A stretch of DNA of 62,472 bases, filler included, from Candidatus Nanoarchaeia archaeon (GTDB taxonomy: Archaea; Nanobdellota; Nanobdellia; Woesearchaeales; DATDTY01), in NCBI GenBank assembly GCA_035290625.1. It is 7 parts of 7 records of this genome, joined end to end, with 100 filler letters (N's around TTAATTAATTAA, not from the genome) between each part and the next. Parts side by side here need not be neighbours in the genome. Positions count along the whole stretch, not along the records: positions 1 to 7,630 come from DATDTY010000071.1; positions 7,731 to 31,220 come from DATDTY010000072.1; positions 31,321 to 38,280 come from DATDTY010000073.1; positions 38,381 to 48,488 come from DATDTY010000074.1; 3 more parts are not named here. One strand, given 5' to 3'. The position numbers were made by a program, and so were the translations under genes. The notes beneath the pieces are model-generated. The model saw only the letters and a list, made by a program, of their open reading frames with translations. It was not told the origin of the DNA and did no database searches. Of the stretch, positions 1 through 62,472 are shown one piece after another (within the stretch, counting starts at the first letter, position 1; the number at the start of each line of letters is the position of its first letter).

Positions 1-189
1 GGAGCCATATGATTTTAGCGAAGCGACCCGAAGGGGAAAATCATAATGAGCGAGAAAAAAGTAGCTTTCTTCCACATTTGCCGAAGGCGCTTGCGATAGC
101 TTTTCCTAAGAGGCTTCAGCCGTAAGGCTGGAGAGTTTCACCTAATTTTCCTAAGTAACACTAAGACTTTTAACACAAAGTAACACAAA

Positions 190-347
190 GGCTTTTGGCG
201 TAGGGAAGGGTGGCATCATTCTGTGAGCATCTTAGGTATAGGAAAGAGCAGCGACAAGGGGGTTGTCCAATTCGGGGAATGTCGCTTTGCAGGGATACAA
301 GCGCATGTGAACTCGATGCCACCCCGAACGAGCCTACGCCAAAAGCC
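190..347 (+). mobile_element. Structured MITE-like repeat R1
   Basis: Perfect 15-bp TIR GGCTTTTGGCGTAGG/CCTACGCCAAAAGCC; inner helix GGGTGGCATC/GATGCCACCC; apical GCGAC-AAGGGGG-TTGTCCAATTCGGGGAAT-GTCGC; flanks TAACACAAA/TAACAATCA (6/9). Confidence 0.75.
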
Positions 348-562
348 TAACAATCAACAAGTTTACTTAACGCCTGCAGAGTTCTTGCAGATTTCTTTGT
401 TTGTCCTTATCTTTTGAGGTTTTTGATTAGGGGCTAACGTTCCAGCATCCCTGACTCAGGATTATTACTACTATAAAGTAAATAAAAATAGAAAACTTTA
501 AAAAGCCCTTTTGGTTCTCTTTTGATTATAGTCTCAGTTTGATTACAGTTATAGCCTCGATT

Positions 563-727
563 ATGGTACCTAACACATTGCCGGGAGTGGACGCCCATCT
601 TGATGAAGAAGGCCTGTCAGTTGCACCTATGGTTGTCTGCGGTGAATGCAAGCGGAAGATGGAGAGAGTCGGAGCGGATTCTTATACGTGCTCCGAGTGC
701 GGGGAGAAGTTTAGCCAGAAGGATTAG
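563..727 (+). CDS. Small zinc-ribbon protein
   Basis: Two CxxC pairs (CGEC...CSECG); start codon uncertain. Confidence 0.5.
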   Translation: MVPNTLPGVDAHLDEEGLSVAPMVVCGECKRKMERVGADSYTCSECGEKFSQKD

Positions 728-851
728 GCGCGGCTCCATTTTTCTATTATCCTTTATTACATTATCCTCTCTATCCCCTTTGTTACCCTCCTTTAAACAG
801 CAATTTTAAATAGAAATACTTATAAAACCTGACGATACTTGTTAGTTAACC

Positions 852-2771
852 ATGGTGAAGTCTCCAAAGAACATCCTTCTTGTTTATCCTGAGTTTCCAA
901 AGACAACGTACTGGAGCTTTAGCGGAGCGCGCCGGTTTGATGGAAGGAAGGCTGTGATGCCACCGCTTGCCTTACTTACTGTTGGAGCGATGCTTCCTAA
1001 AGACTATGACCTAAGATTAGTTGATATGAATGTGAAAGAGCTTACTGACGCTGATTTAGAATGGGCTGACTCTGTATTTACCTCTTCTATGATTGTGCAG
1101 AGGGATTCTCTGGAGGAAGTTACGACCAGAGCGCATGAGCATGGAAAATCTGTTGTTGCAGGAGGCCAGCTGCCAACCCTTGCATATGAGCAGATCCCCT
1201 GGGTTGATCATTTTGTCCTGAATGAGGCAGAAGCAACTTTGGGCCCTTTTCTTAAGGACTTAGAAGCAGGCAATCCTAAACGCGTATATGCGCAGGAGAT
1301 CCGTGATTTTCGGGGCAAGGAAACCCCTTATCAGGAAGCGGAGATAGAACGCCTTATTAGATTTTTTGAGGGAAGTTCTCAGGATATCCGGATTGCAGCT
1401 ACAAGGCCTGCTGCAAGAACTACCCCCTTGCCCAGGTTTGACCTTCTGGAAGATACTCTCTACGATTATGTCTCTATGGCAGTTCAAGTATCAAGAGGAT
1501 GCCCTTTTAGCTGCGGCTTCTGTGAGATCCCTCGCTTATATGGCCATGGAGCCAGGGTAAAGGGAGGGAATCAAATCCTTGAGGAATTTGATGTGCTTCG
1601 TGATATGGGATGGAAGGGTTCTGTCTTTGTTGTAGATGATAATTTTATCGCCAATCAAAAGGAAATCAAAGCGCTCCTTCCTCAGATTGCAGCTTGGCAG
1701 GAAGCGCATGGATTTCCTTTCCAGCTCTTTACAGAAGCAAGCATGAACATTGATGATACGATCCTTGGCCTTATGCAGAAAGCCGGCTTTAATAGGGTTT
1801 TTACAGGCATAGAAACCTTTAATCCTGAAGTCTTACGGAATACCAGCAAAAGGCAGAATGCAGTCAGGGATATGCATGCTACTATCAGAAACATACAGCG
1901 TCATGGCATCGAGCCTTATGGCGGATTTATTGTGGGGCTTGACGGCTCTACTGAAGAGGATTATGACCTCATGATACAGTCTATCCGGGACCTTGGCATC
2001 GTCAATGCTATGGTTGGCTTGCTTACTGTTTCTCCGGGAAGCCCGGATTATTATACCTGCAAGAAAGAGGGAAGGCTTGTGCAGGAATCCGGAGGAGACA
2101 ATACTCATTCTTTCACTTTGAATTTTGTTCCTAAGGATGGCCAGGATCCTGAGGAAATCATAAGACAGTACATGCGGGTCCTCAGCGCTGTCTATGACCC
2201 CACTCTTAAGAACTATTTTGAAAGAGTGCGCGCACTATATGATACTCTGGGCGAGACAGGCGTTCATTTTGCTGCAAATCCAAGCTGGAAAAGTCTTATG
2301 GCAGGCGTTAAGTCTTTATTGTACCAGCCCTTCCAGCCTTATGGGTGGGAATATTCCAAATTTATTGCTTGGACATTGAGACACCACCCCTCCAAATTTG
2401 TAGATGCCATCACAGATGCTATTAAAGGCCATCATTTTTGGGCGATTACGCAAGGAAGCCTGGAGCTCCATGAGCTTACAACCTTCATGGGCGATCACAT
2501 TGAGTATCTCAATGGAAATGTCCCGAAATTAACAGAATCCATCCCGGAGAATGGAGAGTATCCTACTTTACTTGAGAGACTCCAAGGCTATCAGCATGAG
2601 GCTCAAGCAGCTCTTAGCCACGCTAAGCAGAGAATAATGAGCCTATCCCCTCCTTACAGAGAAGCTGCCCAACGCCATTATGCCTCTTTTGTGGAGCACA
2701 TTGAGCATATCGTGGAATCGATTAATGGGATTGTCCACCCTTCTCAGAAATCAAAATCAGACGGCTCCTAA
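852..2771 (+). CDS. B12-binding domain radical SAM protein (DUF4070-type)
   Basis: N-terminal 'LLVYPEFP...MPPLALLT' B12-binding region; CxxxCxxC (CPFSCGFC); VVDDNF; TATA box about 30 nt upstream. Confidence 0.9.
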   Translation: MVKSPKNILLVYPEFPKTTYWSFSGARRFDGRKAVMPPLALLTVGAMLPKDYDLRLVDMNVKELTDADLEWADSVFTSSMIVQRDSLEEVTTRAHEHGKSVVAGGQLPTLAYEQIPWVDHFVLNEAEATLGPFLKDLEAGNPKRVYAQEIRDFRGKETPYQEAEIERLIRFFEGSSQDIRIAATRPAARTTPLPRFDLLEDTLYDYVSMAVQVSRGCPFSCGFCEIPRLYGHGARVKGGNQILEEFDVLRDMGWKGSVFVVDDNFIANQKEIKALLPQIAAWQEAHGFPFQLFTEASMNIDDTILGLMQKAGFNRVFTGIETFNPEVLRNTSKRQNAVRDMHATIRNIQRHGIEPYGGFIVGLDGSTEEDYDLMIQSIRDLGIVNAMVGLLTVSPGSPDYYTCKKEGRLVQESGGDNTHSFTLNFVPKDGQDPEEIIRQYMRVLSAVYDPTLKNYFERVRALYDTLGETGVHFAANPSWKSLMAGVKSLLYQPFQPYGWEYSKFIAWTLRHHPSKFVDAITDAIKGHHFWAITQGSLELHELTTFMGDHIEYLNGNVPKLTESIPENGEYPTLLERLQGYQHEAQAALSHAKQRIMSLSPPYREAAQRHYASFVEHIEHIVESINGIVHPSQKSKSDGS

Positions 2772-3662
2772 AACCAATGCAAGGAGAGCCATCCTCACCG
2801 GAATCCCATAATGCGCCTGCTGGAAGTAGACTGCAGCGTCTGTTCCGTCAACATCATGCACAATCTCTCCTACTTTTGGAAGGGGGTGAAGAATCTTGAC
2901 ATCGGGCTTCATCTGGCTGAGGATTGATCGGTCGAGCTTGTAGCTTCCCTCAACCTTCTTGAAGTCATTTTCGAACTGAAATCGCTCTTTTTGGATCCTG
3001 GTTGCATAGACAACATCCAAATCCCCGCATACCTCAGCTACATCTGCAACCTCGATACATTCGCATCTCTTCTTGAGCTCGCTGAGCTGGTCGTTCGGCA
3101 TCCTGAGAGACTCAGGAGAGACAAAATACATCTTTGCCCCAAACAAGGACAATGCGTGAGCCAGAGAATGGACAGTTCTTCCGTACTTGAGGTCGCCAAG
3201 AAATCCAACCGAAAGACCATCGAGCCTCCCTTTTGTCTTGAGGATTGTAAAGAGATCCAGGAATGTCTGTGTTGGATGCTGGTTTGCGCCGTCGCCTGCA
3301 TTGATGACTGGAACCAGGCTGGCTCCTGCTGCGCGGGCAGCTGATCCTTCCTCAGGATGCCGGATTACAACAGCATCGCAGTATCCTGATACGACCTTGA
3401 TTGTATCCTCCAGGCTTTCTCCCTTTCTCATTGAGGTGTTCGAGGCGTCAGAAAACCCGATGACGTTGCCTCCAAGCCTGTGCATGGACGCTTCGAATGA
3501 GAGCCTCGTTCTTGTGGACGGCTCGAAGAAGAGTGTTGCAAGAATCTTGCCCTTCAGGACAGGCCCTTGCTGCTGGATGCCTTCAGCGACCTTTAGGATA
3601 TGCAAGAGCTCTTGCTTGGTGAAGTCCTTGATAGAAATGATATGCCTGTTTTTGAAGTTCAT
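2757..3662 (-). CDS. pyrB: Aspartate carbamoyltransferase catalytic subunit
   Basis: FFEPSTRTRLSF, NAGDG..HPTQ, GDLKYGRTVHSL and HPLP motifs. Confidence 0.97.
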   Translation of the reverse strand: MNFKNRHIISIKDFTKQELLHILKVAEGIQQQGPVLKGKILATLFFEPSTRTRLSFEASMHRLGGNVIGFSDASNTSMRKGESLEDTIKVVSGYCDAVVIRHPEEGSAARAAGASLVPVINAGDGANQHPTQTFLDLFTILKTKGRLDGLSVGFLGDLKYGRTVHSLAHALSLFGAKMYFVSPESLRMPNDQLSELKKRCECIEVADVAEVCGDLDVVYATRIQKERFQFENDFKKVEGSYKLDRSILSQMKPDVKILHPLPKVGEIVHDVDGTDAAVYFQQAHYGIPVRMALLALVLGAV

Positions 3663-3710
3663 TAAAAACTGAAGGGATACTCTAAGGTTTATAAACATAG
3701 TGGTTGAATA

Positions 3711-3910
3711 GGCTCAGTAGAAAGTCAGTCGGCATCGGGCTCGCTTGCGCTTGTATTCGAGTATGCTGACACCCCCGACGGTGCTAAAAAGAGCTACGCT
3801 CTTTTGGCACACCAAAACGCCCAAAGGCGTTTTGATTGGGCCAACCCTCCGTCAGCACTGCTCATGACTGCGAAGAAGCTCAGAAAGGATGCCGGAATTT
3901 CTACTGAGCC
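3711..3910 (-). mobile_element. Structured MITE-like repeat R2, carrying a 57-nt insert at 3781-3837
   Basis: TIR GGCTCAGTAGAAA/TTTCTACTGAGCC; helices CGGCATC/GATGCCG and GCTGAC/GTCAGC; same subfamily as R7 and R9; no clear TSD. Confidence 0.8.
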
Positions 3911-3954
3911 CGAACGCGAGGAAAGTTTTTATACCCCGGAATTTCTCTCTTTTT

Positions 3955-4359
3955 ATGCAGAGTTTTGCCATTGCTGTAAAGTCATTTATCGTGAATGATG
4001 CCAACCAATTACTGCTTCTCAAGCGGAGAGCAAACGACCCCCATAAGCCCGGAACCTGGGATATCCCTGGAGGGAGGCTGGATTCCGGAGAAGATCCTCT
4101 GGCGGGGCTGTTGCGGGAGACGGCAGAAGAGACACATCTGCCCGTCACTGTAGTCGGGCCATTAGGAGTTCATCATTTTACAAGGGATGATGGGCAGAGA
4201 ATCACCATGCTTATCTTTCTCTGCAGGGCAATGGCAACAGATGTGGAGCTTTCTGAAGAGCACACTGAATACCGATGGGCTGCTCTGGACGGCTCGTCTC
4301 TTATTCCTGACTGGCTCTTTGACCAAGTAGCGTTCTTTACCAGATATTTTAAGCGCTGA
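3955..4359 (+). CDS. NUDIX hydrolase
   Basis: Nudix box GGRLDSGEDPLAGLLRETAEET; start placed at MQSF after a TATA-like box. Confidence 0.92.
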   Translation: MQSFAIAVKSFIVNDANQLLLLKRRANDPHKPGTWDIPGGRLDSGEDPLAGLLRETAEETHLPVTVVGPLGVHHFTRDDGQRITMLIFLCRAMATDVELSEEHTEYRWAALDGSSLIPDWLFDQVAFFTRYFKR

Positions 4360-4391
4360 TTTAAGGCCCAGTCGCGGATTTAAGAGCAGTT

Positions 4392-7241
4392 CTACCTCCT
4401 TATCCTAAAGAACCTTCCTTCGTTCTGGGTTTCCCGCTGCTTTTTCCTGAAGCCGATAGCAACATGATCGTTCTTGAGCGCCTTTACGACCAAAGATTCA
4501 TCATACCCTTTTTCTTTGGCCTTGTCGAGTATATACTCATGGAGAAATCCTTTTCCAAGCCCTTCTTTCACAAAACGCCTGATACGCTCAAATTTCATCT
4601 CCTGCTCCCTGCTGAGCCGCTCCAGGCTTTCACTGACGTGCTTGCGAGACCATCCCTCAACAACAAGCAGATCCTGCAGATCCTGCCTGCTGATCCCGCC
4701 ATCATACAGCACATCATAATCGTTTCTGATGTGGCGGATGATATAGCTGAGGTGCGCATATTTCCTGAAGTACTTCCTCCTCTTTGAAATGAAGATAAGA
4801 TATCCGGCAATCACCAGGAAGGCAATGTATTTGCTGTTCCTGGCAAGATTTTCCCGCGCAAACACATTCCCGCAATCAGAAGGGCAGTTGGATTCGTCCT
4901 CCCCAAAGCCACAGTACCCATTTCCGCAGCTGCATCCTGAAGGGTCCTGGATTTTTTCGTAAGGGGCTTCTCTCCCAACCACAACAAACTTGTCCAGCGG
5001 CGAGCACGCTACGACCTTCATATCGAAATAATTGTTCTGGCCCAACAGGCTCGCTTCCTCTTCCTTTCCCAATATCTCGCTGGATACGATCTTCTCTATG
5101 ATCTGCCTTGAGTAAGGATTATCGATCAGCTCGGAATGGCTCACATTGACTTCAAAATAATTCCCGCACTGGTTGTCGATATAGCCTTCTCCGACGTGCT
5201 GCGCGCTTCTGACTGACACAACTCCGTCATTCGCAACCTCCTCCCTGAATCCGGACTTTCCAAAAAAGACCTGATTGAACTCATAGGGCTTTGTGCCTGC
5301 AACCACATAATAGCTAATCCCCGGAACGCGCGGGGTGATGATCCCATTGACCACCTCCCGAATCGTGTTGCTGTAGTAGTTGAACACATTAAAGGAGCCT
5401 TTCTTGTTGATTAGTGATTTGAAAAGATTCAAATAGACCTCTGCTGCAGGGCTTCCTTCATTAGGGGCTCCTGCAAGAACGACTTTCCTCACCTTGCCAA
5501 CAAACGTGTAAGACCGCTCAAACTTCTTATTCTCCGTAAACCCAAAGTTCAAGGCCTGCTGGGCAACCAAGCCTCCAAGGCTGTGGGCAACAATGTAGAG
5601 GTTATCAAACCTAGCAACTTCAGCTTCTATAAGCTTTGCAAGATCTTTACTCGCTTCTCCAATCGTTTTTTCAGGTGAGTAGGAAAACACCCAGATCTGG
5701 AAATTTCCCTGGGTAAGCCTGACATCATCAATCATCTCCTGGAATGTCGCAGGGGAACTGGCTAAGCCATGAACCAGGATCAGGGCATTGCGCGATGGCT
5801 CAACGGGATTGTAAATCATCTTAAGGGAAGAGTTGAAGCATTCCTTGCAGTAGACCCCCATGAGGGCGAACATCACCTGCCTTTTGCTGTCAATGAACCT
5901 GCCTATATCAGAGATGTTGCCTGTCACGATCCTCTTTTCAGGGTCTATGGCTGAATCAATCTGCTCCCAGCCTTCAGCAGTCTTGCCGTAGATCGCCACT
6001 GTCTCTTCAATAATCTCATCATCCTTCTTGAAGGGCATGCTCACTGTTGATCCAAGGCCTTTCTGAGCATGATTAAAACTGAGCACCAGAGGAGTTCCTG
6101 TGATCTTCAGCCCAAGATTGCTTGCCTGAGGAACAGAACTGTTGGGGGCAAATAAGGTCACAGAGAGGTTTTCGAAGAACTCTCCGTAGAACAAAACACT
6201 CGTTTCTCCGCTGAACACCGCCCTGCGAAATTCTGTGAGATTAAGCGTCGTCTGCTCAATGGGGACCTGAAAAAACTTAGGCTCAACGACCTCTTCCTTT
6301 CGTAAAATCTCACCAAATACCTGATTCCCGCATTTGAGCCGGGTTGTGTTCTTGATATGGAAGGATTTACAGTCTGCTCCACTGCACTGCAGGGCTGCCA
6401 CATCATAAAACTTTTGGGAGATGCTCAGGGTCATCTCAACATTTCCTCCTGAGCAATCGATGCTGAATGGCTGCATAACCACTGAATACCCTGGCGGAAT
6501 CTTAAACTGCGATGGAAGGTCCTCTTCCTTAATCTTGATCTCTTCCCTGACACTTTCTGTCACATTGACGCAGGGGATCGTTTTCCTGCTCGGCGGCTGA
6601 CCTACGCGCTTTACATCTTTTGATGGAGCTGAGAAATATTCAAAGCATTTCGGAACGCAGGAGCCGCACTGGCCGTTCAATGGGTTGCACCTGTTGCCGC
6701 ATACGGATTCTGTGCCATCGGCGCACGTAAGTCTTGTGTCTCTGCATTGAACATCGCAGCAGAGGCCATTGCATCCATCGTACACTCCCTCCTGGGGCGT
6801 GTTATTGACTGTAAGTATCCAGCTTCGGGCGTCCCTTGAGGACCCATCAAATGCAATAATGCCTATCCTATAGGTTCCAGCCTTACTATACCCGCCCTCA
6901 AACGTATATTTTTTGTCGTTTTCTCCCTCAAGCTCAATGTCATTGATTTGCCACTGGAATCTAACCTCTGAATCAGGATCAGTTGCCTCAGCGAAGAAGC
7001 TTTGGCTCTCAGGCTCTTTGATGGTAACCCTTGATTCCTGGGGGAAAGTGGTCGTCAGTTTCGGAGGCGCTGACCCGGGTTTCTGCTCCTCAACCTCAAT
7101 CTGCGTGTATACAACGCTTGCAAACCCTGTCAGGCCTCTCTCGCGCACAAATGAGAGAATAGCGGCAATGAAGATGATGGCAAGCAAGGCTCCCAGGATT
7201 GCCCGCTTTAGAACAGCTTTTTGCACGTCTCTCACCTGCAT
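4392..7241 (-). CDS. Large membrane-anchored alpha/beta-hydrolase (lipase-like) with Ig-like and Cys-rich segments
   Basis: N-terminal TM plus 'LTGFA'; LVHGL oxyanion motif, AHSLGG nucleophile elbow, NDGVV, His in VSHSEL; CGNGYC..GED..NCPSDC motif; C-terminal TM. Confidence 0.8.
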   Translation of the reverse strand: MQVRDVQKAVLKRAILGALLAIIFIAAILSFVRERGLTGFASVVYTQIEVEEQKPGSAPPKLTTTFPQESRVTIKEPESQSFFAEATDPDSEVRFQWQINDIELEGENDKKYTFEGGYSKAGTYRIGIIAFDGSSRDARSWILTVNNTPQEGVYDGCNGLCCDVQCRDTRLTCADGTESVCGNRCNPLNGQCGSCVPKCFEYFSAPSKDVKRVGQPPSRKTIPCVNVTESVREEIKIKEEDLPSQFKIPPGYSVVMQPFSIDCSGGNVEMTLSISQKFYDVAALQCSGADCKSFHIKNTTRLKCGNQVFGEILRKEEVVEPKFFQVPIEQTTLNLTEFRRAVFSGETSVLFYGEFFENLSVTLFAPNSSVPQASNLGLKITGTPLVLSFNHAQKGLGSTVSMPFKKDDEIIEETVAIYGKTAEGWEQIDSAIDPEKRIVTGNISDIGRFIDSKRQVMFALMGVYCKECFNSSLKMIYNPVEPSRNALILVHGLASSPATFQEMIDDVRLTQGNFQIWVFSYSPEKTIGEASKDLAKLIEAEVARFDNLYIVAHSLGGLVAQQALNFGFTENKKFERSYTFVGKVRKVVLAGAPNEGSPAAEVYLNLFKSLINKKGSFNVFNYYSNTIREVVNGIITPRVPGISYYVVAGTKPYEFNQVFFGKSGFREEVANDGVVSVRSAQHVGEGYIDNQCGNYFEVNVSHSELIDNPYSRQIIEKIVSSEILGKEEEASLLGQNNYFDMKVVACSPLDKFVVVGREAPYEKIQDPSGCSCGNGYCGFGEDESNCPSDCGNVFARENLARNSKYIAFLVIAGYLIFISKRRKYFRKYAHLSYIIRHIRNDYDVLYDGGISRQDLQDLLVVEGWSRKHVSESLERLSREQEMKFERIRRFVKEGLGKGFLHEYILDKAKEKGYDESLVVKALKNDHVAIGFRKKQRETQNEGRFFRIRR

Positions 7242-7309
7242 TGACAATTTTCCAATGCTTTCAGAAACTGGCTTTTATAATTGACCTTTATATATCTTTA
7301 TATCCTCCT

Positions 7310-7509
7310 GGCTCCGGTGAAAATCGGTGCTGCCGCCTCGTTGTGAGCCCTCGAAGTCAAGGGCATCGCAGCGACAAGAGGGTTGCCCCCTTCGGGGAAT
7401 GTCGCTTCCCATGAGAATATGCAGGAGGCGAACCTGGCGGCAGCCGGTGGCTTGTGAGCGAGTGAGAACGAGCTCACTCGCAAGCCACTGCGGGATTTTC
7501 ACCAGAGAC
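7310..7509 (+). mobile_element. Structured MITE-like repeat R3, with an extra hairpin at 7447-7488
   Basis: Outer IR GGCTCCGGTGAAAATC/GATTTTCACCAGAGAC; helix GCTGCCGCC/GGCGGCAGC; apical GCGAC-AAGAGGG-TTG-CCCCCTTCGGGG-AAT-GTCGC. Confidence 0.75.
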
Positions 7510-7557
7510 CACCCATCAGAAATCTTTATAATGCTCGGCTCTTTTTTGTCGTCCATT

Positions 7558-7630
7558 AGCCCCGTGGTGTAGCGGCCAAGCATCTCAGGCTTTGGACCTG
7601 AGGACCTCGGTTCGAAAGGATGTCGAAAAT
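7558..7630 (+). tRNA. tRNA-Gln(TTG), 3'-truncated by the contig end, with a putative 13-nt T-loop intron at 7617-7629
   Basis: AGCCCCG acceptor 5' strand, D-arm, anticodon arm TCAGG-CTTTGGA-CCTGA, CTCGG-TTCGAA; upstream TTTATAA box. Confidence 0.85.
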
Positions 7631-7730
7631 NNNNNNNNNNNNNNNNNNNNNNNNNNNNNNNNNNNNNNNNNNNNTTAATTAATTAANNNNNNNNNNNNNN
7701 NNNNNNNNNNNNNNNNNNNNNNNNNNNNNN
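7631..7730. other. Artificial contig spacer
   Basis: N-run / TTAATTAATTAA (stops in all frames) / N-run. Confidence 0.99.
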
Positions 7731-8118
7731 GTCCCTCCTTTTCCATGCTCTTCTCTTCCTCCTCAGTTTCCTGGATGATAAATGCGCGTGTATCCTCTGT
7801 GATACTCTGGTCTAGATTCACATAGAACAAATTTGGTCCTGCATGCACAAGGTCGTACCTCCTTCCGCCAACAACCATCTTAAATGAATCGTTAAATCCT
7901 GTTCCGATAAGGACAACTTGGTCATCCACAAAAGGCATATACAGAAGAACAAACGTATCCGGCAGCCCAAGGGAGGGCTCTTCTGGAATGGCTTCTTCAG
8001 GCTCAGATGCTTGCCCTACAAATGTGGGATGCCCATCGTAAATAGTCAGCAATACCACGGCTGAGAGCAAGAAGATGCTCAGAAACACCAGCTTCTGCCC
8101 CACTCTATCCTTGTTCAT
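7731..8118 (-). CDS. Hypothetical membrane-anchored protein (3' truncated)
   Basis: N-terminal TM followed by 'TFVGQA'; runs into the spacer. Confidence 0.6.
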
Positions 8119-8249
8119 GGCCCTTCTTTGCCCTTGCAGTATATAAAATCTCCCACTGTCTGTGCAGTGTCCGTTTTTTCTTGGGCTTACTTCCTCGACT
8201 CTATCCTCTAACCCAAATCCTTTTAAACTAGTCAAACATCCTACCGAAA

Positions 8250-8594
8250 ATGGCAGAGGAAATAGACTATTCAAAACCATTCAATGTTAGGATAATAGAA
8301 GATTGCAGGGACCCAGCTGATTATGGCATCTCTTGTAAATTAGATGGAGAGTTTGGGGTATGTTTAGGGTTGTATGAATTCCCGCATACTTGGAAAACTA
8401 GCTCTGGTGCACAAGGGAATCCTTTAACTCTTACAGAGTCTGGGGGTTATATCTGGGGGCTTGAGTGTTGGTGGGACGCGTATCCAGATGAGCATAAGGA
8501 TGTCCCATTAGATCTGCAACAAAGAGTTCTTCAACTTCATAAACAAGGTTTGGCAAAACAATTAGAAACGAATCCTGATCCCTCGTTGAATTAA
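8250..8594 (+). CDS. Hypothetical protein
   Basis: 114-aa ORF with a TTTTAAA box upstream; no recognised family. Confidence 0.55.
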   Translation: MAEEIDYSKPFNVRIIEDCRDPADYGISCKLDGEFGVCLGLYEFPHTWKTSSGAQGNPLTLTESGGYIWGLECWWDAYPDEHKDVPLDLQQRVLQLHKQGLAKQLETNPDPSLN

Positions 8595-8663
8595 AGGCCA
8601 CAGTCTTAACTTCTCCCGCTCCGTTTCGCTTGATCCTGGGAACGTGGCATCCTTTATCTGCAG

Positions 8664-10088
8664 CTAATACCCCTTGCTGAAATAAATCTCAGTAGAAGTC
8701 TCTTTCCCGCAGTGCAGGCATTTCCCTGCCTGGCCTTTCTGGTCAAACGGGATGTTCCTGGATGTGGCTCCGGTCTTCTCCTTGATCCCTGCCTCGCATT
8801 CGATCTTGCCGCAGAAGAGGCCAAGCACCAGTTTCCTTTCATCCAATGCCTTCACAACTTCCTCCCAATTCTGTGGGTGAACAATGCTCTTTGCCATCCT
8901 TTCTTTTGATTTCCTGAGCATAGATTTCTGGATATCCTCAAGGCAGGCTTTAACATAAGAGACAATGTCCTTGCAGGCAACATCCTGTTTTTCTCCAGTA
9001 TCGCGGCGGATGACAACAACACAGTTTTTCTCAATATCCTTCGGCCCAATCTCAATTCTAAGAGGGACACCTTTCATCTCCCATTCATTATATTTCCATC
9101 CCGGGGTATACCCTTTCCGGTCATCAAGCTCAACCTGAAGCCACTTGAGCTTTTTCTGAATGTCTTTTGCTTTTTGCAGAATTGCCTCATCATGCTTGCC
9201 AAACAGGATCGGGATAACCACGCAATGGATGGGAGCAATTGCTGGGGGGATTACGACCCCCTTATCATCGCCATGCTCCATAATAACTGCCCCAATAGTC
9301 CTTGTTGAGATCCCCCAGGAATTCTGGTAAGGAAGATGAGCCTCCTCATCTTTTCCCAAATAGGATATGCCGAAGGCTTTTGCAAAGTTCTGTCCGAGGT
9401 GGTGTGAAGTAGCCATCTGCAGCCCTTTACCGTCAGGCATGAAGGCTTCTACAGACAGCGTGTACTTTGCTCCTGCAAACTTCTCATGCTCAGTCTTTCT
9501 GCCGGCAATCACAGCCACTCCAAGTACTTCTTCGCACAGCTTTTGATATTCCTCAAGATAGAGCCGGGTCTCTTTTGCGCATTCTTCATCAGTCTCATAC
9601 ACGCAATGGCCTTCCTGCCAGAGGAACTCCCTGGTCCGCAGAAATAATTTTGTGGCTTTGGTCTCCCATCTTACAACATTTGCCCACTGGTTGATTCTGA
9701 GGGGAAGATCCCTATAGCTCCGAATCCATCTTGAATACATATCATACATGATTGTTTCTGAGGTTGGACGTATGGCAAGGCGTTCACCTTCTTCACTGTT
9801 CGCAATCCAGGCAACCTCAGGCGCAAACCCCTCTGCATGCTGTGCTTCTTTCTTGAAGAAGGATTCCGGTATGAACAGGGGGAAATAGGCGTTTTTCACT
9901 CCTAGCTTCTTTATCCGCCCGTCAAAATACTGCTGAATATGTTCCCACATCCCATACCCGTGCGGCCTGATCACCATACACCCCTTTACAGGGGAATAAT
10001 CGGCAATCTCGGCCTTGACGATTGCTTGGGGATACCATTCGTCAAGCCTGGACTTTGGGGCAGTGATGCCTATGGCTTTCTCAACCAT
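8664..10088 (-). CDS. proS: Proline--tRNA ligase (archaeal/eukaryotic type)
   Basis: RPTSET, VRWE..TKLFLRTREFLWQEGH, SWGISTR, KGVPLRIEIGPKD; C-terminal Zn site. Confidence 0.98.
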   Translation of the reverse strand: MVEKAIGITAPKSRLDEWYPQAIVKAEIADYSPVKGCMVIRPHGYGMWEHIQQYFDGRIKKLGVKNAYFPLFIPESFFKKEAQHAEGFAPEVAWIANSEEGERLAIRPTSETIMYDMYSRWIRSYRDLPLRINQWANVVRWETKATKLFLRTREFLWQEGHCVYETDEECAKETRLYLEEYQKLCEEVLGVAVIAGRKTEHEKFAGAKYTLSVEAFMPDGKGLQMATSHHLGQNFAKAFGISYLGKDEEAHLPYQNSWGISTRTIGAVIMEHGDDKGVVIPPAIAPIHCVVIPILFGKHDEAILQKAKDIQKKLKWLQVELDDRKGYTPGWKYNEWEMKGVPLRIEIGPKDIEKNCVVVIRRDTGEKQDVACKDIVSYVKACLEDIQKSMLRKSKERMAKSIVHPQNWEEVVKALDERKLVLGLFCGKIECEAGIKEKTGATSRNIPFDQKGQAGKCLHCGKETSTEIYFSKGY

Positions 10089-10133
10089 GCTCTCCTGAGA
10101 TTGTATGAGTTATTTAAAGGTTGCTCATCAAAA

Positions 10134-10291
10134 GGCTGCGTTCAAAATGAAGGTTGCCGTCATTCTTGCGAGCCTCTTCTATATGTATATGTACAGCTGA
10201 CAGGGGGACTTGCCCCCTCGGGGATGTCAGCTTTATTCCTTAGACAGCTCAGGCGAGCCGATGGCAACCCGAAGAGATTTTGAACGCAGTC
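10134..10291 (+). mobile_element. Structured MITE-like repeat R4
   Basis: TIR GGCTGCGTTCAAAAT/ATTTTGAACGCAGTC; flanking direct repeat TCATCAAAA/TCATCAAAG (8/9); full core. Confidence 0.85.
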
Positions 10292-10315
10292 TCATCAAAG
10301 TTTCACACTCTCCTT

Positions 10316-10825
10316 TTATTCAGAAATGATTGTGTACACATACAGAATGATCAATGCCACCAAATACAGAATCAGGAAACTGACCAAGAACGATCCCCAG
10401 TCAATGTACATGCTGGGGGCAATAGCATCAAGATTTGCAACGATGACCGAGACTGGGACAAACCCCCAAATCTGCCTGCAAGACTCTCCCGGCTTGCAGA
10501 GCGGATTGGTGTAGGTTGGAACTCCATGGATAATCGAAAAAACTGCAATGATGAAGATAATCACAAAAAACTTGGCGACAGCAATCCCAAAAAACCTGCG
10601 TAACCTGCCTCGTTTCTCCTTGATTTTCCTGCGCAAGGGCATGATGATGGAAATGAGAAATGCGCATACGGCAATAAGGCTAAGATAGACACCTGCAGAA
10701 TTCACGAGTTCAGCAGAGACCTGGCTTTCAGACTCGATCAGCCCGCTATACAAGCTCAGGCCACTTCCTGCAAGAAAAATCACCAGTGATATGAGGAAAA
10801 GCCTGAACCACGGATGCCTGGCCAT
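10316..10825 (-). CDS. Hypothetical multi-pass membrane protein
   Basis: About 4 hydrophobic segments; start placed at MARHPW, downstream of a TATAAAA box. Confidence 0.65.
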   Translation of the reverse strand: MARHPWFRLFLISLVIFLAGSGLSLYSGLIESESQVSAELVNSAGVYLSLIAVCAFLISIIMPLRRKIKEKRGRLRRFFGIAVAKFFVIIFIIAVFSIIHGVPTYTNPLCKPGESCRQIWGFVPVSVIVANLDAIAPSMYIDWGSFLVSFLILYLVALIILYVYTIISE

Positions 10826-10884
10826 ACACGTTTGATGGTAGACACCCTTTTTATACCTTTTCCCATCATTGGCTCCACCCAAAA

Positions 10885-11005
10885 GGAGGCTGCCATCAAT
10901 TTTGCGAGCCTCTTTACAGCTCTATGCACAGCTGACCGGGGGATGTCCCTACGGGGATGTCAGCTTTGTACCTTGGAAAGTTCAGGCGAGCCGATGGCAG
11001 CCCGA
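10885..11005 (+). repeat. Structured repeat R5 (core only, no clear TIR)
   Basis: GGCTGCCATC/GATGGCAGCC helix, TTTGCGAGC, GCTGAC-CGGGGGATGT-CCCTACGGGG-AT-GTCAGC, GCGAGC; sibling of R4. Confidence 0.8.
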
Positions 11006-11055
11006 TTAAGCCTTTGTAAAGGCATACAGAACTTGTGAAGTTTACTTTACACAAA

Positions 11056-11169
11056 TGAGCCCGCCAGGATTCGAACCCGGATTTGTTGGTATATCCAAGC
11101 AATACCTCCCTTTCGTTCATCGTGATTGCTTACCGAAGCCAACTGTGCTATCCGTTACACCACGGGCCC
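11056..11169 (-). tRNA. tRNA-Arg(TCG) with a 42-nt intron at position 37/38 (11091-11132)
   Basis: GGGCCCG...CGGGCTC acceptor; GTTGG-CTTCGG^...^A-CCAAC anticodon arm; intron stem AAGCAAT/ATTGCTT forming a relaxed BHB; GGTTCGAATCC. Confidence 0.92.
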
Positions 11170-11206
11170 CTATTCAAGAAAAAGAATGCACACTATTTAT
11201 TGCTTT

Positions 11207-12220
11207 CTACTTCACCTTCTTGATCACATAGTCTTTCCTGGCTTTCTCTCCGGTTCCGCGAATCACAACATCTTCGTCGCTGTTCCTCCTCACTTCAGTA
11301 ATACTGTATGAGCCTCCTTTGCGGGGCTGCTCAGTTTCAGGCTCGTCAGCCTCTGCGTACGGCTCCTTCATGCGCTTCACTGCCAATTCGATTGCTTTTT
11401 TGTTGCAGATCTTGAGGAGCTGTCTTGGGTTCTTTGCTCCTGCCTTATAGATCCTGTCAAGCTGCCTCTCGCTGAATGGAGTTAATCCTGTGCCTCCACA
11501 CCCTCTGACGCGCTTTTCAACCATTTCTTTCATTGCCTCAGGATCCAGGCTTCCGATCTTCAGGCGGAGGCTGTCCTTCTCATCAATGCTGCCGGCATTC
11601 CCTACACTTGTTGCAATGATTTGAATATCCATGCTTTCTAAGAGTGATTCTGCCATGCTCATGTTTCCTTTTGACAGGTATTCCAGGTTGTCAATCAGCA
11701 CCACAAGGCGCTTTCCTTTCAGCCGATCCTTGATCGCCTTCTTTTTCTCTTCACCAGAGTCAACGGCTTTCCGCTTGAAGCCGGTTGCCTTCTCGAAGAG
11801 GACATCAAGGAGCGAGTCTTGCCCGATCTGTCTGGCATCAATAAACACGGACATGAGCTTTGATCCATATCCCTGCAACTGCTCTGACAGCCACATCAGC
11901 AGTATTGTTTTCCCTGATCCTTCTTCTCCCGTGATCTTGCCAAAGCGGTACTTGTTCACGAGGAACAGGTTGATCTTCTCTTTTTCCCTTGCACAATCTG
12001 CGATATATTCTGAGGCAGGCAGCATGACGCCTGTTTCAAAGGGGTTCTGCTTGAATCCCAACTCACTGATCCAATCCAGGACCAGCTCGCTGTCTATCTT
12101 TTTCCTAAACTGCGGCTTGAATGAAGGCATCTTAACCTGCCAATTCTCTCTTCCCAGGCGCAGGGTGAACAGAGGCTCTTCAAGAGGGTCAGGCTCCCAA
12201 GAAAAGCGGATAAATGCCAT
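11207..12220 (-). CDS. AAA+ ATPase (ExeA/AAA_22-like)
   Basis: LGFKQNPF, Walker A GEEGSGKT, Walker B VVLIDN, 'NPRQLL' sensor. Confidence 0.75.
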   Translation of the reverse strand: MAFIRFSWEPDPLEEPLFTLRLGRENWQVKMPSFKPQFRKKIDSELVLDWISELGFKQNPFETGVMLPASEYIADCAREKEKINLFLVNKYRFGKITGEEGSGKTILLMWLSEQLQGYGSKLMSVFIDARQIGQDSLLDVLFEKATGFKRKAVDSGEEKKKAIKDRLKGKRLVVLIDNLEYLSKGNMSMAESLLESMDIQIIATSVGNAGSIDEKDSLRLKIGSLDPEAMKEMVEKRVRGCGGTGLTPFSERQLDRIYKAGAKNPRQLLKICNKKAIELAVKRMKEPYAEADEPETEQPRKGGSYSITEVRRNSDEDVVIRGTGEKARKDYVIKKVK

Positions 12221-12257
12221 AGATTTCCTGGAGGGGAGTTTGTTTATAAATGTTTTG

Positions 12258-12438
12258 GGCTGCGTAGAGGTTGGTGCGAAATCCTCGCAATGCTCGGGTT
12301 ACCATCGAGTTCGCACATGGTATCTATATCTGTGATAATCGACATTCGTCCCCGTAAGGGACTTCCCCCTCAACTCAGTTTATGCTTTGCATTCAACAGC
12401 CTCGCGGAAGGGTGGCAACGCCGACTTTCTACAGAGCG
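12258..12438 (-). mobile_element. Structured MITE-like repeat R6 (diverged)
   Basis: Minus strand reads GTTGCCACC-CTTCCGCGAGG...AGGGGGAAGT-CCCTTACGGG...GCGAAC-TC-GATGGTAAC; imperfect GGCTGCGTAGA-type ends; a second GGCTGCGTAGA follows at 12439. Confidence 0.7.
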
Positions 12439-12483
12439 GGCTGCGTAGAAAACTTTAAATACACTCCCTCCTTGTAAATTCAC

Positions 12484-13179
12484 ATGAAGCAGATTGTCGT
12501 TAGAGTCACGCCCTCCAGAGTCAAGTTCTCTCTTTGCATCCTTGTGATCTTAGGATTAGCCTACTATGCCTATTTTTACTATGGCCAGTATAATGAATAC
12601 TACCAAAAATACAATGATCTCCTGACTGGCAGCCAGCCTGAATCTACAGAATCCGCTGAATCGGCGCTTGAGGAATCATCGACAGAAACAACTCCAGAGG
12701 AAGCCAGCCCAGCTGAAGAGCCAGCTTCTAATGCTTCAGATGCCTCTGGAGAGACTGCATCAGAGGCTTCTGAATCCCTTTCCGGCAAGCTTGAAGTCAA
12801 GCTCACAGCTCCGCTCTATGAGATTAAAGAGTCAGGAGACACAGAAAAGGCAGTGATCAGCCAAGTCAGGTTTTCTGTCACCAATGGGTTCGGCGCAGCC
12901 CAGAACCTCTTAGTCGAGTTCCACGCGTATGATGTTGGTGAGACTGATGAAAATAAGATTAATGCACGCAAAGGCGGGGATAGGACAACGCTGGCAACGC
13001 TCGCTGCAGGCCAGAGCATCACGAAGACTATCCTTTTTCCTTCAGACCAGCGCATCAACCTCTATAATCTCGATAAGGCAAAGATTGTGCAGATAGACCT
13101 CATCGATAAAAAAAGCTTTGACGATTCTAAGGAAGTTAAGGTTCTTGCATCAGACAAGGTTACACTGACGTTTACATAA
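12484..13179 (+). CDS. Hypothetical secreted/surface protein with S/E/A-rich linker
   Basis: N-terminal TM, low-complexity linker, beta-rich C-terminal domain. Confidence 0.7.
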   Translation: MKQIVVRVTPSRVKFSLCILVILGLAYYAYFYYGQYNEYYQKYNDLLTGSQPESTESAESALEESSTETTPEEASPAEEPASNASDASGETASEASESLSGKLEVKLTAPLYEIKESGDTEKAVISQVRFSVTNGFGAAQNLLVEFHAYDVGETDENKINARKGGDRTTLATLAAGQSITKTILFPSDQRINLYNLDKAKIVQIDLIDKKSFDDSKEVKVLASDKVTLTFT

Positions 13180-13182
13180 GTC

Positions 13183-13461
13183 TTAACGCCTGCCAAGGGT
13201 TATCTCAATCGTAGAAACCCGGACATCCCTTCCTTCCCTGTTCTGGAAGCCTTCAGAATTAATCTGGATGCTATTGACTGCGATCTGGTTCTCCAAAAAC
13301 CGCTTTGAGGCAACCTCGGCAACATCAACAGCGCGGCTGATGAACTTGCCTCTTGCCTTGACAATGACCTGAGAAGCGTTTTTCGCGGTGAACTGCATCA
13401 CAACACCTGTGACATAGTTCATGAGTGGCTTGTTTCCAATAAAGACTGCGTTGTCGCTCAT
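13183..13461 (-). CDS. albA: DNA/RNA-binding protein Alba
   Basis: VFIGNKPLMNYV, KARGKFISRAVDVAE, VSTIEI. Confidence 0.97.
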   Translation of the reverse strand: MSDNAVFIGNKPLMNYVTGVVMQFTAKNASQVIVKARGKFISRAVDVAEVASKRFLENQIAVNSIQINSEGFQNREGRDVRVSTIEITLGRR

Positions 13462-13646
13462 GCTTCTTTTTTCATCAAGCGCGTAATATATCCTGCAATT
13501 CCATTCCGAATCTTCTTGCTTGGGCCCTCTATGTATTGGTCGACAAGCTTTTTATTAGCATTAAATTCCTTGCTCAGCTCGTCCTTATGGCTTTCTATAG
13601 TCTTATTGCTCATCCGCTTGACGAGCTGTGTCTTGATTCTGCCCAT
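13458..13646 (-). CDS. rps17e: 30S ribosomal protein S17e
   Basis: MGRIKT..VKR, SKKIRNGIAGYITRL. Confidence 0.96.
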   Translation of the reverse strand: MGRIKTQLVKRMSNKTIESHKDELSKEFNANKKLVDQYIEGPSKKIRNGIAGYITRLMKKEA

Positions 13647-13718
13647 AGGCTGCCTAATCTCGCATTCTTTATAAACATTGTGGTAGAATTTGATATGTTT
13701 TTGATGCGATTTAAGGCT

Positions 13719-14708
13719 TCAGCCTTTCTTGTATTCCGTATATGGCGTTGTCCTCTTGCTGATATACTCATTTGCAGAGTAGCTGGCATTTACTGCCTCA
13801 GCAACTCCTGTTATGGCCTGCTTGAACTCAGAATCACCAACATCTCCTGCTGCATAGAAGCCTTCAATATTTGTTGATGCGAGCCGATCAATGATGATCT
13901 CTCCTTTTGCATTCAACCTGACTCCGATCTCTTTCGCAAGCCGGCTTAAGGGGATATGGCCGATCTCAACAAAGAGGCCGTCAAGCTTGAATTCCTTTGA
14001 TCCTTTGTAAGGCTTGTCAAAAACAACATGAGCCAGTTTTTCCTTTCCTTTGATCTCTACAACATTTGTGTTATTGATGACTGTGATTTTCCTGTTCTGT
14101 TCCACCCGCTTCATATTGATGGGCTCAGGATGGATTTCTTCGCCGCGATAAATGATATACACTTTTTTCGCCCATTGGGTAAGCAATAAAGCCTCTTTTG
14201 CAGAGCTGTCAGCCCCTCCGACAACACCAATAACTTTATTCTTGTAAAATGCTCCGTCACAGAGTGCGCAGTAATGCACACCTTTGTTTGTGAATTCTTT
14301 CTCTCCTGGAACATTTAGTTTTTTCCATTCACTTCCTGTCACAAAAATGATGGTTTTTCCCCAGTATGCCCCACTTGCTGTGGCCACCTTGAAGCTTCCA
14401 TCTTTCTTCCTCTCAATCCTTGTTGCGTTCTCATCAGCATAGTCAAGGGGGTAGTTCCGCATATGCTTTTCCAGTGCTCCTGCTAACTCGAGGCCTGTTA
14501 CGCTTGGAAACCCCGGGTAGTTTTCTACATCAGTCGTTAAGGTGATCACTCCTCCGAGATTTTCTGCAACAAGGAGGATCTTGAGCTGGAACCTCCCTGA
14601 GTACATCGCAGCCGCAAGCCCAGCACAGCCTCCGCCGATAATAATAACCTCATAAAGCGTCTTTTCTTTCGGCTTTCCGGGCTTGATGTCAGGTATGTCT
14701 TTTGGCAT
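13719..14708 (-). CDS. trxB: Thioredoxin reductase
   Basis: IIGGGCAGLAAA, VENYPG, GVHYCALCDG, YAAGD. Confidence 0.93.
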   Translation of the reverse strand: MPKDIPDIKPGKPKEKTLYEVIIIGGGCAGLAAAMYSGRFQLKILLVAENLGGVITLTTDVENYPGFPSVTGLELAGALEKHMRNYPLDYADENATRIERKKDGSFKVATASGAYWGKTIIFVTGSEWKKLNVPGEKEFTNKGVHYCALCDGAFYKNKVIGVVGGADSSAKEALLLTQWAKKVYIIYRGEEIHPEPINMKRVEQNRKITVINNTNVVEIKGKEKLAHVVFDKPYKGSKEFKLDGLFVEIGHIPLSRLAKEIGVRLNAKGEIIIDRLASTNIEGFYAAGDVGDSEFKQAITGVAEAVNASYSANEYISKRTTPYTEYKKG

Positions 14709-14762
14709 GCTTGGTGGGCAGGGATGGGAATATATAAATATTTGGTTTAACACTTCGTTCTT

Positions 14763-15323
14763 ATGAAGCCTGAAATCCGCATCCTCGGCATCGATGACTC
14801 TCCGTTTGACAAATTCAGCCAGAAACGGATCCTGGTGATAGGAACTGTGTTCAGAGGAGGCACGGTTTTGGACGGCGTCATGTCAACAACTGTGGCCGTT
14901 GATGGAACTGATGCAACAAAGAAACTCATCGAAATGATCAATAAATCAAAATTCAAGCCTCAGCTGCGTTGCGTCATCCTTGATGGGATTGCATTAGGCG
15001 GCTTTAATGTTATAGATATCCACGCACTGCATAAAAAAACAAAAATCCCAGTCATGGTTGTTATCCGTAAATACCCCGACCTTCTAAAGATAAAGACAAT
15101 CTTAACAAAACTCAAAAAAGAGAAAGCCGTAACACTCATCGAGAAGGCAGGCGCAATCCATAAGGCCGGCAATATCTATATCCAGATCAAAGGCATGACC
15201 CTCAAAGCAGCAGAAGAGACCCTCAAAATAACCTGCACCCGCTCCTACCTTCCGGAGCCAATTAGAGCAGCCCACATCATCGCAGCAGGGGTTGTGAAAG
15301 GAGAAAGCAAGGGAAGGGCTTAA
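14763..15323 (+). CDS. DUF99/UPF0215 family protein (endonuclease V-like)
   Basis: RILGIDDSPF, VDGTDAT, LDGIALGGFNVID, PEPIRAAHIIA. Confidence 0.9.
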   Translation: MKPEIRILGIDDSPFDKFSQKRILVIGTVFRGGTVLDGVMSTTVAVDGTDATKKLIEMINKSKFKPQLRCVILDGIALGGFNVIDIHALHKKTKIPVMVVIRKYPDLLKIKTILTKLKKEKAVTLIEKAGAIHKAGNIYIQIKGMTLKAAEETLKITCTRSYLPEPIRAAHIIAAGVVKGESKGRA

Positions 15324-15673
15324 AGCCCTGCCTGCTTCAGCTGGGCATCTAGGCTTTTATATGGTTGGGTCCAGTAGGGGACAACTGTTGCGCCTTCTGG
15401 CCGGATGACATTTCTGGGTCCTTCCCTTCTGATAATCTCCAGTTTTTCGCCTTCCATCTGGTGCATTTCAATTGGCAAAGGGAAGTTCTGGGCATAATCT
15501 ATCCACTGATTACCCGTCTTTTCTCCCTGCCGGTGGATAAGAACAGCAGGGCCTGAGCGAAGCCTGGCAACAAGGCCTTCAGAGCCGCCTTCAAGAAGGA
15601 ATTTTGTTCCAATATGCTTTTTGCCTAACAGAAACTGTTCCTCCATTGGAAACGAGTATAACTGTTCTTCCAT
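15320..15673 (-). CDS. Hypothetical protein
   Basis: ORF with a TTTATATA box upstream of MEEQLY. Confidence 0.55.
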   Translation of the reverse strand: MEEQLYSFPMEEQFLLGKKHIGTKFLLEGGSEGLVARLRSGPAVLIHRQGEKTGNQWIDYAQNFPLPIEMHQMEGEKLEIIRREGPRNVIRPEGATVVPYWTQPYKSLDAQLKQAGL

Positions 15674-15746
15674 AAGGGGGATAATCTCAGGGATTATATA
15701 AATTTGCACCCTACCATTTAAAAACCCACCATTATTCCTGTTTCCC

Positions 15747-16016
15747 ATGGATTATGACTTGGACGAGCAAAGAATCATCAAAGAGATCAAGGAGAAAGGC
15801 CATAAGCGAATCCTTCTTCAATTAGCCGATGGCATCAAGCCGCAGGCCAGGGATTTGGTAAAAACCATAGAATCAGAAACCGATGCAGAATGCCTAATCT
15901 GGTTCGGCTCATGTTTTGGCGCCTGCGACCTGCCGTTGTCAATCAAATCCTTAGGCGTATCCTTGGTGGTAGCCTTCGGCCACAATACCTATATCAAGGA
16001 TGTGAAAGGATGGTAG
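15747..16016 (+). CDS. dph2: Diphthamide synthesis Dph2, N-terminal fragment
   Basis: ILLQLADGIK, SCFGACDL, AFGH. Confidence 0.88.
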   Translation: MDYDLDEQRIIKEIKEKGHKRILLQLADGIKPQARDLVKTIESETDAECLIWFGSCFGACDLPLSIKSLGVSLVVAFGHNTYIKDVKGW

Positions 16017-16747
16017 ACTTTATGCTTGTGGAGGCTTTTTACAGGAAGCCATTCAGGCTGTCAGAAGAAGCGTTGGCAGCATTAAAGCCCTTCAGGAAAA
16101 TTGCATTATTTGGATCAGTCCAATTTATTCAATTAGACGAGGTTATCCATCAATTAAAAACCACAAAAAAAGAGATACTAACCTCTCATGGCAAAAGAAC
16201 CTCTGGCAACCATCAATTACTTGGCTGCGACTGTTTCCAGGATTCCTTCTCTGGCAAGGACATCTTCAAAAAAGCAGATATCATCCTTTACATTGGAGAC
16301 GGCCTTTTCCACCCAAAAGCCCTCTTATTCTGCCAGCTTGGCTCAAAGAACCCAAAGGATATCGTTATTTTTGATCCCATCAATAATGCAGTAAAAAAAA
16401 TAACAAGAAAAGACATCGAAGCCCAGATAAAAACCTACAAGGCAAATCTGATAAAATTCATGGCTGCTGAGAAGATAGGAATCCTGGTCTCAACCAAAAC
16501 AGGCCAGAGTTACTTAAAAAATGCCGCAGTATTGCAAAAAGAGCTAAAAGCCAAAGGCAAAGAATCCTTCATCTTTGTTGATGACACTATTGATCTTTCT
16601 CAGATGGAAAACTTTCCTTTTGTTGAAGCATGGGTCAATACAGCCTGCCCGCGAATAGGATTTGACGATCTTGTGCATTACACCAAGCCATTAATCAACA
16701 TCAATGACGCTTTTACACCTGAGAAGGCGGTGATGAAGTATGGGTGA
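16010..16747 (+). CDS. dph2: Diphthamide synthesis Dph2, C-terminal fragment
   Basis: QLLGCD, YIGDGLFHP, GILVSTKTGQ, WVNTACPRI. Confidence 0.9.
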   Translation: MVDFMLVEAFYRKPFRLSEEALAALKPFRKIALFGSVQFIQLDEVIHQLKTTKKEILTSHGKRTSGNHQLLGCDCFQDSFSGKDIFKKADIILYIGDGLFHPKALLFCQLGSKNPKDIVIFDPINNAVKKITRKDIEAQIKTYKANLIKFMAAEKIGILVSTKTGQSYLKNAAVLQKELKAKGKESFIFVDDTIDLSQMENFPFVEAWVNTACPRIGFDDLVHYTKPLININDAFTPEKAVMKYG

Positions 16748-17180
16748 TGTGGTCAACCTATTTTTGACTCCGAAATCGCTGGAGGCAAGGATTGGGTTTA
16801 CCTTTTCTACCAGTAAGCGCAATGGAAGCGGCAACAAAGACTATAGGTTCAGTGTGGAGATGGTAGGCGATAAACCTCAGCAGGTACTGCTTATCCGCAC
16901 CTATGGCTCTTATCGCTCGCTGCTCGAAACTCTTGCGGTTTATGATTCAAGCTCTGCGAATACTCCTTCCAGAGTGATGTACTCAAAAGGCAAATCTCCA
17001 GAGATCTCTCTTAATCGTATCGGTGCGGCCCTCGTTATTGATCCTCCAACCATTCCAGCACCTACAGCTGAAGCGGTTTTTAGCAGAGCGATTGCTGAGT
17101 ATTTGGAATTTAAAGAAACGAACAGGATTGACGAAGCGCTTTCCTACCGCTCCTCCATAAAACTTTTAAACAAAGAATGA
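16740..17180 (+). CDS. Hypothetical protein
   Basis: 146-aa ORF overlapping the dph2 stop, with a GGTGA SD-like site. Confidence 0.55.
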   Translation: MGDVVNLFLTPKSLEARIGFTFSTSKRNGSGNKDYRFSVEMVGDKPQQVLLIRTYGSYRSLLETLAVYDSSSANTPSRVMYSKGKSPEISLNRIGAALVIDPPTIPAPTAEAVFSRAIAEYLEFKETNRIDEALSYRSSIKLLNKE

Positions 17181-17192
17181 GTTTTTTCAGCT

Positions 17193-18209
17193 ATGCTCAG
17201 CCTTCCCCAAGTGAGAGAGCTTGAAAAGCAGCAGTACCGGATGGTAGGCAATCATTCAGCTGTCAAGGTGTGCGGCTGGACAAAGAGCATGATCAGGGGA
17301 AAAGGCGGCTGCTACAAGTTTGCTTTCTACGGAATCAGGTCGCATCAATGCATGCAGATGACCACCTCGATGTTCTGCGCGAACAAATGCACCTTTTGCT
17401 GGAGAGGAGAAAAGGCTCCTGTCTCAAAAACCTGGTATGGGTCTATTGATCCGCCTGCCCAAATCATTAATGAAGCGTTAGAGAAGCACCTCGGCTTGCT
17501 TGATGGATTCAAGGGTTATCCAAATGCCAGCAAGACAGCAGTCAAACAAATGAAGGACATCAGGCATGTTGCTCTCTCTTTAACAGGCGAGCCAATCTCC
17601 TACCCTCTGATCAACGAGATTCTGGAGGAGTTCCACAAGAGGAGGATCTCAACTTTTCTGGTAACTAATGCCCAATTTCCTGAGCAGATAGAAAAACTCA
17701 AATGCGTCACCCAGCTCTACATTTCAGTAGATGCGCCAAGCAAGGCAAAGCTCAAAGAGGTTGACAGGCCATTATTCAAGGATTACTATGAAAGGATGCT
17801 GAAGAGCCTTGATGTCATGGCAAAAAAGGAGTTCAGAACCTGCATACGATTAACGATAATCAAGGAAGTGAATGATGATGACCTTGAAGGATACAAACAG
17901 ATGATTGAAAGAGGGAAACCGGATTTTATTGAAGTAAAAGGCTATATGCATGTTGGAGCATCCCGAATGTTTCTTGAACGAAAGAACATGCCGCTGCATG
18001 AAGACATCCGCATCTGGTCAAAGAAATTCGCAGAATTGCTGCCTGACTACACGATTGTAGGAGAGCACCCGCAGTCGCGTGTTGTCTGCTTCATGCGAAA
18101 GGCAATGCCTGGGCAGTATATTGATTTTCCAAAGTTTCTTGAGCTGGCAGCCAAAGGGCATGCAAAGGCAGAGGAGTATTCTTCACCGAAGATTATGCCG
18201 AATGGTTAG
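17193..18209 (+). CDS. taw1: 4-demethylwyosine synthase (radical SAM)
   Basis: HSAVKVCGWT, CYKFAFYGIRSHQCMQMT, CANKCTFCWR, LSLTGEP. Confidence 0.95.
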   Translation: MLSLPQVRELEKQQYRMVGNHSAVKVCGWTKSMIRGKGGCYKFAFYGIRSHQCMQMTTSMFCANKCTFCWRGEKAPVSKTWYGSIDPPAQIINEALEKHLGLLDGFKGYPNASKTAVKQMKDIRHVALSLTGEPISYPLINEILEEFHKRRISTFLVTNAQFPEQIEKLKCVTQLYISVDAPSKAKLKEVDRPLFKDYYERMLKSLDVMAKKEFRTCIRLTIIKEVNDDDLEGYKQMIERGKPDFIEVKGYMHVGASRMFLERKNMPLHEDIRIWSKKFAELLPDYTIVGEHPQSRVVCFMRKAMPGQYIDFPKFLELAAKGHAKAEEYSSPKIMPNG

Positions 18210-18340
18210 ATAGAAGAAAGATCACACATTTCCTTATATTTGCATTTCGGACAGACTTCTCTGATAACGTCAAAAGAACTCACTCCTAAGCGCGCTTCTT
18301 CTGCATAGGTTACAAATTCTTTGAGGTAGGAGCAGGGCAT
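18206..18340 (-). CDS. Small Cys-rich protein (44 aa, not in the ORF track)
   Basis: MPCSYLKEF...VCPKCKYKEMCDLSSI; TTTATATA box about 25 nt upstream. Confidence 0.5.
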   Translation of the reverse strand: MPCSYLKEFVTYAEEARLGVSSFDVIREVCPKCKYKEMCDLSSI

Positions 18341-18625
18341 ACTTGGTCAGAGGAGGATGAAGTATATAAAGGCATTGAAAAGCAGACAAGGAACGTTTAG
18401 TCGTTATGGAATACGGTAAAAGAGTTACTCTCTCTTTTTCCCAGCCTCATGAAGCAGCTTCGCATACTTCTCTCATGTTTAGGGGGGGGTTATTACTTTA
18501 TGAAAGGTCTTCTGCACCAAAAAATCAAATCTGCTCTCCCCTTTCACATACATCATCGGGCGATACATGTTAGAAGTCCATAAAAATACGAAACATTTAA
18601 ATAGTAATGGTATTTTATTAGACCT

Positions 18626-19504
18626 ATGAGATTTTCAAAAACAGAGCTGAAGGTGTTATGGCAAGTAGCCTTAGGGAAAAGGCAGGTCTCTGAACTAGCT
18701 TTAGCTCTGCATAAAGATCAAAGCCAGATATACCGAATCCTAAAAAGCCTCGACAAGAAAGGATTCGCAACACTCGAAAATGGCATAATCGCTCCTTCAG
18801 AGAACACTCATATGAACATTCTTCTCCAGGAGCTCTCAAGACGGCCAAATATTATTGATAACCTCTCTGGGTGCGGCATAAAGCTATTTACGGCAATTCT
18901 TGAGCCTAAATCAGTTCCTCAAATAATCAAGGAAACGGGCATCAAAAGAAGCACTGTTTTCTACAAATTAAAGGAAGCCACAAGAAACAGCTTCATAAAC
19001 ACACCAGAGGAAAAATACGTTCTTAATGAGAAAATCTGGCCGAAAGTTAAAGAGTTCTTCATCGAACTAAAAAAATACGAGGAAACTGCTGACAAAAGAT
19101 CCCCGTCAGGAGCAGTCATTTACTACAAAAATGAGAATGAGATCGTTTTCTCAACTAAGGTTGAATGCGACGCTAGCCTGACTGGCTTTTCAGCTTATGA
19201 GCAATTCGGCATCAAATTGCTTCCTGTGGATTACACCTATTACCTTCCAAAAAAGACTCTGAAAAAGCAGGACGTATTTCTGCATTCTCTGTATAGGGCA
19301 GAGAAAGAAGGAGATGCAAGAGATTTTACTCTCATTGCGCTTTTCTATCTTAAGCACAAAAATGACCTTAAAGATATCAAACACGAGATAATTGACAACC
19401 TTAATAAAGTTCTGCGGGGCGAACAAGTAACCTACTATCCAACTCTTGAGGAAATAAAAGACAGAGCTGATGTTTATGATATTAAAATTCAGAATAAGCT
19501 TTAA
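18626..19504 (+). CDS. Multi-HTH transcriptional regulator (AbiEi-like antitoxin candidate)
   Basis: Two wHTH-like segments, 'LTGFSAY' motif; directly upstream of a nucleotidyltransferase. Confidence 0.65.
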   Translation: MRFSKTELKVLWQVALGKRQVSELALALHKDQSQIYRILKSLDKKGFATLENGIIAPSENTHMNILLQELSRRPNIIDNLSGCGIKLFTAILEPKSVPQIIKETGIKRSTVFYKLKEATRNSFINTPEEKYVLNEKIWPKVKEFFIELKKYEETADKRSPSGAVIYYKNENEIVFSTKVECDASLTGFSAYEQFGIKLLPVDYTYYLPKKTLKKQDVFLHSLYRAEKEGDARDFTLIALFYLKHKNDLKDIKHEIIDNLNKVLRGEQVTYYPTLEEIKDRADVYDIKIQNKL

Positions 19505-19530
19505 CCCCAAAAGAATCATGAGGTGATCTT

Positions 19531-20187
19531 TTGCTATCAAAATTTGACCAACTGGATGACGTGTTTAATGAGCTAGACAAAACACTGCACAGGAAGGCGC
19601 ATTTCTATGTAATCGGCGGAGCTGTCCTGCTGTACCATGGCCTAAAGATCAGCACAAAAGACGTGGACATTATTGTTGACAGCCGGAAGGAGTTCATTGC
19701 AACAGAAAAAGCGCTCAAGGCAACAGGATTCACGACAAAGCTTCCTTCAACAGACTACAAAAAATCTGATCTCAATCAGATATTTATAAAAGGAGATTTC
19801 AGGATAGACTTATTCCAAAGGACTGTGTGCAAAGGATTTCTTCTTTCTGCTGGCATGAAGAAACGATCTCAAAAAGTAAGAGGGCTAACCCAGCTAACAG
19901 TTTCTTTATGTTCAACAACAGACATATTCTTGTTTAAAACATTCACCGAGCGTGAGGGGGATATTGCTGATTGCATTTCTTTAACTCAGAGTGCAATTGA
20001 TTGGGACGGAATGCTTGACGAAATAAACAAGCAGATGCAGACTTCTGGAAACAAAGTATGGATAACCTACATAGGAGAAAGAATGGACATTCTTCTTGAG
20101 CGAGGCATCAAGATACCAATAATGGACAAAATCGACAGGCTGAGAGAAGATTATCTTGACGATTACGAGAAAATGCATTCTTCTTAG
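19531..20187 (+). CDS. Nucleotidyltransferase (DUF6036/AbiEii-like)
   Basis: VIGGAVL..HG...TKDVD, RIDLF, LFK...RE.DI.D; GAGGTGA SD before the TTG start. Confidence 0.8.
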   Translation: MLSKFDQLDDVFNELDKTLHRKAHFYVIGGAVLLYHGLKISTKDVDIIVDSRKEFIATEKALKATGFTTKLPSTDYKKSDLNQIFIKGDFRIDLFQRTVCKGFLLSAGMKKRSQKVRGLTQLTVSLCSTTDIFLFKTFTEREGDIADCISLTQSAIDWDGMLDEINKQMQTSGNKVWITYIGERMDILLERGIKIPIMDKIDRLREDYLDDYEKMHSS

Positions 20188-20322
20188 AAGAAAGTTTAGG
20201 AAGAAATAAGCTCCTTGACCTAATACAATAGGGGGTAAAGCGGAGATGACGAGAAGATGACTGTACCACCATCAAACTTTAACGGCAAATATATAAATGC
20301 CTCATAATCTCTCTTTTCTGCC

Positions 20323-20760
20323 GTGATCAAAGCCATCATCTTCGACTGGAACCGGACGCTCTGGGACAAGGAAAACGGAGCCTTGTTTGCTGAAACAAAG
20401 GATATCTTAGAGCATTACAAGCAGAAGACTCGCTTAGCCTTGGCATCCAATCTTGAGGGAGGAAACCGGGAGGAAAAGCTCGACCTTATCAGCAAGCATA
20501 ACTTAAGCCATTATTTTGACCTTGCGGAATTCCAGGAAGAAAAAAAGGACCAGATCTTTGAGAAGATCATCCAGCACTGGGGCCTTAAGCCTGAGGAGGT
20601 TGCGATTGTTGATGACAAGGCCAAAAAGATCGTCTCCTTTGGCAGGCGGACAGGAGCAACAACAATCTGGCTCAAGAAAGGGAAGTACGCAGACGAACTG
20701 CCTGATGCTGATCCTGACCATGTCATTTATTCTCTGGCTGAATTGAAGAGGATTGTCTGA
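20323..20760 (+). CDS. HAD-superfamily hydrolase
   Basis: IIFDWNRTL (motif I variant), IVDD, 'PDHVIYSLAEL'. Confidence 0.85.
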   Translation: MIKAIIFDWNRTLWDKENGALFAETKDILEHYKQKTRLALASNLEGGNREEKLDLISKHNLSHYFDLAEFQEEKKDQIFEKIIQHWGLKPEEVAIVDDKAKKIVSFGRRTGATTIWLKKGKYADELPDADPDHVIYSLAELKRIV

Positions 20761-20803
20761 GACCACCACAACCTATAAATATCCTTCTTCTCAATACCAG
20801 CGT

Positions 20804-23155
20804 ATGTGGCCATTGCGAAGGGTGGAACGAGAGATAGAAAAAGAAATCCACGCAGGAGAGAAGTCCATCAAGCGAAACTGGAAAAGAATAGTGACCATCT
20901 CAGTCATAGCAGTGCTCCTCATCTCAGCAATCCTGTTTATAACCGGCATGAGGATACGGTTTGCTTTGAGGGACAGCCTTATTGTGGGCCTCTCCCCTTC
21001 TGACCGCTCCTTTACAATAACAAACCAGGAGCAGCAGCCAATAACCTTCGAAATCACTTCAGACAACAGCCGCTTCTGCACAGCCTCCTGCTCCGCCACC
21101 TTTCATGACAGAAGCGAGGACAAGATCCTTGATGCCGCATCCTTTTCTCTCGGAAGGAAGGACAGGATTGTAAAGAGCTATACCCTCACGCCAAAGCCAA
21201 AAGGCACAGGCCAGAAAATCTACAACTTTGAGGTGGAATGCTCCAACCAGAAATCCCTTCTCTGCAGGACCGACAGCCCGCTCCGCCAGAAATCTTCCTT
21301 TATCACCCTGAACTTCAGGCTTTCTCCTGGAGAAGAGATGATAAATCAAGGCATCCAGCCTTCTCTTCAGAAAAGCTTCTCAGACATCAACACAGCAGCA
21401 GGCTATCTCCAGACAGCAGCACAGCTTATACCCGGCCTTCTTGACCATGCCATCCTCAACGCAAAGCTGGAACAGCTCAACACAGGGCTCAATGAAACGA
21501 TGATCCAGACAGACGAGATCTTCAGCCTCTGGTCTGATGAGGAATACACAGTCTTGCAGACCTTCTATGCCAAAACAGTGAAGGATTCAACATTGCTTGA
21601 CCAGTCAACAGCATTCCTTGAGCAGGTCAGATCATCCAGAGAAACCCAAAATGATCTCACAACACAGTATAACCAATTGAAAAATATGATATTCAGTAAT
21701 TCAAACCTTGCCAAGCAGGCTATCCACTTCTCTCCTGAAAATCATTCTTTGAGAAAGGACTTCAACACAACCTTCTCCAAGCTGTCTTGGATACAATCGA
21801 ATCTCACTGAGAATCAATATACCTCATTGGCTCATTTTGATTCTGCGATAGCCAACCTGACAACCCAAATAAATGAATTCAATGCAACCCTTTCTAAACT
21901 AAGAAATAAGACAAGGGAAGAGGGAAATAACCTTGCAGCATCTGAATTCCAGAAGAAGTGCAGCCTGGGATTCTGCGATTTTCTTGTAGGAGATCCCTGC
22001 TTAGACCTCAATAAGATCCTTACAGAATATGATACAACTGCCTACCCAATCCCAGGAACTCCTCCGGCAGAATCCTATTTCGAGACAGGCGAAACCTCAA
22101 TTAAGATCACTCCCTCAAACCAATCCCTGGAGTATTATACTAATTTTTGCGTAAATGCGACATCTATCCCTGATCTCAACACAACCCTCCCTGATATCTC
22201 CGAAAGCAAAGAGCCCCAAAATATAACAACCTCGCTTGTCATCCTTAACGAGCTTTCCCAAAATCTTCCTGTCTGTTGCGTACGGGGATCATGCTCTCCC
22301 TGCTGCACCACTCCTGAATGCAGAAACGACCCAAGCTCCTTCCCTGTGCTCCTGATTCATGGCCACTCTCTGCTCAGAAGCACCTCTCCTGAGCCAGTTA
22401 TTGATATCTTCAACCGTATCCAGTATCAGCTCCAGGAGGATGGGTATCTGAACGGAGGCACGGTCATCTTTGATTTCAACCAGTCTGACTACTCTGCAAA
22501 TGACTGGGGGCTTTCAGGCACTCCGATTGCTCTGAAAGCGTCCTATTACTTTGATTATTTCTACTCTCTTGGAAAATACATCCACATAACCCGAAGCACA
22601 GATAACATAGACACCTATGCAATCAGGCTAAAGGATATCATAGAATTAGTCAAATTCAGGACAGGAAAGCCTAAAGTCAATATCGTTGCGCATTCCATGG
22701 GGGGCTTAGTCTCAAGAAGATACCTTGACATCTTTGGAGAGGAATCGGTGGACAATATGGTGCTCATAGCAACCCCGAATCACGGCATTGAAGGCTCTGC
22801 CAAGAAGTTCTGCAGGCTATTCGGAGAGAAACGAGAATGCGAGGACATGTACCAAGATTCCATCCTGTTAAAAAAGCTCAACGATCCGAACAATAAGATA
22901 AAGGACGTCAAGGTTGTCACGATCTCAGGCATCGGCTGCGACACTGATGGAGGCCTAGGAGATGGAATTGTAACTCTGGACAGCTCCAAACTGGAAGGAG
23001 CAGAATCCTCCATTGTAGAAGGAAACTGTGATGACACCTTCAAGGCAGGCCTGCATTCTGATCTGCTGAACATCGACAAGTATCCTGAAGTCTATCAGGC
23101 GATTTCCAGTGTACTCAGGAGAGGAATTAATATTACCAATACTACCGAGAACTAA
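20804..23155 (+). CDS. Membrane-anchored protein with helical stalk and C-terminal alpha/beta-hydrolase
   Basis: N-terminal TM; Cys cluster CC.RG.C.PCC; LLIHGH, AHSMGG, ATPNHG, GDGIV, LHSDL. Confidence 0.8.
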   Translation: MWPLRRVEREIEKEIHAGEKSIKRNWKRIVTISVIAVLLISAILFITGMRIRFALRDSLIVGLSPSDRSFTITNQEQQPITFEITSDNSRFCTASCSATFHDRSEDKILDAASFSLGRKDRIVKSYTLTPKPKGTGQKIYNFEVECSNQKSLLCRTDSPLRQKSSFITLNFRLSPGEEMINQGIQPSLQKSFSDINTAAGYLQTAAQLIPGLLDHAILNAKLEQLNTGLNETMIQTDEIFSLWSDEEYTVLQTFYAKTVKDSTLLDQSTAFLEQVRSSRETQNDLTTQYNQLKNMIFSNSNLAKQAIHFSPENHSLRKDFNTTFSKLSWIQSNLTENQYTSLAHFDSAIANLTTQINEFNATLSKLRNKTREEGNNLAASEFQKKCSLGFCDFLVGDPCLDLNKILTEYDTTAYPIPGTPPAESYFETGETSIKITPSNQSLEYYTNFCVNATSIPDLNTTLPDISESKEPQNITTSLVILNELSQNLPVCCVRGSCSPCCTTPECRNDPSSFPVLLIHGHSLLRSTSPEPVIDIFNRIQYQLQEDGYLNGGTVIFDFNQSDYSANDWGLSGTPIALKASYYFDYFYSLGKYIHITRSTDNIDTYAIRLKDIIELVKFRTGKPKVNIVAHSMGGLVSRRYLDIFGEESVDNMVLIATPNHGIEGSAKKFCRLFGEKRECEDMYQDSILLKKLNDPNNKIKDVKVVTISGIGCDTDGGLGDGIVTLDSSKLEGAESSIVEGNCDDTFKAGLHSDLLNIDKYPEVYQAISSVLRRGINITNTTEN

Positions 23156-23892
23156 CGCAAATTTCTGAGGGCTTCGACAGTTGCATATACCTTCGGAACA
23201 TACTGCTTTGTCTCTTCCGGGACTTTTCCTGCACCAAATGCAAGGTCCCAAAACGTAGCGTTGACACCATACTCTCTCTTAAGCTTTCTCAGCCTTGTTT
23301 CTCCCATGTTATAAGCTGCAAGGGCGTCAGCCCAGGACTCAGTTTTCTCCTCAAGGTCTCCAAGGTGCTGGATTCCCGCTTGGATTGCAGATCTGGGGAT
23401 TACTCTTTCATCAATATGCCTCCCAATCTTAAGCCCATAGCTGCGTGCAGTATCTGGCATAAGCTGGTAGAATCCCCTTGCGCCTTTAGGCGAGGTTTCA
23501 TCACTCCTCAAGGCTTCCTGCATAAATACCCCAAGAGCGATCTCAATGGGAACACGATATGCCTGGCTGTTTTCCTGTATGAGGGGAAGGAATTCTCTTG
23601 CAGCAGCATATCTGGCCTGAAAGTCTGAGATTCCTTCAGGATCCTCTGTATAATAGGACCTGTACTGCCCGATAAGCCTAATGGCCTGAGATCTCACATG
23701 CTCAGAAACATATTCCACCCCAAACGGGGAGATCTCCGGAAGAATCTCTGGTGATTGGGCAGTCTCAGAGATCTCCTGCTGCGAACTTGTAATGGCTGCT
23801 TCAGGAGGCGGCATTTCCCAGGCTTGCTCACCGGGCGCTGCTCCAGCAAGCAGTATCATGGCAGTTACTATCTTTTTTGGTAAAGAACGCAT
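23152..23892 (-). CDS. Lytic transglycosylase (SLT domain), secreted
   Basis: Catalytic Glu in MQE, SPKGARGFYQLMPDTA, AAYNMG, ETKQYVPKV; N-terminal signal-like segment. Confidence 0.9.
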   Translation of the reverse strand: MRSLPKKIVTAMILLAGAAPGEQAWEMPPPEAAITSSQQEISETAQSPEILPEISPFGVEYVSEHVRSQAIRLIGQYRSYYTEDPEGISDFQARYAAAREFLPLIQENSQAYRVPIEIALGVFMQEALRSDETSPKGARGFYQLMPDTARSYGLKIGRHIDERVIPRSAIQAGIQHLGDLEEKTESWADALAAYNMGETRLRKLKREYGVNATFWDLAFGAGKVPEETKQYVPKVYATVEALRNLR

Positions 23893-24064
23893 TTTCTTGA
23901 ATGCCTTGCAGGCTACTCCTGCAAATCTCAGAATCTTATATTAAATTTGCCAATACAATCTATTGTGAATTTTTACTTTATGCTGGTATGGAAGAAAAAT
24001 ATAACTGATTTAGTATCCTGACAGCCGGGATTTCAAAGGATTCATTTAGAAAATGAAGGTCCAT

Positions 24065-25046
24065 TTACCTCTCTTTACCCCCTCCATTCTTGTACGCAAT
24101 AACTGCTGAATCATTGCTGCCCTTCCAATGCTCAACAAAGAAATCTCCCGGGTTACCCGGAACTTTTTTCACCCTTTCAAAATCCCTCGGTGCCGGAAGA
24201 CTTGTGTTCATAACATAAGGGGTTAGCTTAAGCATATCCTCAAAGACGAGCAGGATGAGGTCAGGAAACCCGTTGTTTCCTAAATGAGACTCTGCTATGA
24301 ATAGCCCTTCTGCATTGAGGTAAGGCCAAAGATTATCAATTGCTGATTTTACCCTTTTTTTCATCTCCTTAATAAATTCCCGAGGAACTTCAAGAGGGTC
24401 GCGAAAGATCCAAGGCGCTTGAAAACTGGGGGCTATTAAACACGTTTCCCATAAAAATGATATCATACGTATCTTCAAGCGTCTCTTTTTCAAGGAGACG
24501 ATGCATATCAGCTTCAATAATGCAAAAAGGAGCATTTAGATATGGGGCAGGGACTTCTTTATCAAGGGCTGTAGAGACCGCACATCTTTGTTGGGCTTCA
24601 TACGCAAATGTATCCCTAAAGTCATATTCATGATGCTCATCATAATCAACACCAGAAAAACCAACCTCCAAGACCTTTTTTCCTTCAATCCCGAGGGGCA
24701 GGAGATCTAAAATAGGAAAACCTTTTCCTCTCGTATCGTTCCATCCCTCAAAGAATTCATAAATACTCCTGCACGATCCTTCCACTTCAGCCATTTCATC
24801 CCTATAAAATAAGAATTCAATTCTTGTGTCAATAAAATCAGTTAATTCAAGCATCCTTTTTGGGAGAATGGATTCTGAAATACCTGCATTGCCGGTTTCA
24901 TCCCACTCATGTTTATATTTCCGGAACTCTTCCCAAAAATCCCGGGTCGGTCTCGCGTACAGCTCTGACAAAAAGAGCGAACCTTGCACTGCCTGCTGCC
25001 ATAGCTCACTTCTTGGCAGCCCTTGGGTGAGATTCTCCACAATCAA
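24065..25046 (-). pseudogene. Class I SAM methyltransferase-like gene split by a frameshift
   Basis: KKVLEVGF and YDIIFMGNVF lie in one frame, LNAEGLFI in another; removing one base from the G5 run at about 24428-24432 fuses them. Confidence 0.55.
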
Positions 25047-25091
25047 GGAGAATGCGGGGCTCTTTATAAACTAAAAGCCTTAGCAAACATC

Positions 25092-26438
25092 TCACCCAAA
25101 TCTCATGTTCTTCATCCCGCCGATCTTCTTCATCATCTTGCCCATATCCGTTGAGCCTTTCATCATCTTGGCCATCTTTTTTCCCTGCTTGTACTGCTTC
25201 ACCAGCTCGCGGATGTTCTGGGCAGAGACTCCTGAGCCCTTGGAAATGCGCTCAATCCTGCCGGCATCGATCTCTTCCGGGTTCTCCAGCTCATTCTGGT
25301 TCATGGAGTCCATTGCAGTCTTCCATAATCCAAGCTTCCCTTCCTGGACATCAAGCACCTCCTTTGGGAGCTGAAGCTGGGAAAAGCCAGGGATCATCTC
25401 CACAAGCTTTCTCAATGAGCCCATCTTCTTCATCGCCTGCATCTGCTCGTAGAGGTCGATCAACGTAAATTCGCCTTTCAGGAATCGCTGGCCAAGATCC
25501 TGCGCCTCTTCTTCAGACATGGCGACCTTTGCTTTCTCGAGCAGTTCTTCCAAATCCCCCATGCCCAGAAGCCTGCCAACAAAACCTTTTGGATTAAAGC
25601 TCTCCAGGTCATTGAGTTTCTCTCCGACTCCGATGAATTTAATCGGAGCTCCACTCACTGCGCATGCAGTCAATGCGCCCCCTCCCCTTGCAGTGCCGTC
25701 CATCTTTGTGACAATGATGCCAGTAAGGCCGCAGCTTGCATGGAATTGCGTAACCTGGGCATGGCTTGTCTGGCCGATATCTGCAGAGATTACCAGCAAT
25801 CTCTCATCCGGCTGCACTGCCTCCTTTACCTTTTCAATCTCCTCAATCAAATCTGTGCTTAACTTGTCCCTTCCTGCGGTATCTATGATCACCACATCAA
25901 ACTCCTTCAGCTCCTGCTCGATTCTCCTGTAGATCTTTAGAGGGTCCTTTTCTTTCTTGTCAATGTATGCAACGAGCTTTGCGTCAGAAGCGACCTGTTC
26001 GATCTGATCCATGGCAGCAGGCCTGTGCACATCCAAGCCTACAAGGCAGACCTTGTGGCCGCGGTTTGCAAAATAATGGCCGAGCTTTCCGGCAGTTGTA
26101 GTCTTTCCGCTTCCAAATAATCCTATAAGCATGATGACTGTGGGTTTCTTAGCAATCTCAATCTTTTTTGCCTCTCCTCCAAGAAACCTGACCAGCTCTT
26201 CATAGACCACAGTGATTAAGAATTCCTTCTTGGAAATCCCAGGGGCCTCCTCTTCCAGCACCCTCTCTTTAATCCTTTTGGTCAGATTAAAGACAAGCTG
26301 CACATTCACGTCTGCCTGCAGAAGGGATCGCTGGATATCCTTCACCAGCTCATTCACAAGCCGGTCATCTACAAAGACTGCCTTGGCTATCTTCTGCAGC
26401 GTTGATTTCAGGCTTTCTCCTAACCGCTCTAAGACCAT
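25092..26438 (-). CDS. srp54: Signal recognition particle protein SRP54
   Basis: GLFGSGKTT, DTAGR, TKMDGTARGGGAL, Met-rich M domain. Confidence 0.97.
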   Translation of the reverse strand: MVLERLGESLKSTLQKIAKAVFVDDRLVNELVKDIQRSLLQADVNVQLVFNLTKRIKERVLEEEAPGISKKEFLITVVYEELVRFLGGEAKKIEIAKKPTVIMLIGLFGSGKTTTAGKLGHYFANRGHKVCLVGLDVHRPAAMDQIEQVASDAKLVAYIDKKEKDPLKIYRRIEQELKEFDVVIIDTAGRDKLSTDLIEEIEKVKEAVQPDERLLVISADIGQTSHAQVTQFHASCGLTGIIVTKMDGTARGGGALTACAVSGAPIKFIGVGEKLNDLESFNPKGFVGRLLGMGDLEELLEKAKVAMSEEEAQDLGQRFLKGEFTLIDLYEQMQAMKKMGSLRKLVEMIPGFSQLQLPKEVLDVQEGKLGLWKTAMDSMNQNELENPEEIDAGRIERISKGSGVSAQNIRELVKQYKQGKKMAKMMKGSTDMGKMMKKIGGMKNMRFG

Positions 26439-26567
26439 GGCTGCTACGAAGGAAGCGAGATTTATAAAGGTTGGGCTTCGCCTTGAAATGGCAGAGGCCG
26501 CATCTTAACAACGCATTTCGTACTCTATGGTTTGCAAAGGCAACATCCACGAACCCTTTACCCTAAC

Positions 26568-27197
26568 TTATCTCCTTACAACAACACTTTTAATATCAAA
26601 CCTCACTTTCTTCTCATCTGCGTGGCTGTCGCTCTTGGACCTGCAGCCTATGGGGCATAACACGACTGATGCCAGGCTTTGCTCTTCCAATCCAAGCAAC
26701 TCATCAACCTTCTTCGGATCAAACCCTTCCATCGGGCAGGCATCGATCCTCTTCATGGCGCATGCCTCGAGCAGGAAGCCAAGGCTAATATACACTTGGT
26801 TCTTTGACCATGCGAGTGTCTGCTCAGCTGTCAAAGCCTTCCTAAATCCAAGGATCGTGTCCTCGTAGCCTTTCAGCTTCTCACGAGGAACCTTCCTAAT
26901 CCGAGAAATTGAGTCAATATAGTTTCTTATGTAGCCTTCATTGAGGTCGGTTCTCACACAGAGCACAATCAAGTGGGATGCGTCTGTGACCTGCGGCTGA
27001 TTCCATGCAGCCTCCCTGAGCCTTTCCCTCAATTCTTGGTCAGTCACAACGATGAACTTCCAGGGCTGGAGGCCAAACGATGAAGGAGAGAGGTTGAGCA
27101 CCTTCAAAAGCTCATCAAGGTCTTTTTCAGAGACTTTTTTCTTCGGGTCAAATTGTTTTGTCGCGTATCTCCATTCCAGCGCTTCCAAAATCTCCAT
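26568..27197 (-). CDS. NAD(P)H-dependent nitroreductase
   Basis: WRYATKQFD, LSPSSFGLQPWKF, DACPMEGFD; GAGGTGA SD. Confidence 0.93.
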   Translation of the reverse strand: MEILEALEWRYATKQFDPKKKVSEKDLDELLKVLNLSPSSFGLQPWKFIVVTDQELRERLREAAWNQPQVTDASHLIVLCVRTDLNEGYIRNYIDSISRIRKVPREKLKGYEDTILGFRKALTAEQTLAWSKNQVYISLGFLLEACAMKRIDACPMEGFDPKKVDELLGLEEQSLASVVLCPIGCRSKSDSHADEKKVRFDIKSVVVRR

Positions 27198-27277
27198 GCT
27201 CTTCACCTCTGTGGCCTTGCTTTCTATTCTTCTCCCATCTATAAAACCATGATATGCCTGTTAAAAAAATAAAAAAA

Positions 27278-27430
27278 TTACATGCCTTTCTTGATGCGAC
27301 TCATCGCCTCAGCCACACCTTTTGCTTCCTTCTCAAGCCAATTCTTATATTCCTGGAGCTTTTCAATCTTCTCCTCGTTTGTCAGAAATTGTCTTGGGGT
27401 TTCCTCGCATTCACATCCGGCGCAGTTCAT
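27278..27430 (-). CDS. Small coiled-coil protein with N-terminal Cys cluster (50 aa, not in the ORF track)
   Basis: MNCAGCECEETPRQFLTNEEKIEKLQEYKNWLEKEAKGV...; AGGTGA SD; divergent from PadR. Confidence 0.75.
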   Translation of the reverse strand: MNCAGCECEETPRQFLTNEEKIEKLQEYKNWLEKEAKGVAEAMSRIKKGM

Positions 27431-27451
27431 GGTTTCACCTTTCCGGAAAGC

Positions 27452-27519
27452 TATCGGCTTTCCAATATCGGTTAACCGATACTTATATTTAAATCTTTCT
27501 ATCTATCGGTTTTCCGAAA
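27452..27519. promoter_or_regulatory. Three TATCGG-N4-CCGATA-type palindromes (probable PadR operators)
   Basis: Perfect TATCGGTTAACCGATA at 27466-27481; variants at 27452-27467 and 27504-27519 around the divergent TATA boxes. Confidence 0.65.
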
Positions 27520-27551
27520 GGTATTTATACGTTGGGAGCACTGTATGCCCT

Positions 27552-27851
27552 ATGAAGCCAGAATGCGAAATGAAAGGGTTTCTGTCGCTTCTCCTTCTGT
27601 GGATCATCCACGAGAAAAAAATGACCGGATCCGGGATAGCAAACGAGATCTCAGCAAGAAAAGGCTCGAAGCCAAGCCCGGGAACCATCTACCCTGCGTT
27701 AAAAGATCTTAAGGAAAAGGGTTTGGTGTCTTGTGATAAGGGGAAGGTGTATTCAATAACCAAAAAAGGCAGGCTCGAGCTGAGCGTCCTGCTCAAAAGC
27801 TTCTTCAGCACGTTCAAGGACATCGATGACATGAAACGGTGCTGCGGATAG
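27552..27851 (+). CDS. PadR family transcriptional regulator
   Basis: KGFLSLLLLW, PSPGTIYPALKDL, YSITKKG. Confidence 0.92.
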   Translation: MKPECEMKGFLSLLLLWIIHEKKMTGSGIANEISARKGSKPSPGTIYPALKDLKEKGLVSCDKGKVYSITKKGRLELSVLLKSFFSTFKDIDDMKRCCG

Positions 27852-27990
27852 GGGCGCAAGCCTTCTGAAACTATCACTCTTTAGTAACGAAAAATTTATA
27901 AATCAGGCCATGCTCCGGCATCGCTGAAGGCTCTTCGGGGCATACTCCAATAATCCGCAACCTTTAAATAAATCTCTCATTACCTCAACC

Positions 27991-28365
27991 ATGATGCCAA
28001 AAAAGTCAATAGCACAGAAACTTGTTTATCCTGAGCAGATCAATGTAGGTCAATCTATCCAGAAGACTGCTGAGCTCCTTGCCGATACGTGGTCGCTGAG
28101 GCTGCTGCGGCAGCTGATGTGGAACTCAGAAACACAAAAGCCTGAGACACGGCCGATGCGCTTCTCAGAGCTCAAGAAGCAACTTCCTAGCATATCGCCA
28201 AAAACCCTGTCCCGAAAGCTCAAGGCAATGGAGAGGATGGGCGTAGTCCAAAAAACCCTCTATGCGGAAGTTCCGGTGAGGGCGGAATATGCCATCACAG
28301 AGAAGGGAAAGCAGCTGAAGGATGTCCTGCAGGCAATCACTGCCTGGAATCTCAGAAATCTTTAA
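27991..28365 (+). CDS. HxlR family winged-helix regulator
   Basis: WSLRLLR, RFSELKK.LPSISPKTLSRKLK, EVPVRAEYAITEKG. Confidence 0.92.
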   Translation: MMPKKSIAQKLVYPEQINVGQSIQKTAELLADTWSLRLLRQLMWNSETQKPETRPMRFSELKKQLPSISPKTLSRKLKAMERMGVVQKTLYAEVPVRAEYAITEKGKQLKDVLQAITAWNLRNL

Positions 28366-28409
28366 ATACTTCTTTTGTCTTGGCGGCTCAAAAAGGGAGG
28401 TGAGGCCGA

Positions 28410-28481
28410 ATGGCAGACCAGGATGATTATGATGAGGATTACGATGAAATGAATCCTGATGATGAGGATGACGAAGTGTAA
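28410..28481 (+). CDS. Putative 23-aa acidic micropeptide
   Basis: MADQDDYDEDYDEMNPDDEDDEV; GGAGGTGA SD at 28396-28403; TTTAAATA box at about 28360. Confidence 0.5.
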   Translation: MADQDDYDEDYDEMNPDDEDDEV

Positions 28482-28580
28482 TTGTCAGTTTTTTGCTTGA
28501 GTCTTTACTCAGCTGCCACCGTTGTACTGGTCCAAGTTCGCTCCAGTTTTCGTGATGAGTGATTTTCAGCCTTTGCAGGC

Positions 28581-28725
28581 GGCTCAGTAGCAAGTCAGTC
28601 GGCATCAGGCTTGCTTGTGCCTGCATCTGCTCCAGCTGACACCCCCGAAGGGGCCTACCCTCTGTCAGCACCGCTCATGACTGCAAAGAAGCTCGCAGAA
28701 AGGATGCCGGACTTGCAACTGAGCC
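28581..28725 (-). mobile_element. Structured MITE-like repeat R7
   Basis: TIR GGCTCAGTAGCAAGTC/GACTTGCAACTGAGCC; flanks TTTGCAGGC/TTCGTAGGC (7/9); full core. Confidence 0.85.
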
Positions 28726-28770
28726 TTCGTAGGCTTAAGATTTATAAAACCCCCCTTATTTTACCCCACT

Positions 28771-29814
28771 ATGTTCACTGCCGAGCTATTGAAGACGTCC
28801 TTTCCTGGCATTCTGGGCCAGGAAGCGGTGAAGAAGCAAGTCTCCTCAGCTTTAATGACTGAAAGGCATATTATCATTGTCGGCCCTCCCGGGATTGGAA
28901 AGACAACCTTGGCAAAGAATATAGCAAAACTCCTGCCTGCAATAACTGTCAATGACTGCGACTTCAATTGTGATCCAAAAGCTCCCTTGTGCCCAAGGTG
29001 CATCCATGCAGCTCACTCTGGAAGGCATGCCACCAAAAAAATATCCGGCGAGCAGCGTTTCATCCGGATCCAGGGATCACCTGACCTGACTGCCGAAGAC
29101 CTTCTGGGGGACATCGATCCCATCAAAGCCCTGAAATTCGGGCCGTTATCCTTAGAAGCCTTCAATCCTGGAAAAATCTTCAGGGCAAACAATGGAGTCC
29201 TCTTTTTCGATGAAGTGAACAGATGCCCTGAAAAGCTGCAAAATAGCCTGTTGCAGGTGTTGGAGGAAAAGAAGGCAACCCTGGGAAGCTATGAAGTGGA
29301 TATCTCTGCAAACTTCATCTTCATCGGAACGATGAACCCTGAAGACTCCTCAACTGAGCGCATCTCGGATGTATTCGGAGACAGGTTTGATTTCATTTAC
29401 ATGGGCTATCCTGAATCAGTGGAGATAGAAAAGGCGATCATTCTTGCAAAAGGGAAAAAGCTTGCTGAAGTCTCCGATAAGCTGCTGACTCTGATAGCTG
29501 CATTTATCCATGATCTTCGGGATGATGCCAATCTTCAAAAAAAGCCATCTGTCAGAGCATCATTAGGGCTTTATGAGCGCAGCCAATCCAACGCATTGCT
29601 TTCTGGAAGGAAAAAAGTCAATCTCGAGGACATTGAAGAAGCGGTCATTTCTGTCCTCTGCCACAGAATAGAATTAAAGCCATCGATAAAATACCTGCAA
29701 ACTACGAGTGCGTTTATAAAAACGTCTTTCCAGAAGTTTATAGAAGCAGCGGGAGAAAAGAAGTTTGATTTTGGCAGAGAGGCATCTTCTTCCCAAAAGG
29801 GTGATGGCCTCTGA
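28771..29814 (+). CDS. ChlI/MoxR-like AAA+ ATPase
   Basis: GPPGIGKT, CDFNCDP...CPRC, ANNGVLFFDEVNR, GTMNPED. Confidence 0.9.
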   Translation: MFTAELLKTSFPGILGQEAVKKQVSSALMTERHIIIVGPPGIGKTTLAKNIAKLLPAITVNDCDFNCDPKAPLCPRCIHAAHSGRHATKKISGEQRFIRIQGSPDLTAEDLLGDIDPIKALKFGPLSLEAFNPGKIFRANNGVLFFDEVNRCPEKLQNSLLQVLEEKKATLGSYEVDISANFIFIGTMNPEDSSTERISDVFGDRFDFIYMGYPESVEIEKAIILAKGKKLAEVSDKLLTLIAAFIHDLRDDANLQKKPSVRASLGLYERSQSNALLSGRKKVNLEDIEEAVISVLCHRIELKPSIKYLQTTSAFIKTSFQKFIEAAGEKKFDFGREASSSQKGDGL

Positions 29815-30985
29815 CACAAGCCCCATAGGCTCTTTTTCTGAGATCCAGGAGCTATCTGGAAAGCTGTCTCCCCAGCAGGAGGAAGACAAACTCATGAGGA
29901 CAGTTCTGCAGGCAGACCAGAAGACAAAGGATCATGGGAACCTTATCAGGGACAGCTTCAATAGGGGGATAGGCGCGTTTGCTCCCAACCTCATTTTCAG
30001 GAATCTTGTCCAAAACTATTCTCAAGCGAGGAAGATCTACGGTGAAACCTTTATCCGGCTGGTCTCAGGATATGATGAGAGCTTTATCAGAAAGAACATC
30101 AATGTCCCTGAATTCCAGCGAGAACTGAAGAAAAGGATTGAGAAGAATATTGATGAAATGAAAGACCAGGGGCTTCTCGATGATACTGACGCTCCCACAT
30201 CCCATGGACTCAAGCTCGCTTCCTTAACCTTAACCATCGAAGAGCTGGATCGGCTCATGCCGAAGGGCATCATCGGAGAGAAGGTACACAAGAAGAGAAA
30301 GCTTTACGGAGACAAGGAGGAATCAAAAGACTACAAAAGGGGAGACCTCTATCGTTCCCTGGATATCCATAAGTCTGTCAAGGCGGCGATCAGAAGGAAC
30401 CATAGAGAACTCTCTGAGGCGGATCTTAAGGTCTTTGAAAAGAAGGCAAAGGGCGCGATAACTGTAATCTATGCCTTTGATGCTTCGGGGAGCATGAAAG
30501 GCGAGAAGATTGATCTCTGCAAGAAAGCCGGAGTTGCTCTGTGCTACAAAGCCATTGCAGAGAGAGATAAAGTGGGGCTGATTATCTTCGGAAAACATAT
30601 CAAAAAGTCAGTTTCACCAACCCTTGATTTCCCCCTCCTGGTGGAGGAGATCACCCGGATCAAGCCAAGCCAGGAAACCAATATCCAGAAGACCATCCAA
30701 AAATCCATCGAGCTTTTTCCCTCTGGCCATTCCACGAAACATCTCATTTTGGTTACTGACTGCATGCCAACTACCGGCAAGGATCCGGAAAAGGAAGTCC
30801 TGGAAGCAGCCTCTCTCTGCCATGACAACAACATCTCCATTTCTCTGATTGGAATCGGCCTGGATGAAAAAGGAATACTGCTTGCAAGGCGGATAGTGGA
30901 GATCGGGGAAGGAAGACTGTACCTTGTCAAGGGGGGCAAGAGACTGGACCTGATCGTGCTGGAGGATTATTATTCATTGAATTAA
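29804..30985 (+). CDS. VWA domain protein (ChlD-like partner)
   Basis: MIDAS motif DASGSM, DKVGLIIF, LILVTD. Confidence 0.88.
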   Translation: MASDTSPIGSFSEIQELSGKLSPQQEEDKLMRTVLQADQKTKDHGNLIRDSFNRGIGAFAPNLIFRNLVQNYSQARKIYGETFIRLVSGYDESFIRKNINVPEFQRELKKRIEKNIDEMKDQGLLDDTDAPTSHGLKLASLTLTIEELDRLMPKGIIGEKVHKKRKLYGDKEESKDYKRGDLYRSLDIHKSVKAAIRRNHRELSEADLKVFEKKAKGAITVIYAFDASGSMKGEKIDLCKKAGVALCYKAIAERDKVGLIIFGKHIKKSVSPTLDFPLLVEEITRIKPSQETNIQKTIQKSIELFPSGHSTKHLILVTDCMPTTGKDPEKEVLEAASLCHDNNISISLIGIGLDEKGILLARRIVEIGEGRLYLVKGGKRLDLIVLEDYYSLN

Positions 30986-30991
30986 CCAACA

Positions 30992-31036
30992 GTGGGCTAA
31001 GTCTCCCCCATGTTAATGGGGTAGATGGATGCCCAC
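30992..31036 (-). mobile_element. Putative IS200/IS605 right-end hairpin
   Basis: GTGGGC...CCCCAT-TAAC-ATGGGG...GCCCAC directly after the tnpA stop. Confidence 0.55.
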
Positions 31037-31047
31037 GATGCGAAGCA

Positions 31048-31218
31048 TCAATACCTGCTTGAATTCTCCCGTATGTACCTTGCCACGACTTCAGCTGAAA
31101 CATGGCCTGCTGTGCCGCAGTAATAGCTTGACGCCCAGAAATCCTCTGTTTCCGGTCTCGTTTGCCTGATAATTGCAAACTTTTGCCGCAGCTCTTTTGA
31201 CGTCCATGCTTTCAGGCT
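31048..31218 (-). CDS. tnpA: IS200/IS605 family Y1 transposase, C-terminal part (5' truncated; not in the ORF track)
   Basis: SLKAWTSKELRQKF...FWASSYYCGTAGHVSAEVVARYIREN matches the TnpA W..SY...T.G.VS...V..YI motif containing the catalytic Tyr. Confidence 0.88.
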   Translation of the reverse strand, partial: SLKAWTSKELRQKFAIIRQTRPETEDFWASSYYCGTAGHVSAEVVARYIRENSSRY

Positions 31219-31220
31219 CT

Positions 31221-31320
31221 NNNNNNNNNNNNNNNNNNNNNNNNNNNNNNNNNNNNNNNNNNNNTTAATTAATTAANNNNNNNNNNNNNNNNNNNNNNNN
31301 NNNNNNNNNNNNNNNNNNNN
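31221..31320. other. Artificial contig spacer
   Basis: N-run / TTAATTAATTAA / N-run. Confidence 0.99.
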
Positions 31321-31321
31321 T

Positions 31322-32107
31322 TATAAGGTTGATCTAAAAAAGAATATCATCAACGGGATTATCATCATAGCATTGACCTTATTCTCCTACATCGGCATCA
31401 TCAAAGACTCTTTGTTTCCGTTCCTGGAAAGCGCTGTTGGGCTGGAGATCGGCGCAGGAACCTTTATCGGAATCCTGGAATACCAGTCCCTGTTCCTTAT
31501 CCTGCTTCCCTTCCTCTTCCTTGGAGTCTATGCTTCAATCAGAAACAAGAGGATCAACATCCTGTTCATCTGGTTTATCTTCAACCTGATCTTTGTCAGC
31601 TTTAAACTGATCTTCTTCAACAGGTATATCATCCATCTGGACATGATCATGCTCATCTTGGCTGCCATAGGGATATACGTAGTAATCAAAAAAGGCAAAG
31701 CCATAGGGATGATATCATTGGCGATGATTGTCCTGTTTTCCTCGTATATCCTTATCGCATATGCGCTCAACGAGAAGCCTTTAGTCAGCCAGGCAAAATT
31801 AGACGAGATACAAACCCTCCAGAACACCGAAGGCATGGTGATGTCAACCCATAAGCACGACTCTCCCTGGCTCCTGGGATATTCAGGAAGGCCCACAATT
31901 GCCCCAGGATTGTACTCATACAGCAAATGGAGTTTAGCTGAATGGTCAATATTCTGGAACTCAGGAAATTTCACAGAAGTAAAGCCATTGCTCGATATGT
32001 ACGAAAAGCCAATCTCCATCTATGCGCATCCTGTGACAAACAGGGAGAAGTTCAATAATGACTGCTTCCGGCATCCAACCCAAAACATCTACACGTACAT
32101 CTGCTGA
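31322..32107 (+). CDS. Membrane protein, probable GT-C glycosyltransferase C-terminal part (5' truncated)
   Basis: Several TMs with 'FFNRYII', then a soluble tail 'SPWLLGYSGR'; frame open from the spacer. Confidence 0.55.
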   Translation, partial: YKVDLKKNIINGIIIIALTLFSYIGIIKDSLFPFLESAVGLEIGAGTFIGILEYQSLFLILLPFLFLGVYASIRNKRINILFIWFIFNLIFVSFKLIFFNRYIIHLDMIMLILAAIGIYVVIKKGKAIGMISLAMIVLFSSYILIAYALNEKPLVSQAKLDEIQTLQNTEGMVMSTHKHDSPWLLGYSGRPTIAPGLYSYSKWSLAEWSIFWNSGNFTEVKPLLDMYEKPISIYAHPVTNREKFNNDCFRHPTQNIYTYIC

Positions 32108-32189
32108 GCCAAAGGTATGCAAAGCCAGATTATGGATTGTGGCCTCTTCCCCGCCCTGAAGCTTCCCGCCCCAACTGGCAATAGAGAAC

Positions 32190-32573
32190 TCACTTAACAA
32201 ACTCGACATTATCCTTATCTTCAAACTTTTCGTCTCCAGTTAAAAACTTGACACCTAATTCCAGAGCAAGGGCATAGCCTATACAATCAACATAGCTAAC
32301 CTTTTCTTTTTTATGTTTTAATTTGAACCCCATACCGTCTTTTATACAACCATAGGTGATAGGCACAACAAACTTAGAGTATAAAGCCAGATACTTATCG
32401 GCAGTTTTTTTATCATAATCATGAAGAAAATGATAATACAAATCTATAAGATTAAACTTAGTAGTTATTAAAATGTGGCTTAGATAAGGTTTATAGTTCA
32501 GATTACCGCCCAATAACTCTATGAGGGCATACGTGTCTGCTAAAAATATCTTTATTTCAGTCGTATCCTGCAT
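32190..32573 (-). CDS. vapC: VapC/PIN domain toxin
   Basis: FLADTYALIE, SYVDCIGY, FLTGD..F. Confidence 0.88.
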   Translation of the reverse strand: MQDTTEIKIFLADTYALIELLGGNLNYKPYLSHILITTKFNLIDLYYHFLHDYDKKTADKYLALYSKFVVPITYGCIKDGMGFKLKHKKEKVSYVDCIGYALALELGVKFLTGDEKFEDKDNVEFVK

Positions 32574-32774
32574 CTATGTCATCCATCGCTTTTTGAGTTG
32601 GTTTTTTAGTTTCAATGAGCCAAAAGCCCTTTTCAGCTGATTCATTTCTGAACCAATAGCTATAAATCTAGTCTTCTTTTTTGCAGATATGTTTTCTCTT
32701 TCTAGTACCTCTCTTGGTATGGTTATACCTACTGAATTGCCCCATTGCTTTGGAATTGCGTCGAATACTTGCAT
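32574..32774 (-). CDS. AbrB/MazE-type antitoxin, possibly frameshifted at the 3' end
   Basis: KQWGNSVGITIP; GGTGA SD; alternative-frame tail KPTQKAMDDIDAGYD. Confidence 0.8.
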   Translation of the reverse strand: MQVFDAIPKQWGNSVGITIPREVLERENISAKKKTRFIAIGSEMNQLKRAFGSLKLKNQLKKRWMT

Positions 32775-32897
32775 TTTACATCACCCCGTGAGATGTATAA
32801 TCTAATTATATATAAACTTTGCGTAAGTCCTGTCAGCAGCTGTCCAGAATCAGTCCAGGTGGAAAACCTTAAAAACCCTTTCAAACCAGAAAAAAGG

Positions 32898-33221
32898 ATG
32901 CGAAGAAAGGTATACGGCCAGTCAAGGATAGAATCATGCCCTTTCTGCGGAAAGTCTGCTGTGGCAAAGAACAATCAAGGGGTTCCTGTCTGCGCAGGCC
33001 ATACCCAAAGCACGCTTCCAGATATGAAGTGCCTCTGCGGAGAGTGGCTTGATGTCAGGAGCGGAAAATGGGGGGTGTACTTCAGCTGCATGAATTGCGG
33101 GAACATCAATTTCAGAAAAGGGCTTGACATGAACCCGCCCATAGAACCCAAAGAGACCAAACAAGAGCGCACCCCGACTGAAACCACCATTAGTTCTGAT
33201 GACGCAAGGTATTTTGATTGA
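32898..33221 (+). CDS. Double zinc-finger protein
   Basis: CPFC..N.QGVPVC..H and CLCG...GKWG.YF.C..C. Confidence 0.75.
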   Translation: MRRKVYGQSRIESCPFCGKSAVAKNNQGVPVCAGHTQSTLPDMKCLCGEWLDVRSGKWGVYFSCMNCGNINFRKGLDMNPPIEPKETKQERTPTETTISSDDARYFD

Positions 33222-33255
33222 ATGCTGTGCTAGAAGAGAACAGGCCTGGAGGATA

Positions 33256-33892
33256 TCAATACTGTCTCCCTTTCCATACCCCCGTAAACCTCGTAATCTC
33301 AGGCTTAGTGAATCCACGCGATTCCAGGATTTTGATGAAGTCATTCATGTTAGGATTCTTGTCTTTCTGGAGGCTAAAATCCAGGGTTGCTTGGGATACA
33401 ATACACATTTGATTAATGCTGATGCTCCACTTTTGCAAAAACCCATGCAGGGAGGTATTCACTTCTTCCACGTCATAGAGGTTATCCTTCATGAGCAATA
33501 AAGGTTCGTGCTGCAGCAGAATAACTTCAAGTTCCTTGTCCATATCTTTATTCAGGGCAGCGTCGTAGCCTTCAAGGCTCGTTGCGTAATCAGCTAGCCT
33601 CTTTCTTGAATGGAAGGGGTCCAGTCAGAGTTATTAACGACTGCCAGGACTTCCCCGGAAGGCATCAATATCTTGTTTTTCTTTTCTGGAAGACGCACAA
33701 ACTCGAATCGATTTGCATAGCCTTTTGTTTCAGAACGGGTTGTGAAGAGTTCCAAGCCCATACGCCCGAGAAATCAAGATCGCTATTTAAATGTTCAGGA
33801 TATGCTGAGAAGGAAACGAACTCTCCGGCCTGCACAGGCATAAACAGGAGGTATAAGGGCTGAAGGGCTGCAAATCGTCTCTCCTCACCCAC
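33256..33892 (-). pseudogene. Fragmented hypothetical gene
   Basis: Same-strand ORF pieces (33665-33892 and 33256-33543) in different frames behind one TATA box. Confidence 0.35.
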
Positions 33893-33981
33893 TCAAATTT
33901 CAGCAACTGTTGTCCCAAAATCCGTCACCCTTATATAAATCAAAGAATCCCCTGCCAAAAAAGCCATAAAAGCGAATTGCC

Positions 33982-34524
33982 ATGTACAAGCTTAAAGCAG
34001 TGAAGGATGACGTCATCCAGGACCATCAGGAGTATCTTTTGAGTATCTTTCTGAAGGTTCTTGGCCCTGAGAACCTCCCCAACAGCCAAAAGCTCCGCCC
34101 TATCGGATCGCATTACTATGACTTCCTTCAGGAAAGCAGGAAAAGTGTATCTGATCTCGTGTTCGAAGCAGCAAGCATTGACGAGTATGTGAAAAAAGAG
34201 CCGGACAGAGGTGTTTCCTATGCTCTCCTGGACACTCCGCAGAGGATATCCAGCCACTGGCTCTGGATCAGGAAACCGCATATCATCCCAGCCTCGGAGA
34301 TCAACCAGGCATACACAGCCAAGGGCAAGCAGCCGATCCTCTCTAAGCAGGAAGCATTGGATCTTCCTGACGCAAAAAAAGCCTGCGCCTATCTGCTGGA
34401 TTCCTATAAAAATGAAGTTATCCAGCAGTTCTGTCCGGTTTCAATAAATGCCGGCACCCAGAGCACAAAAACCGCAGTTCCCTGGGTGAGCCTCTTCTTC
34501 AGCCTTCTTGCAAGGGGGCAGTGA
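33982..34524 (+). CDS. Hypothetical protein (paralog of the next gene's N-terminal domain)
   Basis: Shares P.II.A..IN, NE+++QFCPV and QS.K..VPW with 34613-35761. Confidence 0.7.
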   Translation: MYKLKAVKDDVIQDHQEYLLSIFLKVLGPENLPNSQKLRPIGSHYYDFLQESRKSVSDLVFEAASIDEYVKKEPDRGVSYALLDTPQRISSHWLWIRKPHIIPASEINQAYTAKGKQPILSKQEALDLPDAKKACAYLLDSYKNEVIQQFCPVSINAGTQSTKTAVPWVSLFFSLLARGQ

Positions 34525-34612
34525 TACAGCATATCAAGGGGCATTCATACAGGAGAAGAGTTGAAATAGCCTCCCGATACCTTTTTTAACCCCCCGAAAC
34601 TGCCATGGATCC

Positions 34613-35761
34613 ATGGCGATTGATGAGGAGAAGTTCGAGTTGGGGCAGCATGAGCAGTATCTGGTGAATCTGTTTGCGGCAGTGATCGGCAAAGACTATG
34701 GGATTTTTGAGACCCCTGCATTGATGATGTATATCGAAAAGCGGTACAATCAGATCAAGGAAGAGATTATCCCTTCCCTTGAAGAGATCATCAGCGGAAA
34801 CTTCAGTGAGTTCCTGCCTCAAACCTTTGGTGAGCCCCCTAATCCAACGATCCGCTACCGGCCTGTCATGAGCACAGGGAAGTCCCAGCAGTTCAGCGGT
34901 GCACAGATTCGCTCTTGGAGATTCCTTAAGGATCCAAATATCATCTCAGCAGGCGATATCAACACGGTCTTTGGAGTCAAGAAAAGGCAAAAGATATTTC
35001 CAGAAAGCTATGCCAAAGGCAGCTACCTGGAGCTTGGCCAGGCCAGAGATGCATGTTCCTTTCTCATCGAGGTAGCTCACGAAAATGACTTTCCGAGGAA
35101 TGAAATCCTGAAGCAGTTCTGCCCGGTGAATCTGTATCTGGGAGACCAAAGCTCAAAAGCAATTGTTCCATGGATTGGCCTGCTTTTTGGCATGGAGTAT
35201 CAGGCTCTGCATAAGATCCCGGGGCCTTCAAGCACGATGCCAGGGCCTCCTGGCCCGAGCGCTACCAAGCCAGTTGCCTCAAGCCCTGTTGAAGATCCAG
35301 GGTATGCACAAGCTGCCGCTCCAGACAGGTTCAGCCAGCATTACAAGGACATGCTATGGCTCATCGAGAAGGTCAGCCTGACCTCAACATCCAGTCCCAA
35401 ATTTGCTAAAGGGTTAAGAGAAGGATTCAATGCCGTCCATCAAAATCCTGCAAGCATTAGCCGATACCTTATAGGAGACAACAATCGCTCAAACTGTTGC
35501 TATGTATATAAGATCTATGAAGGTAAGGTTCCCGAGATCCGATGGGAAGGCAAGGACTGGGAATGGTTTAAGCCATTCTCTATTGGATTCTCTCCCACGA
35601 AGATCTATGAGAAAAAAAGCGGCATCCTCATCCCAATCCTTGCGCAGGGGAAGGAGCGGATTCTTGGCCAGGGGAAGGATGCTGCCCAGACAGTCCTGCT
35701 TCCTGCTGAGGGCATTGTGCTCACAGGTATCTACCAGAAGCACATAAGGCGGGGAAAGTAA
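34613..35761 (+). CDS. Hypothetical two-domain protein with Pro/Ser linker
   Basis: N-terminal domain homologous to the previous ORF; linker PGPSSTMPGPPGPS. Confidence 0.7.
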   Translation: MAIDEEKFELGQHEQYLVNLFAAVIGKDYGIFETPALMMYIEKRYNQIKEEIIPSLEEIISGNFSEFLPQTFGEPPNPTIRYRPVMSTGKSQQFSGAQIRSWRFLKDPNIISAGDINTVFGVKKRQKIFPESYAKGSYLELGQARDACSFLIEVAHENDFPRNEILKQFCPVNLYLGDQSSKAIVPWIGLLFGMEYQALHKIPGPSSTMPGPPGPSATKPVASSPVEDPGYAQAAAPDRFSQHYKDMLWLIEKVSLTSTSSPKFAKGLREGFNAVHQNPASISRYLIGDNNRSNCCYVYKIYEGKVPEIRWEGKDWEWFKPFSIGFSPTKIYEKKSGILIPILAQGKERILGQGKDAAQTVLLPAEGIVLTGIYQKHIRRGK

Positions 35762-35822
35762 AGCCAAGCCATAAGATGCAGCAACCAAAAAGATTAAGTA
35801 GGGGGCTAAGTTATAGCAGGGG

Positions 35823-36470
35823 ATGGCTGAGATTATGGAGCAAAAGCAGAAGCTGATGCAGTTCTGGAAGGAGTATTTCCGCTTCCATCCGGACCTGCTC
35901 GGAGCATTCAGCGTAGTGCAAAGGGAGAATTTTATCTCAAAGAGCGTCAGGGATGTTGCCTATGAAGACCGGCCTCTTCCGCTTCTCAGAGGAAAGACCA
36001 TCAGCCAGCCTACAACAGTCATGATCATGACTGCTGCGTTAGAGCCTAAGAAGGGCGACAGGGTCTTTGAGATAGGAACAGGCTCAGGCTACCAGGCAGC
36101 TCTCCTCGGCATCCTTGTGGAGCCTGGAAAAGTGATCACAACAGAGGTTATTCCTGAGCTTGTGCAATTCGCAAGAGAGAATCTTGCTGCCGCAGCCATA
36201 AAGAATGTGATTGTCTTTGAAGAAGATGGCTCAAAAGGCATGGAATCAGAAGCTCCTTTTGACAAGGTGATTATCACAGCAGCATGCAGGGAATTCCCAA
36301 AGCCTGTTGTTGATCAGCTCAAGGAAGGAGGCATTATCATCGGTCCAGTAGGGGATCCTGAGCAGCAGCAGATGATAAGAGGCACTAAAATCAAGGGCAA
36401 GCTGGAGCTGGAATTCCTCGGCCCGTTTCTCTTTACTCCAATGTATGGGAAGTATGGCTTTGATCTTTGA
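35823..36470 (+). CDS. pcm: Protein-L-isoaspartate O-methyltransferase
   Basis: AYEDRPLP, TISQP, EIGTGSGYQAA, APFDKVIITAA. Confidence 0.95.
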   Translation: MAEIMEQKQKLMQFWKEYFRFHPDLLGAFSVVQRENFISKSVRDVAYEDRPLPLLRGKTISQPTTVMIMTAALEPKKGDRVFEIGTGSGYQAALLGILVEPGKVITTEVIPELVQFARENLAAAAIKNVIVFEEDGSKGMESEAPFDKVIITAACREFPKPVVDQLKEGGIIIGPVGDPEQQQMIRGTKIKGKLELEFLGPFLFTPMYGKYGFDL

Positions 36471-37224
36471 GGTTGCGAAAGCTCACAGGCAGGTAGCCTT
36501 TCAACGCATTCAGATACCCGCTCAGCAACCGGGCTGTCTGATAGGGAGCCCCTTCCATATCCGGGAAATATCCTGCAAGGCAGATTCCAACAAGGCTTCT
36601 CCCTTCAAGTGCTCTCTCTGAGATATCTATGATACGATCAACGCCCATTGCGCCATCAAGCCACCTCGCAAAAAGGCTTGGCGAGTCTCTGGCTGCTTTT
36701 GTTATCTTCTTGTCAAAAACACAGAGATCAAGGCTGACGTAGATATCTGAAATCTGCTCCCTGCAAAGATCCTCAATTGCAGCATCAGCATTCCTTGCAG
36801 AGTATACCTTCAATGACTTGCGTTTTGGCTCTTCAGTCGATCCTATGATATAGCCAGGATTCCTGCGCTCTCTGAGAAAGCTTGAGTCGCCAAATCTGAC
36901 GTGCTTATTTAGAACGCGGTCGTCAGTGTGGGAATCAAAGATGAGATCAATGGTGTTGGGAGAATTGCGGCATTCTGTCATTGCATAATGCCCTGTTCCG
37001 ATTATGATTGACGGAGTCCTGCCGGCTTTTTTCGCAACCATGCTGGCAAGCAGTTTTTTTGGATCTTGAGTCTTTTCTTTCTGGAATGCCTGCGCCAGTA
37101 TGCTGTCATAATCAATAACAACAGGCTCTGGAAGCTCCGCATCTGCGAGAATCGCAGTGTACACCTCTCTCTGCTCCTCTCCTGCAGGAATAATGATGGT
37201 TTTCATAGCCCTGGGGATTTCCAT
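36433..37224 (-). CDS. Divergent arginase/ureohydrolase-fold protein
   Basis: G.GH, FDSHTD and YVSLDLCVFD resemble the DxHxD and SxDxD motifs, with the last Asp replaced. Confidence 0.55.
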   Translation of the reverse strand: MEIPRAMKTIIIPAGEEQREVYTAILADAELPEPVVIDYDSILAQAFQKEKTQDPKKLLASMVAKKAGRTPSIIIGTGHYAMTECRNSPNTIDLIFDSHTDDRVLNKHVRFGDSSFLRERRNPGYIIGSTEEPKRKSLKVYSARNADAAIEDLCREQISDIYVSLDLCVFDKKITKAARDSPSLFARWLDGAMGVDRIIDISERALEGRSLVGICLAGYFPDMEGAPYQTARLLSGYLNALKGYLPVSFRNLKDQSHTSHTLE

Positions 37225-37237
37225 GTATTCATAAAGC

Positions 37238-38095
37238 TTATAGGTTCAGAATGCTAAGAATCAGGTTTCCGAATGCCAAGGTGATAAGAAATGCTATCAG
37301 GAATGACGGCACAAAGGGTATGCCTGATTTCACCCTGATCCTTCCGACCCTGCCTTTGCTGTAAAGCAGCGTAAGCTCCTTAATTTGATCCTTTGATATG
37401 CCTAAATCCTTTGGCCCGGCAACCACCTTCTTTCCTACAACAACATCTTCTGCTATCCAGTCCCCTTCTGTGAGCTTATCCGGCTTCACATAGGAATACA
37501 TCGAGCTCAATTCAACTGCCTTGACAGCAGCAAAGAGGAAGGGCATCACAAAGAGGATGCCGATCACTGCTCCGTAAAGAAGCGTCATCCCCATCACAAG
37601 GATCAGGCCGAGGCCAGCTCCTGCAAGAATCCATATCACTGCCAAAGTAGTTTTAAACTCCCTTCCTGAAACCTGCTTCCTGAATTCGCCCCTAAACCTT
37701 GAGAAGTGGCTGGCAGCCAGGCCAATGCTCCACACAACCCCATACACCCCTCCAACAAGGAGAATGTTTGAAAAAAAGCTGAGCAGCATAGAGTAAGGAG
37801 TTGTCTCCAGGCCAATCAATGCTCCTAAACCCATCAGGATCTTTGAGTCTCCTCCCCCCCATTGGCCGGTGTAGAACATGAGAGCTCCAAAGCTAAGCAA
37901 AGCAACGAAGCCCAACAGGCCTGCAAGGATAAAAGAGATGTCTTGATAGATGACAGAAGCCAGCAGCCTGTACCCAAAGCCAAAGGCGATAAGGCTATAG
38001 CTGAGCCAGTCAGGCACTTCCCGGGTCTTTATGTCAGTGTACGAGGCGATGCCAAGCCATGTCAGGGCAACTCCTGCAATGATCCAGTCCGGCAT
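37238..38095 (-). CDS. A24 family prepilin/preflagellin peptidase
   Basis: SYTDIKTREVPD, GGGDSK, LTEGDW, GIPFVPSF. Confidence 0.9.
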   Translation of the reverse strand: MPDWIIAGVALTWLGIASYTDIKTREVPDWLSYSLIAFGFGYRLLASVIYQDISFILAGLLGFVALLSFGALMFYTGQWGGGDSKILMGLGALIGLETTPYSMLLSFFSNILLVGGVYGVVWSIGLAASHFSRFRGEFRKQVSGREFKTTLAVIWILAGAGLGLILVMGMTLLYGAVIGILFVMPFLFAAVKAVELSSMYSYVKPDKLTEGDWIAEDVVVGKKVVAGPKDLGISKDQIKELTLLYSKGRVGRIRVKSGIPFVPSFLIAFLITLAFGNLILSILNL

Positions 38096-38140
38096 TGGTC
38101 TTTTTGAGAGCAGCCGTTATTTAAAGGTATGGGGTGGCAG

Positions 38141-38280
38141 GGCTCTGTCCTGAATGGAGGTTGCCGCCAATTTCGCGAGACTCAATCAAGCGAGACATCA
38201 GCAGCGGAGGGGGGTGTCCCTTACGGGCGAGGTGCCGCTCTTAGCTGAAAACAGCAAGAGCCGAGCTCGCGGCAACCCGA
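38141..38280 (+). mobile_element. Structured MITE-like repeat R8 (3' truncated by the contig end)
   Basis: Left TIR GGCTCTGTCCTGAAT as in R11; GGTTGCCGC/GCGGCAACC; AGCGG-AGGGGGG-TGT-CCCTTACGGG...CCGCT. Confidence 0.8.
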
Positions 38281-38380
38281 NNNNNNNNNNNNNNNNNNNN
38301 NNNNNNNNNNNNNNNNNNNNNNNNTTAATTAATTAANNNNNNNNNNNNNNNNNNNNNNNNNNNNNNNNNNNNNNNNNNNN
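38281..38380. other. Artificial contig spacer
   Basis: N-run / TTAATTAATTAA / N-run. Confidence 0.99.
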
Positions 38381-38870
38381 CTGCGAATAGCATGCTCAAA
38401 CGAGGCATGGGAGAAACCTTACGGGGGAAGTCCGTCGGCATGCAGGCAAGGCACTTCTATATGAAGTGCTTTACGCATAATATGTTGGTGAGGGGTTAAG
38501 ATGGAACTTGCAATCGAGCCGGTGAGGCTTTCGGTGATCTTGGTGTAGGGTCATGATAAGCATTGATGGCGCCGGGGGTGGCAGTGCTGCGGTCTTTTGC
38601 CTGATGGCAAAGCCCTATTCGGCATCCCGAAGGGAGTATCCCCTGCCTCATAGCACGCCACCACGGCGCTGGACAAACTGGGGGTTGTCCCTTACGGGGT
38701 GGTTTGTAGGGCATGCGGACAGCATGGCCGTCCAGCCGCCAAAGTGGTGGTCTACCTGATAAGGCCATCCATACCTGGTCAGTATCGGTAAAAGCATCAG
38801 TTCTTGGCTGTATTGACGCTTCTGCAAAAAACTGCGGTCGGAGGTGTTTGAAGCCTCAAAACCAAAAGCC
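38381..38870. other. GC-rich, highly structured non-coding region related to the repeat family
   Basis: Apical motif on both strands (38621-38647 minus, 38673-38707 plus); nested helices; ends in CCAAAAGCC like the R1 TIR. Confidence 0.55.
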
Positions 38871-38919
38871 TTATATAATATAATATATCACAATATAAGA
38901 TATAATATGATACCGAACC

Positions 38920-39078
38920 ATGGCTGAGGCACCCGAGCAATTCCTGAGGACTGTACGGAGATCCGGCACCTCGCTTGCAGTCCATATACCTCCGGAAGTG
39001 GCCAGCCTGATGGAGATCAGGGAAGGCGATATGGTGAGGGTTGTCCTGGAGCCTATCAAGAAGAGGAGAAAAGGATGA
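38920..39078 (+). CDS. AbrB/MazE/SpoVT-type DNA-binding protein (52 aa, not in the ORF track)
   Basis: RTVRRSGTSLAVHIPPEV...IREGDMVRV; ATGA overlap with the next gene. Confidence 0.85.
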   Translation: MAEAPEQFLRTVRRSGTSLAVHIPPEVASLMEIREGDMVRVVLEPIKKRRKG

Positions 39079-39680
39079 AGCATTACCTCTCCCACCTCAG
39101 GCAGAAGAAGCCCATTGATGTTAAGAAAAGCTTTGTTGAGATCCAGACCGAGCTTGACAGGATATCTCCCTTAAGCTCCATCATTGGGGATATTGAGACT
39201 TCCTTAGGCAAGGAAAATAAGGATCTGAGGCACCTGAAGATGAAGGTCCTTTTGTCAGAGATGAAGGGAAAGGAAGAGATCAGGAACAGGCTTTGCCTGC
39301 TTACCCACCACCTGGGCTTATTGAGGAAGAGCCTGCTGATCAACGACAGGGATAAGCTGCTGGGCTCGATCGCCATGTTCACAAAGAATCCCTATGCAAG
39401 ATTGTCAGGGGTTATTCAGGATGTCGCAAGCCTGGAGAAGCTTATAAAGGAGTTTGACCACAATTACGAAACCTATGTCAGGCAGAATGCAACAAGCCTG
39501 GACCATCGCCTTCATCTGGAGAAAGGCTATGGCGAGGCGATGGAGCAATTGCAGGCCTGTTTGCAGGGAAAGAAGGTTGTTGCCGCATCGCTGGGAAGGA
39601 TGTTTGTTGACTTAGGCAGATCCCTCATCAGAAAAGATAATGACTTGGAGAATCAGCACACGAGGAGGCATCTTCCTTAA
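39075..39680 (+). CDS. Hypothetical helical protein
   Basis: 201-aa ORF translationally coupled to the AbrB gene. Confidence 0.65.
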   Translation: MKHYLSHLRQKKPIDVKKSFVEIQTELDRISPLSSIIGDIETSLGKENKDLRHLKMKVLLSEMKGKEEIRNRLCLLTHHLGLLRKSLLINDRDKLLGSIAMFTKNPYARLSGVIQDVASLEKLIKEFDHNYETYVRQNATSLDHRLHLEKGYGEAMEQLQACLQGKKVVAASLGRMFVDLGRSLIRKDNDLENQHTRRHLP

Positions 39681-39722
39681 GGCCGCATTGAAATAAATGT
39701 TAAATATCGAGAACAAAAGACG

Positions 39723-39866
39723 TGCTCAGTAGAAAGTCAATCGGCATCAAGCTCGCTTGTGATTGCATCTGCGATTGCTGACATCCCCGAAGGGGCCTAC
39801 CCCTGTCAGCAGTGGTTATGACTGCGAAGAAGCTCGCAGAAAGGATGCCGGACTTTCTACTGAGCC
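39723..39866 (-). mobile_element. Structured MITE-like repeat R9
   Basis: TIR (T)GCTCAGTAGAAAGTC/GACTTTCTACTGAGCC; flanks CAAAAGACG/CAAAAGAGG (8/9); full core. Confidence 0.85.
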
Positions 39867-39933
39867 CAAAAGAGGGACAGATTAATAAATGAGCGCCCCC
39901 CAACAAAGTCCGGGTATTCACTGAACCTATAAA

Positions 39934-42900
39934 ATGTACGACGCAAAAAAAATAGAGGCTGAGCAGCGGAGATACTGGAAACGCATCAATCTTCTCGAGA
40001 AGCTGAATGCCAAGAACCGCAAGGGAGAGCGCTATTTTCTCCTGGATGGCCCTCCTTACGCAAATTTCATCCCTCATGTCGGCCACATCAGGAACACCGT
40101 CTATAAGGATATCCTCATCCGGTGGAATTTCATGAAAGGGAAGAGTGTCTTCTTCCAGCCTGGCTTTGACACCCACGGGCTTCCTGTCGAGAACATGGTT
40201 GAAAAGGAGCTGAAGCTGGGCTCAAAAAAAGATATTGAGAAGATGGGCATCGCCAAGTTTACAACTGCCTGCAGAAAGCTTGCCACAAAGAATAAGGAGG
40301 TCTGGCTTGATGTGTATGATGCGCTCGGCAGCTGGTACGCATGGAAGGAGCCTTACCTCACCTATGATCAAAGCTATGTTGAGGCAGGATGGTGGACCTT
40401 GAAGCAGTTCCATGAGCGCGGCTTGTTGTATGAAGGCCTTTCTCCTGTCTTCTGGTGCCCGCATTGTGAAACCAGCCTTGCCGGGTATGAGGTTACTGAT
40501 TCCTATAAGATGGTCACTGACCCTTGCCTCTACGTGAAGTTCAAGCTCAAAACAAAGGATGAATTCCTTCTCGTCTACACGACAACCCCATGGACGCTTG
40601 TCGGAAATGTGGCAATCGCAGTGCATCCGGAAAAGGCCTATGCAAAGGTTGAAACAGCGCAAGGGATCCTGATCCTTGCAGAGCAGAGGCTCAAGACCCT
40701 CGATGAGCTCGGCATTGCGTATGCCAAAAAGGAGGTCTTGGATGGAAAAGATCTTGCAGGCATGGCCTATGAGCCGTTGCTTGATGTTGAGCAGCAGGCC
40801 GAGGTGGCGCAGCACAAGAAGAGCCACAGCATCGTCCTCTCCATCCCTATCATGAAAGGAAGGGTAGCCTCAAAGGTTGGCATGAAGCTCGGGATTGAGT
40901 CCGGCCAGCAGTTTGAGGATTTTGTAAGCATGGAGGAAGGGACAGGCCTTGTCCATGTTGCCCCAGGCCATGGAAAGACAGACTCCATCATAGGAAAACA
41001 CTACGGCCTTGTTGCTGTCTCTCCGCTCGATGATTCCTGCAGGTTCAGCCAGAAGGCAGGCAGGTTTGCCGGAATCTTTGTCAAGGATGCTGACAAGGAC
41101 ATTGCTGCTGAGCTGGAGAAAGACAATAAGCTGCTGCATGCAGGAAAGGTGCAGCATAAGTATCCCCTGTGCTGGAGATGCAAGTCTCCCCTCATCTTTA
41201 GGCTGAGCTCCCAATGGTTTGTTGCTGTGGAAAATCTGAAAGAGAAGATGCTCAAGGAGAACGAGAGAGTGGTATGGCAGCCTGGATTTGCCAAGGAGCG
41301 GTTTGATGCATGGGTCATGGATGCAGAAGACTGGAATATCAGCAGGCAGCGCTACTGGGGCATTCCCATGCCGATATGGAGATGCTCAGCATGCAATAAT
41401 CTCAGGGTCATTGAGTCTCTGAAGGAGCTGAAGCAGCACGCTGTTGGAAAGATTCCCAAGGAGTTTGATCTCCATAATGCTGCAGAGGTTGAGCTGCGAT
41501 GCTCGTGCAAATTACCCATGCAGAAGGTGAGGGACATTGCAGATGTGTGGTTTGATTCAGGAATCGCTCCCTGGGCAAGCCTTGGCTACCCATTCAGGAA
41601 TAAGCAGAGGTTCGAGCAGTTTTTCCCTGTTTCAAGGATCAATGAGTCCCAGGACCAGATTAGAGGGTGGTTCTACTCCCTGATGTTCTGCAGTGTTGCA
41701 GTGCATGGGAAATCTCCCTACAAGTCAGTCTCCATGCCAGGCTGGACTGTTGACGAGGTTGGAGAAAAAATGTCCAAATCCCTGGGAAACGTAATCCTTG
41801 CATCAGACGCCCTCAACGATCTTGGCGCAGATGTGCTGCGCTTTTACATGATGTGGGATGCTCCCTATGAGATCCAGAAATTCAACAAGGAGCTTGCCAA
41901 AAAAGAGGTCGGCCGGATGTTCGGCATCCTCTGGAACATTCATACCTATCTGGCAAGCCAGGCAAGAAAGATAAAGGAGGTTCCGGTTGCGGAAATTGAG
42001 GACCAGTGGATACTTTCAAGGCTCAACACAACCATTGAGGTCTTTGTCAAGGGCATTGAGGCATTTGAGTTCCAGGCAGGCAAGGCTCTTGCAGGCTTTA
42101 TCGTTCAGGACGTCAGCAGGGGATATATCCAGCTCATCCGCGACCGCGTAGACGACGGAGATGAGGCTCCCTTGTTTGTGCTGTACACCATTCTTCTTAA
42201 CCTCGTGAAACTGCTTGCTCCGGTTGCGCCATTTATTGCTGAGAAGATATATAGAGAGCTGGGAAAGGCAAATGGCCTGCTGGACTCTGTGCATCTTGAG
42301 AGGATCCCAGGATCAGGCCATCGTGCTCCTGATCTGGAGAAAGACATGGAGCTTGTGTTCGAGCTGATACAGGCTCTCCTGAATGTCCGGGAAAAGGTGG
42401 GCTACGGGGTGAGATGGCCGTTGAAAGAAGCAATCATAATCACACCTGAGATGCGCGTGCATGAGATTGTCAAGAAGTATGAGAAGATCATCAGGAAACA
42501 GACAAACATGAAGGAGATCTCGGTAAAGGAGCATCTTGCTGGGCTGAAAACCAGGGTGAGGATTGACTATAAGAAGCTCGGGCCTGATTATGGGGTCCTG
42601 CTGCCGAAGATCATATCAAGGCTCTCCACAGAGTCTGCTGATGCTGTGCTTTCGCACATCGAAAAAGACGGCAAGCACGAGTTGCTGATTGATGGGAAGA
42701 AGGTCAGCATCGTCAGAGAACACTTAATTGTGGACAAGGAAATCCCCATTCACCTGAAGGAAGGCCCCTTTGGGAGAGGCTCGGTGTATGTCCACCGTGA
42801 GCTTGACAATGAGCTGATGGCTGAAGGCTTTTCCCGCGAGATTGCGCGAAGGGTCCAGCAGATGAGGAAGCAGCAAGGCTTGAAGAAGTCAGACAGGATC

Positions 42901-43077
42901 AAAGTTCATATTCAGGTTGACCGTGATCTCGCGAAGCTGCTCGAGCCCTGGACAAGCCATATCAGGGAAAAGGTCGGCGCTTCTGAGCTTGCCATCGCTC
43001 CTGAAGCAAAGGAGCTGGGCATCTCTGAGAAGGAGAGCATCAAGGGAAGGGATATTGTGTTTTCTATGGAGAGATGA
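39934..43077 (+). CDS. ileS: Isoleucine--tRNA ligase
   Basis: DGPPYAN..PHVGH, TTTPWTL, WNISRQRYWG, DQIRGWFYSL, KMSKS. Confidence 0.97.
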   Translation: MYDAKKIEAEQRRYWKRINLLEKLNAKNRKGERYFLLDGPPYANFIPHVGHIRNTVYKDILIRWNFMKGKSVFFQPGFDTHGLPVENMVEKELKLGSKKDIEKMGIAKFTTACRKLATKNKEVWLDVYDALGSWYAWKEPYLTYDQSYVEAGWWTLKQFHERGLLYEGLSPVFWCPHCETSLAGYEVTDSYKMVTDPCLYVKFKLKTKDEFLLVYTTTPWTLVGNVAIAVHPEKAYAKVETAQGILILAEQRLKTLDELGIAYAKKEVLDGKDLAGMAYEPLLDVEQQAEVAQHKKSHSIVLSIPIMKGRVASKVGMKLGIESGQQFEDFVSMEEGTGLVHVAPGHGKTDSIIGKHYGLVAVSPLDDSCRFSQKAGRFAGIFVKDADKDIAAELEKDNKLLHAGKVQHKYPLCWRCKSPLIFRLSSQWFVAVENLKEKMLKENERVVWQPGFAKERFDAWVMDAEDWNISRQRYWGIPMPIWRCSACNNLRVIESLKELKQHAVGKIPKEFDLHNAAEVELRCSCKLPMQKVRDIADVWFDSGIAPWASLGYPFRNKQRFEQFFPVSRINESQDQIRGWFYSLMFCSVAVHGKSPYKSVSMPGWTVDEVGEKMSKSLGNVILASDALNDLGADVLRFYMMWDAPYEIQKFNKELAKKEVGRMFGILWNIHTYLASQARKIKEVPVAEIEDQWILSRLNTTIEVFVKGIEAFEFQAGKALAGFIVQDVSRGYIQLIRDRVDDGDEAPLFVLYTILLNLVKLLAPVAPFIAEKIYRELGKANGLLDSVHLERIPGSGHRAPDLEKDMELVFELIQALLNVREKVGYGVRWPLKEAIIITPEMRVHEIVKKYEKIIRKQTNMKEISVKEHLAGLKTRVRIDYKKLGPDYGVLLPKIISRLSTESADAVLSHIEKDGKHELLIDGKKVSIVREHLIVDKEIPIHLKEGPFGRGSVYVHRELDNELMAEGFSREIARRVQQMRKQQGLKKSDRIKVHIQVDRDLAKLLEPWTSHIREKVGASELAIAPEAKELGISEKESIKGRDIVFSMER

Positions 43078-43138
43078 CCCCACCAGGCTGCGCTGCGACG
43101 AATTAGTTTTATAAAAAGAAGGGGATTTCTCATCCATT

Positions 43139-43717
43139 ATGTACTTATTTACCAGGCAATTCTTAGAGGATTACGCAGGCGTAGGATCTCCGCTCCCTTC
43201 GTCAAAATATGTTGCAGATCTCATCCTTAGGCAGGTTGACTTTTCACAGCTCGAGAGTATTGTGGAGTTCGGCCCCGGCACAGGCGCCTTTACAGAAGGG
43301 ATTCTTGAGAGGATGGATGTCAATACTCTTTTTTTCTGCATCGAGAAAAATAAGGAGTTTTACGGAATGCTGGTAAGGAAGTATCCTTGCATCCCTGTCT
43401 ACAACGACTCAGCAGATCAAATAGGCTCCTACCTCGGTCGTTTTGGCCTCACAGGAGTTGATGCCATTATCTCTTCCCTCCCCTGGTCAAATTTTGAGGA
43501 GAGCCTCCAGGCCAGGATCCTGAAAGAAACATCTGATTCTCTCAACCCTGGCGGCAGATTTATTACCATTGCATATAAGCCCTGGCACATGCTTCGTAAG
43601 GGAAGGAGGTTCTCAAAGCTGCTCCACGAGTATTTCAGCGATGTCAAAGAGACAAGGACTGTCTGGCTCAATGTATTCCCAACATTTGCGTATGTTTGCG
43701 GCAAGGACGAAGAATGA
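43139..43717 (+). CDS. Class I SAM methyltransferase (phospholipid N-methyltransferase-like)
   Basis: GSPLPSS, VEFGPGTGAFT, IISSLPW, VWLNVFP. Confidence 0.85.
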   Translation: MYLFTRQFLEDYAGVGSPLPSSKYVADLILRQVDFSQLESIVEFGPGTGAFTEGILERMDVNTLFFCIEKNKEFYGMLVRKYPCIPVYNDSADQIGSYLGRFGLTGVDAIISSLPWSNFEESLQARILKETSDSLNPGGRFITIAYKPWHMLRKGRRFSKLLHEYFSDVKETRTVWLNVFPTFAYVCGKDEE

Positions 43718-43719
43718 TA

Positions 43720-43883
43720 GGCTGCGTTCAACATCTCGCACAGCTCGGGTGAGCGCCAGGTTCGCCACGCGCATATAGTCTAGCAGAGCGACATATCCCC
43801 GAATGGGACAACCCCCTTGTCGCTGGGGTGTTCTTTGTTTAGTGGCTCACAAAGGGGCGCTCACCTTCATTTCGAACGCAGCC
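43720..43883 (-). mobile_element. Structured MITE-like repeat R10
   Basis: TIR GGCTGCGTTC/GAACGCAGCC; helix GGTGAGCGCC/GGCGCTCACC; flanks AAGAATGATA/AAGAAACATA (8/10). Confidence 0.82.
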
Positions 43884-43927
43884 AAGAAACATAAAAAATA
43901 TAAATACACGAAAAAGCGCCTTAGGGT

Positions 43928-44398
43928 ATGGCAAAGGAATCAACCATAAAGCTTATTGGCATAGTTCTGATAGGAGTCTCAGTGCTGCTTGTCGTCTTAT
44001 TATCCCTGATCAAAGCCAATCTGGACGAGCAGTCTGCATTCCTCTGTTCCGTGGTGAGCTCAAGCAGCATGGACATGAGCAGCTGCCCGGTGCATAAGAG
44101 CAACACCTCCTGGCTGCTGATCGTTGCATTCAGCCTGAGTTTTCTCAGTCTTGCAGCAGGAGCATTCCTTTTGCTCAAGCCGCTGGCAGAGCGCAAAGCC
44201 TTTCCAAAGCTTGATGAGCAGGAAAAGCAGGTGTACGACCTCCTGAAGAGCCATCAAGGATCTCTCTACCAATCCGACATCCTCAAGGAGACCCAGCTCT
44301 CCAAGGTCAAGCTCACCCGGCTTCTTGACAGGATGGAACAAAAAGAGGTTCTTGAGCGGAAGCGCAGAGGCATGACCAACATCATCGTGCTGAGATGA
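43928..44398 (+). CDS. Membrane-bound winged-helix (MarR-like) regulator
   Basis: Two TMs around C...CPVH; C-terminal YQSDI...LSKVKLTRLLDRME...ERKRRGMTN. Confidence 0.85.
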   Translation: MAKESTIKLIGIVLIGVSVLLVVLLSLIKANLDEQSAFLCSVVSSSSMDMSSCPVHKSNTSWLLIVAFSLSFLSLAAGAFLLLKPLAERKAFPKLDEQEKQVYDLLKSHQGSLYQSDILKETQLSKVKLTRLLDRMEQKEVLERKRRGMTNIIVLR

Positions 44399-44411
44399 AA
44401 CTAGTTTCATC
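44394..44411. promoter_or_regulatory. Perfect 18-bp palindrome (putative operator)
   Basis: GATGAAACTAGTTTCATC upstream of the metal cluster. Confidence 0.5.
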
Positions 44412-44450
44412 ATTAGTTAGATAAGGTGTTTCAGTCTCTTCCTAAGCAAG

Positions 44451-44668
44451 GGCTCTGTCCTGAATGAAGGTTGCCGCCAATTTCGCGAGGCTCAATAAGC
44501 AAATATCATCACAAGCGGAGGGAGTTGCCCCAATCAAAACGCCATCGGGCGTTTTGGTGTGCCAAAAGAGCGTAGCTCTTTTTAGCACCTACGGGCGAGG
44601 TGCCGCTCTTAGCTGAAAACTGCAAGAGCCGAGCTCGCGGCAACCCGGGAGAGATTCAGGACAGAGCC
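44451..44668 (+). mobile_element. Structured MITE-like repeat R11, carrying a 57-nt insert at 44532-44588
   Basis: Perfect 15-bp TIR GGCTCTGTCCTGAAT/ATTCAGGACAGAGCC; sibling of R8 and R12. Confidence 0.85.
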
Positions 44669-44683
44669 ATAAGGGTGATACTT

Positions 44684-45151
44684 ATGAAACGATTTATGAC
44701 GGGATTCGTGGTGTTTATCGCAGCTGCGTTGCTGCTGGCAGGCTGCAGCAATGCGGGGTATACTGTAGCAAGCCAGTCCAAGAGCCAAAGCCAGTTTAAG
44801 ATAGTCATGTCAGAGCAGTGCGGCTGCTGCGGCCTGTATTCGAAATACATGAAGAAACACTTTGATGTCGCCGTAACCTCAGTAGATGATATATCCCAGG
44901 TAAAGGATGAATATGGAGTTCCAGATCAGATGAGGAGCTGCCATACGGGAATTATTGACGGCTATTTTGTGGAAGGCCATGTTCCTTATGAAGCTGTTGA
45001 AAAGCTCATTGCAGAAAAGCCTGAAATTGCAGGGATAGCCCTGCCGGGGATGCCGTCAGGAGCGCCAGGGATGCCAGGATCCAAAAGAGAGCCCTTTGTT
45101 GTCTATGCGATCCATAAAGACGGCTCCACGACAGAGTTTATGAGGATCTGA
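44684..45151 (+). CDS. DUF411/CopG-type metal-binding lipoprotein
   Basis: Lipobox LAGC, CGCC, SCHT, VEGHVP, ALPGMPSGAPGM. Confidence 0.92.
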   Translation: MKRFMTGFVVFIAAALLLAGCSNAGYTVASQSKSQSQFKIVMSEQCGCCGLYSKYMKKHFDVAVTSVDDISQVKDEYGVPDQMRSCHTGIIDGYFVEGHVPYEAVEKLIAEKPEIAGIALPGMPSGAPGMPGSKREPFVVYAIHKDGSTTEFMRI

Positions 45152-45152
45152 G

Positions 45153-45677
45153 ATGGGCTTTCGCAAGAGCCTTGTCCTGCTCCCCAGCCTTGCCCTCTTG
45201 GCCAAGAGTATCCATGCGCACTGCCCCTTATGCACAGTAGGGGCAGCTGCGGCAGCAGGGGGAGCTGCCTATATGGGCGTCAGCACATCAGTCGTAGGCC
45301 TGTTCATAGGAGCATTTGGGGTTTCCACAGGGTGGTGGGTTTCGAATCTTCTTAAAAAAAAGTTTATTCCATTCCAGAAGATTGTGCTAATCCTTGTTTC
45401 ATACATTGCAACAGTGCTGCCAATCCTTCCCCTGATGCCTGGCTTTTATCCACTGCTTATTTCTTTTTCTGGTGATTACGGCTCCTTGCTGAACAGGACG
45501 TATCTCATAAATCTCTTCTTTGCTGGAAGCCTCTTGGGCGGAGCTATTGTTTGCATCACGCCCTTGCTGAGCAGGAGGATTGCTGCATGGCGCGGCAGGA
45601 TGCTTCCTTTCCAAGGGATTGCGCTTACCCTGCTGCTCCTTGTGATAGCAGCCCTGGTTTTGGGAGTGGTAAGCTGA
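45153..45677 (+). CDS. Membrane protein with HCPLC motif
   Basis: AHCPLCT followed by several TMs. Confidence 0.75.
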   Translation: MGFRKSLVLLPSLALLAKSIHAHCPLCTVGAAAAAGGAAYMGVSTSVVGLFIGAFGVSTGWWVSNLLKKKFIPFQKIVLILVSYIATVLPILPLMPGFYPLLISFSGDYGSLLNRTYLINLFFAGSLLGGAIVCITPLLSRRIAAWRGRMLPFQGIALTLLLLVIAALVLGVVS

Positions 45678-46186
45678 TGGCGCAGGACGAAGTACAGCAA
45701 TGGCTCACCAAAGCCCAGGAGGTAAGGAAAGGCCAGCTTGATCTCTCAAAGGATGAAGACCTCAGCATCGCACTGATGAACCTCATAAGCCTTGAGGAGC
45801 ACTTCTATTTCACAGCCATGAAGACCAGCAACCAGAAATATATTGACATGCTCCAGTCAGTTCGTGAGCTGCGCATCAGGCTTCTCAAGAAGATGGTCAC
45901 AAAGCCTGAAGGCGAGGAATGGTGCATCAGCAAGCACCTGCTCGCAGCAAGCATGCGCCTGATCGAGGTCGGCACCAAAGAGCTTTCCAAGGACAGGAAG
46001 GAGGCTGAGTCGTACTTCGCATCAGCCTTTGATCTTTACTCCCTCTTCTTCGCAATCAACCTCAAGATGATTGGGGTCCAGAAGCTTGAGGATTCCAAAA
46101 AGCCCGAGGAGCGGGGCTCAAACCGCATGATGAGGGGATTCTCGGCAATGGTAAAGAAGATTGTCGACTGCTGCAAGGAGTGGTAA
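45677..46186 (+). CDS. Hypothetical helical protein with metal-ligand motifs
   Basis: MNLISLEEH, WCISKHLL, C-terminal DCCKE; TGATG overlap. Confidence 0.75.
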   Translation: MAQDEVQQWLTKAQEVRKGQLDLSKDEDLSIALMNLISLEEHFYFTAMKTSNQKYIDMLQSVRELRIRLLKKMVTKPEGEEWCISKHLLAASMRLIEVGTKELSKDRKEAESYFASAFDLYSLFFAINLKMIGVQKLEDSKKPEERGSNRMMRGFSAMVKKIVDCCKEW

Positions 46187-46195
46187 AGGATCATA

Positions 46196-46313
46196 CGGGC
46201 TGCCGCCAATTTTGCGAGGCTCAATAAGCAAAGATCATCACAAGCGGAGGGGGATGCCCCATCAGGGGTGGTGCCGCTCTTCGCTGAAGACGTGAAGAGC
46301 CGGCGGCAGCCTG
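46196..46313 (+). repeat. Structured repeat R12 (core only)
   Basis: GGCTGCCGCC/GGCGGCAGCC; TTTGCGAGG; AGCGG-AGGGGGATG-CCCCATCAGGGG-TGGTG-CCGCT. Confidence 0.8.
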
Positions 46314-46358
46314 AATTCCAGATTCATAAGCTTTAAATACCGAGCATGATTCAACATT

Positions 46359-46380
46359 CATATGATTTGCAAGTCATATG
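46359..46380. promoter_or_regulatory. Palindrome over the ArsR start codon (putative autoregulatory operator)
   Basis: CATATGA-TTTGCAAG-TCATATG downstream of a TTTAAATA box. Confidence 0.45.
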
Positions 46381-46685
46381 AAACATTTTTCCGGACTCTT
46401 GCTGACAAGAGCAAGCTTGAGATCATCAATCTGCTCAGCAAGGGGCCGAAGAGAGTGAATGAGCTCAGCCAGGGGCTTGGCTTCGAGCAGAGCAGGGTCA
46501 GCCATAACCTCAAGGCGCTGCGCGAGCGTGGATTTGTGAGCGTTAAACGCCAGGGCAAGGCGATGGTCTACTCGCTGGACAAGAGGTATATTGTCCCGAT
46601 CCTCAAATTGATTGACAAGCACGTGGATCAGTATTACAGGCACTACTGCAAATGCAGGGGAGTACGATGGAGACAGCAAGCATAA
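46362..46685 (+). CDS. ArsR/SmtB family regulator
   Basis: FRTLAD.SKLEII, EQSRVSHNLK.L, YSL, DKHV. Confidence 0.92.
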   Translation: MICKSYETFFRTLADKSKLEIINLLSKGPKRVNELSQGLGFEQSRVSHNLKALRERGFVSVKRQGKAMVYSLDKRYIVPILKLIDKHVDQYYRHYCKCRGVRWRQQA

Positions 46686-47071
46686 CAACCCGCTATGGTT
46701 ACAGGAAGAAACTGGGGATAGCGTATCAGGCAGCAGTCAAACGTGCTCGTGAAGAGCTGCAGAAGCAGGGCTTCGGTGTTTTGACAGAGATAGATGTCAA
46801 GGAAACATTGAAGAAAAAGCTTGGAGTTGAGTTTGGCAACTACATCATCTTGGGAGCATGCAACCCGCCATTCGCATATGAAGCCCTGAAATCTGAGCAG
46901 GAGATCGGCCTGATGATGCCCTGCAACGTCATTGTGTATGAAAAACAGGGCAAGGTCTATGTTTCTGCAGTGCTGCCGACAGCAGCGATGAGCATGATTG
47001 AGAATCCAAAGCTTATGAAGATAGCTCAGGAAGCTGAGATGAAGCTTAAGGCTGTAGTAGATGGAATATAA
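46667..47071 (+). CDS. DUF302 domain protein
   Basis: GFGVLTEIDV, ILGACNP, IGLMMPCNV. Confidence 0.92.
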   Translation: METASITTRYGYRKKLGIAYQAAVKRAREELQKQGFGVLTEIDVKETLKKKLGVEFGNYIILGACNPPFAYEALKSEQEIGLMMPCNVIVYEKQGKVYVSAVLPTAAMSMIENPKLMKIAQEAEMKLKAVVDGI

Positions 47072-47117
47072 AAGTAAAAATGACAGTCAAACAAAAGGCA
47101 ATGCCTGGAGGTGGCTC

Positions 47118-47282
47118 ATGTTTGGGCTATTTAAGAAAAAGGATCCTGTCTGCGGGATGAAGAAAGAAGAAGGCAAGGGGCTGATGGATGGAGGCAATTG
47201 GTTTTGCTCAGAGTCTTGCAGGAAGGAGTTCAAAGAGCAGGAAAAGGAGCATCACAAAGACATGAAGGGGTGCTGCCATTAG
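47118..47282 (+). CDS. YHS/TRASH domain protein
   Basis: KDPVCGM...FCSESC; C-terminal CCH; GGAGGTG SD. Confidence 0.88.
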   Translation: MFGLFKKKDPVCGMKKEEGKGLMDGGNWFCSESCRKEFKEQEKEHHKDMKGCCH

Positions 47283-47365
47283 AACAGAGGATGCTGAATG
47301 AGATATGAAGGATTGGATATGAAGTGATAGGGAATTTGATATGAAATATAGGTCATGAGAAGGGT

Positions 47366-47764
47366 ATGAAAGACCTCAAAGAGAAAATCGTCGGAGCAAC
47401 CGGAACAGTTTCCGGAGCGGCAAGCATTCTTGGGTCATGGCAGGTCTGCCACAGCGTTTGCCTGGGCATCATTGCGCTTCTTGGGATGATAGGCATCACG
47501 GTAGTTGGCATGCCTCTGCTGTTCCTGACAAAAGTTGCAGTACCACTCTGGACTGCCGCAGTGATACTTCTTGCTCTGGCGTTCTGGATGTACTACACCA
47601 GAAAATGCATCTCAAGGAATCTGCTGCTTGTAAACTCAGGCCTTCTCATCGCAGGCATTCCGTTCCAGGCCCTTCAGCGATTTTCGCTCTATTTTTGGAT
47701 TTTCGGAGGGGCTTTGGCGGCTGCTGGAATCTTTCTCCTCATAAAAAGGAGGATAATAAAATGA
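47366..47764 (+). CDS. MerC/MerT-like small membrane protein
   Basis: CHSVC within the first TM; about 4 TMs. Confidence 0.65.
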   Translation: MKDLKEKIVGATGTVSGAASILGSWQVCHSVCLGIIALLGMIGITVVGMPLLFLTKVAVPLWTAAVILLALAFWMYYTRKCISRNLLLVNSGLLIAGIPFQALQRFSLYFWIFGGALAAAGIFLLIKRRIIK

Positions 47765-48246
47765 GCCTGAACAAGGAACAGGTCATCCTTTACGCAGCAT
47801 TGCTCCTGGCAGCAGCAACGCTTATATATGCGCTGTTTGCGGTTATGGGCAGTCCAGGAAGCATAACCCTGAGAAATACACAGCAGGATTCAGTGAACCA
47901 GCCTGATGGATTTGCACAGGTGAATGGATTTGCAACAATAGGCTCAGGCAGCACAGATCAGGGTGATGTTTCCATTGACCTTACGCCAGTGAAAGGAGGG
48001 AAGCAGCTGAAAGTGCTGGTAACTGCCAACACTCACTCAGTTGATTTGAGCCAGTTTGATCTCAGGGAAATCACGATACTGGAGTATGATGGAAGAAAGA
48101 TTCAGCCGAGTGCTGCCCCAAAACTATCTGGGCATCATGCAAATGGGGAGATCATATTCGATGTTAGCGTGCCTTCAGATTCAGAGTTTACCATAAAGAT
48201 GAGAAGCATACCAAAAGAAGAAGAGCGCGTCTTCACATGGAGGTGA
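47761..48246 (+). CDS. Secreted His-motif protein
   Basis: N-terminal TM; NTHSVDL and SGHH motifs; AGGAGG SD. Confidence 0.7.
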   Translation: MSLNKEQVILYAALLLAAATLIYALFAVMGSPGSITLRNTQQDSVNQPDGFAQVNGFATIGSGSTDQGDVSIDLTPVKGGKQLKVLVTANTHSVDLSQFDLREITILEYDGRKIQPSAAPKLSGHHANGEIIFDVSVPSDSEFTIKMRSIPKEEERVFTWR

Positions 48247-48250
48247 AGTG

Positions 48251-48488
48251 ATGAAAGCTATAAAGATCAGCATTGTTTGGATGGCATTGTTTTTGGCATT
48301 TTTGGCTTTAGGAGGATTCATTGGCTCAGCCCATGAGGATTTCTCCGAGGCTAAAACCCTTATCGAGTCGAAGATATCCTGCAGCGAGCTCACAGATGAC
48401 CAGCTTGAGGAGATCGGAGATTACGCCATGGAGCAGATGCACCCTGGCGACGCGCATGAGCTCATGGATCAAATGATGGGAGGTGAGG
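48251..48488 (+). CDS. Met/His-rich secreted protein (3' truncated)
   Basis: Signal peptide; MEQMHPGDAHELMDQMMGGE; GGAGGTGA SD. Confidence 0.7.
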
Positions 48489-48588
48489 NNNNNNNNNNNN
48501 NNNNNNNNNNNNNNNNNNNNNNNNNNNNNNNNTTAATTAATTAANNNNNNNNNNNNNNNNNNNNNNNNNNNNNNNNNNNNNNNNNNNN
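48489..48588. other. Artificial contig spacer
   Basis: N-run / TTAATTAATTAA / N-run. Confidence 0.99.
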
Positions 48589-49119
48589 AATTCCAAAGAG
48601 GAGATGCAGCACAGCCCGGCCATCCCATGCAGTGAAAGAAAGAATCAGCGCATAGAACCAAACCACAAAAGCATAAGAAAGGTAAAGTCTCATGTCCTGA
48701 TGGCTCCGTATCTTTAAAAATCCGATAGCTACAAGAACAACAAGGACTCCGCTGGAGAAGAAGATGCCCCAGTAGTCGCTCGGTCCAAAACCGATGATGC
48801 GGTTCCAGAATGATTGTATGTTTAGTCCGTTAAAAGAAAAAAACTTGATATCTAAGACCCAAAGTCCAACAAATAGCCAAATGGCAAGCCAGCCACCGCT
48901 GAACGTTGAGCGCACTGCCCGTTTTCCAAGCCCGTAGGCTGCAGCCGCTGCAGCGCCGCCATATCCAAGAGTTGTTTTAATCCCGGGGGTCAGGTCATAA
49001 GAAAGTGTGTTCTTAACCCCTCTTCCAGCAGCAGCCCCTGCTTTGATAAACGTCGGAAAATATTTTTGAGAAGTCTCAGCGATTTTCTGCCTCAACCTTT
49101 TCTCAATAGGATCAACCAT
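48589..49119 (-). CDS. Hypothetical membrane protein (3' truncated)
   Basis: Several TMs; runs into the spacer. Confidence 0.6.
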
Positions 49120-49131
49120 TTCATAGAATCC

Positions 49132-50346
49132 TCAGTCCTTCTCAAGCGTAACATCAAGCGAAACAATCTTCAGCGTCTCTTGGGGGATGATCTGCACATA
49201 GTTATTCCTGCGTTCGGCAAACCTGCCAAGGTCATACCTGAATGTGATATCATCGGCTTCAAAGTCATCGTTGCTGAACTCTCCCCTCTTATGGCCATTG
49301 ACATTCACAAAAAAGCGGCTGTCAGTGTCTTTGTCATCAACAAACCTTAGGGTCAGGAAGAGCTGGCGCGTCTGGTTCTGGACCTGGCCAAAGGTGGTCT
49401 CGTTAAGCTCAAAGAAGTAAGTTGCTGTTCTCTGCTCCTTGAAATCGAGGTTGATGAATATCTGCTCAATGCTGTACGATCCGCGCTCAGACTCAAACAC
49501 GACAGTGTTGGACCCTGCAGCGAGATATTGCGCAGGGAATGTCTGCCGCACAGGATCATCACAGACAGGAACTGAATGGTATATCTTATAATCATTGATC
49601 CAGATTGCAAGTTTGCCTAAATCCCGCTCCCTGGCACAGTAGGGAACAAAACGGAAAGCGACGCTCTCAAGATTGGCAAGCTCGGATTGGAGCATGGTAA
49701 AGCTGCTCTGGCTCTCCCGCCTTGAGACATCCCTCACATCTCCAATGATCTGGATATTTTCAAGCTGGTATTCATTCGCCCCAAGGGTTCCTCGTGAAAC
49801 CTCAAAGACGAGCCGGTTGTCCTGTTTGAGGCTCGTCTTTGGCAGCTTGATAGGCACAGCATTGTACTGCTCGATTTCAGAAGAGAACACCTGCCCGCCA
49901 TTGAGAGTGATGAGGAGAGTTCCTTCATGCTTCCTTGCTGAAAAGGACAAAAAGACATTGTCAGTATGCTCAGGGTCATCGATCGAGAAGAGAGCCTCTT
50001 TTGGCGTGTTCCTCAGCAGGCTGTTGCTGATGGTAAAAGGATTAATGCGCTCAAGGACCTGAGAGCTGATGGTCTCCACCAGGAAAATGTTCGGCAATCC
50101 CTTATCGGCTTTTTGTTCAGTAACGTCTTTCGTCAGGATTCCTGGGCTCGCCTCAAGCAGGCTGACGATCTTCTCCCTGCTGCTGCTTGTGGTCTCTCCA
50201 TCCTCATCTGTCCCAAGCAGATCTGCCCGATCTTCCGGAGGCAGGAAAATGATGTACAGCACAATAATCAAAAGGATGATGCCGACAAGCGCTGCTGCTT
50301 GTCCTTTTGCGCCAATTGCCGCTCTTTTAGCCATAATTTTGCCCAT
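49132..50346 (-). CDS. Secreted beta-rich protein with class III (pilin-like) signal peptide
   Basis: AKGQ followed by a hydrophobic stretch and IFLPP. Confidence 0.65.
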   Translation of the reverse strand: MGKIMAKRAAIGAKGQAAALVGIILLIIVLYIIFLPPEDRADLLGTDEDGETTSSSREKIVSLLEASPGILTKDVTEQKADKGLPNIFLVETISSQVLERINPFTISNSLLRNTPKEALFSIDDPEHTDNVFLSFSARKHEGTLLITLNGGQVFSSEIEQYNAVPIKLPKTSLKQDNRLVFEVSRGTLGANEYQLENIQIIGDVRDVSRRESQSSFTMLQSELANLESVAFRFVPYCARERDLGKLAIWINDYKIYHSVPVCDDPVRQTFPAQYLAAGSNTVVFESERGSYSIEQIFINLDFKEQRTATYFFELNETTFGQVQNQTRQLFLTLRFVDDKDTDSRFFVNVNGHKRGEFSNDDFEADDITFRYDLGRFAERRNNYVQIIPQETLKIVSLDVTLEKD

Positions 50347-50408
50347 GAAAGTATCGTCTTAAATACGTACCTTTATATATTAATGTTTCGCTTTTCTCCC
50401 GTCCTGTA

Positions 50409-51443
50409 ATGAAACGGATTGCATGGAATCTCAGGAAGGGGGAGATCAAGGTAAAAGTTGAATCTCTTGACGACCTCTGGACGCTGAGAGGCGTGATCTC
50501 ACAAGGAGATGTTGTTTCAGGCAGATCTGAGCGCAAGGTAAGGAAAGGAGAAAAAGACCAGCGCTCCAGAGCAGTCATCAAACGGCATTTTCAGGCAATC
50601 GTAGAAGTTGAGAGAGTTGAGTTTGCGCAATCGCAGTTGAGGATAAGCGGAAAGCTCAGCCAGGGAACAGAGGATATACCAAAAGGCAGCTACCATACCA
50701 TAGTTGCAGAGCCTTTTAGTGTGATCACAGTAAAGAAACTGGCCTGGCCGGTGTTCATTCTGAAGAAGGTGCAGGACGCATGCAACCCAAGCCCCCACAG
50801 CATTTTGCTGGTTGTCTTTGACAGGGAAGAGGCAGTAATTGCAAGGCTGCAGAGGCAAGGCTATGAAGTCCTCATGACATTGGCAGGAGAGGTTCAGAAG
50901 AAGAGGGAGCCACAGAAGGTAGGAGCGCCTTTTTTTGAGGAGATAAAAAAAGCTCTTAAGGAAATCTCTGACAGGAATGGTATAACCCATATCATCGTTG
51001 CATCTCCGGCATTTTGGAAAGACGAAATCAGGCCAATCCTGGAGAATGCAAAGCTTCCTCAGCTTATCTATGCCTCCTGCTCCTCTGTTGGCCCTAACGG
51101 AATCGCAGAGGTCCTGAAAAGGCCCGAAATTGCCTCTGCCTTAAAAGAAGAGCGGGCGTTCCAGGAATTTGCTGCAGTAGAAGAGCTGATGGTGGCCATT
51201 GCAAAAGCTAAACCGGTGGCGTATGGCAGCGAGGAAGTGAACAGAGCGCAGGAATCTGGCGCAGTGGCGAAGGTTGTGGTTGCTGATGTGTTTCTCCAGG
51301 AACGCCCAGACGCAGATGCCCTCCTTGCAGCAGTAGAGCGGCAGAAGGGAAGCGTTGTCATTGTGTCATCATCCCATGAGGCTGGAAAAAAACTTCTCGG
51401 ATTAGGAGGCATTGGAGCGCTCTTAAGGTATAGGGTATCGTGA
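50409..51443 (+). CDS. pelA: mRNA surveillance protein pelota
   Basis: ESLDDLWTL, GSYHTI, VASPAFWK, HEAGKKLLGLGGIGALLRY. Confidence 0.95.
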   Translation: MKRIAWNLRKGEIKVKVESLDDLWTLRGVISQGDVVSGRSERKVRKGEKDQRSRAVIKRHFQAIVEVERVEFAQSQLRISGKLSQGTEDIPKGSYHTIVAEPFSVITVKKLAWPVFILKKVQDACNPSPHSILLVVFDREEAVIARLQRQGYEVLMTLAGEVQKKREPQKVGAPFFEEIKKALKEISDRNGITHIIVASPAFWKDEIRPILENAKLPQLIYASCSSVGPNGIAEVLKRPEIASALKEERAFQEFAAVEELMVAIAKAKPVAYGSEEVNRAQESGAVAKVVVADVFLQERPDADALLAAVERQKGSVVIVSSSHEAGKKLLGLGGIGALLRYRVS

Positions 51444-51603
51444 TGGGCATCATAATGAATATGCTGCAAGATCCAGGTTCATCTACTGAAGGAGGATGAA
51501 GAACCGTAACATATTAATAGTAGTACTCCTTTTTTATTGACCACTCATAACAAATCAAGTCCTAAAGGATTATAAAGAGTTTAGAAAAAGAGGGGGGAGA
51601 ACA

Positions 51604-52407
51604 ATGATTGTTAAAGAAGAGTTCCTGAGTAAGCTGAGAAGATACTTCTCGCTGAATTTATATGAAGTGAAGATTTGGACAGCGTTGCTGTCCCGGGGAG
51701 TCTCCACCGCAGGAGAGCTTTCTGATATAGCAAATGTGCCAAGATCAAGGAGTTATGATGTGCTGGAATCCCTCGAAAAGAAAGGGTTTGCAATCATGAA
51801 GCTCGGGAAGCCGATAAAGTATATTGCAGTCCCTCCAAATGAAGTGGTGGAGCGCGTAAAGAAAAACCTAAAGGTAGAAGCAGAAGAGCGGGTGAAGAGA
51901 CTTGAGAAGTTAAAGGGGACTGAGGTTCTGACTGAACTTGCAACCCTGCATACCCAGGGCATTGAACTTATCGAGCCATCAGATCTCAGCGGCTCATTGA
52001 GGGGCAGGCATAATCTCTATAACCATCTGGAGACCACAATAAAGAACGCCCAGGAGTCTGTCACTCTAAGCACCACTTCCCAAGGGTTTTTGAGAAAGGT
52101 GGAGGGGCTGATCCCTACATTCGAGAAGCTGAAGAAAAAAGGGGTCAAGATTCGGATTGCCGCTCCAATCACGAAGGAATGCAGCCAGGCAGTGAAAGAC
52201 GTATCGCAGTTTGCTGAAGTGCGCAACACGGACATCAAGTCCAGGTTCTGCATTGTGGACGGCAAGGAGCTCGTCTTTATGGTCCTGGACGACAAGGATG
52301 TGCATCCCACCTATGACGTTGGGATTTGGGTGAACACGCCATTCTTCGCAACAGCCTTAGAGGAGCTCTTCGAGAGTTCCTGGAAGAATATGAAGGCTGT
52401 GAAGTAG
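51604..52407 (+). CDS. TrmB family regulator (TrmBL2-like)
   Basis: LNLYEVKIWTALL, VPRSRSYDVLESLEKKGF, GKPIKY. Confidence 0.92.
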   Translation: MIVKEEFLSKLRRYFSLNLYEVKIWTALLSRGVSTAGELSDIANVPRSRSYDVLESLEKKGFAIMKLGKPIKYIAVPPNEVVERVKKNLKVEAEERVKRLEKLKGTEVLTELATLHTQGIELIEPSDLSGSLRGRHNLYNHLETTIKNAQESVTLSTTSQGFLRKVEGLIPTFEKLKKKGVKIRIAAPITKECSQAVKDVSQFAEVRNTDIKSRFCIVDGKELVFMVLDDKDVHPTYDVGIWVNTPFFATALEELFESSWKNMKAVK

Positions 52408-52433
52408 GCGCCGATTTTTAGTTTCTTTTCCTA

Positions 52434-53387
52434 TTACATCCCTGCGGCTGCGATGCTTGCAAGGAACGCCTCCAGCTGGATAAATTCATCGCTTCCTTCG
52501 CTGAGCCTGAACTCAATCTCCCCACAAAGCTGAATCAGCTCAACCTTCTTTCTTCCATCCATAGGCAAGAGATATATCCCCTCTTGGATCTGCTTGATTA
52601 CGTCAACTCCGCTCAGCCCATAATGCTGCATGGTTGAGAAGAGCTTATCCCTGGCCTGGAGAAAATCTCCGCTCAGGCTAGCCTCCAGAATTTCCTTGAT
52701 CTCGGTTGGCCTGGCAAAGGACGCAATGGAATAAACATCCTCTTCAGAGATGGTTTTTGAGAACGCTGCGCAGCTCTGCATAACGTTCTGGAGCCGCCTG
52801 CAGTCCCCCCCTGAAGCGGTGATAAGGGCCTCCTCGCTTTTCCCGGAAAAGTGCAGCCCCTCCTTCTTCGCAATATGCCCTATCAGTTCCTTGAGGTCTT
52901 CCTGCGGCAGCGGCTTGAATCGGAATATTGCGCACCTGCTTTGAATAGGATCGATGATCTTCGAGGAATAGTTTGCGGAGAGGATGAATCGTGTCGTTTG
53001 AGTTGTATTCTCCATGGTTCTGCGAAGCGCCTGCTGCGCCTCTCGTGTCAAAGCGTCGCATTCATCAAGGTAGATGATCTTAAAGGGGATGTCGCTTAAT
53101 GCCCGGGTCCTCGCAAAGTCTTTCACCTTGGTGCGGATAACATCGATGCCGCGCTCATCGCTTGCATTCAGCTCAAGAAAATTCTCGCGCCAATACTCCC
53201 CATAGAGCTGCTTAACAATCACGAGACTGAGGGAGGTTTTTCCAACACCAGCAGGCCCTGTAAAAAGGAGGTGAGGGAGGTTTTTCTGCTTGACAAAAGC
53301 CGCCACGCGTTTGATAATCTCCTTTTGGCCCCTAATCTCAGCGAACGTAGATGGACGATACTTTTCGATCCAGAGTGTCGACTCCAT
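52434..53387 (-). CDS. rfcS: Replication factor C small subunit
   Basis: WIEKYRP, GPAGVGKT, LELNASDERGID, SRC motif. Confidence 0.97.
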   Translation of the reverse strand: MESTLWIEKYRPSTFAEIRGQKEIIKRVAAFVKQKNLPHLLFTGPAGVGKTSLSLVIVKQLYGEYWRENFLELNASDERGIDVIRTKVKDFARTRALSDIPFKIIYLDECDALTREAQQALRRTMENTTQTTRFILSANYSSKIIDPIQSRCAIFRFKPLPQEDLKELIGHIAKKEGLHFSGKSEEALITASGGDCRRLQNVMQSCAAFSKTISEEDVYSIASFARPTEIKEILEASLSGDFLQARDKLFSTMQHYGLSGVDVIKQIQEGIYLLPMDGRKKVELIQLCGEIEFRLSEGSDEFIQLEAFLASIAAAGM

Positions 53388-53576
53388 AGTAAGAGAAGAA
53401 GCAAAACTGCTTTAAATACTGATTGGTTAGGTAATCCGATTGTTACATCCTGGCATAATTTCTTCTTGTCCACCAAAGGAAGAATACGAGAACAATAATT
53501 CCAGATACAACGCTTATTATTTTTGTTTGAAAAGCCCAATCACTAAAAACAGGGTAGACGATGAGGGTTGCTCCCA

Positions 53577-53676
53577 NNNNNNNNNNNNNNNNNNNNNNNN
53601 NNNNNNNNNNNNNNNNNNNNTTAATTAATTAANNNNNNNNNNNNNNNNNNNNNNNNNNNNNNNNNNNNNNNNNNNN
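53577..53676. other. Artificial contig spacer
   Basis: N-run / TTAATTAATTAA / N-run. Confidence 0.99.
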
Positions 53677-53678
53677 TG

Positions 53679-53789
53679 CAGGCAAAAGTCGGGAAATCCG
53701 GCATGATCAACATTAACAGGAAAAGCAAGATTGGGAAGCTCCTCGCTGATGCCATCGTGATGGGAGAGAAGATTGAGGTAATGGGATAA
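53679..53789 (+). CDS. C-terminal end of a probable PIN/KH-domain ATPase (PINA-like), 5' truncated
   Basis: AKVGKSGMININRKSKIGKLLADAI..GEKIEV resembles the PINA C-terminus. Confidence 0.5.
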   Translation, partial: QAKVGKSGMININRKSKIGKLLADAIVMGEKIEVMG

Positions 53790-53846
53790 GGATCATCGTT
53801 TTCTTTATTATGTGAGATTAACTCTCTATAATGGCAACATTGAATA

Positions 53847-54608
53847 CTACCCCTCTATCACAAAGAAATACAGCCTGTTAAACCAGATCATGACCAGGTA
53901 GAGCACTGCAATGACAACCCACGTAAACAATGATATGTACTGCTTATAGAAAAGCTGGGAAATGCCTGCCATAAGCGGCGCAGAAACGTAGTATATTGCG
54001 TAAAGCAGCAGAAATGCCAGCACAGAAAACCCAAGCACAGGAAGGTATTTCCTCGGCTGCATCAGGAATCTTCCGGTTTTCCTCCAGATGCTCTTCAACT
54101 CATTGCCTTGAGCAAAAAAGATACTGGAGGCATTTAACAGAAGGTAGAAGACTATTATGAACGCAAGGGTTGCAAAACCCCGCCAGGGCCGTTGATACTC
54201 AAACTTGACAGCCCATCCGCCTATGGTTATCACTGCCCAATATGCAGCTATGAACGAGCCGTACAGGCAGATGTTTAACGCATACAGCCTCTTGAACGAG
54301 AGCTTATGTCCCCTCTTCAGCATATGATTGATGGTATGGAGAACTGCCAGCTTAAATCCTGAATAGACTGCGAGCAACACCATTGCGTATATGATTGTGA
54401 ACACTGTCATAAATCCAAGGGCGCTTATGGCAGTGCTGCTGAAGCTCTGAATTGCCAGCTTGTTCTGCTCTACAATAAGGCCCACCAGCTTGATCGAATA
54501 CCAAAGAGTTAGAAGAAACAGGGCATCAAGAATAATTATTGTTCCTGCGTCTTTTTTGTTGCTGCGGAGCAGCCAAATAGTCCTGGCAAACCTAGATTGG
54601 CTTTTCAT
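53847..54608 (-). CDS. Hypothetical multi-pass membrane protein
   Basis: About 6 TMs; ATGA overlap with the upstream gene. Confidence 0.7.
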   Translation of the reverse strand: MKSQSRFARTIWLLRSNKKDAGTIIILDALFLLTLWYSIKLVGLIVEQNKLAIQSFSSTAISALGFMTVFTIIYAMVLLAVYSGFKLAVLHTINHMLKRGHKLSFKRLYALNICLYGSFIAAYWAVITIGGWAVKFEYQRPWRGFATLAFIIVFYLLLNASSIFFAQGNELKSIWRKTGRFLMQPRKYLPVLGFSVLAFLLLYAIYYVSAPLMAGISQLFYKQYISLFTWVVIAVLYLVMIWFNRLYFFVIEG

Positions 54609-55855
54609 CCAATCCCCATAACCTCTCCGCTTGTCAGGTTCCGATACGGAGCCTGCATAACATCCACATTCCTGAACACATAGGCTCCATCAGGCTCTAC
54701 TGTGCCGACACCTTGCCAAATATCGCTAAAGGTCTGGCCTGGGCTATAGACCACATCATCATAATAGCCAATATCTGCGCTCAAAACAATTGTCGGAACC
54801 TGAAGAATATCGTACTTCTTCACAATCTTCTCGCCTTCAGGGTCGGAGATGTCAAGGTACACTTCTTTGTTCACTGCAACATCAAGGCCTCGGGAATCGG
54901 CCAGGATTGATCGATGCAGGCTGACGTTGTAGCATTGGCTGCAGGTTTTGTCATCAAGATAGGTGAGCGTCACCAATCCAACCACTTTCTTGCTTTCAAG
55001 ATCATAATAGGGGGGATTAAATGGCCTGCTGGTACCTGTGGTGATGTAAGAGCCGTCAGAAGCGATCTTCCCAATACTGCTCCATGCAGAAACGATTTCC
55101 GGGTAGGCTGCAAGTCCGGAGCTTGCGATAACAACCGGGGCCCTCTGGATTCCATATTTCTCGATAAGATCAGATGCATCAGCAACATCCAAAACCCTCT
55201 GCTTCTCGACCAAAACACCTGCGCTTTCAAGGCTCGCCACAAATGAGCCTACATCATGACAGGTGGTGCAATCTTTCTTAACAATGGAGGTGAGGGTAAC
55301 TTTCCCTACAATGGCGCCGCTTTCTGCATCTGTGTATGGCGCTCCTGGGGCATCGAACACAAGAGCATCGCCGCTCTGCTTAAACTCTGCCAGGGAGATC
55401 TTATCGACCTCCCCTGTAACAATCACTGCAGGAATCCTGCGGATCTGGTACTGTGAAATCAGCTGGGCAGCGTCCTGAAACCTCAGCTCATCCTCCTTCT
55501 GAATATCAACATTTTTCTGCTTCAAAGAGCTCATCATCTGCGTTGTATCAAAGCATTGGCTGCATTTCTCATCCTTCAGGAGCGTAACAGAGATTTTCGC
55601 AGGCTTTTCTCTCTCAGCCTTTTTCTGCAAAAGGCTGTCAATCTCCCTGTCAATCCCGTACATCGTCACCATGTTGAACACCAGAATCAAAAAAAGGACT
55701 GCCGCAATCACTGGGAGATACTTGTCAATCCTGGGCTTTTCGCTGCCTCTATGCTCATGAAGGGGATGTTCATGATGTGAATGCTCATCGTCATGATGCG
55801 GCTCTTTGTCATGATCTCCTCTTGGATGCCCTTTTTCCTGATGTTCTTCGTTCAT
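54605..55855 (-). CDS. His-rich, membrane-anchored protein with three thioredoxin-like CxxC repeats
   Basis: His-rich N-terminus, TM, then CSQC / CTTC / CSQC each followed by 'LI.KY.I...P'. Confidence 0.75.
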   Translation of the reverse strand: MNEEHQEKGHPRGDHDKEPHHDDEHSHHEHPLHEHRGSEKPRIDKYLPVIAAVLFLILVFNMVTMYGIDREIDSLLQKKAEREKPAKISVTLLKDEKCSQCFDTTQMMSSLKQKNVDIQKEDELRFQDAAQLISQYQIRRIPAVIVTGEVDKISLAEFKQSGDALVFDAPGAPYTDAESGAIVGKVTLTSIVKKDCTTCHDVGSFVASLESAGVLVEKQRVLDVADASDLIEKYGIQRAPVVIASSGLAAYPEIVSAWSSIGKIASDGSYITTGTSRPFNPPYYDLESKKVVGLVTLTYLDDKTCSQCYNVSLHRSILADSRGLDVAVNKEVYLDISDPEGEKIVKKYDILQVPTIVLSADIGYYDDVVYSPGQTFSDIWQGVGTVEPDGAYVFRNVDVMQAPYRNLTSGEVMGIG

Positions 55856-55865
55856 CTTTGACCCC

Positions 55866-56348
55866 TCACCCTATTGCGCAGCCTGTGACCCCTGAAAGCC
55901 TGTCAAAGCTCTGCACGCCTTCGTATACCTTATCGTCAATTATCCATGTGGGCGTTTTCCGGATTTTTCCAGATGCTGCTGGAAATTCTGTGTATTCTTC
56001 ATACTTCAAGTATTTGAATGATTTCCCGAACATGGCTCTCTGCTTTTGAGTATACTGGCACCAGCTCATTGCGCCATACATCGTAGCGCCTTTTTCTGAA
56101 AGGCACTTGGCAAAGCTGTCAAATCTTCCAGGAGATGCTGCGGCATATACCGCATAGCCAGCTATCAAAATCACTGCAAGCACAGATCCTGAAAGCAGAA
56201 GAATCTTTTTCCTTGCCCAAGGGCTTGCCTTTCCTTTAGAATGTTGTGAAAACTGCTCTTGGCGGGTTTCATACTCCTTTCTAGCTTCATCAGAACCCTT
56301 CCGCAATTTCTCCAATCGAAGCCTTTTCCGCTCTTTTCCGCTCAGCAT
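55866..56348 (-). CDS. Membrane-anchored thioredoxin-like protein
   Basis: FAKCLSEKGATMYGA.WC..T.KQ..MFG, PTWII, LSGVTGC (resembles the Trx domain fused to VKOR). Confidence 0.8.
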   Translation of the reverse strand: MLSGKERKRLRLEKLRKGSDEARKEYETRQEQFSQHSKGKASPWARKKILLLSGSVLAVILIAGYAVYAAASPGRFDSFAKCLSEKGATMYGAMSWCQYTQKQRAMFGKSFKYLKYEEYTEFPAASGKIRKTPTWIIDDKVYEGVQSFDRLSGVTGCAIG

Positions 56349-56545
56349 CAAAATCCTGACCCTTCAGTGTTCGCTGCCTGGGCTGCAGTTTCATCAACAG
56401 CATCAGCGGGCATGCCAACTCCGCATCCGCCGCCATAAGTATCCTGGCCTGCTGGTCCTGTTGCATATCCTGAGGACTGGCTTGCGCATCCGCCAAGCAC
56501 TAACAAGCTAAGAATAAGGATTCCGACAATTAGTTTCTTCATCAT
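56348..56545 (-). CDS. Small lipoprotein
   Basis: Signal peptide LGGC; GGGCGV motif. Confidence 0.7.
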   Translation of the reverse strand: MMKKLIVGILILSLLVLGGCASQSSGYATGPAGQDTYGGGCGVGMPADAVDETAAQAANTEGSGF

Positions 56546-56634
56546 GTTTACCCCCCTTCTGTTTCAAATGACTTTATATACTGCTATCCTGGCCTTGTCA
56601 CTGGCTGTAATATTTAAATGTTATGAATTAAAGA

Positions 56635-56710
56635 CTCGATTGCAAGTTCCATCAGCTACACCTCACCAGTACTTCATATAGAACTGTGAGGCCAGAATAC
56701 ATCATGCCGA
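56635..56710 (+). repeat. Non-coding motif shared with 38435-38518 (minus strand)
   Basis: Identical 19-mer CTCGATTGCAAGTTCCATC, then CCTCACCA, ACTTCATATAGAA and CATGCCGA in the same order. Confidence 0.7.
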
Positions 56711-56892
56711 GCGACCTTTCAGCGCGCAACCAGCAGCATCATTCGGATAAAGAAGCACAGCAGATGCTCAACTTTTTCACCTTCATGGGGGAGTTCTATA
56801 AAACAGCTCAAACCCTTTTTCCAATGAAGACCGCAGATCGGGTTCTGCCTTCCACCGGAACTATAGACTCTGCTGCTGGCTACCAGAAGTAG

Positions 56893-57810
56893 CTATCTTG
56901 GGATTTCATCAATTTCATCATAGAGCTGAAACGCTTCAGCTGGAATTCTGAGAATGCAGAGCATATCATTTCCTTCTCTCGTTGTTACCTGCCAGATTTG
57001 CATTGGCACCATCGTTGCCGAGTCCCGGAATCGTTGCAGTTCACAAGGGCCTGCATAATGAGCATCGGCGATAATCGCATTGGGATTGGCATCGATCTGG
57101 TTCTGCTCAAACTCCTGCCTATATCTTTGATCTTCAAAGACCCGGGAGTATTCTGTTGTGGACTTACAGTGACCTTCTTGATTAGAATACTCAATTTCAC
57201 CAAGTAATTGTATGAGCGGCTCTGGGTCAAGCCAGCGTGCAAAGTCGAGTAGCAGTTTTCTTACATCCTCTCTCTGCGAAATCCCCTCTCCTGCTTGCCG
57301 TGCAGCTTCGATGCTGTTGAACTCTCCTGAAAACGTGAGTTGCTCCTCGGTCTTATACGGGCTGTAGTAAAAGGCAGGTCCTGGCGGAACACCGTTGCAT
57401 TGCTCTGGAAAACTGCGCTCCTCATAGTCAATGTCAAGCTGGCCGGAAATCTCTTGGGGATTAACGCTGAGCGATGAGCTAAATGCCTGGTCAAGTTCGC
57501 AGGAAGTGGAGTATCTGTACAAAAACCAGCTTGATCCAGTTAAGCCACTAGATGTATCGGTCGAGAAAGTTATATGTTTGTTGCGGTAGTACTTTTCTCC
57601 TTGGTCTGGGCCTAAGTCTTTTAGGCAGCTGTCCCAGCCATCATAATTTGCTCTTGCGTCCAGCTGGAAGCGTGCATCTCCAATCCTGGTTGTTTCGGCA
57701 CTGAGATCAACAATTGGTATAGGGGGCATTCTCGGATACTCAGGATCGAGGCATCGCTTGCCAACAAAACGCATGCTTGCATCCTCAATGGTGCACCTGT
57801 CGTTTCCCAA
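56893..57810 (-). CDS. Hypothetical protein (5' truncated)
   Basis: 305 codons open from the spacer; acidic with scattered Cys. Confidence 0.6.
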   Translation of the reverse strand: MGNDRCTIEDASMRFVGKRCLDPEYPRMPPIPIVDLSAETTRIGDARFQLDARANYDGWDSCLKDLGPDQGEKYYRNKHITFSTDTSSGLTGSSWFLYRYSTSCELDQAFSSSLSVNPQEISGQLDIDYEERSFPEQCNGVPPGPAFYYSPYKTEEQLTFSGEFNSIEAARQAGEGISQREDVRKLLLDFARWLDPEPLIQLLGEIEYSNQEGHCKSTTEYSRVFEDQRYRQEFEQNQIDANPNAIIADAHYAGPCELQRFRDSATMVPMQIWQVTTREGNDMLCILRIPAEAFQLYDEIDEIPR

Positions 57811-57910
57811 NNNNNNNNNNNNNNNNNNNNNNNNNNNNNNNNNNNNNNNNNNNNTTAATTAATTAANNNNNNNNNNNNNNNNNNNNNNNNNNNNNNNNNN
57901 NNNNNNNNNN
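57811..57910. other. Artificial contig spacer
   Basis: N-run / TTAATTAATTAA / N-run. Confidence 0.99.
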
Positions 57911-58702
57911 GAAGGGCAGAAGCAGTCTTTTCCTGCGGCAGCCAAATGCAGCGAGCAGAGCCAGCGACAGGATTAGGTAATGCTTTTGCATGAACGCAAG
58001 AAATATCGAAAACGTGCTCCCAGGCAAAGATGGCTTCAATGCATGATACCAATAGACCTGCAAGAAATAGCCAGGAACCAATAACAAGGCTAAATTAATC
58101 AAACCTCCAACAATAAAGAAGCCAATACTATACCTCAAAAACAGTTTTTTAGATTTAAAAAAAAGAAAGGCAAGCACAGCAAAAATGACAACCAATGAAT
58201 ACAAGCCAGTCAAGGCAGCCACGCCTGCTATACTCCCTGCCCATAAAGGCCTCTTTGAATATAACAAAAATAATGAGAGAACAACAAAAAACGTCGTCAA
58301 ATCAACTCCAAGAAAATACGTCGCCTCAAGCATGACCCGGTAGGAAAACAAAAACAAGCCAGCCCCAAGCAAGCCTTCCCAAGGCCCAAATAGTTTTTTT
58401 ATTAAAAAGAACAATAGTACTGAGGTACCAATCGTTGAGAAGAACGGGACTAATTTGAAGATAACAATACTAAATCCAAACAATGAAAATAGAATCCCTG
58501 AAACAAATACTTGCACAGGAGGGTGGCTGTTGAAGAAATCCCGATAGGGCATCTTTCCCTCAGCGACCAGCTTGCCCATGTAGATGTAGGTATGCTCATC
58601 TCCGGGGTCAATATGGGAAAGACCGGGAAGCTCGATAAGAAAAAATGTTAATAACAGCAGGAGGAACATCCAGAATGGAGCATGTTTGAGGCCGGGCATC
58701 AT
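57911..58702 (-). CDS. GT-C (PMT/GT39-like) membrane glycosyltransferase, 3' truncated
   Basis: GDEHTYIYMG...G.MPYRDFF.SHPP followed by multiple TMs. Confidence 0.8.
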
Positions 58703-58744
58703 AGAGAAAAAGAAGAAACAGGATATAAAGATTGTGGAAGATAC

Positions 58745-58945
58745 TTAAGGCAGCTTCCTCAGCAATCCTCTGCTTTTCTCTCTTTGCTCTTTTGTTGCTG
58801 TTAACAGGATTCCCTTTTCTTTCGATAGCCTTTGGAGATCATAGATGCTTTTATCGAGTATTTCAGCTGCCTTTCCTATTGATAGCCTTCCTTCGGAGCA
58901 TAATCTTAGTATAGGGGGTTTTGTTGAGTATTTCTTGATTGCCAT
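58745..58945 (-). pseudogene. UPF0175-like antitoxin remnant
   Basis: EGRLSIGKAAEIL..SIYDL; N-terminus looks truncated; no partner toxin. Confidence 0.5.
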
Positions 58946-58986
58946 GATAACTGAATAAAGTTTGGTTGTTTATATAACACTATACC

Positions 58987-59739
58987 TTATATTTTCTTCG
59001 CCACCCTCCACAAGACCTCAAAATAATGCTGATAGCTTTTGGCTGTTTCTCTGCTTCTGATCACAATTCCCAAAGGAGCAGCGCCCCAGACAAGAATGGC
59101 AACACAATCATCATACACGATCGTTGGAGAGGGATTGTCAAAAACAGCAGGCAAGATCCGGATATCCATGAATTTCTCGTCGAAAAATTCGCTTATCTTC
59201 GATTGATGCTTTTCATTCCATAAGACTTTTATTGGAATCTTCTGCTTTATCCTCCTTCTTTTCCAGTTTTCGTAATAGACCGGCAACGTTTCCTTGAATC
59301 TCCCTCCGCTCCCTAAGACAAGAATTTCCTTTTTTTGCTTTAATGTGTCGTCAAGTATCGACTTAATTCCTTTAGGCCCTTTGTAGATTGCCGCTTCCTG
59401 CCGGTCTTTCGCTAAAATCCTCTTTTCGTTTAATTTTGGCAGAATTGCCTTGAGTTCTGTTGTAAGTGTTTTAATATTGGACTCTCTCTCCTTCAAAATA
59501 TCCAGAAGTTTCTCAGGCTGAGCTGCTTCAAAATGCTTCCTATTTGATTGGATAACATAGCTCACTAATCCTTTCCCCATCAGTTTTTCAAGAAGTTCAT
59601 AGATGGTTTTGCTGTAATAGCCAAGTTTTTTCATCAATTCTCCTGAAGTTGCTGGGCCAAGCTCTAACAAGAGAAGATAAGCCTCAATCTCCTTTTCAGT
59701 CAAGCCGAACTGCCGCAATATGTCTGATTCCGGTTTCAT
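58987..59739 (-). CDS. TrmB family regulator
   Basis: FGLTEKEIEAYLLLLELG, KGLVSY, IYKGPKGIK, YFEVLW. Confidence 0.9.
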   Translation of the reverse strand: MKPESDILRQFGLTEKEIEAYLLLLELGPATSGELMKKLGYYSKTIYELLEKLMGKGLVSYVIQSNRKHFEAAQPEKLLDILKERESNIKTLTTELKAILPKLNEKRILAKDRQEAAIYKGPKGIKSILDDTLKQKKEILVLGSGGRFKETLPVYYENWKRRRIKQKIPIKVLWNEKHQSKISEFFDEKFMDIRILPAVFDNPSPTIVYDDCVAILVWGAAPLGIVIRSRETAKSYQHYFEVLWRVAKKI

Positions 59740-59751
59740 ATTTATTATAAC

Positions 59752-59766
59752 CTACCTAGTAGGTAG
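59752..59766. promoter_or_regulatory. Palindrome between the TATA box and the TrmB start (putative operator)
   Basis: CTACCTA-G-TAGGTAG. Confidence 0.5.
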
Positions 59767-59831
59767 CAATTATTTAAATAGTTTTTGGTTGTTCCTGTTT
59801 GAGAGTAAAGATAACAAGGAGGTAAATCAAA

Positions 59832-60644
59832 ATGGGAGAAGGTCCAAAAATTATGCTTGCATCAAATCCAGGCAGTGGGTTTTGTGAGAAGAGAACAAAA
59901 ATAGTAGAGAAGGAAAGGGATGCCAATGAGGAAGAAAGAAAGATTATAAAAGGGATATTCCCGCATACGCTCAGAGGCTACACGAGATATTATTCCCATT
60001 TTGATGAAGATGGATTTAAAGCCCTGAAGGGTTCTGGAATAGGCGTACAGAATATTACTGACCTAATGGGTTGTTTTTTAGATGGCCTTGAAGACCTTTA
60101 TAAAAGTTTGAACGAAAGTGGTGTATATCTAACCGTAGAAGATCTTCATTATAATGAGCATGGCCGAGGACTCCCCTATACCTATAACATAATGCTAGAA
60201 AGAAGAATAAACAGCATGCCAGTACGAGTGGGGCCGGGTGATAAGTTTAAAGATTTTCGATGTGGTGATGGTTGGGGTTTTAAATCACAATTCTCCGATA
60301 TGGAGTTGCCTCATCTACTCTTTATTAAGACTGGCGCAAAAATAGAAAAAAAGGAATTACATGAGAACAGAGCTCTTCGCGAAAGGCTGGTTAAAGGCCG
60401 GGACGGGGTAAATTTCATGGGAAAAAGAGTGACTTTCGCAGACGTTTTTGATCCGCTCTATTTCAGATACGGAGGAGGAGAAGTATATTTTGTAAAAGAA
60501 GGGTGCCATAACGTACATAATAAAAGAGGATATTCTAAAAACAGAGATAAAATGCAAATGTTGACTCATATAAAAATAGAAGAAGACTATTTCGACAGCG
60601 AAGCATTCAATGACGCGCTTCACGAACAAAGCAGGGGGGATTAG
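59832..60644 (+). CDS. Hypothetical protein (AT-rich, likely acquired)
   Basis: 270-aa ORF with AGGAGGT SD; visibly AT-richer than the flanking core genes. Confidence 0.65.
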   Translation: MGEGPKIMLASNPGSGFCEKRTKIVEKERDANEEERKIIKGIFPHTLRGYTRYYSHFDEDGFKALKGSGIGVQNITDLMGCFLDGLEDLYKSLNESGVYLTVEDLHYNEHGRGLPYTYNIMLERRINSMPVRVGPGDKFKDFRCGDGWGFKSQFSDMELPHLLFIKTGAKIEKKELHENRALRERLVKGRDGVNFMGKRVTFADVFDPLYFRYGGGEVYFVKEGCHNVHNKRGYSKNRDKMQMLTHIKIEEDYFDSEAFNDALHEQSRGD

Positions 60645-60738
60645 AAGGAAGGGAATAATGGGGGCCTCGCTGTTTGAAAACAGGACAGAGCCAGAGCATA
60701 CAAAACCTTTTTAAACCACCCCTCGCTTCTTTACAGGT

Positions 60739-60912
60739 ATGGAGCCATCAAGCAAGTTCATTAAGGTCAGATGCACAAAATGCAAGAACGAGCAGATTAT
60801 CTTTGGAAAGGCTTCTACAGAGGTCTTGTGTTTGGTTTGCGGCAAGGTGATAGCAACGCCCGGAGGAGGAAAAACCAAAATCAAGGTCAAGGTGGTTGAA
60901 GTCCTGCCATGA
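60739..60912 (+). CDS. rps27e: 30S ribosomal protein S27e (not in the ORF track)
   Basis: SKFIKVRCTKCKNEQIIFGKAST.V.CLVCG...PGGGK. Confidence 0.96.
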   Translation: MEPSSKFIKVRCTKCKNEQIIFGKASTEVLCLVCGKVIATPGGGKTKIKVKVVEVLP

Positions 60913-61688
60913 TTTACACCAAGAAAGGGTATCCTGAAGAGGGAGAGCTTCTTCTCTGTACAGTAAAGAAAGTCCAGCACCACAGCATATTTGTTGAGAT
61001 TGATGAATACAAGAAGCAGGGAATGATCCACATCTCAGAAGTTGCTCCGGGAAGGATTAGAAATATCCGCGATTTCGTTGTTGAGGGCAAGAAGGTTGTC
61101 TGCAAAGTCCTCAGGATCAGCCTGGAGCGCGGCCATATTGACCTCTCGCTCAGAAGGGTAAATGACAACCAGAGGAAGAACAAGGTCAATCAGCTGAAGC
61201 TGGAGCAGAAAGCAGAGAAGATTGTAGAATTCGCATGCACCAATGTAAAGGAGAATACCTATGACATATTGCAGAAGATTATGCCGAAAGTGCATGAGAA
61301 ATACGGCACACTGCATGATTTCTTCCAGAGCGTGGCTGAAGACAAGGACTCGCTGGACGCTCTCAAGCTCAGCCCAAAGCTCGCAAAGGAGCTGCTTTCT
61401 GCAATCAAGCAGAGAATCAAGCCGATTGAAGTGGAGATAAAGGGAAAGATGAAGCTCGTGAGCTTTGCGAGTGACGGCATCAGCCAGATAAAAGAGGTCT
61501 TCAGGAAGGTGTTTGATGGAAAACAGGGGATACAGGTCATCTATACCGGCGCAGGAACCTATCAGGTGAGCGTGAAGTCAAACGATTACAAGTCTGCAGA
61601 GGCAATTCTGACAAAGGCAGTTGACGAAGCCACGAAATACATGGAGAAGCACGTAGGCATTGCAGAATTCAAGCGAGCAGAAGCATGA
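60909..61688 (+). CDS. eif2a: Translation initiation factor aIF2 alpha subunit
   Basis: PEEGEL, IHISEVAPGRIRNIRD, HIDLSLRRV. Confidence 0.96.
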   Translation: MIYTKKGYPEEGELLLCTVKKVQHHSIFVEIDEYKKQGMIHISEVAPGRIRNIRDFVVEGKKVVCKVLRISLERGHIDLSLRRVNDNQRKNKVNQLKLEQKAEKIVEFACTNVKENTYDILQKIMPKVHEKYGTLHDFFQSVAEDKDSLDALKLSPKLAKELLSAIKQRIKPIEVEIKGKMKLVSFASDGISQIKEVFRKVFDGKQGIQVIYTGAGTYQVSVKSNDYKSAEAILTKAVDEATKYMEKHVGIAEFKRAEA

Positions 61689-61858
61689 AGCGGATTCTCT
61701 GGTGCAGCAATTGCCAAAAGTACACGATGAAAGAAGTCTGCTCCTGCGGACAAAAAGCGCTTTCTAAAGTCCCTCCAAAGTGGAGCCCTGAGGACAAATA
61801 TGCAAAATACCGCAGGATTGTGAAAGAGCCTGGATGGAAGGAGAAGGGGCTGGTTTAG
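61685..61858 (+). CDS. nop10: Ribosome biogenesis protein Nop10 (not in the ORF track)
   Basis: C..C.KYTMKEVCSCG...PPKWSPEDKYAKYR. Confidence 0.93.
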   Translation: MKRILWCSNCQKYTMKEVCSCGQKALSKVPPKWSPEDKYAKYRRIVKEPGWKEKGLV

Positions 61859-61896
61859 AAAAGCTTTTTAAACCTCAATTCTTACAGTTTGCTGTA

Positions 61897-62472
61897 ATGA
61901 CTGTGATACGTGAAGTAAAGGCCTTAGAGATTCTCGACAGCAGAGGCAATCCTACAGTGCAGGCAATAATACGCACTTCTAAAGGAGCGGCAAAAGCTTC
62001 TGTTCCTTCAGGCGCCTCTACAGGAATTCATGAAGCTCATGAGTTAAGAGATGGCGGAAAGCGCTATAACGGAAAAGGAGTGCTGAAAGCAGTAGCAAAC
62101 GTCAATACGAAAATAGCAAAAGCTCTCAGAGGAAAAAGCCCTGCCAACCAGAAGCTCATAGATACCACCTTGCAAAGCCTCGATCCATCGGCAAACAAAG
62201 CCAAGATAGGAGCAAATGCTGCCTTGGCTGTCAGCATGGCAGCCTGCCGCCTTGGAGCAGGGAACCGAGAGCTCTTCCAGCACATCAGCAATCTTGCAGG
62301 AAACAAGAAAATAAGGCTGCCTGTTCCTCAAATGAATATCCTAGACGGAGGGGCCCATGTCGGAGCAGAGCACGACATCCAGGAGTATATGATTGTTCCA
62401 CTAAAATTTAAGTCGTTCTCCGAAGCATTAAGAGCAGGAACAGAGGCTTACCATATTGTTAAGGAAAGAATA
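61897..62472 (+). CDS. eno: Enolase (3' truncated at the window edge)
   Basis: EILDSRGNPTV, VPSGASTGIHEAHELRDG, IGANAALAVS, LPVPQMNI.DGGAH. Confidence 0.96.
   Translation, partial: MTVIREVKALEILDSRGNPTVQAIIRTSKGAAKASVPSGASTGIHEAHELRDGGKRYNGKGVLKAVANVNTKIAKALRGKSPANQKLIDTTLQSLDPSANKAKIGANAALAVSMAACRLGAGNRELFQHISNLAGNKKIRLPVPQMNILDGGAHVGAEHDIQEYMIVPLKFKSFSEALRAGTEAYHIVKERI

Follow-up and report, generated by a model that had tools for sequence, protein, structure and literature searches.

The short structured elements dispersed through the genome of Candidatus Nanoarchaeia archaeon (assembly GCA_035290625.1) are probably promoter-adjacent MITEs of an IS5-type transposase, with a core that folds as DNA. 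They are MITEs because they carry inverted ends and 9-bp target-site duplications and because a matching insertion sequence, probably of the IS5 family, exists, and MITEs with an IS5-family partner are a known kind of element, so that the undescribed system suspected in the original prediction is not upheld.

The window, by which we mean the whole stretch of 62,472 nucleotides that was analysed, consists of seven contigs joined by N linkers. All 12 copies that had been claimed for it are present at their positions, since an HMM built from these copies recovers precisely 12 in a search of the window and the covariance model R1 likewise recovers 12/12. Both orientations occur, as had been claimed, with the G-rich strand on the + strand in seven copies and on the - strand in five. 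The copies are non-coding and dispersed, they measure 118–218 bp in the window, and thus have the size and copy number of MITEs; in the 1.37-Mb genome the same HMM yields 178 nhmmer matches at E ≤ 1e-3, the family accounts for about 2% of the genome, and 20 of 60 further genomes that were searched also contain matches. The copy at 3711–3910 (-, 200 bp) carries a 59-nt insert of two hairpins in its apical loop (about 3780–3838), the copy at 44451–44668 (+, 218 bp) contains the 59-nt insert at 44531–44589, and at 7310–7509 (+, 200 bp) the mini-hairpin of the 3′ side is enlarged to a long hairpin (7446–7488). A short form at 46196–46313 (+), recovered with R1, comprises the core only (model positions 19–136) and terminates in the inner helix, which itself begins GGCT. 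Since the window joins contigs by N linkers, the copy at 38141–38280 (+), recovered with R1 and the HMM, is cut off at the end of contig C73.

The elements end in inverted repeats of the form GG(C)T..., and the two ends of 105 elements share at least 13 of 16 positions. The 9-bp flanks agree at seven or more positions in 41 of the 103 elements with flanks, compared with 1.5% for randomly paired flanks, and 13 elements are bordered by perfect 9-bp duplications. Five of the 11 testable copies of the window reach at least 7/9, i.e., those at 10134–10291 (+, 158 bp; duplication TCATCAAA, 8/9), 28581–28725 (-, 145 bp; 7/9), 39723–39866 (-, 144 bp; 8/9), 43720–43883 (-, 164 bp; 7/9; top R1 score of 148.9 bits) and 12267–12438 (-), the last with a perfect duplication at 12258–12266 and 12439–12447. 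This copy is chimeric, combining a GGCTCTGTAGAAAGTC-type end with a GGTTGGTGCGAAAT-type end. At 190–347 (+, 158 bp; R1 139 bits), where the ends read GGCTTTTGGCGTAGG and CCTACGCCAAAAGCC, the flanks agree at 6/9 positions. The inverted ends and the 9-bp duplications rule out a REP/RAYT or IS200/IS605-type origin of the main elements, while this hairpin class may apply to the nested 59-nt insert; the more specific idea that the insert represents the end of an IS200-like element was rejected, as only one hairpin is vaguely alike. A comparison of contigs of four DNA runs with positions 7731–27730 gave no clean empty site or excision; contigs end inside elements, and the one joint across the copy at 10871 (10827 to 11054, 226 letters skipped) has sides of merely 26–30 letters.

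The genome itself contains a probable IS5-family insertion sequence of 967 bp (contig C49, 19040–20006), whose ends agree at 16/16 positions (GGCTCGATTGCAAGTT) and which has an open frame of 294 codons without stops for the transposase. Three contigs begin with fragments of it, among them C74 in the window, which starts inside the insertion sequence (38381); the last 140 bp of the insertion sequence (38381–38520, +) comprise the C-terminal 36 codons and the right end ...AACTTGCAATCGAGCC. The left end of the copy at 28581–28725, GGCTCAGTTGCAAGTC, agrees with the end of this resident insertion sequence at 13/16 positions by manual count on the printed ends. The flanks of the full copy on C49 show no matching duplication. 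The insertion sequence was found only by searching with the protein of a relative, and neither PF01609 nor PF13737 reported it when applied to the own genome; NCBIfam NF033579 (IS5 family) is the only or best match, with 99 and 97.9 bits and thus below the curated cut-off of 140, and PF01609 passes on the transposase copy of the related genome G015 with 37.9 bits at a cut-off of 23. An IS4-like element of 516 aa on contig C61, all that these two Pfam models picked up in the own genome, was rejected as partner, being unrelated and having different ends.

In other genomes of the order, the ends of the insertion sequences resemble those of different MITE subfamilies (GGCTCTGTAGAAAGTT, GGCTGTGCTGAAACCC, GGCTTAGTCCCGAATC). 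Four of these insertion sequences are flanked by perfect 9-bp duplications and a fifth by one of 8–9 bp, and TATA-like runs lie 5–6 bp from the duplication where the flanks were read. Like ends, as in autonomous elements, are thus found for the own 967-bp element and for the insertion sequences of the relatives, and a like duplication length for the latter. At E ≤ 1e-10 a relative of the transposase is present in at least three of the 20 other MITE-bearing genomes (G015, G038, and G043); ten further genomes of the 20 gave no match among the rows listed. The other seven fell outside those rows and include all three very MITE-rich genomes (G026, G035, and G054), in which a PF01609 search gave nothing; the assemblies are fragmented. 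We infer that the MITEs are moved by the transposase of the own genome or by its relatives.

The elements had been described as lying mostly just outside of TATA boxes, and this holds in the window, where a run of seven A/T letters starts 15–18 nt from an end in nine of the 12 copies. The copies at 3711–3910 (at 16–17 nt) and 7310–7509 bear A/T runs on both sides, that at 39723–39866 has TATA-like runs on both sides, and that at 10871–11023 (+; R1 73 bits), the right end of which is degenerate, has its left run at 16–17 nt. A TATA box 16 nt leftward of 10134–10291 serves a gene on the - strand ending at 10088, and the chimeric copy at 12267–12438 is situated between two back-to-back TATA boxes. 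Across the family, A/T runs peak at −24 to −22 and at +15 to +17 from the element ends; such a run occurs on 82 of 195 element sides compared with 10.5% of random intergenic sides, and on either side of 65 of 90 elements compared with 19.7%. An outward open frame is found on 68 of the 82 sides with an A/T run and starts at +43 to +49 on 48 of those, which places the start codon 43–49 nt from the element end. The duplication ends about 6 bp from the BRE/TATA box, and both the BRE-TATA order and the gene read away from the element. This placement about 6 bp from the promoter is the same for the elements and the insertion sequences. The orientation of the elements relative to the promoter is unbiased (45 vs. 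37), neither orientation prevails with respect to neighbouring promoters or genes, and 57 of 91 copies (63%) lie between tandem genes. The site is presumably chosen by the transposase and does not solely reflect the survival of harmless insertions.

These positions also bear on a reading that comes near to that of the original prediction, namely that the elements are structured, guide-like small-RNA genes, each transcribed independently from its own TATA box. In many copies a TATA box is indeed present about 16–23 nt from the 5′ end of the G-rich strand, a conserved scaffold is combined with variable segments, and no Rfam family matches. However, the A/T peak occurs equally at either end (48 vs. 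45, with both sides in 19, of 94 elements) and thus also at the 3′ end, the BRE-TATA order points outward to an outward gene on 68/82 sides, insertion by a DDE transposase is evident from the duplications and the inverted ends, and G·T pairs are about as frequent as A·C. Neither a promoter of fixed orientation belonging to the elements nor tolerance of G·U on a transcribed strand was found. The reading as independent small-RNA genes is largely refuted, and we assign it a very low probability.

The fold that had been proposed is borne out and can be extended. All helix pairs quoted for it are present (GGTGGCATC/GATGCCACC, GGTGAGCGCC/GGCGCTCACC, GCTGCCGCC/GGCGGCAGC, GCGAC/GTCGC, GCTGAC/GTCAGC, and AGCGG/CCGCT), and the described architecture gains three parts: an additional outer helix, formed by the terminal inverted repeat, encloses the “lower helix”; G(C/T)GAG pairs with GCGA(G/A)C around a conserved tandem G·A/A·G; and the 3′ side bears a mini-hairpin of 2 bp with the consensus GCGAAGC, which covaries. 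A K-turn reading of the G·A motif was rejected upon inspection of the alignment, as both G·A pairs are inside a continuous helix with no adjoining 3-nt bulge. Covariation is seen for five helices and the mini-hairpin, far above controls. In a MAFFT alignment of 26 copies (A4), with the structure set by hand from column-pair statistics, 88.5% of cells pair compared with 32–43% when the partner is slid, two-sided changes are found in 34 of 44 pairs, and none of 500 shuffles reaches the observed values. In a larger alignment of 130 distinct copies (A5), which leans towards structure because it was fitted to the model, pairing holds in 90.0% of 4910 cells, with two-sided changes at 42 of the 44 pairs; 91–97% of the cells of the outer helix are paired. 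RNAalifold recovered only two helices from a plain MAFFT alignment of ten cores because of misalignment.

Covariation of this kind could also be passive, arising from a palindromic founder of each subfamily or from arms homogenised by hairpin repair, with no selection on the fold. Mismatches are strand-symmetric, as in neutral decay, copies of a subfamily inherit paired changes jointly, which inflates the cell counts, and the outer helix is accounted for by the need to match the transposase. Such an origin is nevertheless decidedly improbable: the insertion sequences lack the inner helices, 90% pairing persists across 75 clusters at 80% identity, and within clusters deviations occur at 4.2% of stem sites compared with 12.9% of unpaired sites, i.e., stems evolve about three times slower, and the pair is kept in 16 of 17 double changes. 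Moreover, the motifs of bulge and loop are conserved across subfamilies and in the 20/60 other genomes. The folded core is common to subfamilies with differing ends; R1 has no match at E ≤ 1 in the insertion sequences (20 loci, 66 kb), and the core is thus not part of any of them, nor is it derived from the resident insertion sequence.

The original prediction had assumed selection on a single-stranded fold. Its structural part stands, while neither strand appears to be favoured, as G·T and A·C occur in similar numbers and the elements are found in either orientation with promoters directed outward. There are 130 G·T compared with 111 A·C cells, and 13 compared with 17 in the cluster consensuses; since G·T is no commoner than A·C, a fold specific to RNA is unsupported. 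No Rfam family matches the elements: at gathering thresholds tRNA alone passes in the whole window, with no family for the elements, and in E-value mode (10100–11050 and 43600–46400) the best E is 2.3, again without a family. It is nonetheless conceivable that the MITEs carry a fold selected as RNA, in which a read-through transcript would contain the rod as stabiliser, terminator, insulator or processing site. In favour of this, the copies between tandem genes (57/91) lie behind the 3′ end of an upstream gene, covarying stems go together with conserved unpaired motifs, R1 is nearly strand-exclusive (a second match on the opposite strand in 1/132, among the matches listed), pairing is retained in copies without a recognisable duplication, and MITE transcripts form stable stem-loops according to reviews (PMC10969869). 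The G·T to A·C balance, the unbiased orientation relative to neighbouring promoters and genes, and the position of the elements upstream of outward-directed promoters speak against selection as RNA, which we consider unlikely. In copies with decayed duplications 88.1% of positions pair compared with 91.3% in young copies, all pre-selected for good ends and good model scores; this nearly equal pairing in old copies could mean that the fold is maintained in situ for the benefit of the host, a comparison that is biased by the selection of copies. The preferred reading, that the fold acts at the DNA level and aids mobilisation, fits with GCGAAGC being an unusually stable DNA mini-hairpin as described in PMC13037366.

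In this preferred model, the IS5-family transposase or its relatives would mobilise the MITEs in trans and would pick the site by the promoter sequence or by the bent DNA bound by TBP/TFB. A DNA hairpin or cruciform could bring together the ends of the 150-bp element; alternatively, the transposase or a host factor could recognise the fold. A simple cruciform does not explain the two unpaired variable segments of about 17–20 nt in the rod or its conserved strand-asymmetric motifs (tandem G·A, G5 bulge). Tentatively, and with a rather low probability, the core may be a functional folded module that the elements require, in a structure-dependent, promoter-tethered DDE transposition not described for archaea, in which the fold would join the ends or recruit the promoter machinery and an archaeal IS5-type transposase would integrate at a single defined position ahead of BRE/TATA.

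ERIC, BOX, and Correia elements are dispersed palindromic intergenic units of bacteria with conserved stem-loops, and compensatory changes are reported for ERIC. The elements described here are alike in these respects, but those units belong to other hosts and have other sequences, and none was matched via Rfam. IS903, a member of the IS5 family, generates a 9-bp duplication and has ends beginning with GGC, as found here. No enterobacterial IS903-type record was among the 12 listed or the ten genera named for the 63 plasmid records matched at E ≤ 1e-5, and the likeness therefore concerns the duplication length and the end sequence, not the transposase sequence. The plasmid-collection hits of the transposase are all archaeal among the matches listed, annotated as IS5 family or unannotated, and the nearest named one is ISHvo2-like (haloarchaea, IS5 family; 27.5% identity over 97% of the protein, E 4e-12); the likeness is remote, and the present element is smaller (957–969 bp) and has its 9-bp duplication beside a promoter. 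Prokaryotic MITEs moved in trans by IS5-family transposases agree in being short non-coding elements with inverted ends and target duplications, in their many hairpin-forming intergenic copies and in having a related insertion sequence with similar ends, but the core here is no deletion remnant of the insertion sequence, covaries, and recurs in subfamilies whose ends differ, and the elements are inserted at a fixed distance from archaeal promoters. Exact promoter-proximal integration is known for a few bacterial and yeast elements, and a full-text literature search gave no account of it for archaeal IS5-type elements. The bacterial Mutator-like DDE elements TnGBS, ISLre2, and ISKra4 integrate 15–17 bp upstream of promoters (PMC3942029), thus also at a fixed distance. 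In contrast to the elements here, which are placed at archaeal BRE/TATA boxes in random orientation, these belong to another transposase superfamily and use sigma-A promoters in fixed orientation. Archaeal hosts of such MITEs named in a review are Sulfolobus, Halobacterium, and Haloquadratum (PMC10969869).

Because most copies directly precede a core promoter, the MITEs mark, and may influence, a large share of promoters, and they form a natural guide to where BRE/TATA boxes and leaderless starts lie in this uncultured DPANN archaeon with its very small genome. Annotation pipelines should mask the family as repeats instead of calling small-RNA genes; it also accounts for many contig breaks in such assemblies. 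Finally, a core that is not derived from the insertion sequence offers a testable case of structural selection inside a transposon.

All 12 intergenic elements of the original prediction lie at the places claimed, and an HMM built from them returns exactly these 12 copies in the window. They had been proposed as a candidate for an undescribed system and turn out to be MITEs, with inverted ends, 9-bp duplications and a probable IS5-family partner carrying like ends. The outer helix of the fold is a pair of terminal inverted repeats, and in 105 elements the ends agree at 13 or more of 16 positions. The 9-bp flanks agree at seven or more positions in 41 of the 103 elements with enough flank (5 of the 11 testable copies in the window), compared with 1.5% when the flanks of different copies are paired; 13 duplications are perfect at 9 bp and 15 at 8 bp with the boundaries chosen here. 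One chimeric copy at 12267-12438 (12258-12447 with its duplication) combines an end of the GGCTCTGTAGAAAGTC subfamily with one of the GGTTGGTGCGAAAT subfamily and was inserted between a back-to-back pair of TATA boxes; because it keeps a perfect 9-bp duplication it suggests that a single transposase is able to use both kinds of end.

The MITE family is old and diverse. The window consists of seven contigs, separated by N linkers, from a genome of 1.37 Mb in 84 contigs, with contig C72 at window 7731-31220; across this genome the HMM from the 12 copies has 178 matches (E ≤ 1e-3), roughly one every 7.7 kb. Run against the window and 40 genome loci (635,628 bases), the covariance model R1 gives 132 matches with E ≤ 0.001, only one of which is a second match to a copy on the opposite strand, and the family falls into 75 clusters at 80% identity. 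R1 also has matches in 20 of 60 further genomes from this order, all bearing different family labels, with counts reaching at least 35 in a genome when no more than 47 candidates were scored in each. In agreement with the original prediction, which had recognised no named family, Rfam contains no family match for the elements and only a tRNA passes the gathering thresholds; in E-value mode, no hit on the two stretches searched was better than E = 2.3. At 11056-11169 on the minus strand, Rfam has a 114-nt tRNA match (48.8 bits), for which there is no ARAGORN report and which is probably an intron-bearing tRNA. A MITE census places a Woesearchaea genome among the archaea of highest MITE density, with 105 per Mb, and its accessible text does not describe the structure and targets of those MITEs (PMC11602168); known archaeal MITEs are named, and transcripts forming stem-loops noted, in the available sections of a review (PMC10969869).

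The anatomy of the element was read on the G-rich strand from a 26-copy alignment and its column-pair statistics. An outer helix of approximately 15 bp, starting GG(C)T, encloses a purine-rich internal loop and a 10-bp helix, the lower helix of the original prediction, which is followed by an asymmetric loop and by the G(C/T)GAG / GCGA(G/A)C helix, whose strands pair on either side of a conserved tandem G·A/A·G. The core is completed by two variable segments of roughly 17-20 nt that are unpaired, an upper helix of 7-8 bp, a G5 bulge and a CCC/GGG hairpin of 3-4 bp. In the 3' arm, a 2-bp mini-hairpin with the consensus GCGAAGC separates the 10-bp helix from the outer helix; in some copies (e.g., 7446-7488) it is enlarged to a long hairpin. 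The stretches folded are predicted to form stable rods, their minimum free energies ranging from -57 to -113 kcal/mol. Short forms at window 46196-46313 and at locus L008:9144-9263 end in the inner 10-bp helix, which there starts GGCT/GGTT and resembles an inverted end; it may represent transposon ends of an older kind. The L008 short form lies at the usual spacing from a TATA box. Within the apical loop of the MITEs a 59-nt two-hairpin unit was also observed (window 3780-3838 and 44531-44589), with 17 BLAST matches in the genome (16 of at least 55 letters and one 29-letter piece), all in apical loops; they share one orientation although the MITEs concerned belong to several subfamilies. These units are 90-100% alike, their host elements less alike one another, and the unit looks like a still smaller mobile unit targeting the hairpin loop. 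Six matches to the IS200/IS605 Y1 transposase family are present in the genome, and one element of this type has ends with only a vague likeness to the 59-nt insert. A fragment of such a transposase gene lies at window 31063-31215, at the end of contig C72, with three full copies elsewhere in the genome.

The probable partner was reached through a MITE-rich relative, G015, which carries a 957-bp insertion sequence with a 9-bp duplication, GGAGAACTA, and 16/16 ends, GGCTCGTTTGCAAGTT. A single in-frame TGA at codon 131 interrupts its transposase frame (L056:1186-2034), so that the copy is either dead or translated by read-through; its sole NCBIfam match is IS5 family NF033579 (97.9 bits, below the cut-off of 140). 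With this protein as query against 301 genomes of the order, an intact relative of 62% identity was found in the MITEs' own genome at C49:19067-19903, a 294-codon open frame within a 967-bp element (C49:19040-20006) with 16/16 ends GGCTCGATTGCAAGTT. The flanks of this copy show no matching duplication, and the last 140 bp of the element begin three contigs, one of them at window 38381-38520. Pfam searches of the same genome had returned only an IS4-like insertion sequence (C61:230-1850, on a 2.3-kb contig; a 516-aa DDE_Tnp_1 transposase, ends starting GTAAATTACCT), which is unrelated and was rejected as partner. In a plasmid collection the nearest named relatives of the C49 transposase are haloarchaeal IS5-family transposases, ISHvo2 being the best at 27.5% identity, and no IS903-type record is among the 12 matches listed or the 10 genera named for the 63 records matched, so that among these the transposase is nearest by sequence to haloarchaeal IS5 elements and not to IS903. 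In other lineages of the order, insertion sequences share 25-70% protein identity; four have perfect 9-bp duplications and a fifth one of 8-9 bp. Since their ends resemble various MITE subfamilies, the variation of the outer helix tracks different transposases.

A simple parent-offspring relation between insertion sequence and MITE meets counter-evidence, as the core is missing from the insertion sequences: R1 has no match at E ≤ 1 in 66,076 bases of insertion-sequence loci, which inspection of the ends by eye bears out. Comparison of lists gave a transposase relative at E ≤ 1e-10 in 3 of the 20 other MITE-bearing genomes (G015, G038, G043); 10 more stand among the genomes listed as having no match, and the remaining seven are not in that listing. 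In three of the seven, the very MITE-rich G026, G035 and G054, a search with Pfam PF01609 found nothing in the fragmented assemblies. The leader before the C49 transposase start has a G5 / C5 / G5 arrangement with two alternative hairpins possible, similar to the G5 - CCCC - GGGG arrangement of the MITE centre.

The elements lie at a defined distance from promoters. Relative to the G-rich strand, runs of eight A/T are commonest 24 to 22 nt ahead of the 5' end (-24 to -22) and again at +15 to +17 beyond the 3' end, and among 94 elements a run of at least seven A/T lies 12-34 nt away upstream in 48, downstream in 45 and on both sides in 19. Outward from the element end, the duplication at positions 1-9 has little sequence preference; an A-rich, BRE-like stretch follows at positions 11-13 and the sequence TTTWWAAA at positions 16-23. 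This BRE/TATA layout is found on 82 of 195 element sides compared with 10.5% of random intergenic sides, and on at least one side in 65 of 90 elements compared with 19.7% in the control. An outward open frame of at least 60 codons follows 68 of the 82 sides with the layout and 41 of the 113 others; 48 of those 68 frames start at +43 to +49, which fits leaderless mRNAs. Element orientation relative to the promoter is unbiased (45 vs. 37), and by crude gene calls convergent gene pairs are under-used (9/91 vs. 231/1230 gaps) and divergent pairs over-used (25/91 vs. 217/1230). The insertion sequences keep the same spacing, in two of the three contig-start fragments of the own-genome element and in the copies of G015, G078, G136 and G038 whose flanks were read. 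According to the accessible text of one study, TnGBS, ISLre2 and ISKra4 insert 15-17 bp upstream of bacterial sigma-A promoters (PMC3942029); for archaeal IS5-type elements, no account of targeting next to promoters came up in the open-access literature searched.

The helices of the fold covary strongly. With the structure set by hand on the 26-copy alignment 88.5% of cells pair, compared with 32-43% with partners slid and 69.8% in shuffles. Changes on both sides are seen in 34 of the 44 pairs, and none of 500 shuffles reached the observed values. In the R1-derived alignment of 130 distinct copies, which is fitted to the model and leans towards its structure, pairing holds in 90.0% of 4910 cells, with two-sided changes in 42 of the 44 pairs. 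In the eight clusters with at least three members, deviation from the cluster consensus is 4.2% in stems (161/3824) and 12.9% at unpaired sites (449/3475), a rate perhaps inflated by the less reliable alignment of loops, and double changes kept the pair in 16 cases and broke it in one. The outer pair of the mini-hairpin covaries as well (G-C 41, A-U 14, C-G 3). The structural inference of the original prediction is supported as regards covariation, but it does not constitute evidence for a new RNA system.

In a functional RNA, G·U would be expected to be tolerated much more readily than A·C. The alignment contains 133 G·T and 140 A·C cells (130 vs. 111 without two mostly unpaired columns), the consensus sequences of 20 clusters 13 and 17, and wobble pairs show no strand asymmetry. 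Together with random orientation and a location upstream of outward-firing promoters, this balance disfavours an RNA-specific fold; it is compatible with pairing of importance to both strands or, alternatively, with neutral decay of single copies. The covarying 2-bp hairpin matches the GCGAAGC-type motif, described in the accessible part of one report as an extraordinarily stable DNA mini-hairpin (PMC13037366). Because an RNA-specific fold is disfavoured and this DNA motif is matched, we favour a DNA-level role of the fold in mobilisation, by inference; a plain cruciform leaves the conserved G·A pairs, the G5 bulge and the two unpaired segments unexplained. Inner-helix pairing amounts to 88.1% in copies without a recognisable duplication (n = 39) and 91.3% in those with one (n = 20), and since the former pair as well as the latter, this leaves room for a function that is kept in place.

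What the first reader, a model, noticed from the sequence alone, without database searches (positions are those of the whole stretch)
10134..10291. Two length-constrained variable segments in each copy resemble a programmable guide loop
Seen: the segments on either side of the upper helix are mostly 20-25 nt but differ in sequence. R1: ATCTTAGGTATAGGAAAGAGCA / TTTGCAGGGATACAAGCGCAT. R4: CTCTTCTATATGTATATGTACA / TTTATTCCTTAGACAGCTCAG. R7: TTCTTTGCAGTCATGAGCGGT / TGGAGCAGATGCAGGCACAA. R10: CACTAAACAAAGAACACCCC / CTGCTAGACTATATGCGCGTG. They do not pair well with each other, and they diverge faster than the scaffold even between siblings (R4/R5, R2/R7/R9). Established: a fixed scaffold with a bipartite variable loop is the layout of H/ACA sRNAs and IS110 bridge RNAs. 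Inference (speculative): these are guide or spacer segments for an unidentified effector; they could equally be neutral fixed-length spacers between protein-binding sites.
Basis: inference. Interest (0 to 1): 0.72.

Follow-up and report, generated by a model that had tools for sequence, protein, structure and literature searches.

The report
Variable loops in archaeal hairpin transposon
The two "variable segments" are the unpaired sides of a large internal loop in a small hairpin-shaped jumping-DNA element that fills this tiny groundwater archaeon's genome, and nothing indicates that they act as programmable guides.

Summary
Window 10134-10291 is one of 12 copies in the window, and about 181 in the 1.37-Mb genome, of a hairpin element with two roughly 19-nt, poorly conserved segments around a conserved upper hairpin. 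The segments do not pair with each other.

The element is a MITE. It has terminal inverted repeats, 9-bp target duplications, and a landing site about 15 nt upstream of TATA boxes. Earlier agents of this scan found the same family on other DNA.

New here:
- The 120-nt structured core, both variable loops included, also sits inside a full-length IS5-family insertion sequence from a metagenome.
- The core occurs in 28 of 101 genomes of the order, with loop lengths held at 17-20 nt while loop sequence is randomised.

Guide tests were negative. I searched the masked genome, rRNA, tRNA, the element's own flanks and its own ends, and found no excess of strong matches over shuffled or permuted controls. 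No IS110 or TnpB gene was found in the genome. Rfam gave no match.

Loop identity decays smoothly with scaffold identity, and the loops are 2-8 times more diverse than the scaffold. This fits relaxed constraint on sequence with constraint on length.

Verdict: these are fixed-length spacer loops of a structured transposon module, not guides. Whether the fold acts as RNA or as DNA is open.

The parts
10125..10133 (.). Left copy of the target-site duplication (TCATCAAAA)
   Evidence: It matches 10292-10300 at 8 of 9 positions.
10134..10149 (+). Left terminal inverted repeat (GGCTGCGTTCAAAATG)
   Evidence: It is complementary to 10276-10291 at 13 of 14 positions scored. Subfamilies carry different but self-matching repeats.
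10152..10161 (+). Stem 2, 5' strand (GGTTGCCGTC); it pairs with 10260-10269
   Evidence: 7 of its 10 pairs show changes on both sides in alignment A1, and 8 of 10 in the cross-genome alignment A2.
10168..10175 (+). GC + tandem GA + 4-bp helix (GCGAGCCT); it pairs with 10251-10258 (AGGCGAGC)
   Evidence: G.A is kept in 155 of 160 copies and A.G in 157 of 160. Flanking pairs covary: CG 93 / GC 60; CG 104 / TA 35 / AT 13; CG 78 / TA 69 / TG 9.
10176..10194 (+). Variable segment V1 (19 nt), 5' side of the internal loop
   Evidence: Low column information. Length is 18-19 nt in 74 of 114 copies. Diversity is 0.30.
10195..10232 (+). Conserved upper hairpin: 8-bp helix (10195-10202 with 10225-10232) around a G-run/C-run apex with a UNCG-type loop (10203-10224)
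   Evidence: 7 of the 8 helix pairs show changes on both sides. Apex sequences are listed.
10233..10250 (+). Variable segment V2 (18 nt), 3' side of the internal loop
   Evidence: Low column information. Length is 17-19 nt in 69 of 114 copies. Diversity is 0.31.
10251..10269 (+). 3' strands of the 4-bp helix, tandem GA, GC pair and stem 2 (AGGC GA GC C GATGGCAACC)
10276..10291 (+). Right terminal inverted repeat (GATTTTGAACGCAGTC)
10292..10300 (.). Right copy of the target-site duplication (TCATCAAAG)
10113..10118 (-). TATA-like hexamer (TTTAAA) 15 nt from the element's left end. It lies upstream of the minus-strand ORF 8664-10088.
   Evidence: 78 of 115 elements have such a hexamer starting 13-19 nt from one end, against 3.9% per 7-nt background window. 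ORF.
207..325 (+).
   Evidence: Covariance model R1, 97.5 bits.
3726..3898 (-). Other copy, with an extra insertion in the apex
   Evidence: R1, 58.7 bits.
7327..7446 (+). Other copy
   Evidence: R1, 95.9 bits.
10887..11003 (+). Other copy (sibling R5)
   Evidence: R1, 91 bits.
12296..12421 (-). Other copy, chimeric between two subfamilies
   Evidence: R1, 43.8 bits. Segmentation.
28596..28713 (-).
   Evidence: R1, 76.6 bits.
38158..38278 (+). Other copy, at a contig end
   Evidence: R1, 75.5 bits. The contig break is shown.
39742..39854 (-). Other copy
   Evidence: R1, 85.5 bits.
43747..43866 (-).
   Evidence: R1, 99.8 bits.
44468..44646 (+). Other copy, with an apex insertion
   Evidence: R1, 62.3 bits.
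46197..46312 (+). Other copy
   Evidence: R1, 61.4 bits.

Best explanation

**Layout.** Between its terminal inverted repeats it carries a roughly 120-nt fold-back module:
- a 10-bp stem;
- a small U-rich bulge;
- a short helix containing a conserved tandem G.A/A.G;
- a large, nearly symmetric internal loop;
- a 7-8-bp upper helix;
- a G/C-rich apex.

**What the segments are.** Selection on the element family keeps the helices (by compensatory change), the tandem GA and the apex. It also keeps the loop's size (about 18-19 nt per side), its AT-richness and its failure to pair. The loop sequence itself is almost free and drifts by point substitution. The loops therefore work as fixed-length spacers that set the distance and geometry between the lower helix and the upper hairpin. 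They do not act as guides that read a target.

**Shown:** MITE identity, the fold and its covariation, the loop statistics, the lack of targets, and the presence of the module in an autonomous insertion sequence.

**Inferred:** that the folded single strand (RNA or DNA; undecided) is what selection sees, and that loop length matters for its shape.
For: **MITE identity.**
- Terminal inverted repeats plus a 9-bp duplication (at least 8 of 9 matching) were found in 33 of 163 copies under strict settings; 19 are perfect.
- There are 181 copies of 136-241 nt.
- 78 of 115 have a TATA-like hexamer 13-19 nt from one end, against a 3.9% background. Of the 82 sides with such a hexamer, 73 have an ORF reading away from the element.

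**Autonomous partner.**
- Insertion sequences of 0.9-1.2 kb with GGCT/GGTT termini and 9-bp duplications occur in relatives.
- Metagenome locus L077 is a 1240-bp insertion sequence with the repeat GGCTTCATCC... and a 316-aa DDE_Tnp_1 / IS5-family-like transposase.
- Inside L077, after the transposase gene, lies the whole module with 18-nt loops on both sides. The covariance model scores it at 91 bits, E = 1e-18.

**Fold.**
- In 41 copies less than 82% alike, 81.2% of cells pair, against 68.3 +/- 0.8% in shuffles (0 of 500 reach it). Slid registers pair at most 41%. 21 of 27 pairs show changes on both sides.
- In 23 distinct copies from other genomes, 88.3% pair against 69.7%, and the covariation score is 0.56 against 0.22 (this alignment is fitted to the model).
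- The tandem GA is kept in 155-157 of 160 copies.

**Loops.**
- They do not pair with each other.
- They are 54-57% AT, against 37% in the scaffold.
- Loop identity falls smoothly as scaffold identity falls: scaffold 0.96 gives about 0.70, 0.92 gives 0.66, 0.87 gives 0.58, and 0.8 or lower gives about 0.44-0.50. Shuffled V1 pairs give 0.43.
- Diversity is 0.30-0.31 in the loops against 0.04-0.13 in the scaffold. Singleton alleles per column are 0.44-0.56 against 0.13-0.24.
- In other genomes V1 and V2 are each 17-20 nt and the whole module is 117-124 nt. Loop columns are there 32.5% identical, against 64.7% for scaffold columns.

**No targets.**
- Masked genome, 201 loop sequences against 20 shuffle sets: hits of 30 bits or more, 6 against 3.75 +/- 1.6; hits of 32 bits or more, 1 against 1.25.
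- rRNA and tRNA show no excess.
- The element's own ends plus duplication: 5.25 against 5.16 +/- 0.09.
Against: - Length constancy across genomes shows that the loops are not simply junk. Something measures them, and I cannot say what.
- Part of that constancy among covariance-model matches is selection by the model. Inside this genome, two subfamilies have other loop sizes (about 22/23 nt and about 20/12 nt).
- Small unexplained shifts exist. The mean best BLAST score of real loops is 24.52 bits against 24.19 +/- 0.10 for shuffles. The mean longest common substring with own flanks is 6.60 against 6.22 +/- 0.10. Both may come from word usage or from neighbouring element fragments.
- Targets outside this genome (host, viruses) were barely tested: two exact-match scans.
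- Only 1 of the 29 full-length insertion-sequence copies found among 80 metagenome loci carries the module.
- This genome holds no matching transposase.
- Whether the fold is RNA or DNA is undecided. On the sequence-only alignment, G.U pairs outnumber A.C mismatches 60 to 33. On the cross-genome alignment the count is only 24 to 18.
Confidence: 0.7

Rival explanations
1. The two loops are guide or spacer segments of a transcribed RNA. They base-pair with a target (rRNA, mRNA, virus, or the element's own donor and target DNA) for an unidentified effector, as in H/ACA sRNAs or IS110 bridge RNAs.
For: - The layout is a conserved scaffold around two unpaired loops of fixed length.
- On this genome's copies both loops are A-rich on the same strand: A 36%, T 18-21%.
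- H/ACA protein Nop10 is encoded in the genome.
- One exact 19-nt match of R4's V1 lies in a viral contig.
Against: - There is no excess of strong matches to the masked genome, rRNA, tRNA, own flanks or own ends over controls.
- Siblings differ at about 30% of loop positions by point changes, which would destroy a guide.
- The loops also exist in the autonomous DDE insertion sequence.
- No IS110 or TnpB gene was found in the genome.
- Module orientation relative to the neighbouring promoter is random: 37 left against 31 right.
- There is no ACA box and no K-turn in the upper stem, and the loops are twice the size of a pseudouridylation pocket. There is no Rfam match.
- The viral match is an AT-rich low-complexity 19-mer with no scaffold beside it. 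By my rough estimate this is about what chance would give in a collection of that size. A 22-nt loop from another subfamily had no match.
- In other genomes V1 is T-rich rather than A-rich.
Confidence: 0.04
2. The element acts as double-stranded DNA. The conserved blocks are binding sites for a protein (transposase or host factor), and the two segments are spacers whose length keeps the sites in helical phase.
For: - Loop sequence is free but length is fixed.
- From the end of the left 4-bp helix to the start of the right one is about 74 bp in R4 (19+8+22+8+18 = 75), close to seven helical turns.
- The motif GCGAGCC stands as a direct repeat on both arms of R4.
- Transposition by a DDE enzyme needs only DNA.
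Against: - The helices vary freely in sequence while staying complementary. For example, the 4-bp helix occurs as GGCT/AGCC, GCTT/AAGC, GCCT/AGGC, GCCA/TGGC, GCAA/TTGC and GGTC/GACC. This is the signature of base pairing, not of a site read by sequence.
- A mismatch pair (tandem G.A) is conserved in 155-157 of 160 copies. A symmetric duplex site would not need it.
Confidence: 0.15
3. The segments hold ordinary cis signals, such as an internal TATA-box promoter (for example for an RNA antisense to the transposase gene) or an oligo-T terminator for the transposase gene on the opposite strand.
For: - The loops are AT-rich.
- In L077 the complement of V2 carries a run of seven T just downstream of the transposase gene.
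- Some V1 sequences start with TTAAA/TTATAA-like words.
Against: - TATA-like hexamers occur in 6.1% of 99 V1 sequences, against 3.6 +/- 1.8% in shuffles (64 of 500 shuffles reach it). V2 and the other genomes are at shuffle level.
- Runs of 5 or more A or T: in V1, 5 (A) and 1 (T) of 99; in V2, 2 (A) and 1 (T) of 102.
Confidence: 0.04

Closest known systems
MITEs derived from IS5-family insertion sequences. Earlier agents of this scan named the IS903 group.
   Same: - Terminal inverted repeats beginning GGCT, 9-bp target duplications, no ORF, and high copy number.
- An autonomous relative with the same ends and a DDE_Tnp_1 transposase. Its best NCBIfam match is an IS5-family model, and its best annotated plasmid relatives are 'IS5 family transposase' at 25-30% identity.
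   Different: - The inner 120 nt are better conserved than the terminal repeats, across subfamilies with different ends.
- The inner part keeps an elaborate fold by compensatory change.
- The family lands at a fixed distance from TATA boxes.
- Assignment to the IS903 group itself was not tested here. That IS903 makes 9-bp duplications and has GGC termini is recalled, not computed.
Correia elements (NEMIS) of Neisseria and enterobacterial ERIC/IRU repeats (recalled from general knowledge; no call)
   Same: Abundant intergenic 100-160-bp elements with terminal inverted repeats. They fold into long hairpins when transcribed and sit next to genes.
   Different: Those are bacterial and have other ends and target sites. 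To my knowledge they do not show a conserved module with two length-fixed, sequence-free loops. I made no sequence comparison.
Archaeal H/ACA guide sRNAs
   Same: A hairpin with a two-sided internal loop between a lower and an upper helix. The H/ACA protein Nop10 is encoded in this genome.
   Different: - No ACA box follows the lower helix.
- The loops are about 19 + 18 nt, not the short pocket of an H/ACA RNA.
- The upper stem has no K-turn or K-loop; the tandem GA lies below the loop and has no 3-nt bulge.
- There is no rRNA complementarity above shuffles.
- There is no Rfam match.
- The sequence is a transposon with inverted repeats and target duplications.
IS110-family bridge RNAs
   Same: A structured non-coding part of a mobile element with internal loops.
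   Different: - The partner enzyme here is a DDE_Tnp_1 / IS5-family-like transposase, not a DEDD/IS110 recombinase. None was found in the genome.
- The loops are not complementary to the element's ends or target.
- The element has inverted repeats and 9-bp duplications.

Membership tests
MITE (non-autonomous derivative of an insertion sequence) | Terminal inverted repeats | tested here: met
   At least 12 of 14 complementary terminal bases in 115 of 163 segmented copies. R4 scores 13 of 14.
MITE (non-autonomous derivative of an insertion sequence) | Target-site duplication of fixed length | tested here: met
   A 9-bp duplication with at least 8 of 9 matches in 33 of 163 copies under strict settings, 19 of them perfect. 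With looser boundary calls the figure is 28 of 115. The remaining copies are unresolved, partly because my boundary calls are off by a base or two.
MITE (non-autonomous derivative of an insertion sequence) | Small, non-coding, many copies | tested here: met
   136-241 nt. 181 copies, 1.86% of the genome.
MITE (non-autonomous derivative of an insertion sequence) | Autonomous element with the same ends | tested here: met
   L011 and L077 carry GGCTTCATCCAATAAT..., against GGCTYCATCCAAAAAAT in one MITE subfamily here. L077 also carries the inner module. None was found in this genome itself.
IS5 family (partner transposase) | DDE_Tnp_1 transposase related to IS5-family models | tested here: met
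   PF01609 at E = 2e-20 to 6e-20, above its cut-off. NF033579 (IS5 family) at E = 3e-26 to 3e-27 over nearly the whole profile, but below NCBI's curated cut-off: 92-96 against 140 bits. Plasmid relatives are annotated 'IS5 family transposase' at 25-30% identity.
IS903 group of the IS5 family | Closer to IS903 than to other IS5 groups | not tested
   Only the 9-bp duplication and GGCT termini fit, and the group's properties are recalled from memory. I made no comparison with an IS903 sequence.
Archaeal H/ACA sRNA | ACA box 3' of the hairpin, about 14-16 nt from the pocket | tested here: not met
   The conserved columns after the lower helix read GARC, then the stem 2 strand. No ACA is conserved.
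Archaeal H/ACA sRNA | K-turn or K-loop in the upper stem | tested here: not met
   The upper stem is a regular 7-8-bp helix capped by a G/C apex. The tandem GA lies below the loop, inside a continuous helix with no 3-nt bulge.
Archaeal H/ACA sRNA | Loop strands complementary to rRNA or tRNA around a target U | tested here: not met
   Longest Watson-Crick runs, real against shuffled: SSU 6.69 vs 6.77; LSU 7.29 vs 7.21; tRNA 6.57 vs 6.61. I did not run a dedicated bipartite pocket search.
IS110 bridge RNA | Encoded beside a DEDD (IS110) recombinase | tested here: not met
   PF01548 has no match in the genome. The insertion sequence carrying the module encodes DDE_Tnp_1.
IS110 bridge RNA | Loops complementary to target and donor ends | tested here: not met
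   Own ends plus duplication: 5.25 against 5.16 +/- 0.09. Own flanks with matches of 8 nt or more: 15, against 5-20 in permutations.
TnpB/IscB omega RNA | Adjacent TnpB/IscB gene | tested here: not met
   PF07282 has no match in the genome.
REP/REPIN (RAYT-mobilised palindromes) | No terminal inverted repeats or duplications; Y1 (RAYT) transposase partner | tested here: not met
   Inverted repeats and 9-bp duplications are present. I did not search for a RAYT gene.

The most novel reading that the evidence does not exclude
The conserved rod with its two length-measured, sequence-free loops is a shape-specific recognition platform, as single-stranded DNA or as RNA. The IS5-like transposase or a host factor reads it, and this ties the element family to its exact landing site about 15 nt upstream of archaeal TATA boxes. 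In that case the loops are a molecular ruler in a structure-guided transposition system, not spacers of no consequence.
Probability: 0.12. Interest if true: 0.7.

Novelty: new variant of a known kind. Interest (0 to 1): 0.33.

Why it matters
The guide-RNA idea, which would have been the exciting outcome, does not hold, so the finding as stated is ordinary.

What remains of interest is the element itself:
- It is a transposon family that makes up almost 2% of a 1.37-Mb DPANN genome.
- It is spread over at least 28 of 101 sampled genomes of the order.
- Its inner 120 nt are held in a precise fold, with loop sizes fixed while loop sequence is free.
- The family lands next to promoters.

Why a DDE transposon keeps such a fold is unknown and could be tested at the bench.

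A published census noted that a Woesearchaeal genome has one of the highest MITE densities among archaea (PMC11602168; I read the passages found by term search). My three literature searches listed no paper that describes the module or its loops.

Tried and rejected
- **RNA evidence.** No RNA holder was listed for window 8700-11200. I laid no reads.
- **RNAalifold on the MAFFT alignment A1** returned no structure. I then wrote the structure by hand from R4's fold and counted pairs.
- **G.U against A.C strand test on the nhmmer alignment** was swamped by misaligned columns. On A1 it gives 60 against 33, and on A2 24 against 18. This is too weak to name the folded strand.
- **UNCG-type loops as a sign of RNA.** I rejected this as decisive, because an optional nested hairpin has its UUCG-type loop on the opposite strand.
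- **K-turn reading of the tandem GA.** Rejected: two Watson-Crick pairs, not a 3-nt bulge, separate it from the bulge.
- **Loops as degenerate helix.** Rejected.
- **Block replacement of loops as in CRISPR.** Mostly rejected, because intermediates differing by 1-4 point changes exist. A few siblings do share one loop and differ wholly in the other, which looks like recombination at the conserved hairpin.
- **Parent element in this genome.** The only DDE_Tnp_1 gene is a 516-aa transposase on contig C61 with unrelated ends.
- **30 transposase loci from relatives.** nhmmer found no module in any of them; the covariance model, run on 20 of them, also found none.
- **Co-occurrence of the module with any PF01609 gene in 100 relatives.** 13 of 27 module-positive genomes against 24 of 73 module-negative ones. 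The association is weak, the family is broad, and the genomes are related.
- **First target search.** Its top three hits were unmasked pieces of split elements. I repeated it with wider masking.
- **First tRNA test.** It included two false ARAGORN tRNAs with kilobase 'introns' that overlap elements. I repeated it without them.

Full report
**Setting**

The window is a chain of contigs from a 1.37-Mb, 84-contig genome bin, joined by N linkers. A tRNA gene with a 45-nt intron and the archaeal rRNA models show that the organism is an archaeon. Earlier notes of this scan call it a groundwater DPANN/Woesearchaeota-type organism. I did not test that name.

**Observation**

The span 10134-10291 folds into a long hairpin:
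- plus strand: -71.0 kcal/mol, z = -5.5, and none of 200 shuffles fold as well;
- minus strand: -62.9 kcal/mol, z = -3.4.

Iterated nhmmer finds 193 hits, merged to 181 elements, or 1.86% of the genome. A covariance model finds 12 copies in the window.

Column information is high in a scaffold and near zero in two stretches on either side of a conserved upper hairpin. In R4 these stretches are 10176-10194 (19 nt) and 10233-10250 (18 nt).

Of 163 copies that I could segment, 114 passed length filters. The 49 dropped copies have apex insertions or were mis-parsed. Among the 114:
- V1 is 18-19 nt in 74;
- V2 is 17-19 nt in 69.

The two segments do not pair. Cognate duplexes (-3.83 kcal/mol) are no better than non-cognate ones (-3.97) or shuffles (mean z = -0.02).

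**What the element is**

- *Ends.* Copies end in inverted repeats that begin GGCT and are flanked by 9-bp direct repeats. With strict settings, 33 of 163 copies show at least 8 of 9 matching, and 19 are perfect. R4 has TCATCAAAA / TCATCAAAG.
- *Subfamilies.* They carry different terminal repeats but share the inner core.
- *Landing site.* 78 of 115 copies with resolved ends have a TATA-like hexamer starting 13-19 nt from one end: 37 on the left only, 31 on the right only, 10 on both. The background is 3.9% per 7-nt window. Of the 82 sides with such a hexamer, 73 have an ORF of at least 80 codons reading away from the element, against 51 of the 136 sides without one.
- *Verdict.* This is a MITE that lands just upstream of promoters, in either orientation. 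It agrees with earlier agents of this scan, and I re-derived it here.

**The partner element**

- This genome has only one DDE_Tnp_1 gene, a 516-aa transposase with unrelated ends.
- Relatives in the same order hold 0.9-1.2-kb insertion sequences with GGCT/GGTT ends and 9-bp duplications. One of them, L011, has ends almost identical to those of one MITE subfamily here.
- Its 316-aa transposase (P0001) brought in 80 metagenome loci. Among these I found 29 full-length copies with both ends.
- One, L077 (a 1240-bp element), carries the complete MITE core between the transposase stop codon and the right end, on the strand opposite to the gene. The core has stem 2, GCGAG, the helix GCAT/ATGC, an 18-nt V1, the upper hairpin and an 18-nt V2. 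The covariance model scores it at 91 bits, E = 1e-18.
- The other copies have different structured or AT-rich sequences at that place.
- The transposases match PF01609 above its cut-off. They match an NCBI IS5-family model at E = 3e-26 to 3e-27, below its curated cut-off. Annotated plasmid relatives are 'IS5 family transposase' at 25-30% identity.

So the variable loops are part of a module that an autonomous DDE element also carries. They are not set copy by copy.

**The fold**

*Copies from this genome.* On a sequence-only alignment of 41 copies less than 82% alike:
- my hand-written structure pairs 81.2% of cells, against 68.3 +/- 0.8% in shuffles (0 of 500 reach it);
- slid registers pair at most 41%;
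- 21 of 27 pairs show changes on both sides.

*Copies from elsewhere.* On 23 distinct copies from other genomes and L077:
- 88.3% of cells pair, against 69.7% in shuffles;
- the covariation score is 0.56 against 0.22 (this alignment is fitted to the model).

*Conserved mismatch.* A tandem G.A/A.G is kept in 155 and 157 of 160 copies. It sits inside a helix whose neighbouring pairs covary. On both strands its context is 5'-YGAR-3', which I recall as the favoured context for sheared tandem GA pairs.

The free choice of helix sequence together with a conserved mismatch argues that a folded single strand is under selection. It argues against a duplex site read by sequence.

*Which strand, and RNA or DNA?* I could not settle this:
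- G.U pairs outnumber A.C mismatches 60 to 33 on the unbiased alignment, but only 24 to 18 across genomes;
- tetraloop arguments cut both ways;
- no RNA data were available.

**How the loops evolve**

Loop identity falls smoothly with scaffold identity:

| Scaffold identity | Loop identity |
|---|---|
| 0.995 | about 0.90 |
| 0.96 | about 0.70 |
| 0.92 | 0.66 |
| 0.87 | 0.58 |
| 0.8 or lower | 0.44-0.50 (shuffled V1 pairs: 0.43) |

Within 7 subfamily clusters (63 sequences):

| Region | Nucleotide diversity |
|---|---|
| V1 and V2 | 0.30-0.31 |
| Apex and outer parts | 0.13 |
| Upper helix | 0.09 |
| GA motif | 0.06 |
| 4-bp helix | 0.04 |

Singleton alleles per column are 0.44-0.56 in the loops and 0.13-0.24 elsewhere. 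Siblings show series of loops that differ by one to a few point changes.

This is what relaxed constraint beside a constrained scaffold produces. No special diversifying process is needed.

Length is a different matter. In copies from other genomes V1 and V2 are each 17-20 nt and the core is 117-124 nt. Loop columns there are only 32.5% identical, against 64.7% for scaffold columns. Part of this constancy is selection by the model. Two subfamilies in this genome have other sizes.

The loops are 54-57% AT, against 37% in the scaffold.

**Guide tests**

| Test (call) | Real | Control |
|---|---|---|
| 201 distinct loops against the genome with all elements masked +/-130 nt; 20 dinucleotide shuffle sets (38) | hits of 30 bits or more: 6; of 32 bits or more: 1; mean best score 24.52 | 3.75 +/- 1.6; 1.25; 24.19 +/- 0.10 |
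| Longest Watson-Crick run against SSU rRNA (39) | 6.69 | 6.77 |
| Longest Watson-Crick run against LSU rRNA (39) | 7.29 | 7.21 |
| Longest Watson-Crick run against 17 tRNAs (41) | 6.57 | 6.61 |
| Longest common substring with own flanks (41) | 6.60; 15 with 8 nt or more | 6.22 +/- 0.10; 5-20 in permutations |
| Own terminal repeats plus duplication, 80 elements (81) | 5.25 | 5.16 +/- 0.09 |

- The small shift in mean best score on the masked genome has no tail of strong hits.
- TATA-like words and homopolymer runs in the loops are at shuffle level.
- No IS110 or TnpB gene was found in the genome. Nop10 is present.
- Rfam gives nothing for the element, even at E up to 5.
- Two exact-match scans of viral contigs gave one AT-rich 19-mer match without any scaffold beside it, and no match for a 22-mer.

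**Distribution and literature**

The covariance model finds full-length cores in 28 of 101 genomes of the order, counting this one.

A census paper reports that a Woesearchaeal genome has one of the highest MITE densities in archaea (PMC11602168, passages read). A 2026 survey of archaeal insertion sequences mentions MITEs only in passing (PMC13343696, passages read). My three searches listed no paper that describes this module.

**Conclusion**

The two segments are the sides of a large, AT-rich, non-pairing internal loop in a structured module. That module is carried by an IS5-family insertion sequence and by its many MITE derivatives. Their sequence drifts while their length is held.

The guide-loop reading is not supported.

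Two questions stay open: why a DDE transposon keeps this fold, and whether the fold works as RNA or as single-stranded DNA.

Noticed in passing
window 7631-7730, 31221-31320, 38281-38380, 48489-48584, 53577-53672, 57811-57910 (approximate): The window is several contigs joined by N runs around TTAATTAATTAA. The repeat finder reports these linkers as an 18-copy 'repeat' (family D1).
   Followed up: yes
window 11056-11169 (-): A tRNA gene with a 45-nt intron. Rfam finds it (48.8 bits), but ARAGORN with default settings misses it. It lies about 50 nt from element copy R5.
   Followed up: partly
window 3726-3898 (-) and 44468-44646 (+); also G000 contigs C1, C6, C7, C59: Some copies carry an extra insertion of about 57 nt in the apex (AATCAAAACGCC...GGCGTTTTGG...). 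It is itself a pair of hairpins, so the module accepts nested modules.
   Followed up: no
G000 C43:44395-44648, C27:1324-1578, C14:15045-15298, C51:64290-64542, C49:11638-11887, C55:7290-7542, C69:10023-10276: An optional two-hairpin cassette of about 45 nt (GCTCCGAAGGAGC...CAAAAATG....CATTTTTG) is inserted in the right arm, between the GA motif and stem 2. Its UUCG-type loop is on the opposite strand to that of the main apex.
   Followed up: no
window 12296-12421 (-): A chimeric copy: the left half belongs to the GTTGAG subfamily and the right half to the ATCGAC subfamily, joined at the central hairpin. In the largest subfamily, some siblings share an identical V2 but have quite different V1. 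Both point to recombination between copies at the conserved hairpin.
   Followed up: partly
L069 and L100 (metagenome insertion-sequence copies), hairpin about 70-100 nt from the right end: Two near-identical insertion-sequence copies differ by inversion of a 9-nt hairpin loop (GCTTCGCAA against TTGCGAAGC) between identical stems.
   Followed up: no
G000 contig C61 (L001:271-1821): A 516-aa DDE_Tnp_1 transposase with its own inverted repeats (...TTGACAAAGTG...), on a low-GC 2.3-kb contig. It is the only transposase of that family in the bin and is unrelated to the MITEs.
   Followed up: partly
G000 C34:7997-10881 and C68:22376-23119: With introns allowed, ARAGORN calls two 'tRNAs' with introns of 2.8 kb and 0.65 kb. 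The first spans MITE copies, and both look like false calls.
   Followed up: partly
G000 C78:3781-3918 and C46:31256-31393: Two separate Nop10-like ORFs (59 and 55 bits) in a 1.37-Mb genome.
   Followed up: no
L188 (IMGVR_UViG_3300005662_003950:14488-14806): An exact 19-nt match to R4's V1 in a very AT-rich viral contig, with no element scaffold nearby. It is probably a chance match of a low-complexity word.
   Followed up: partly
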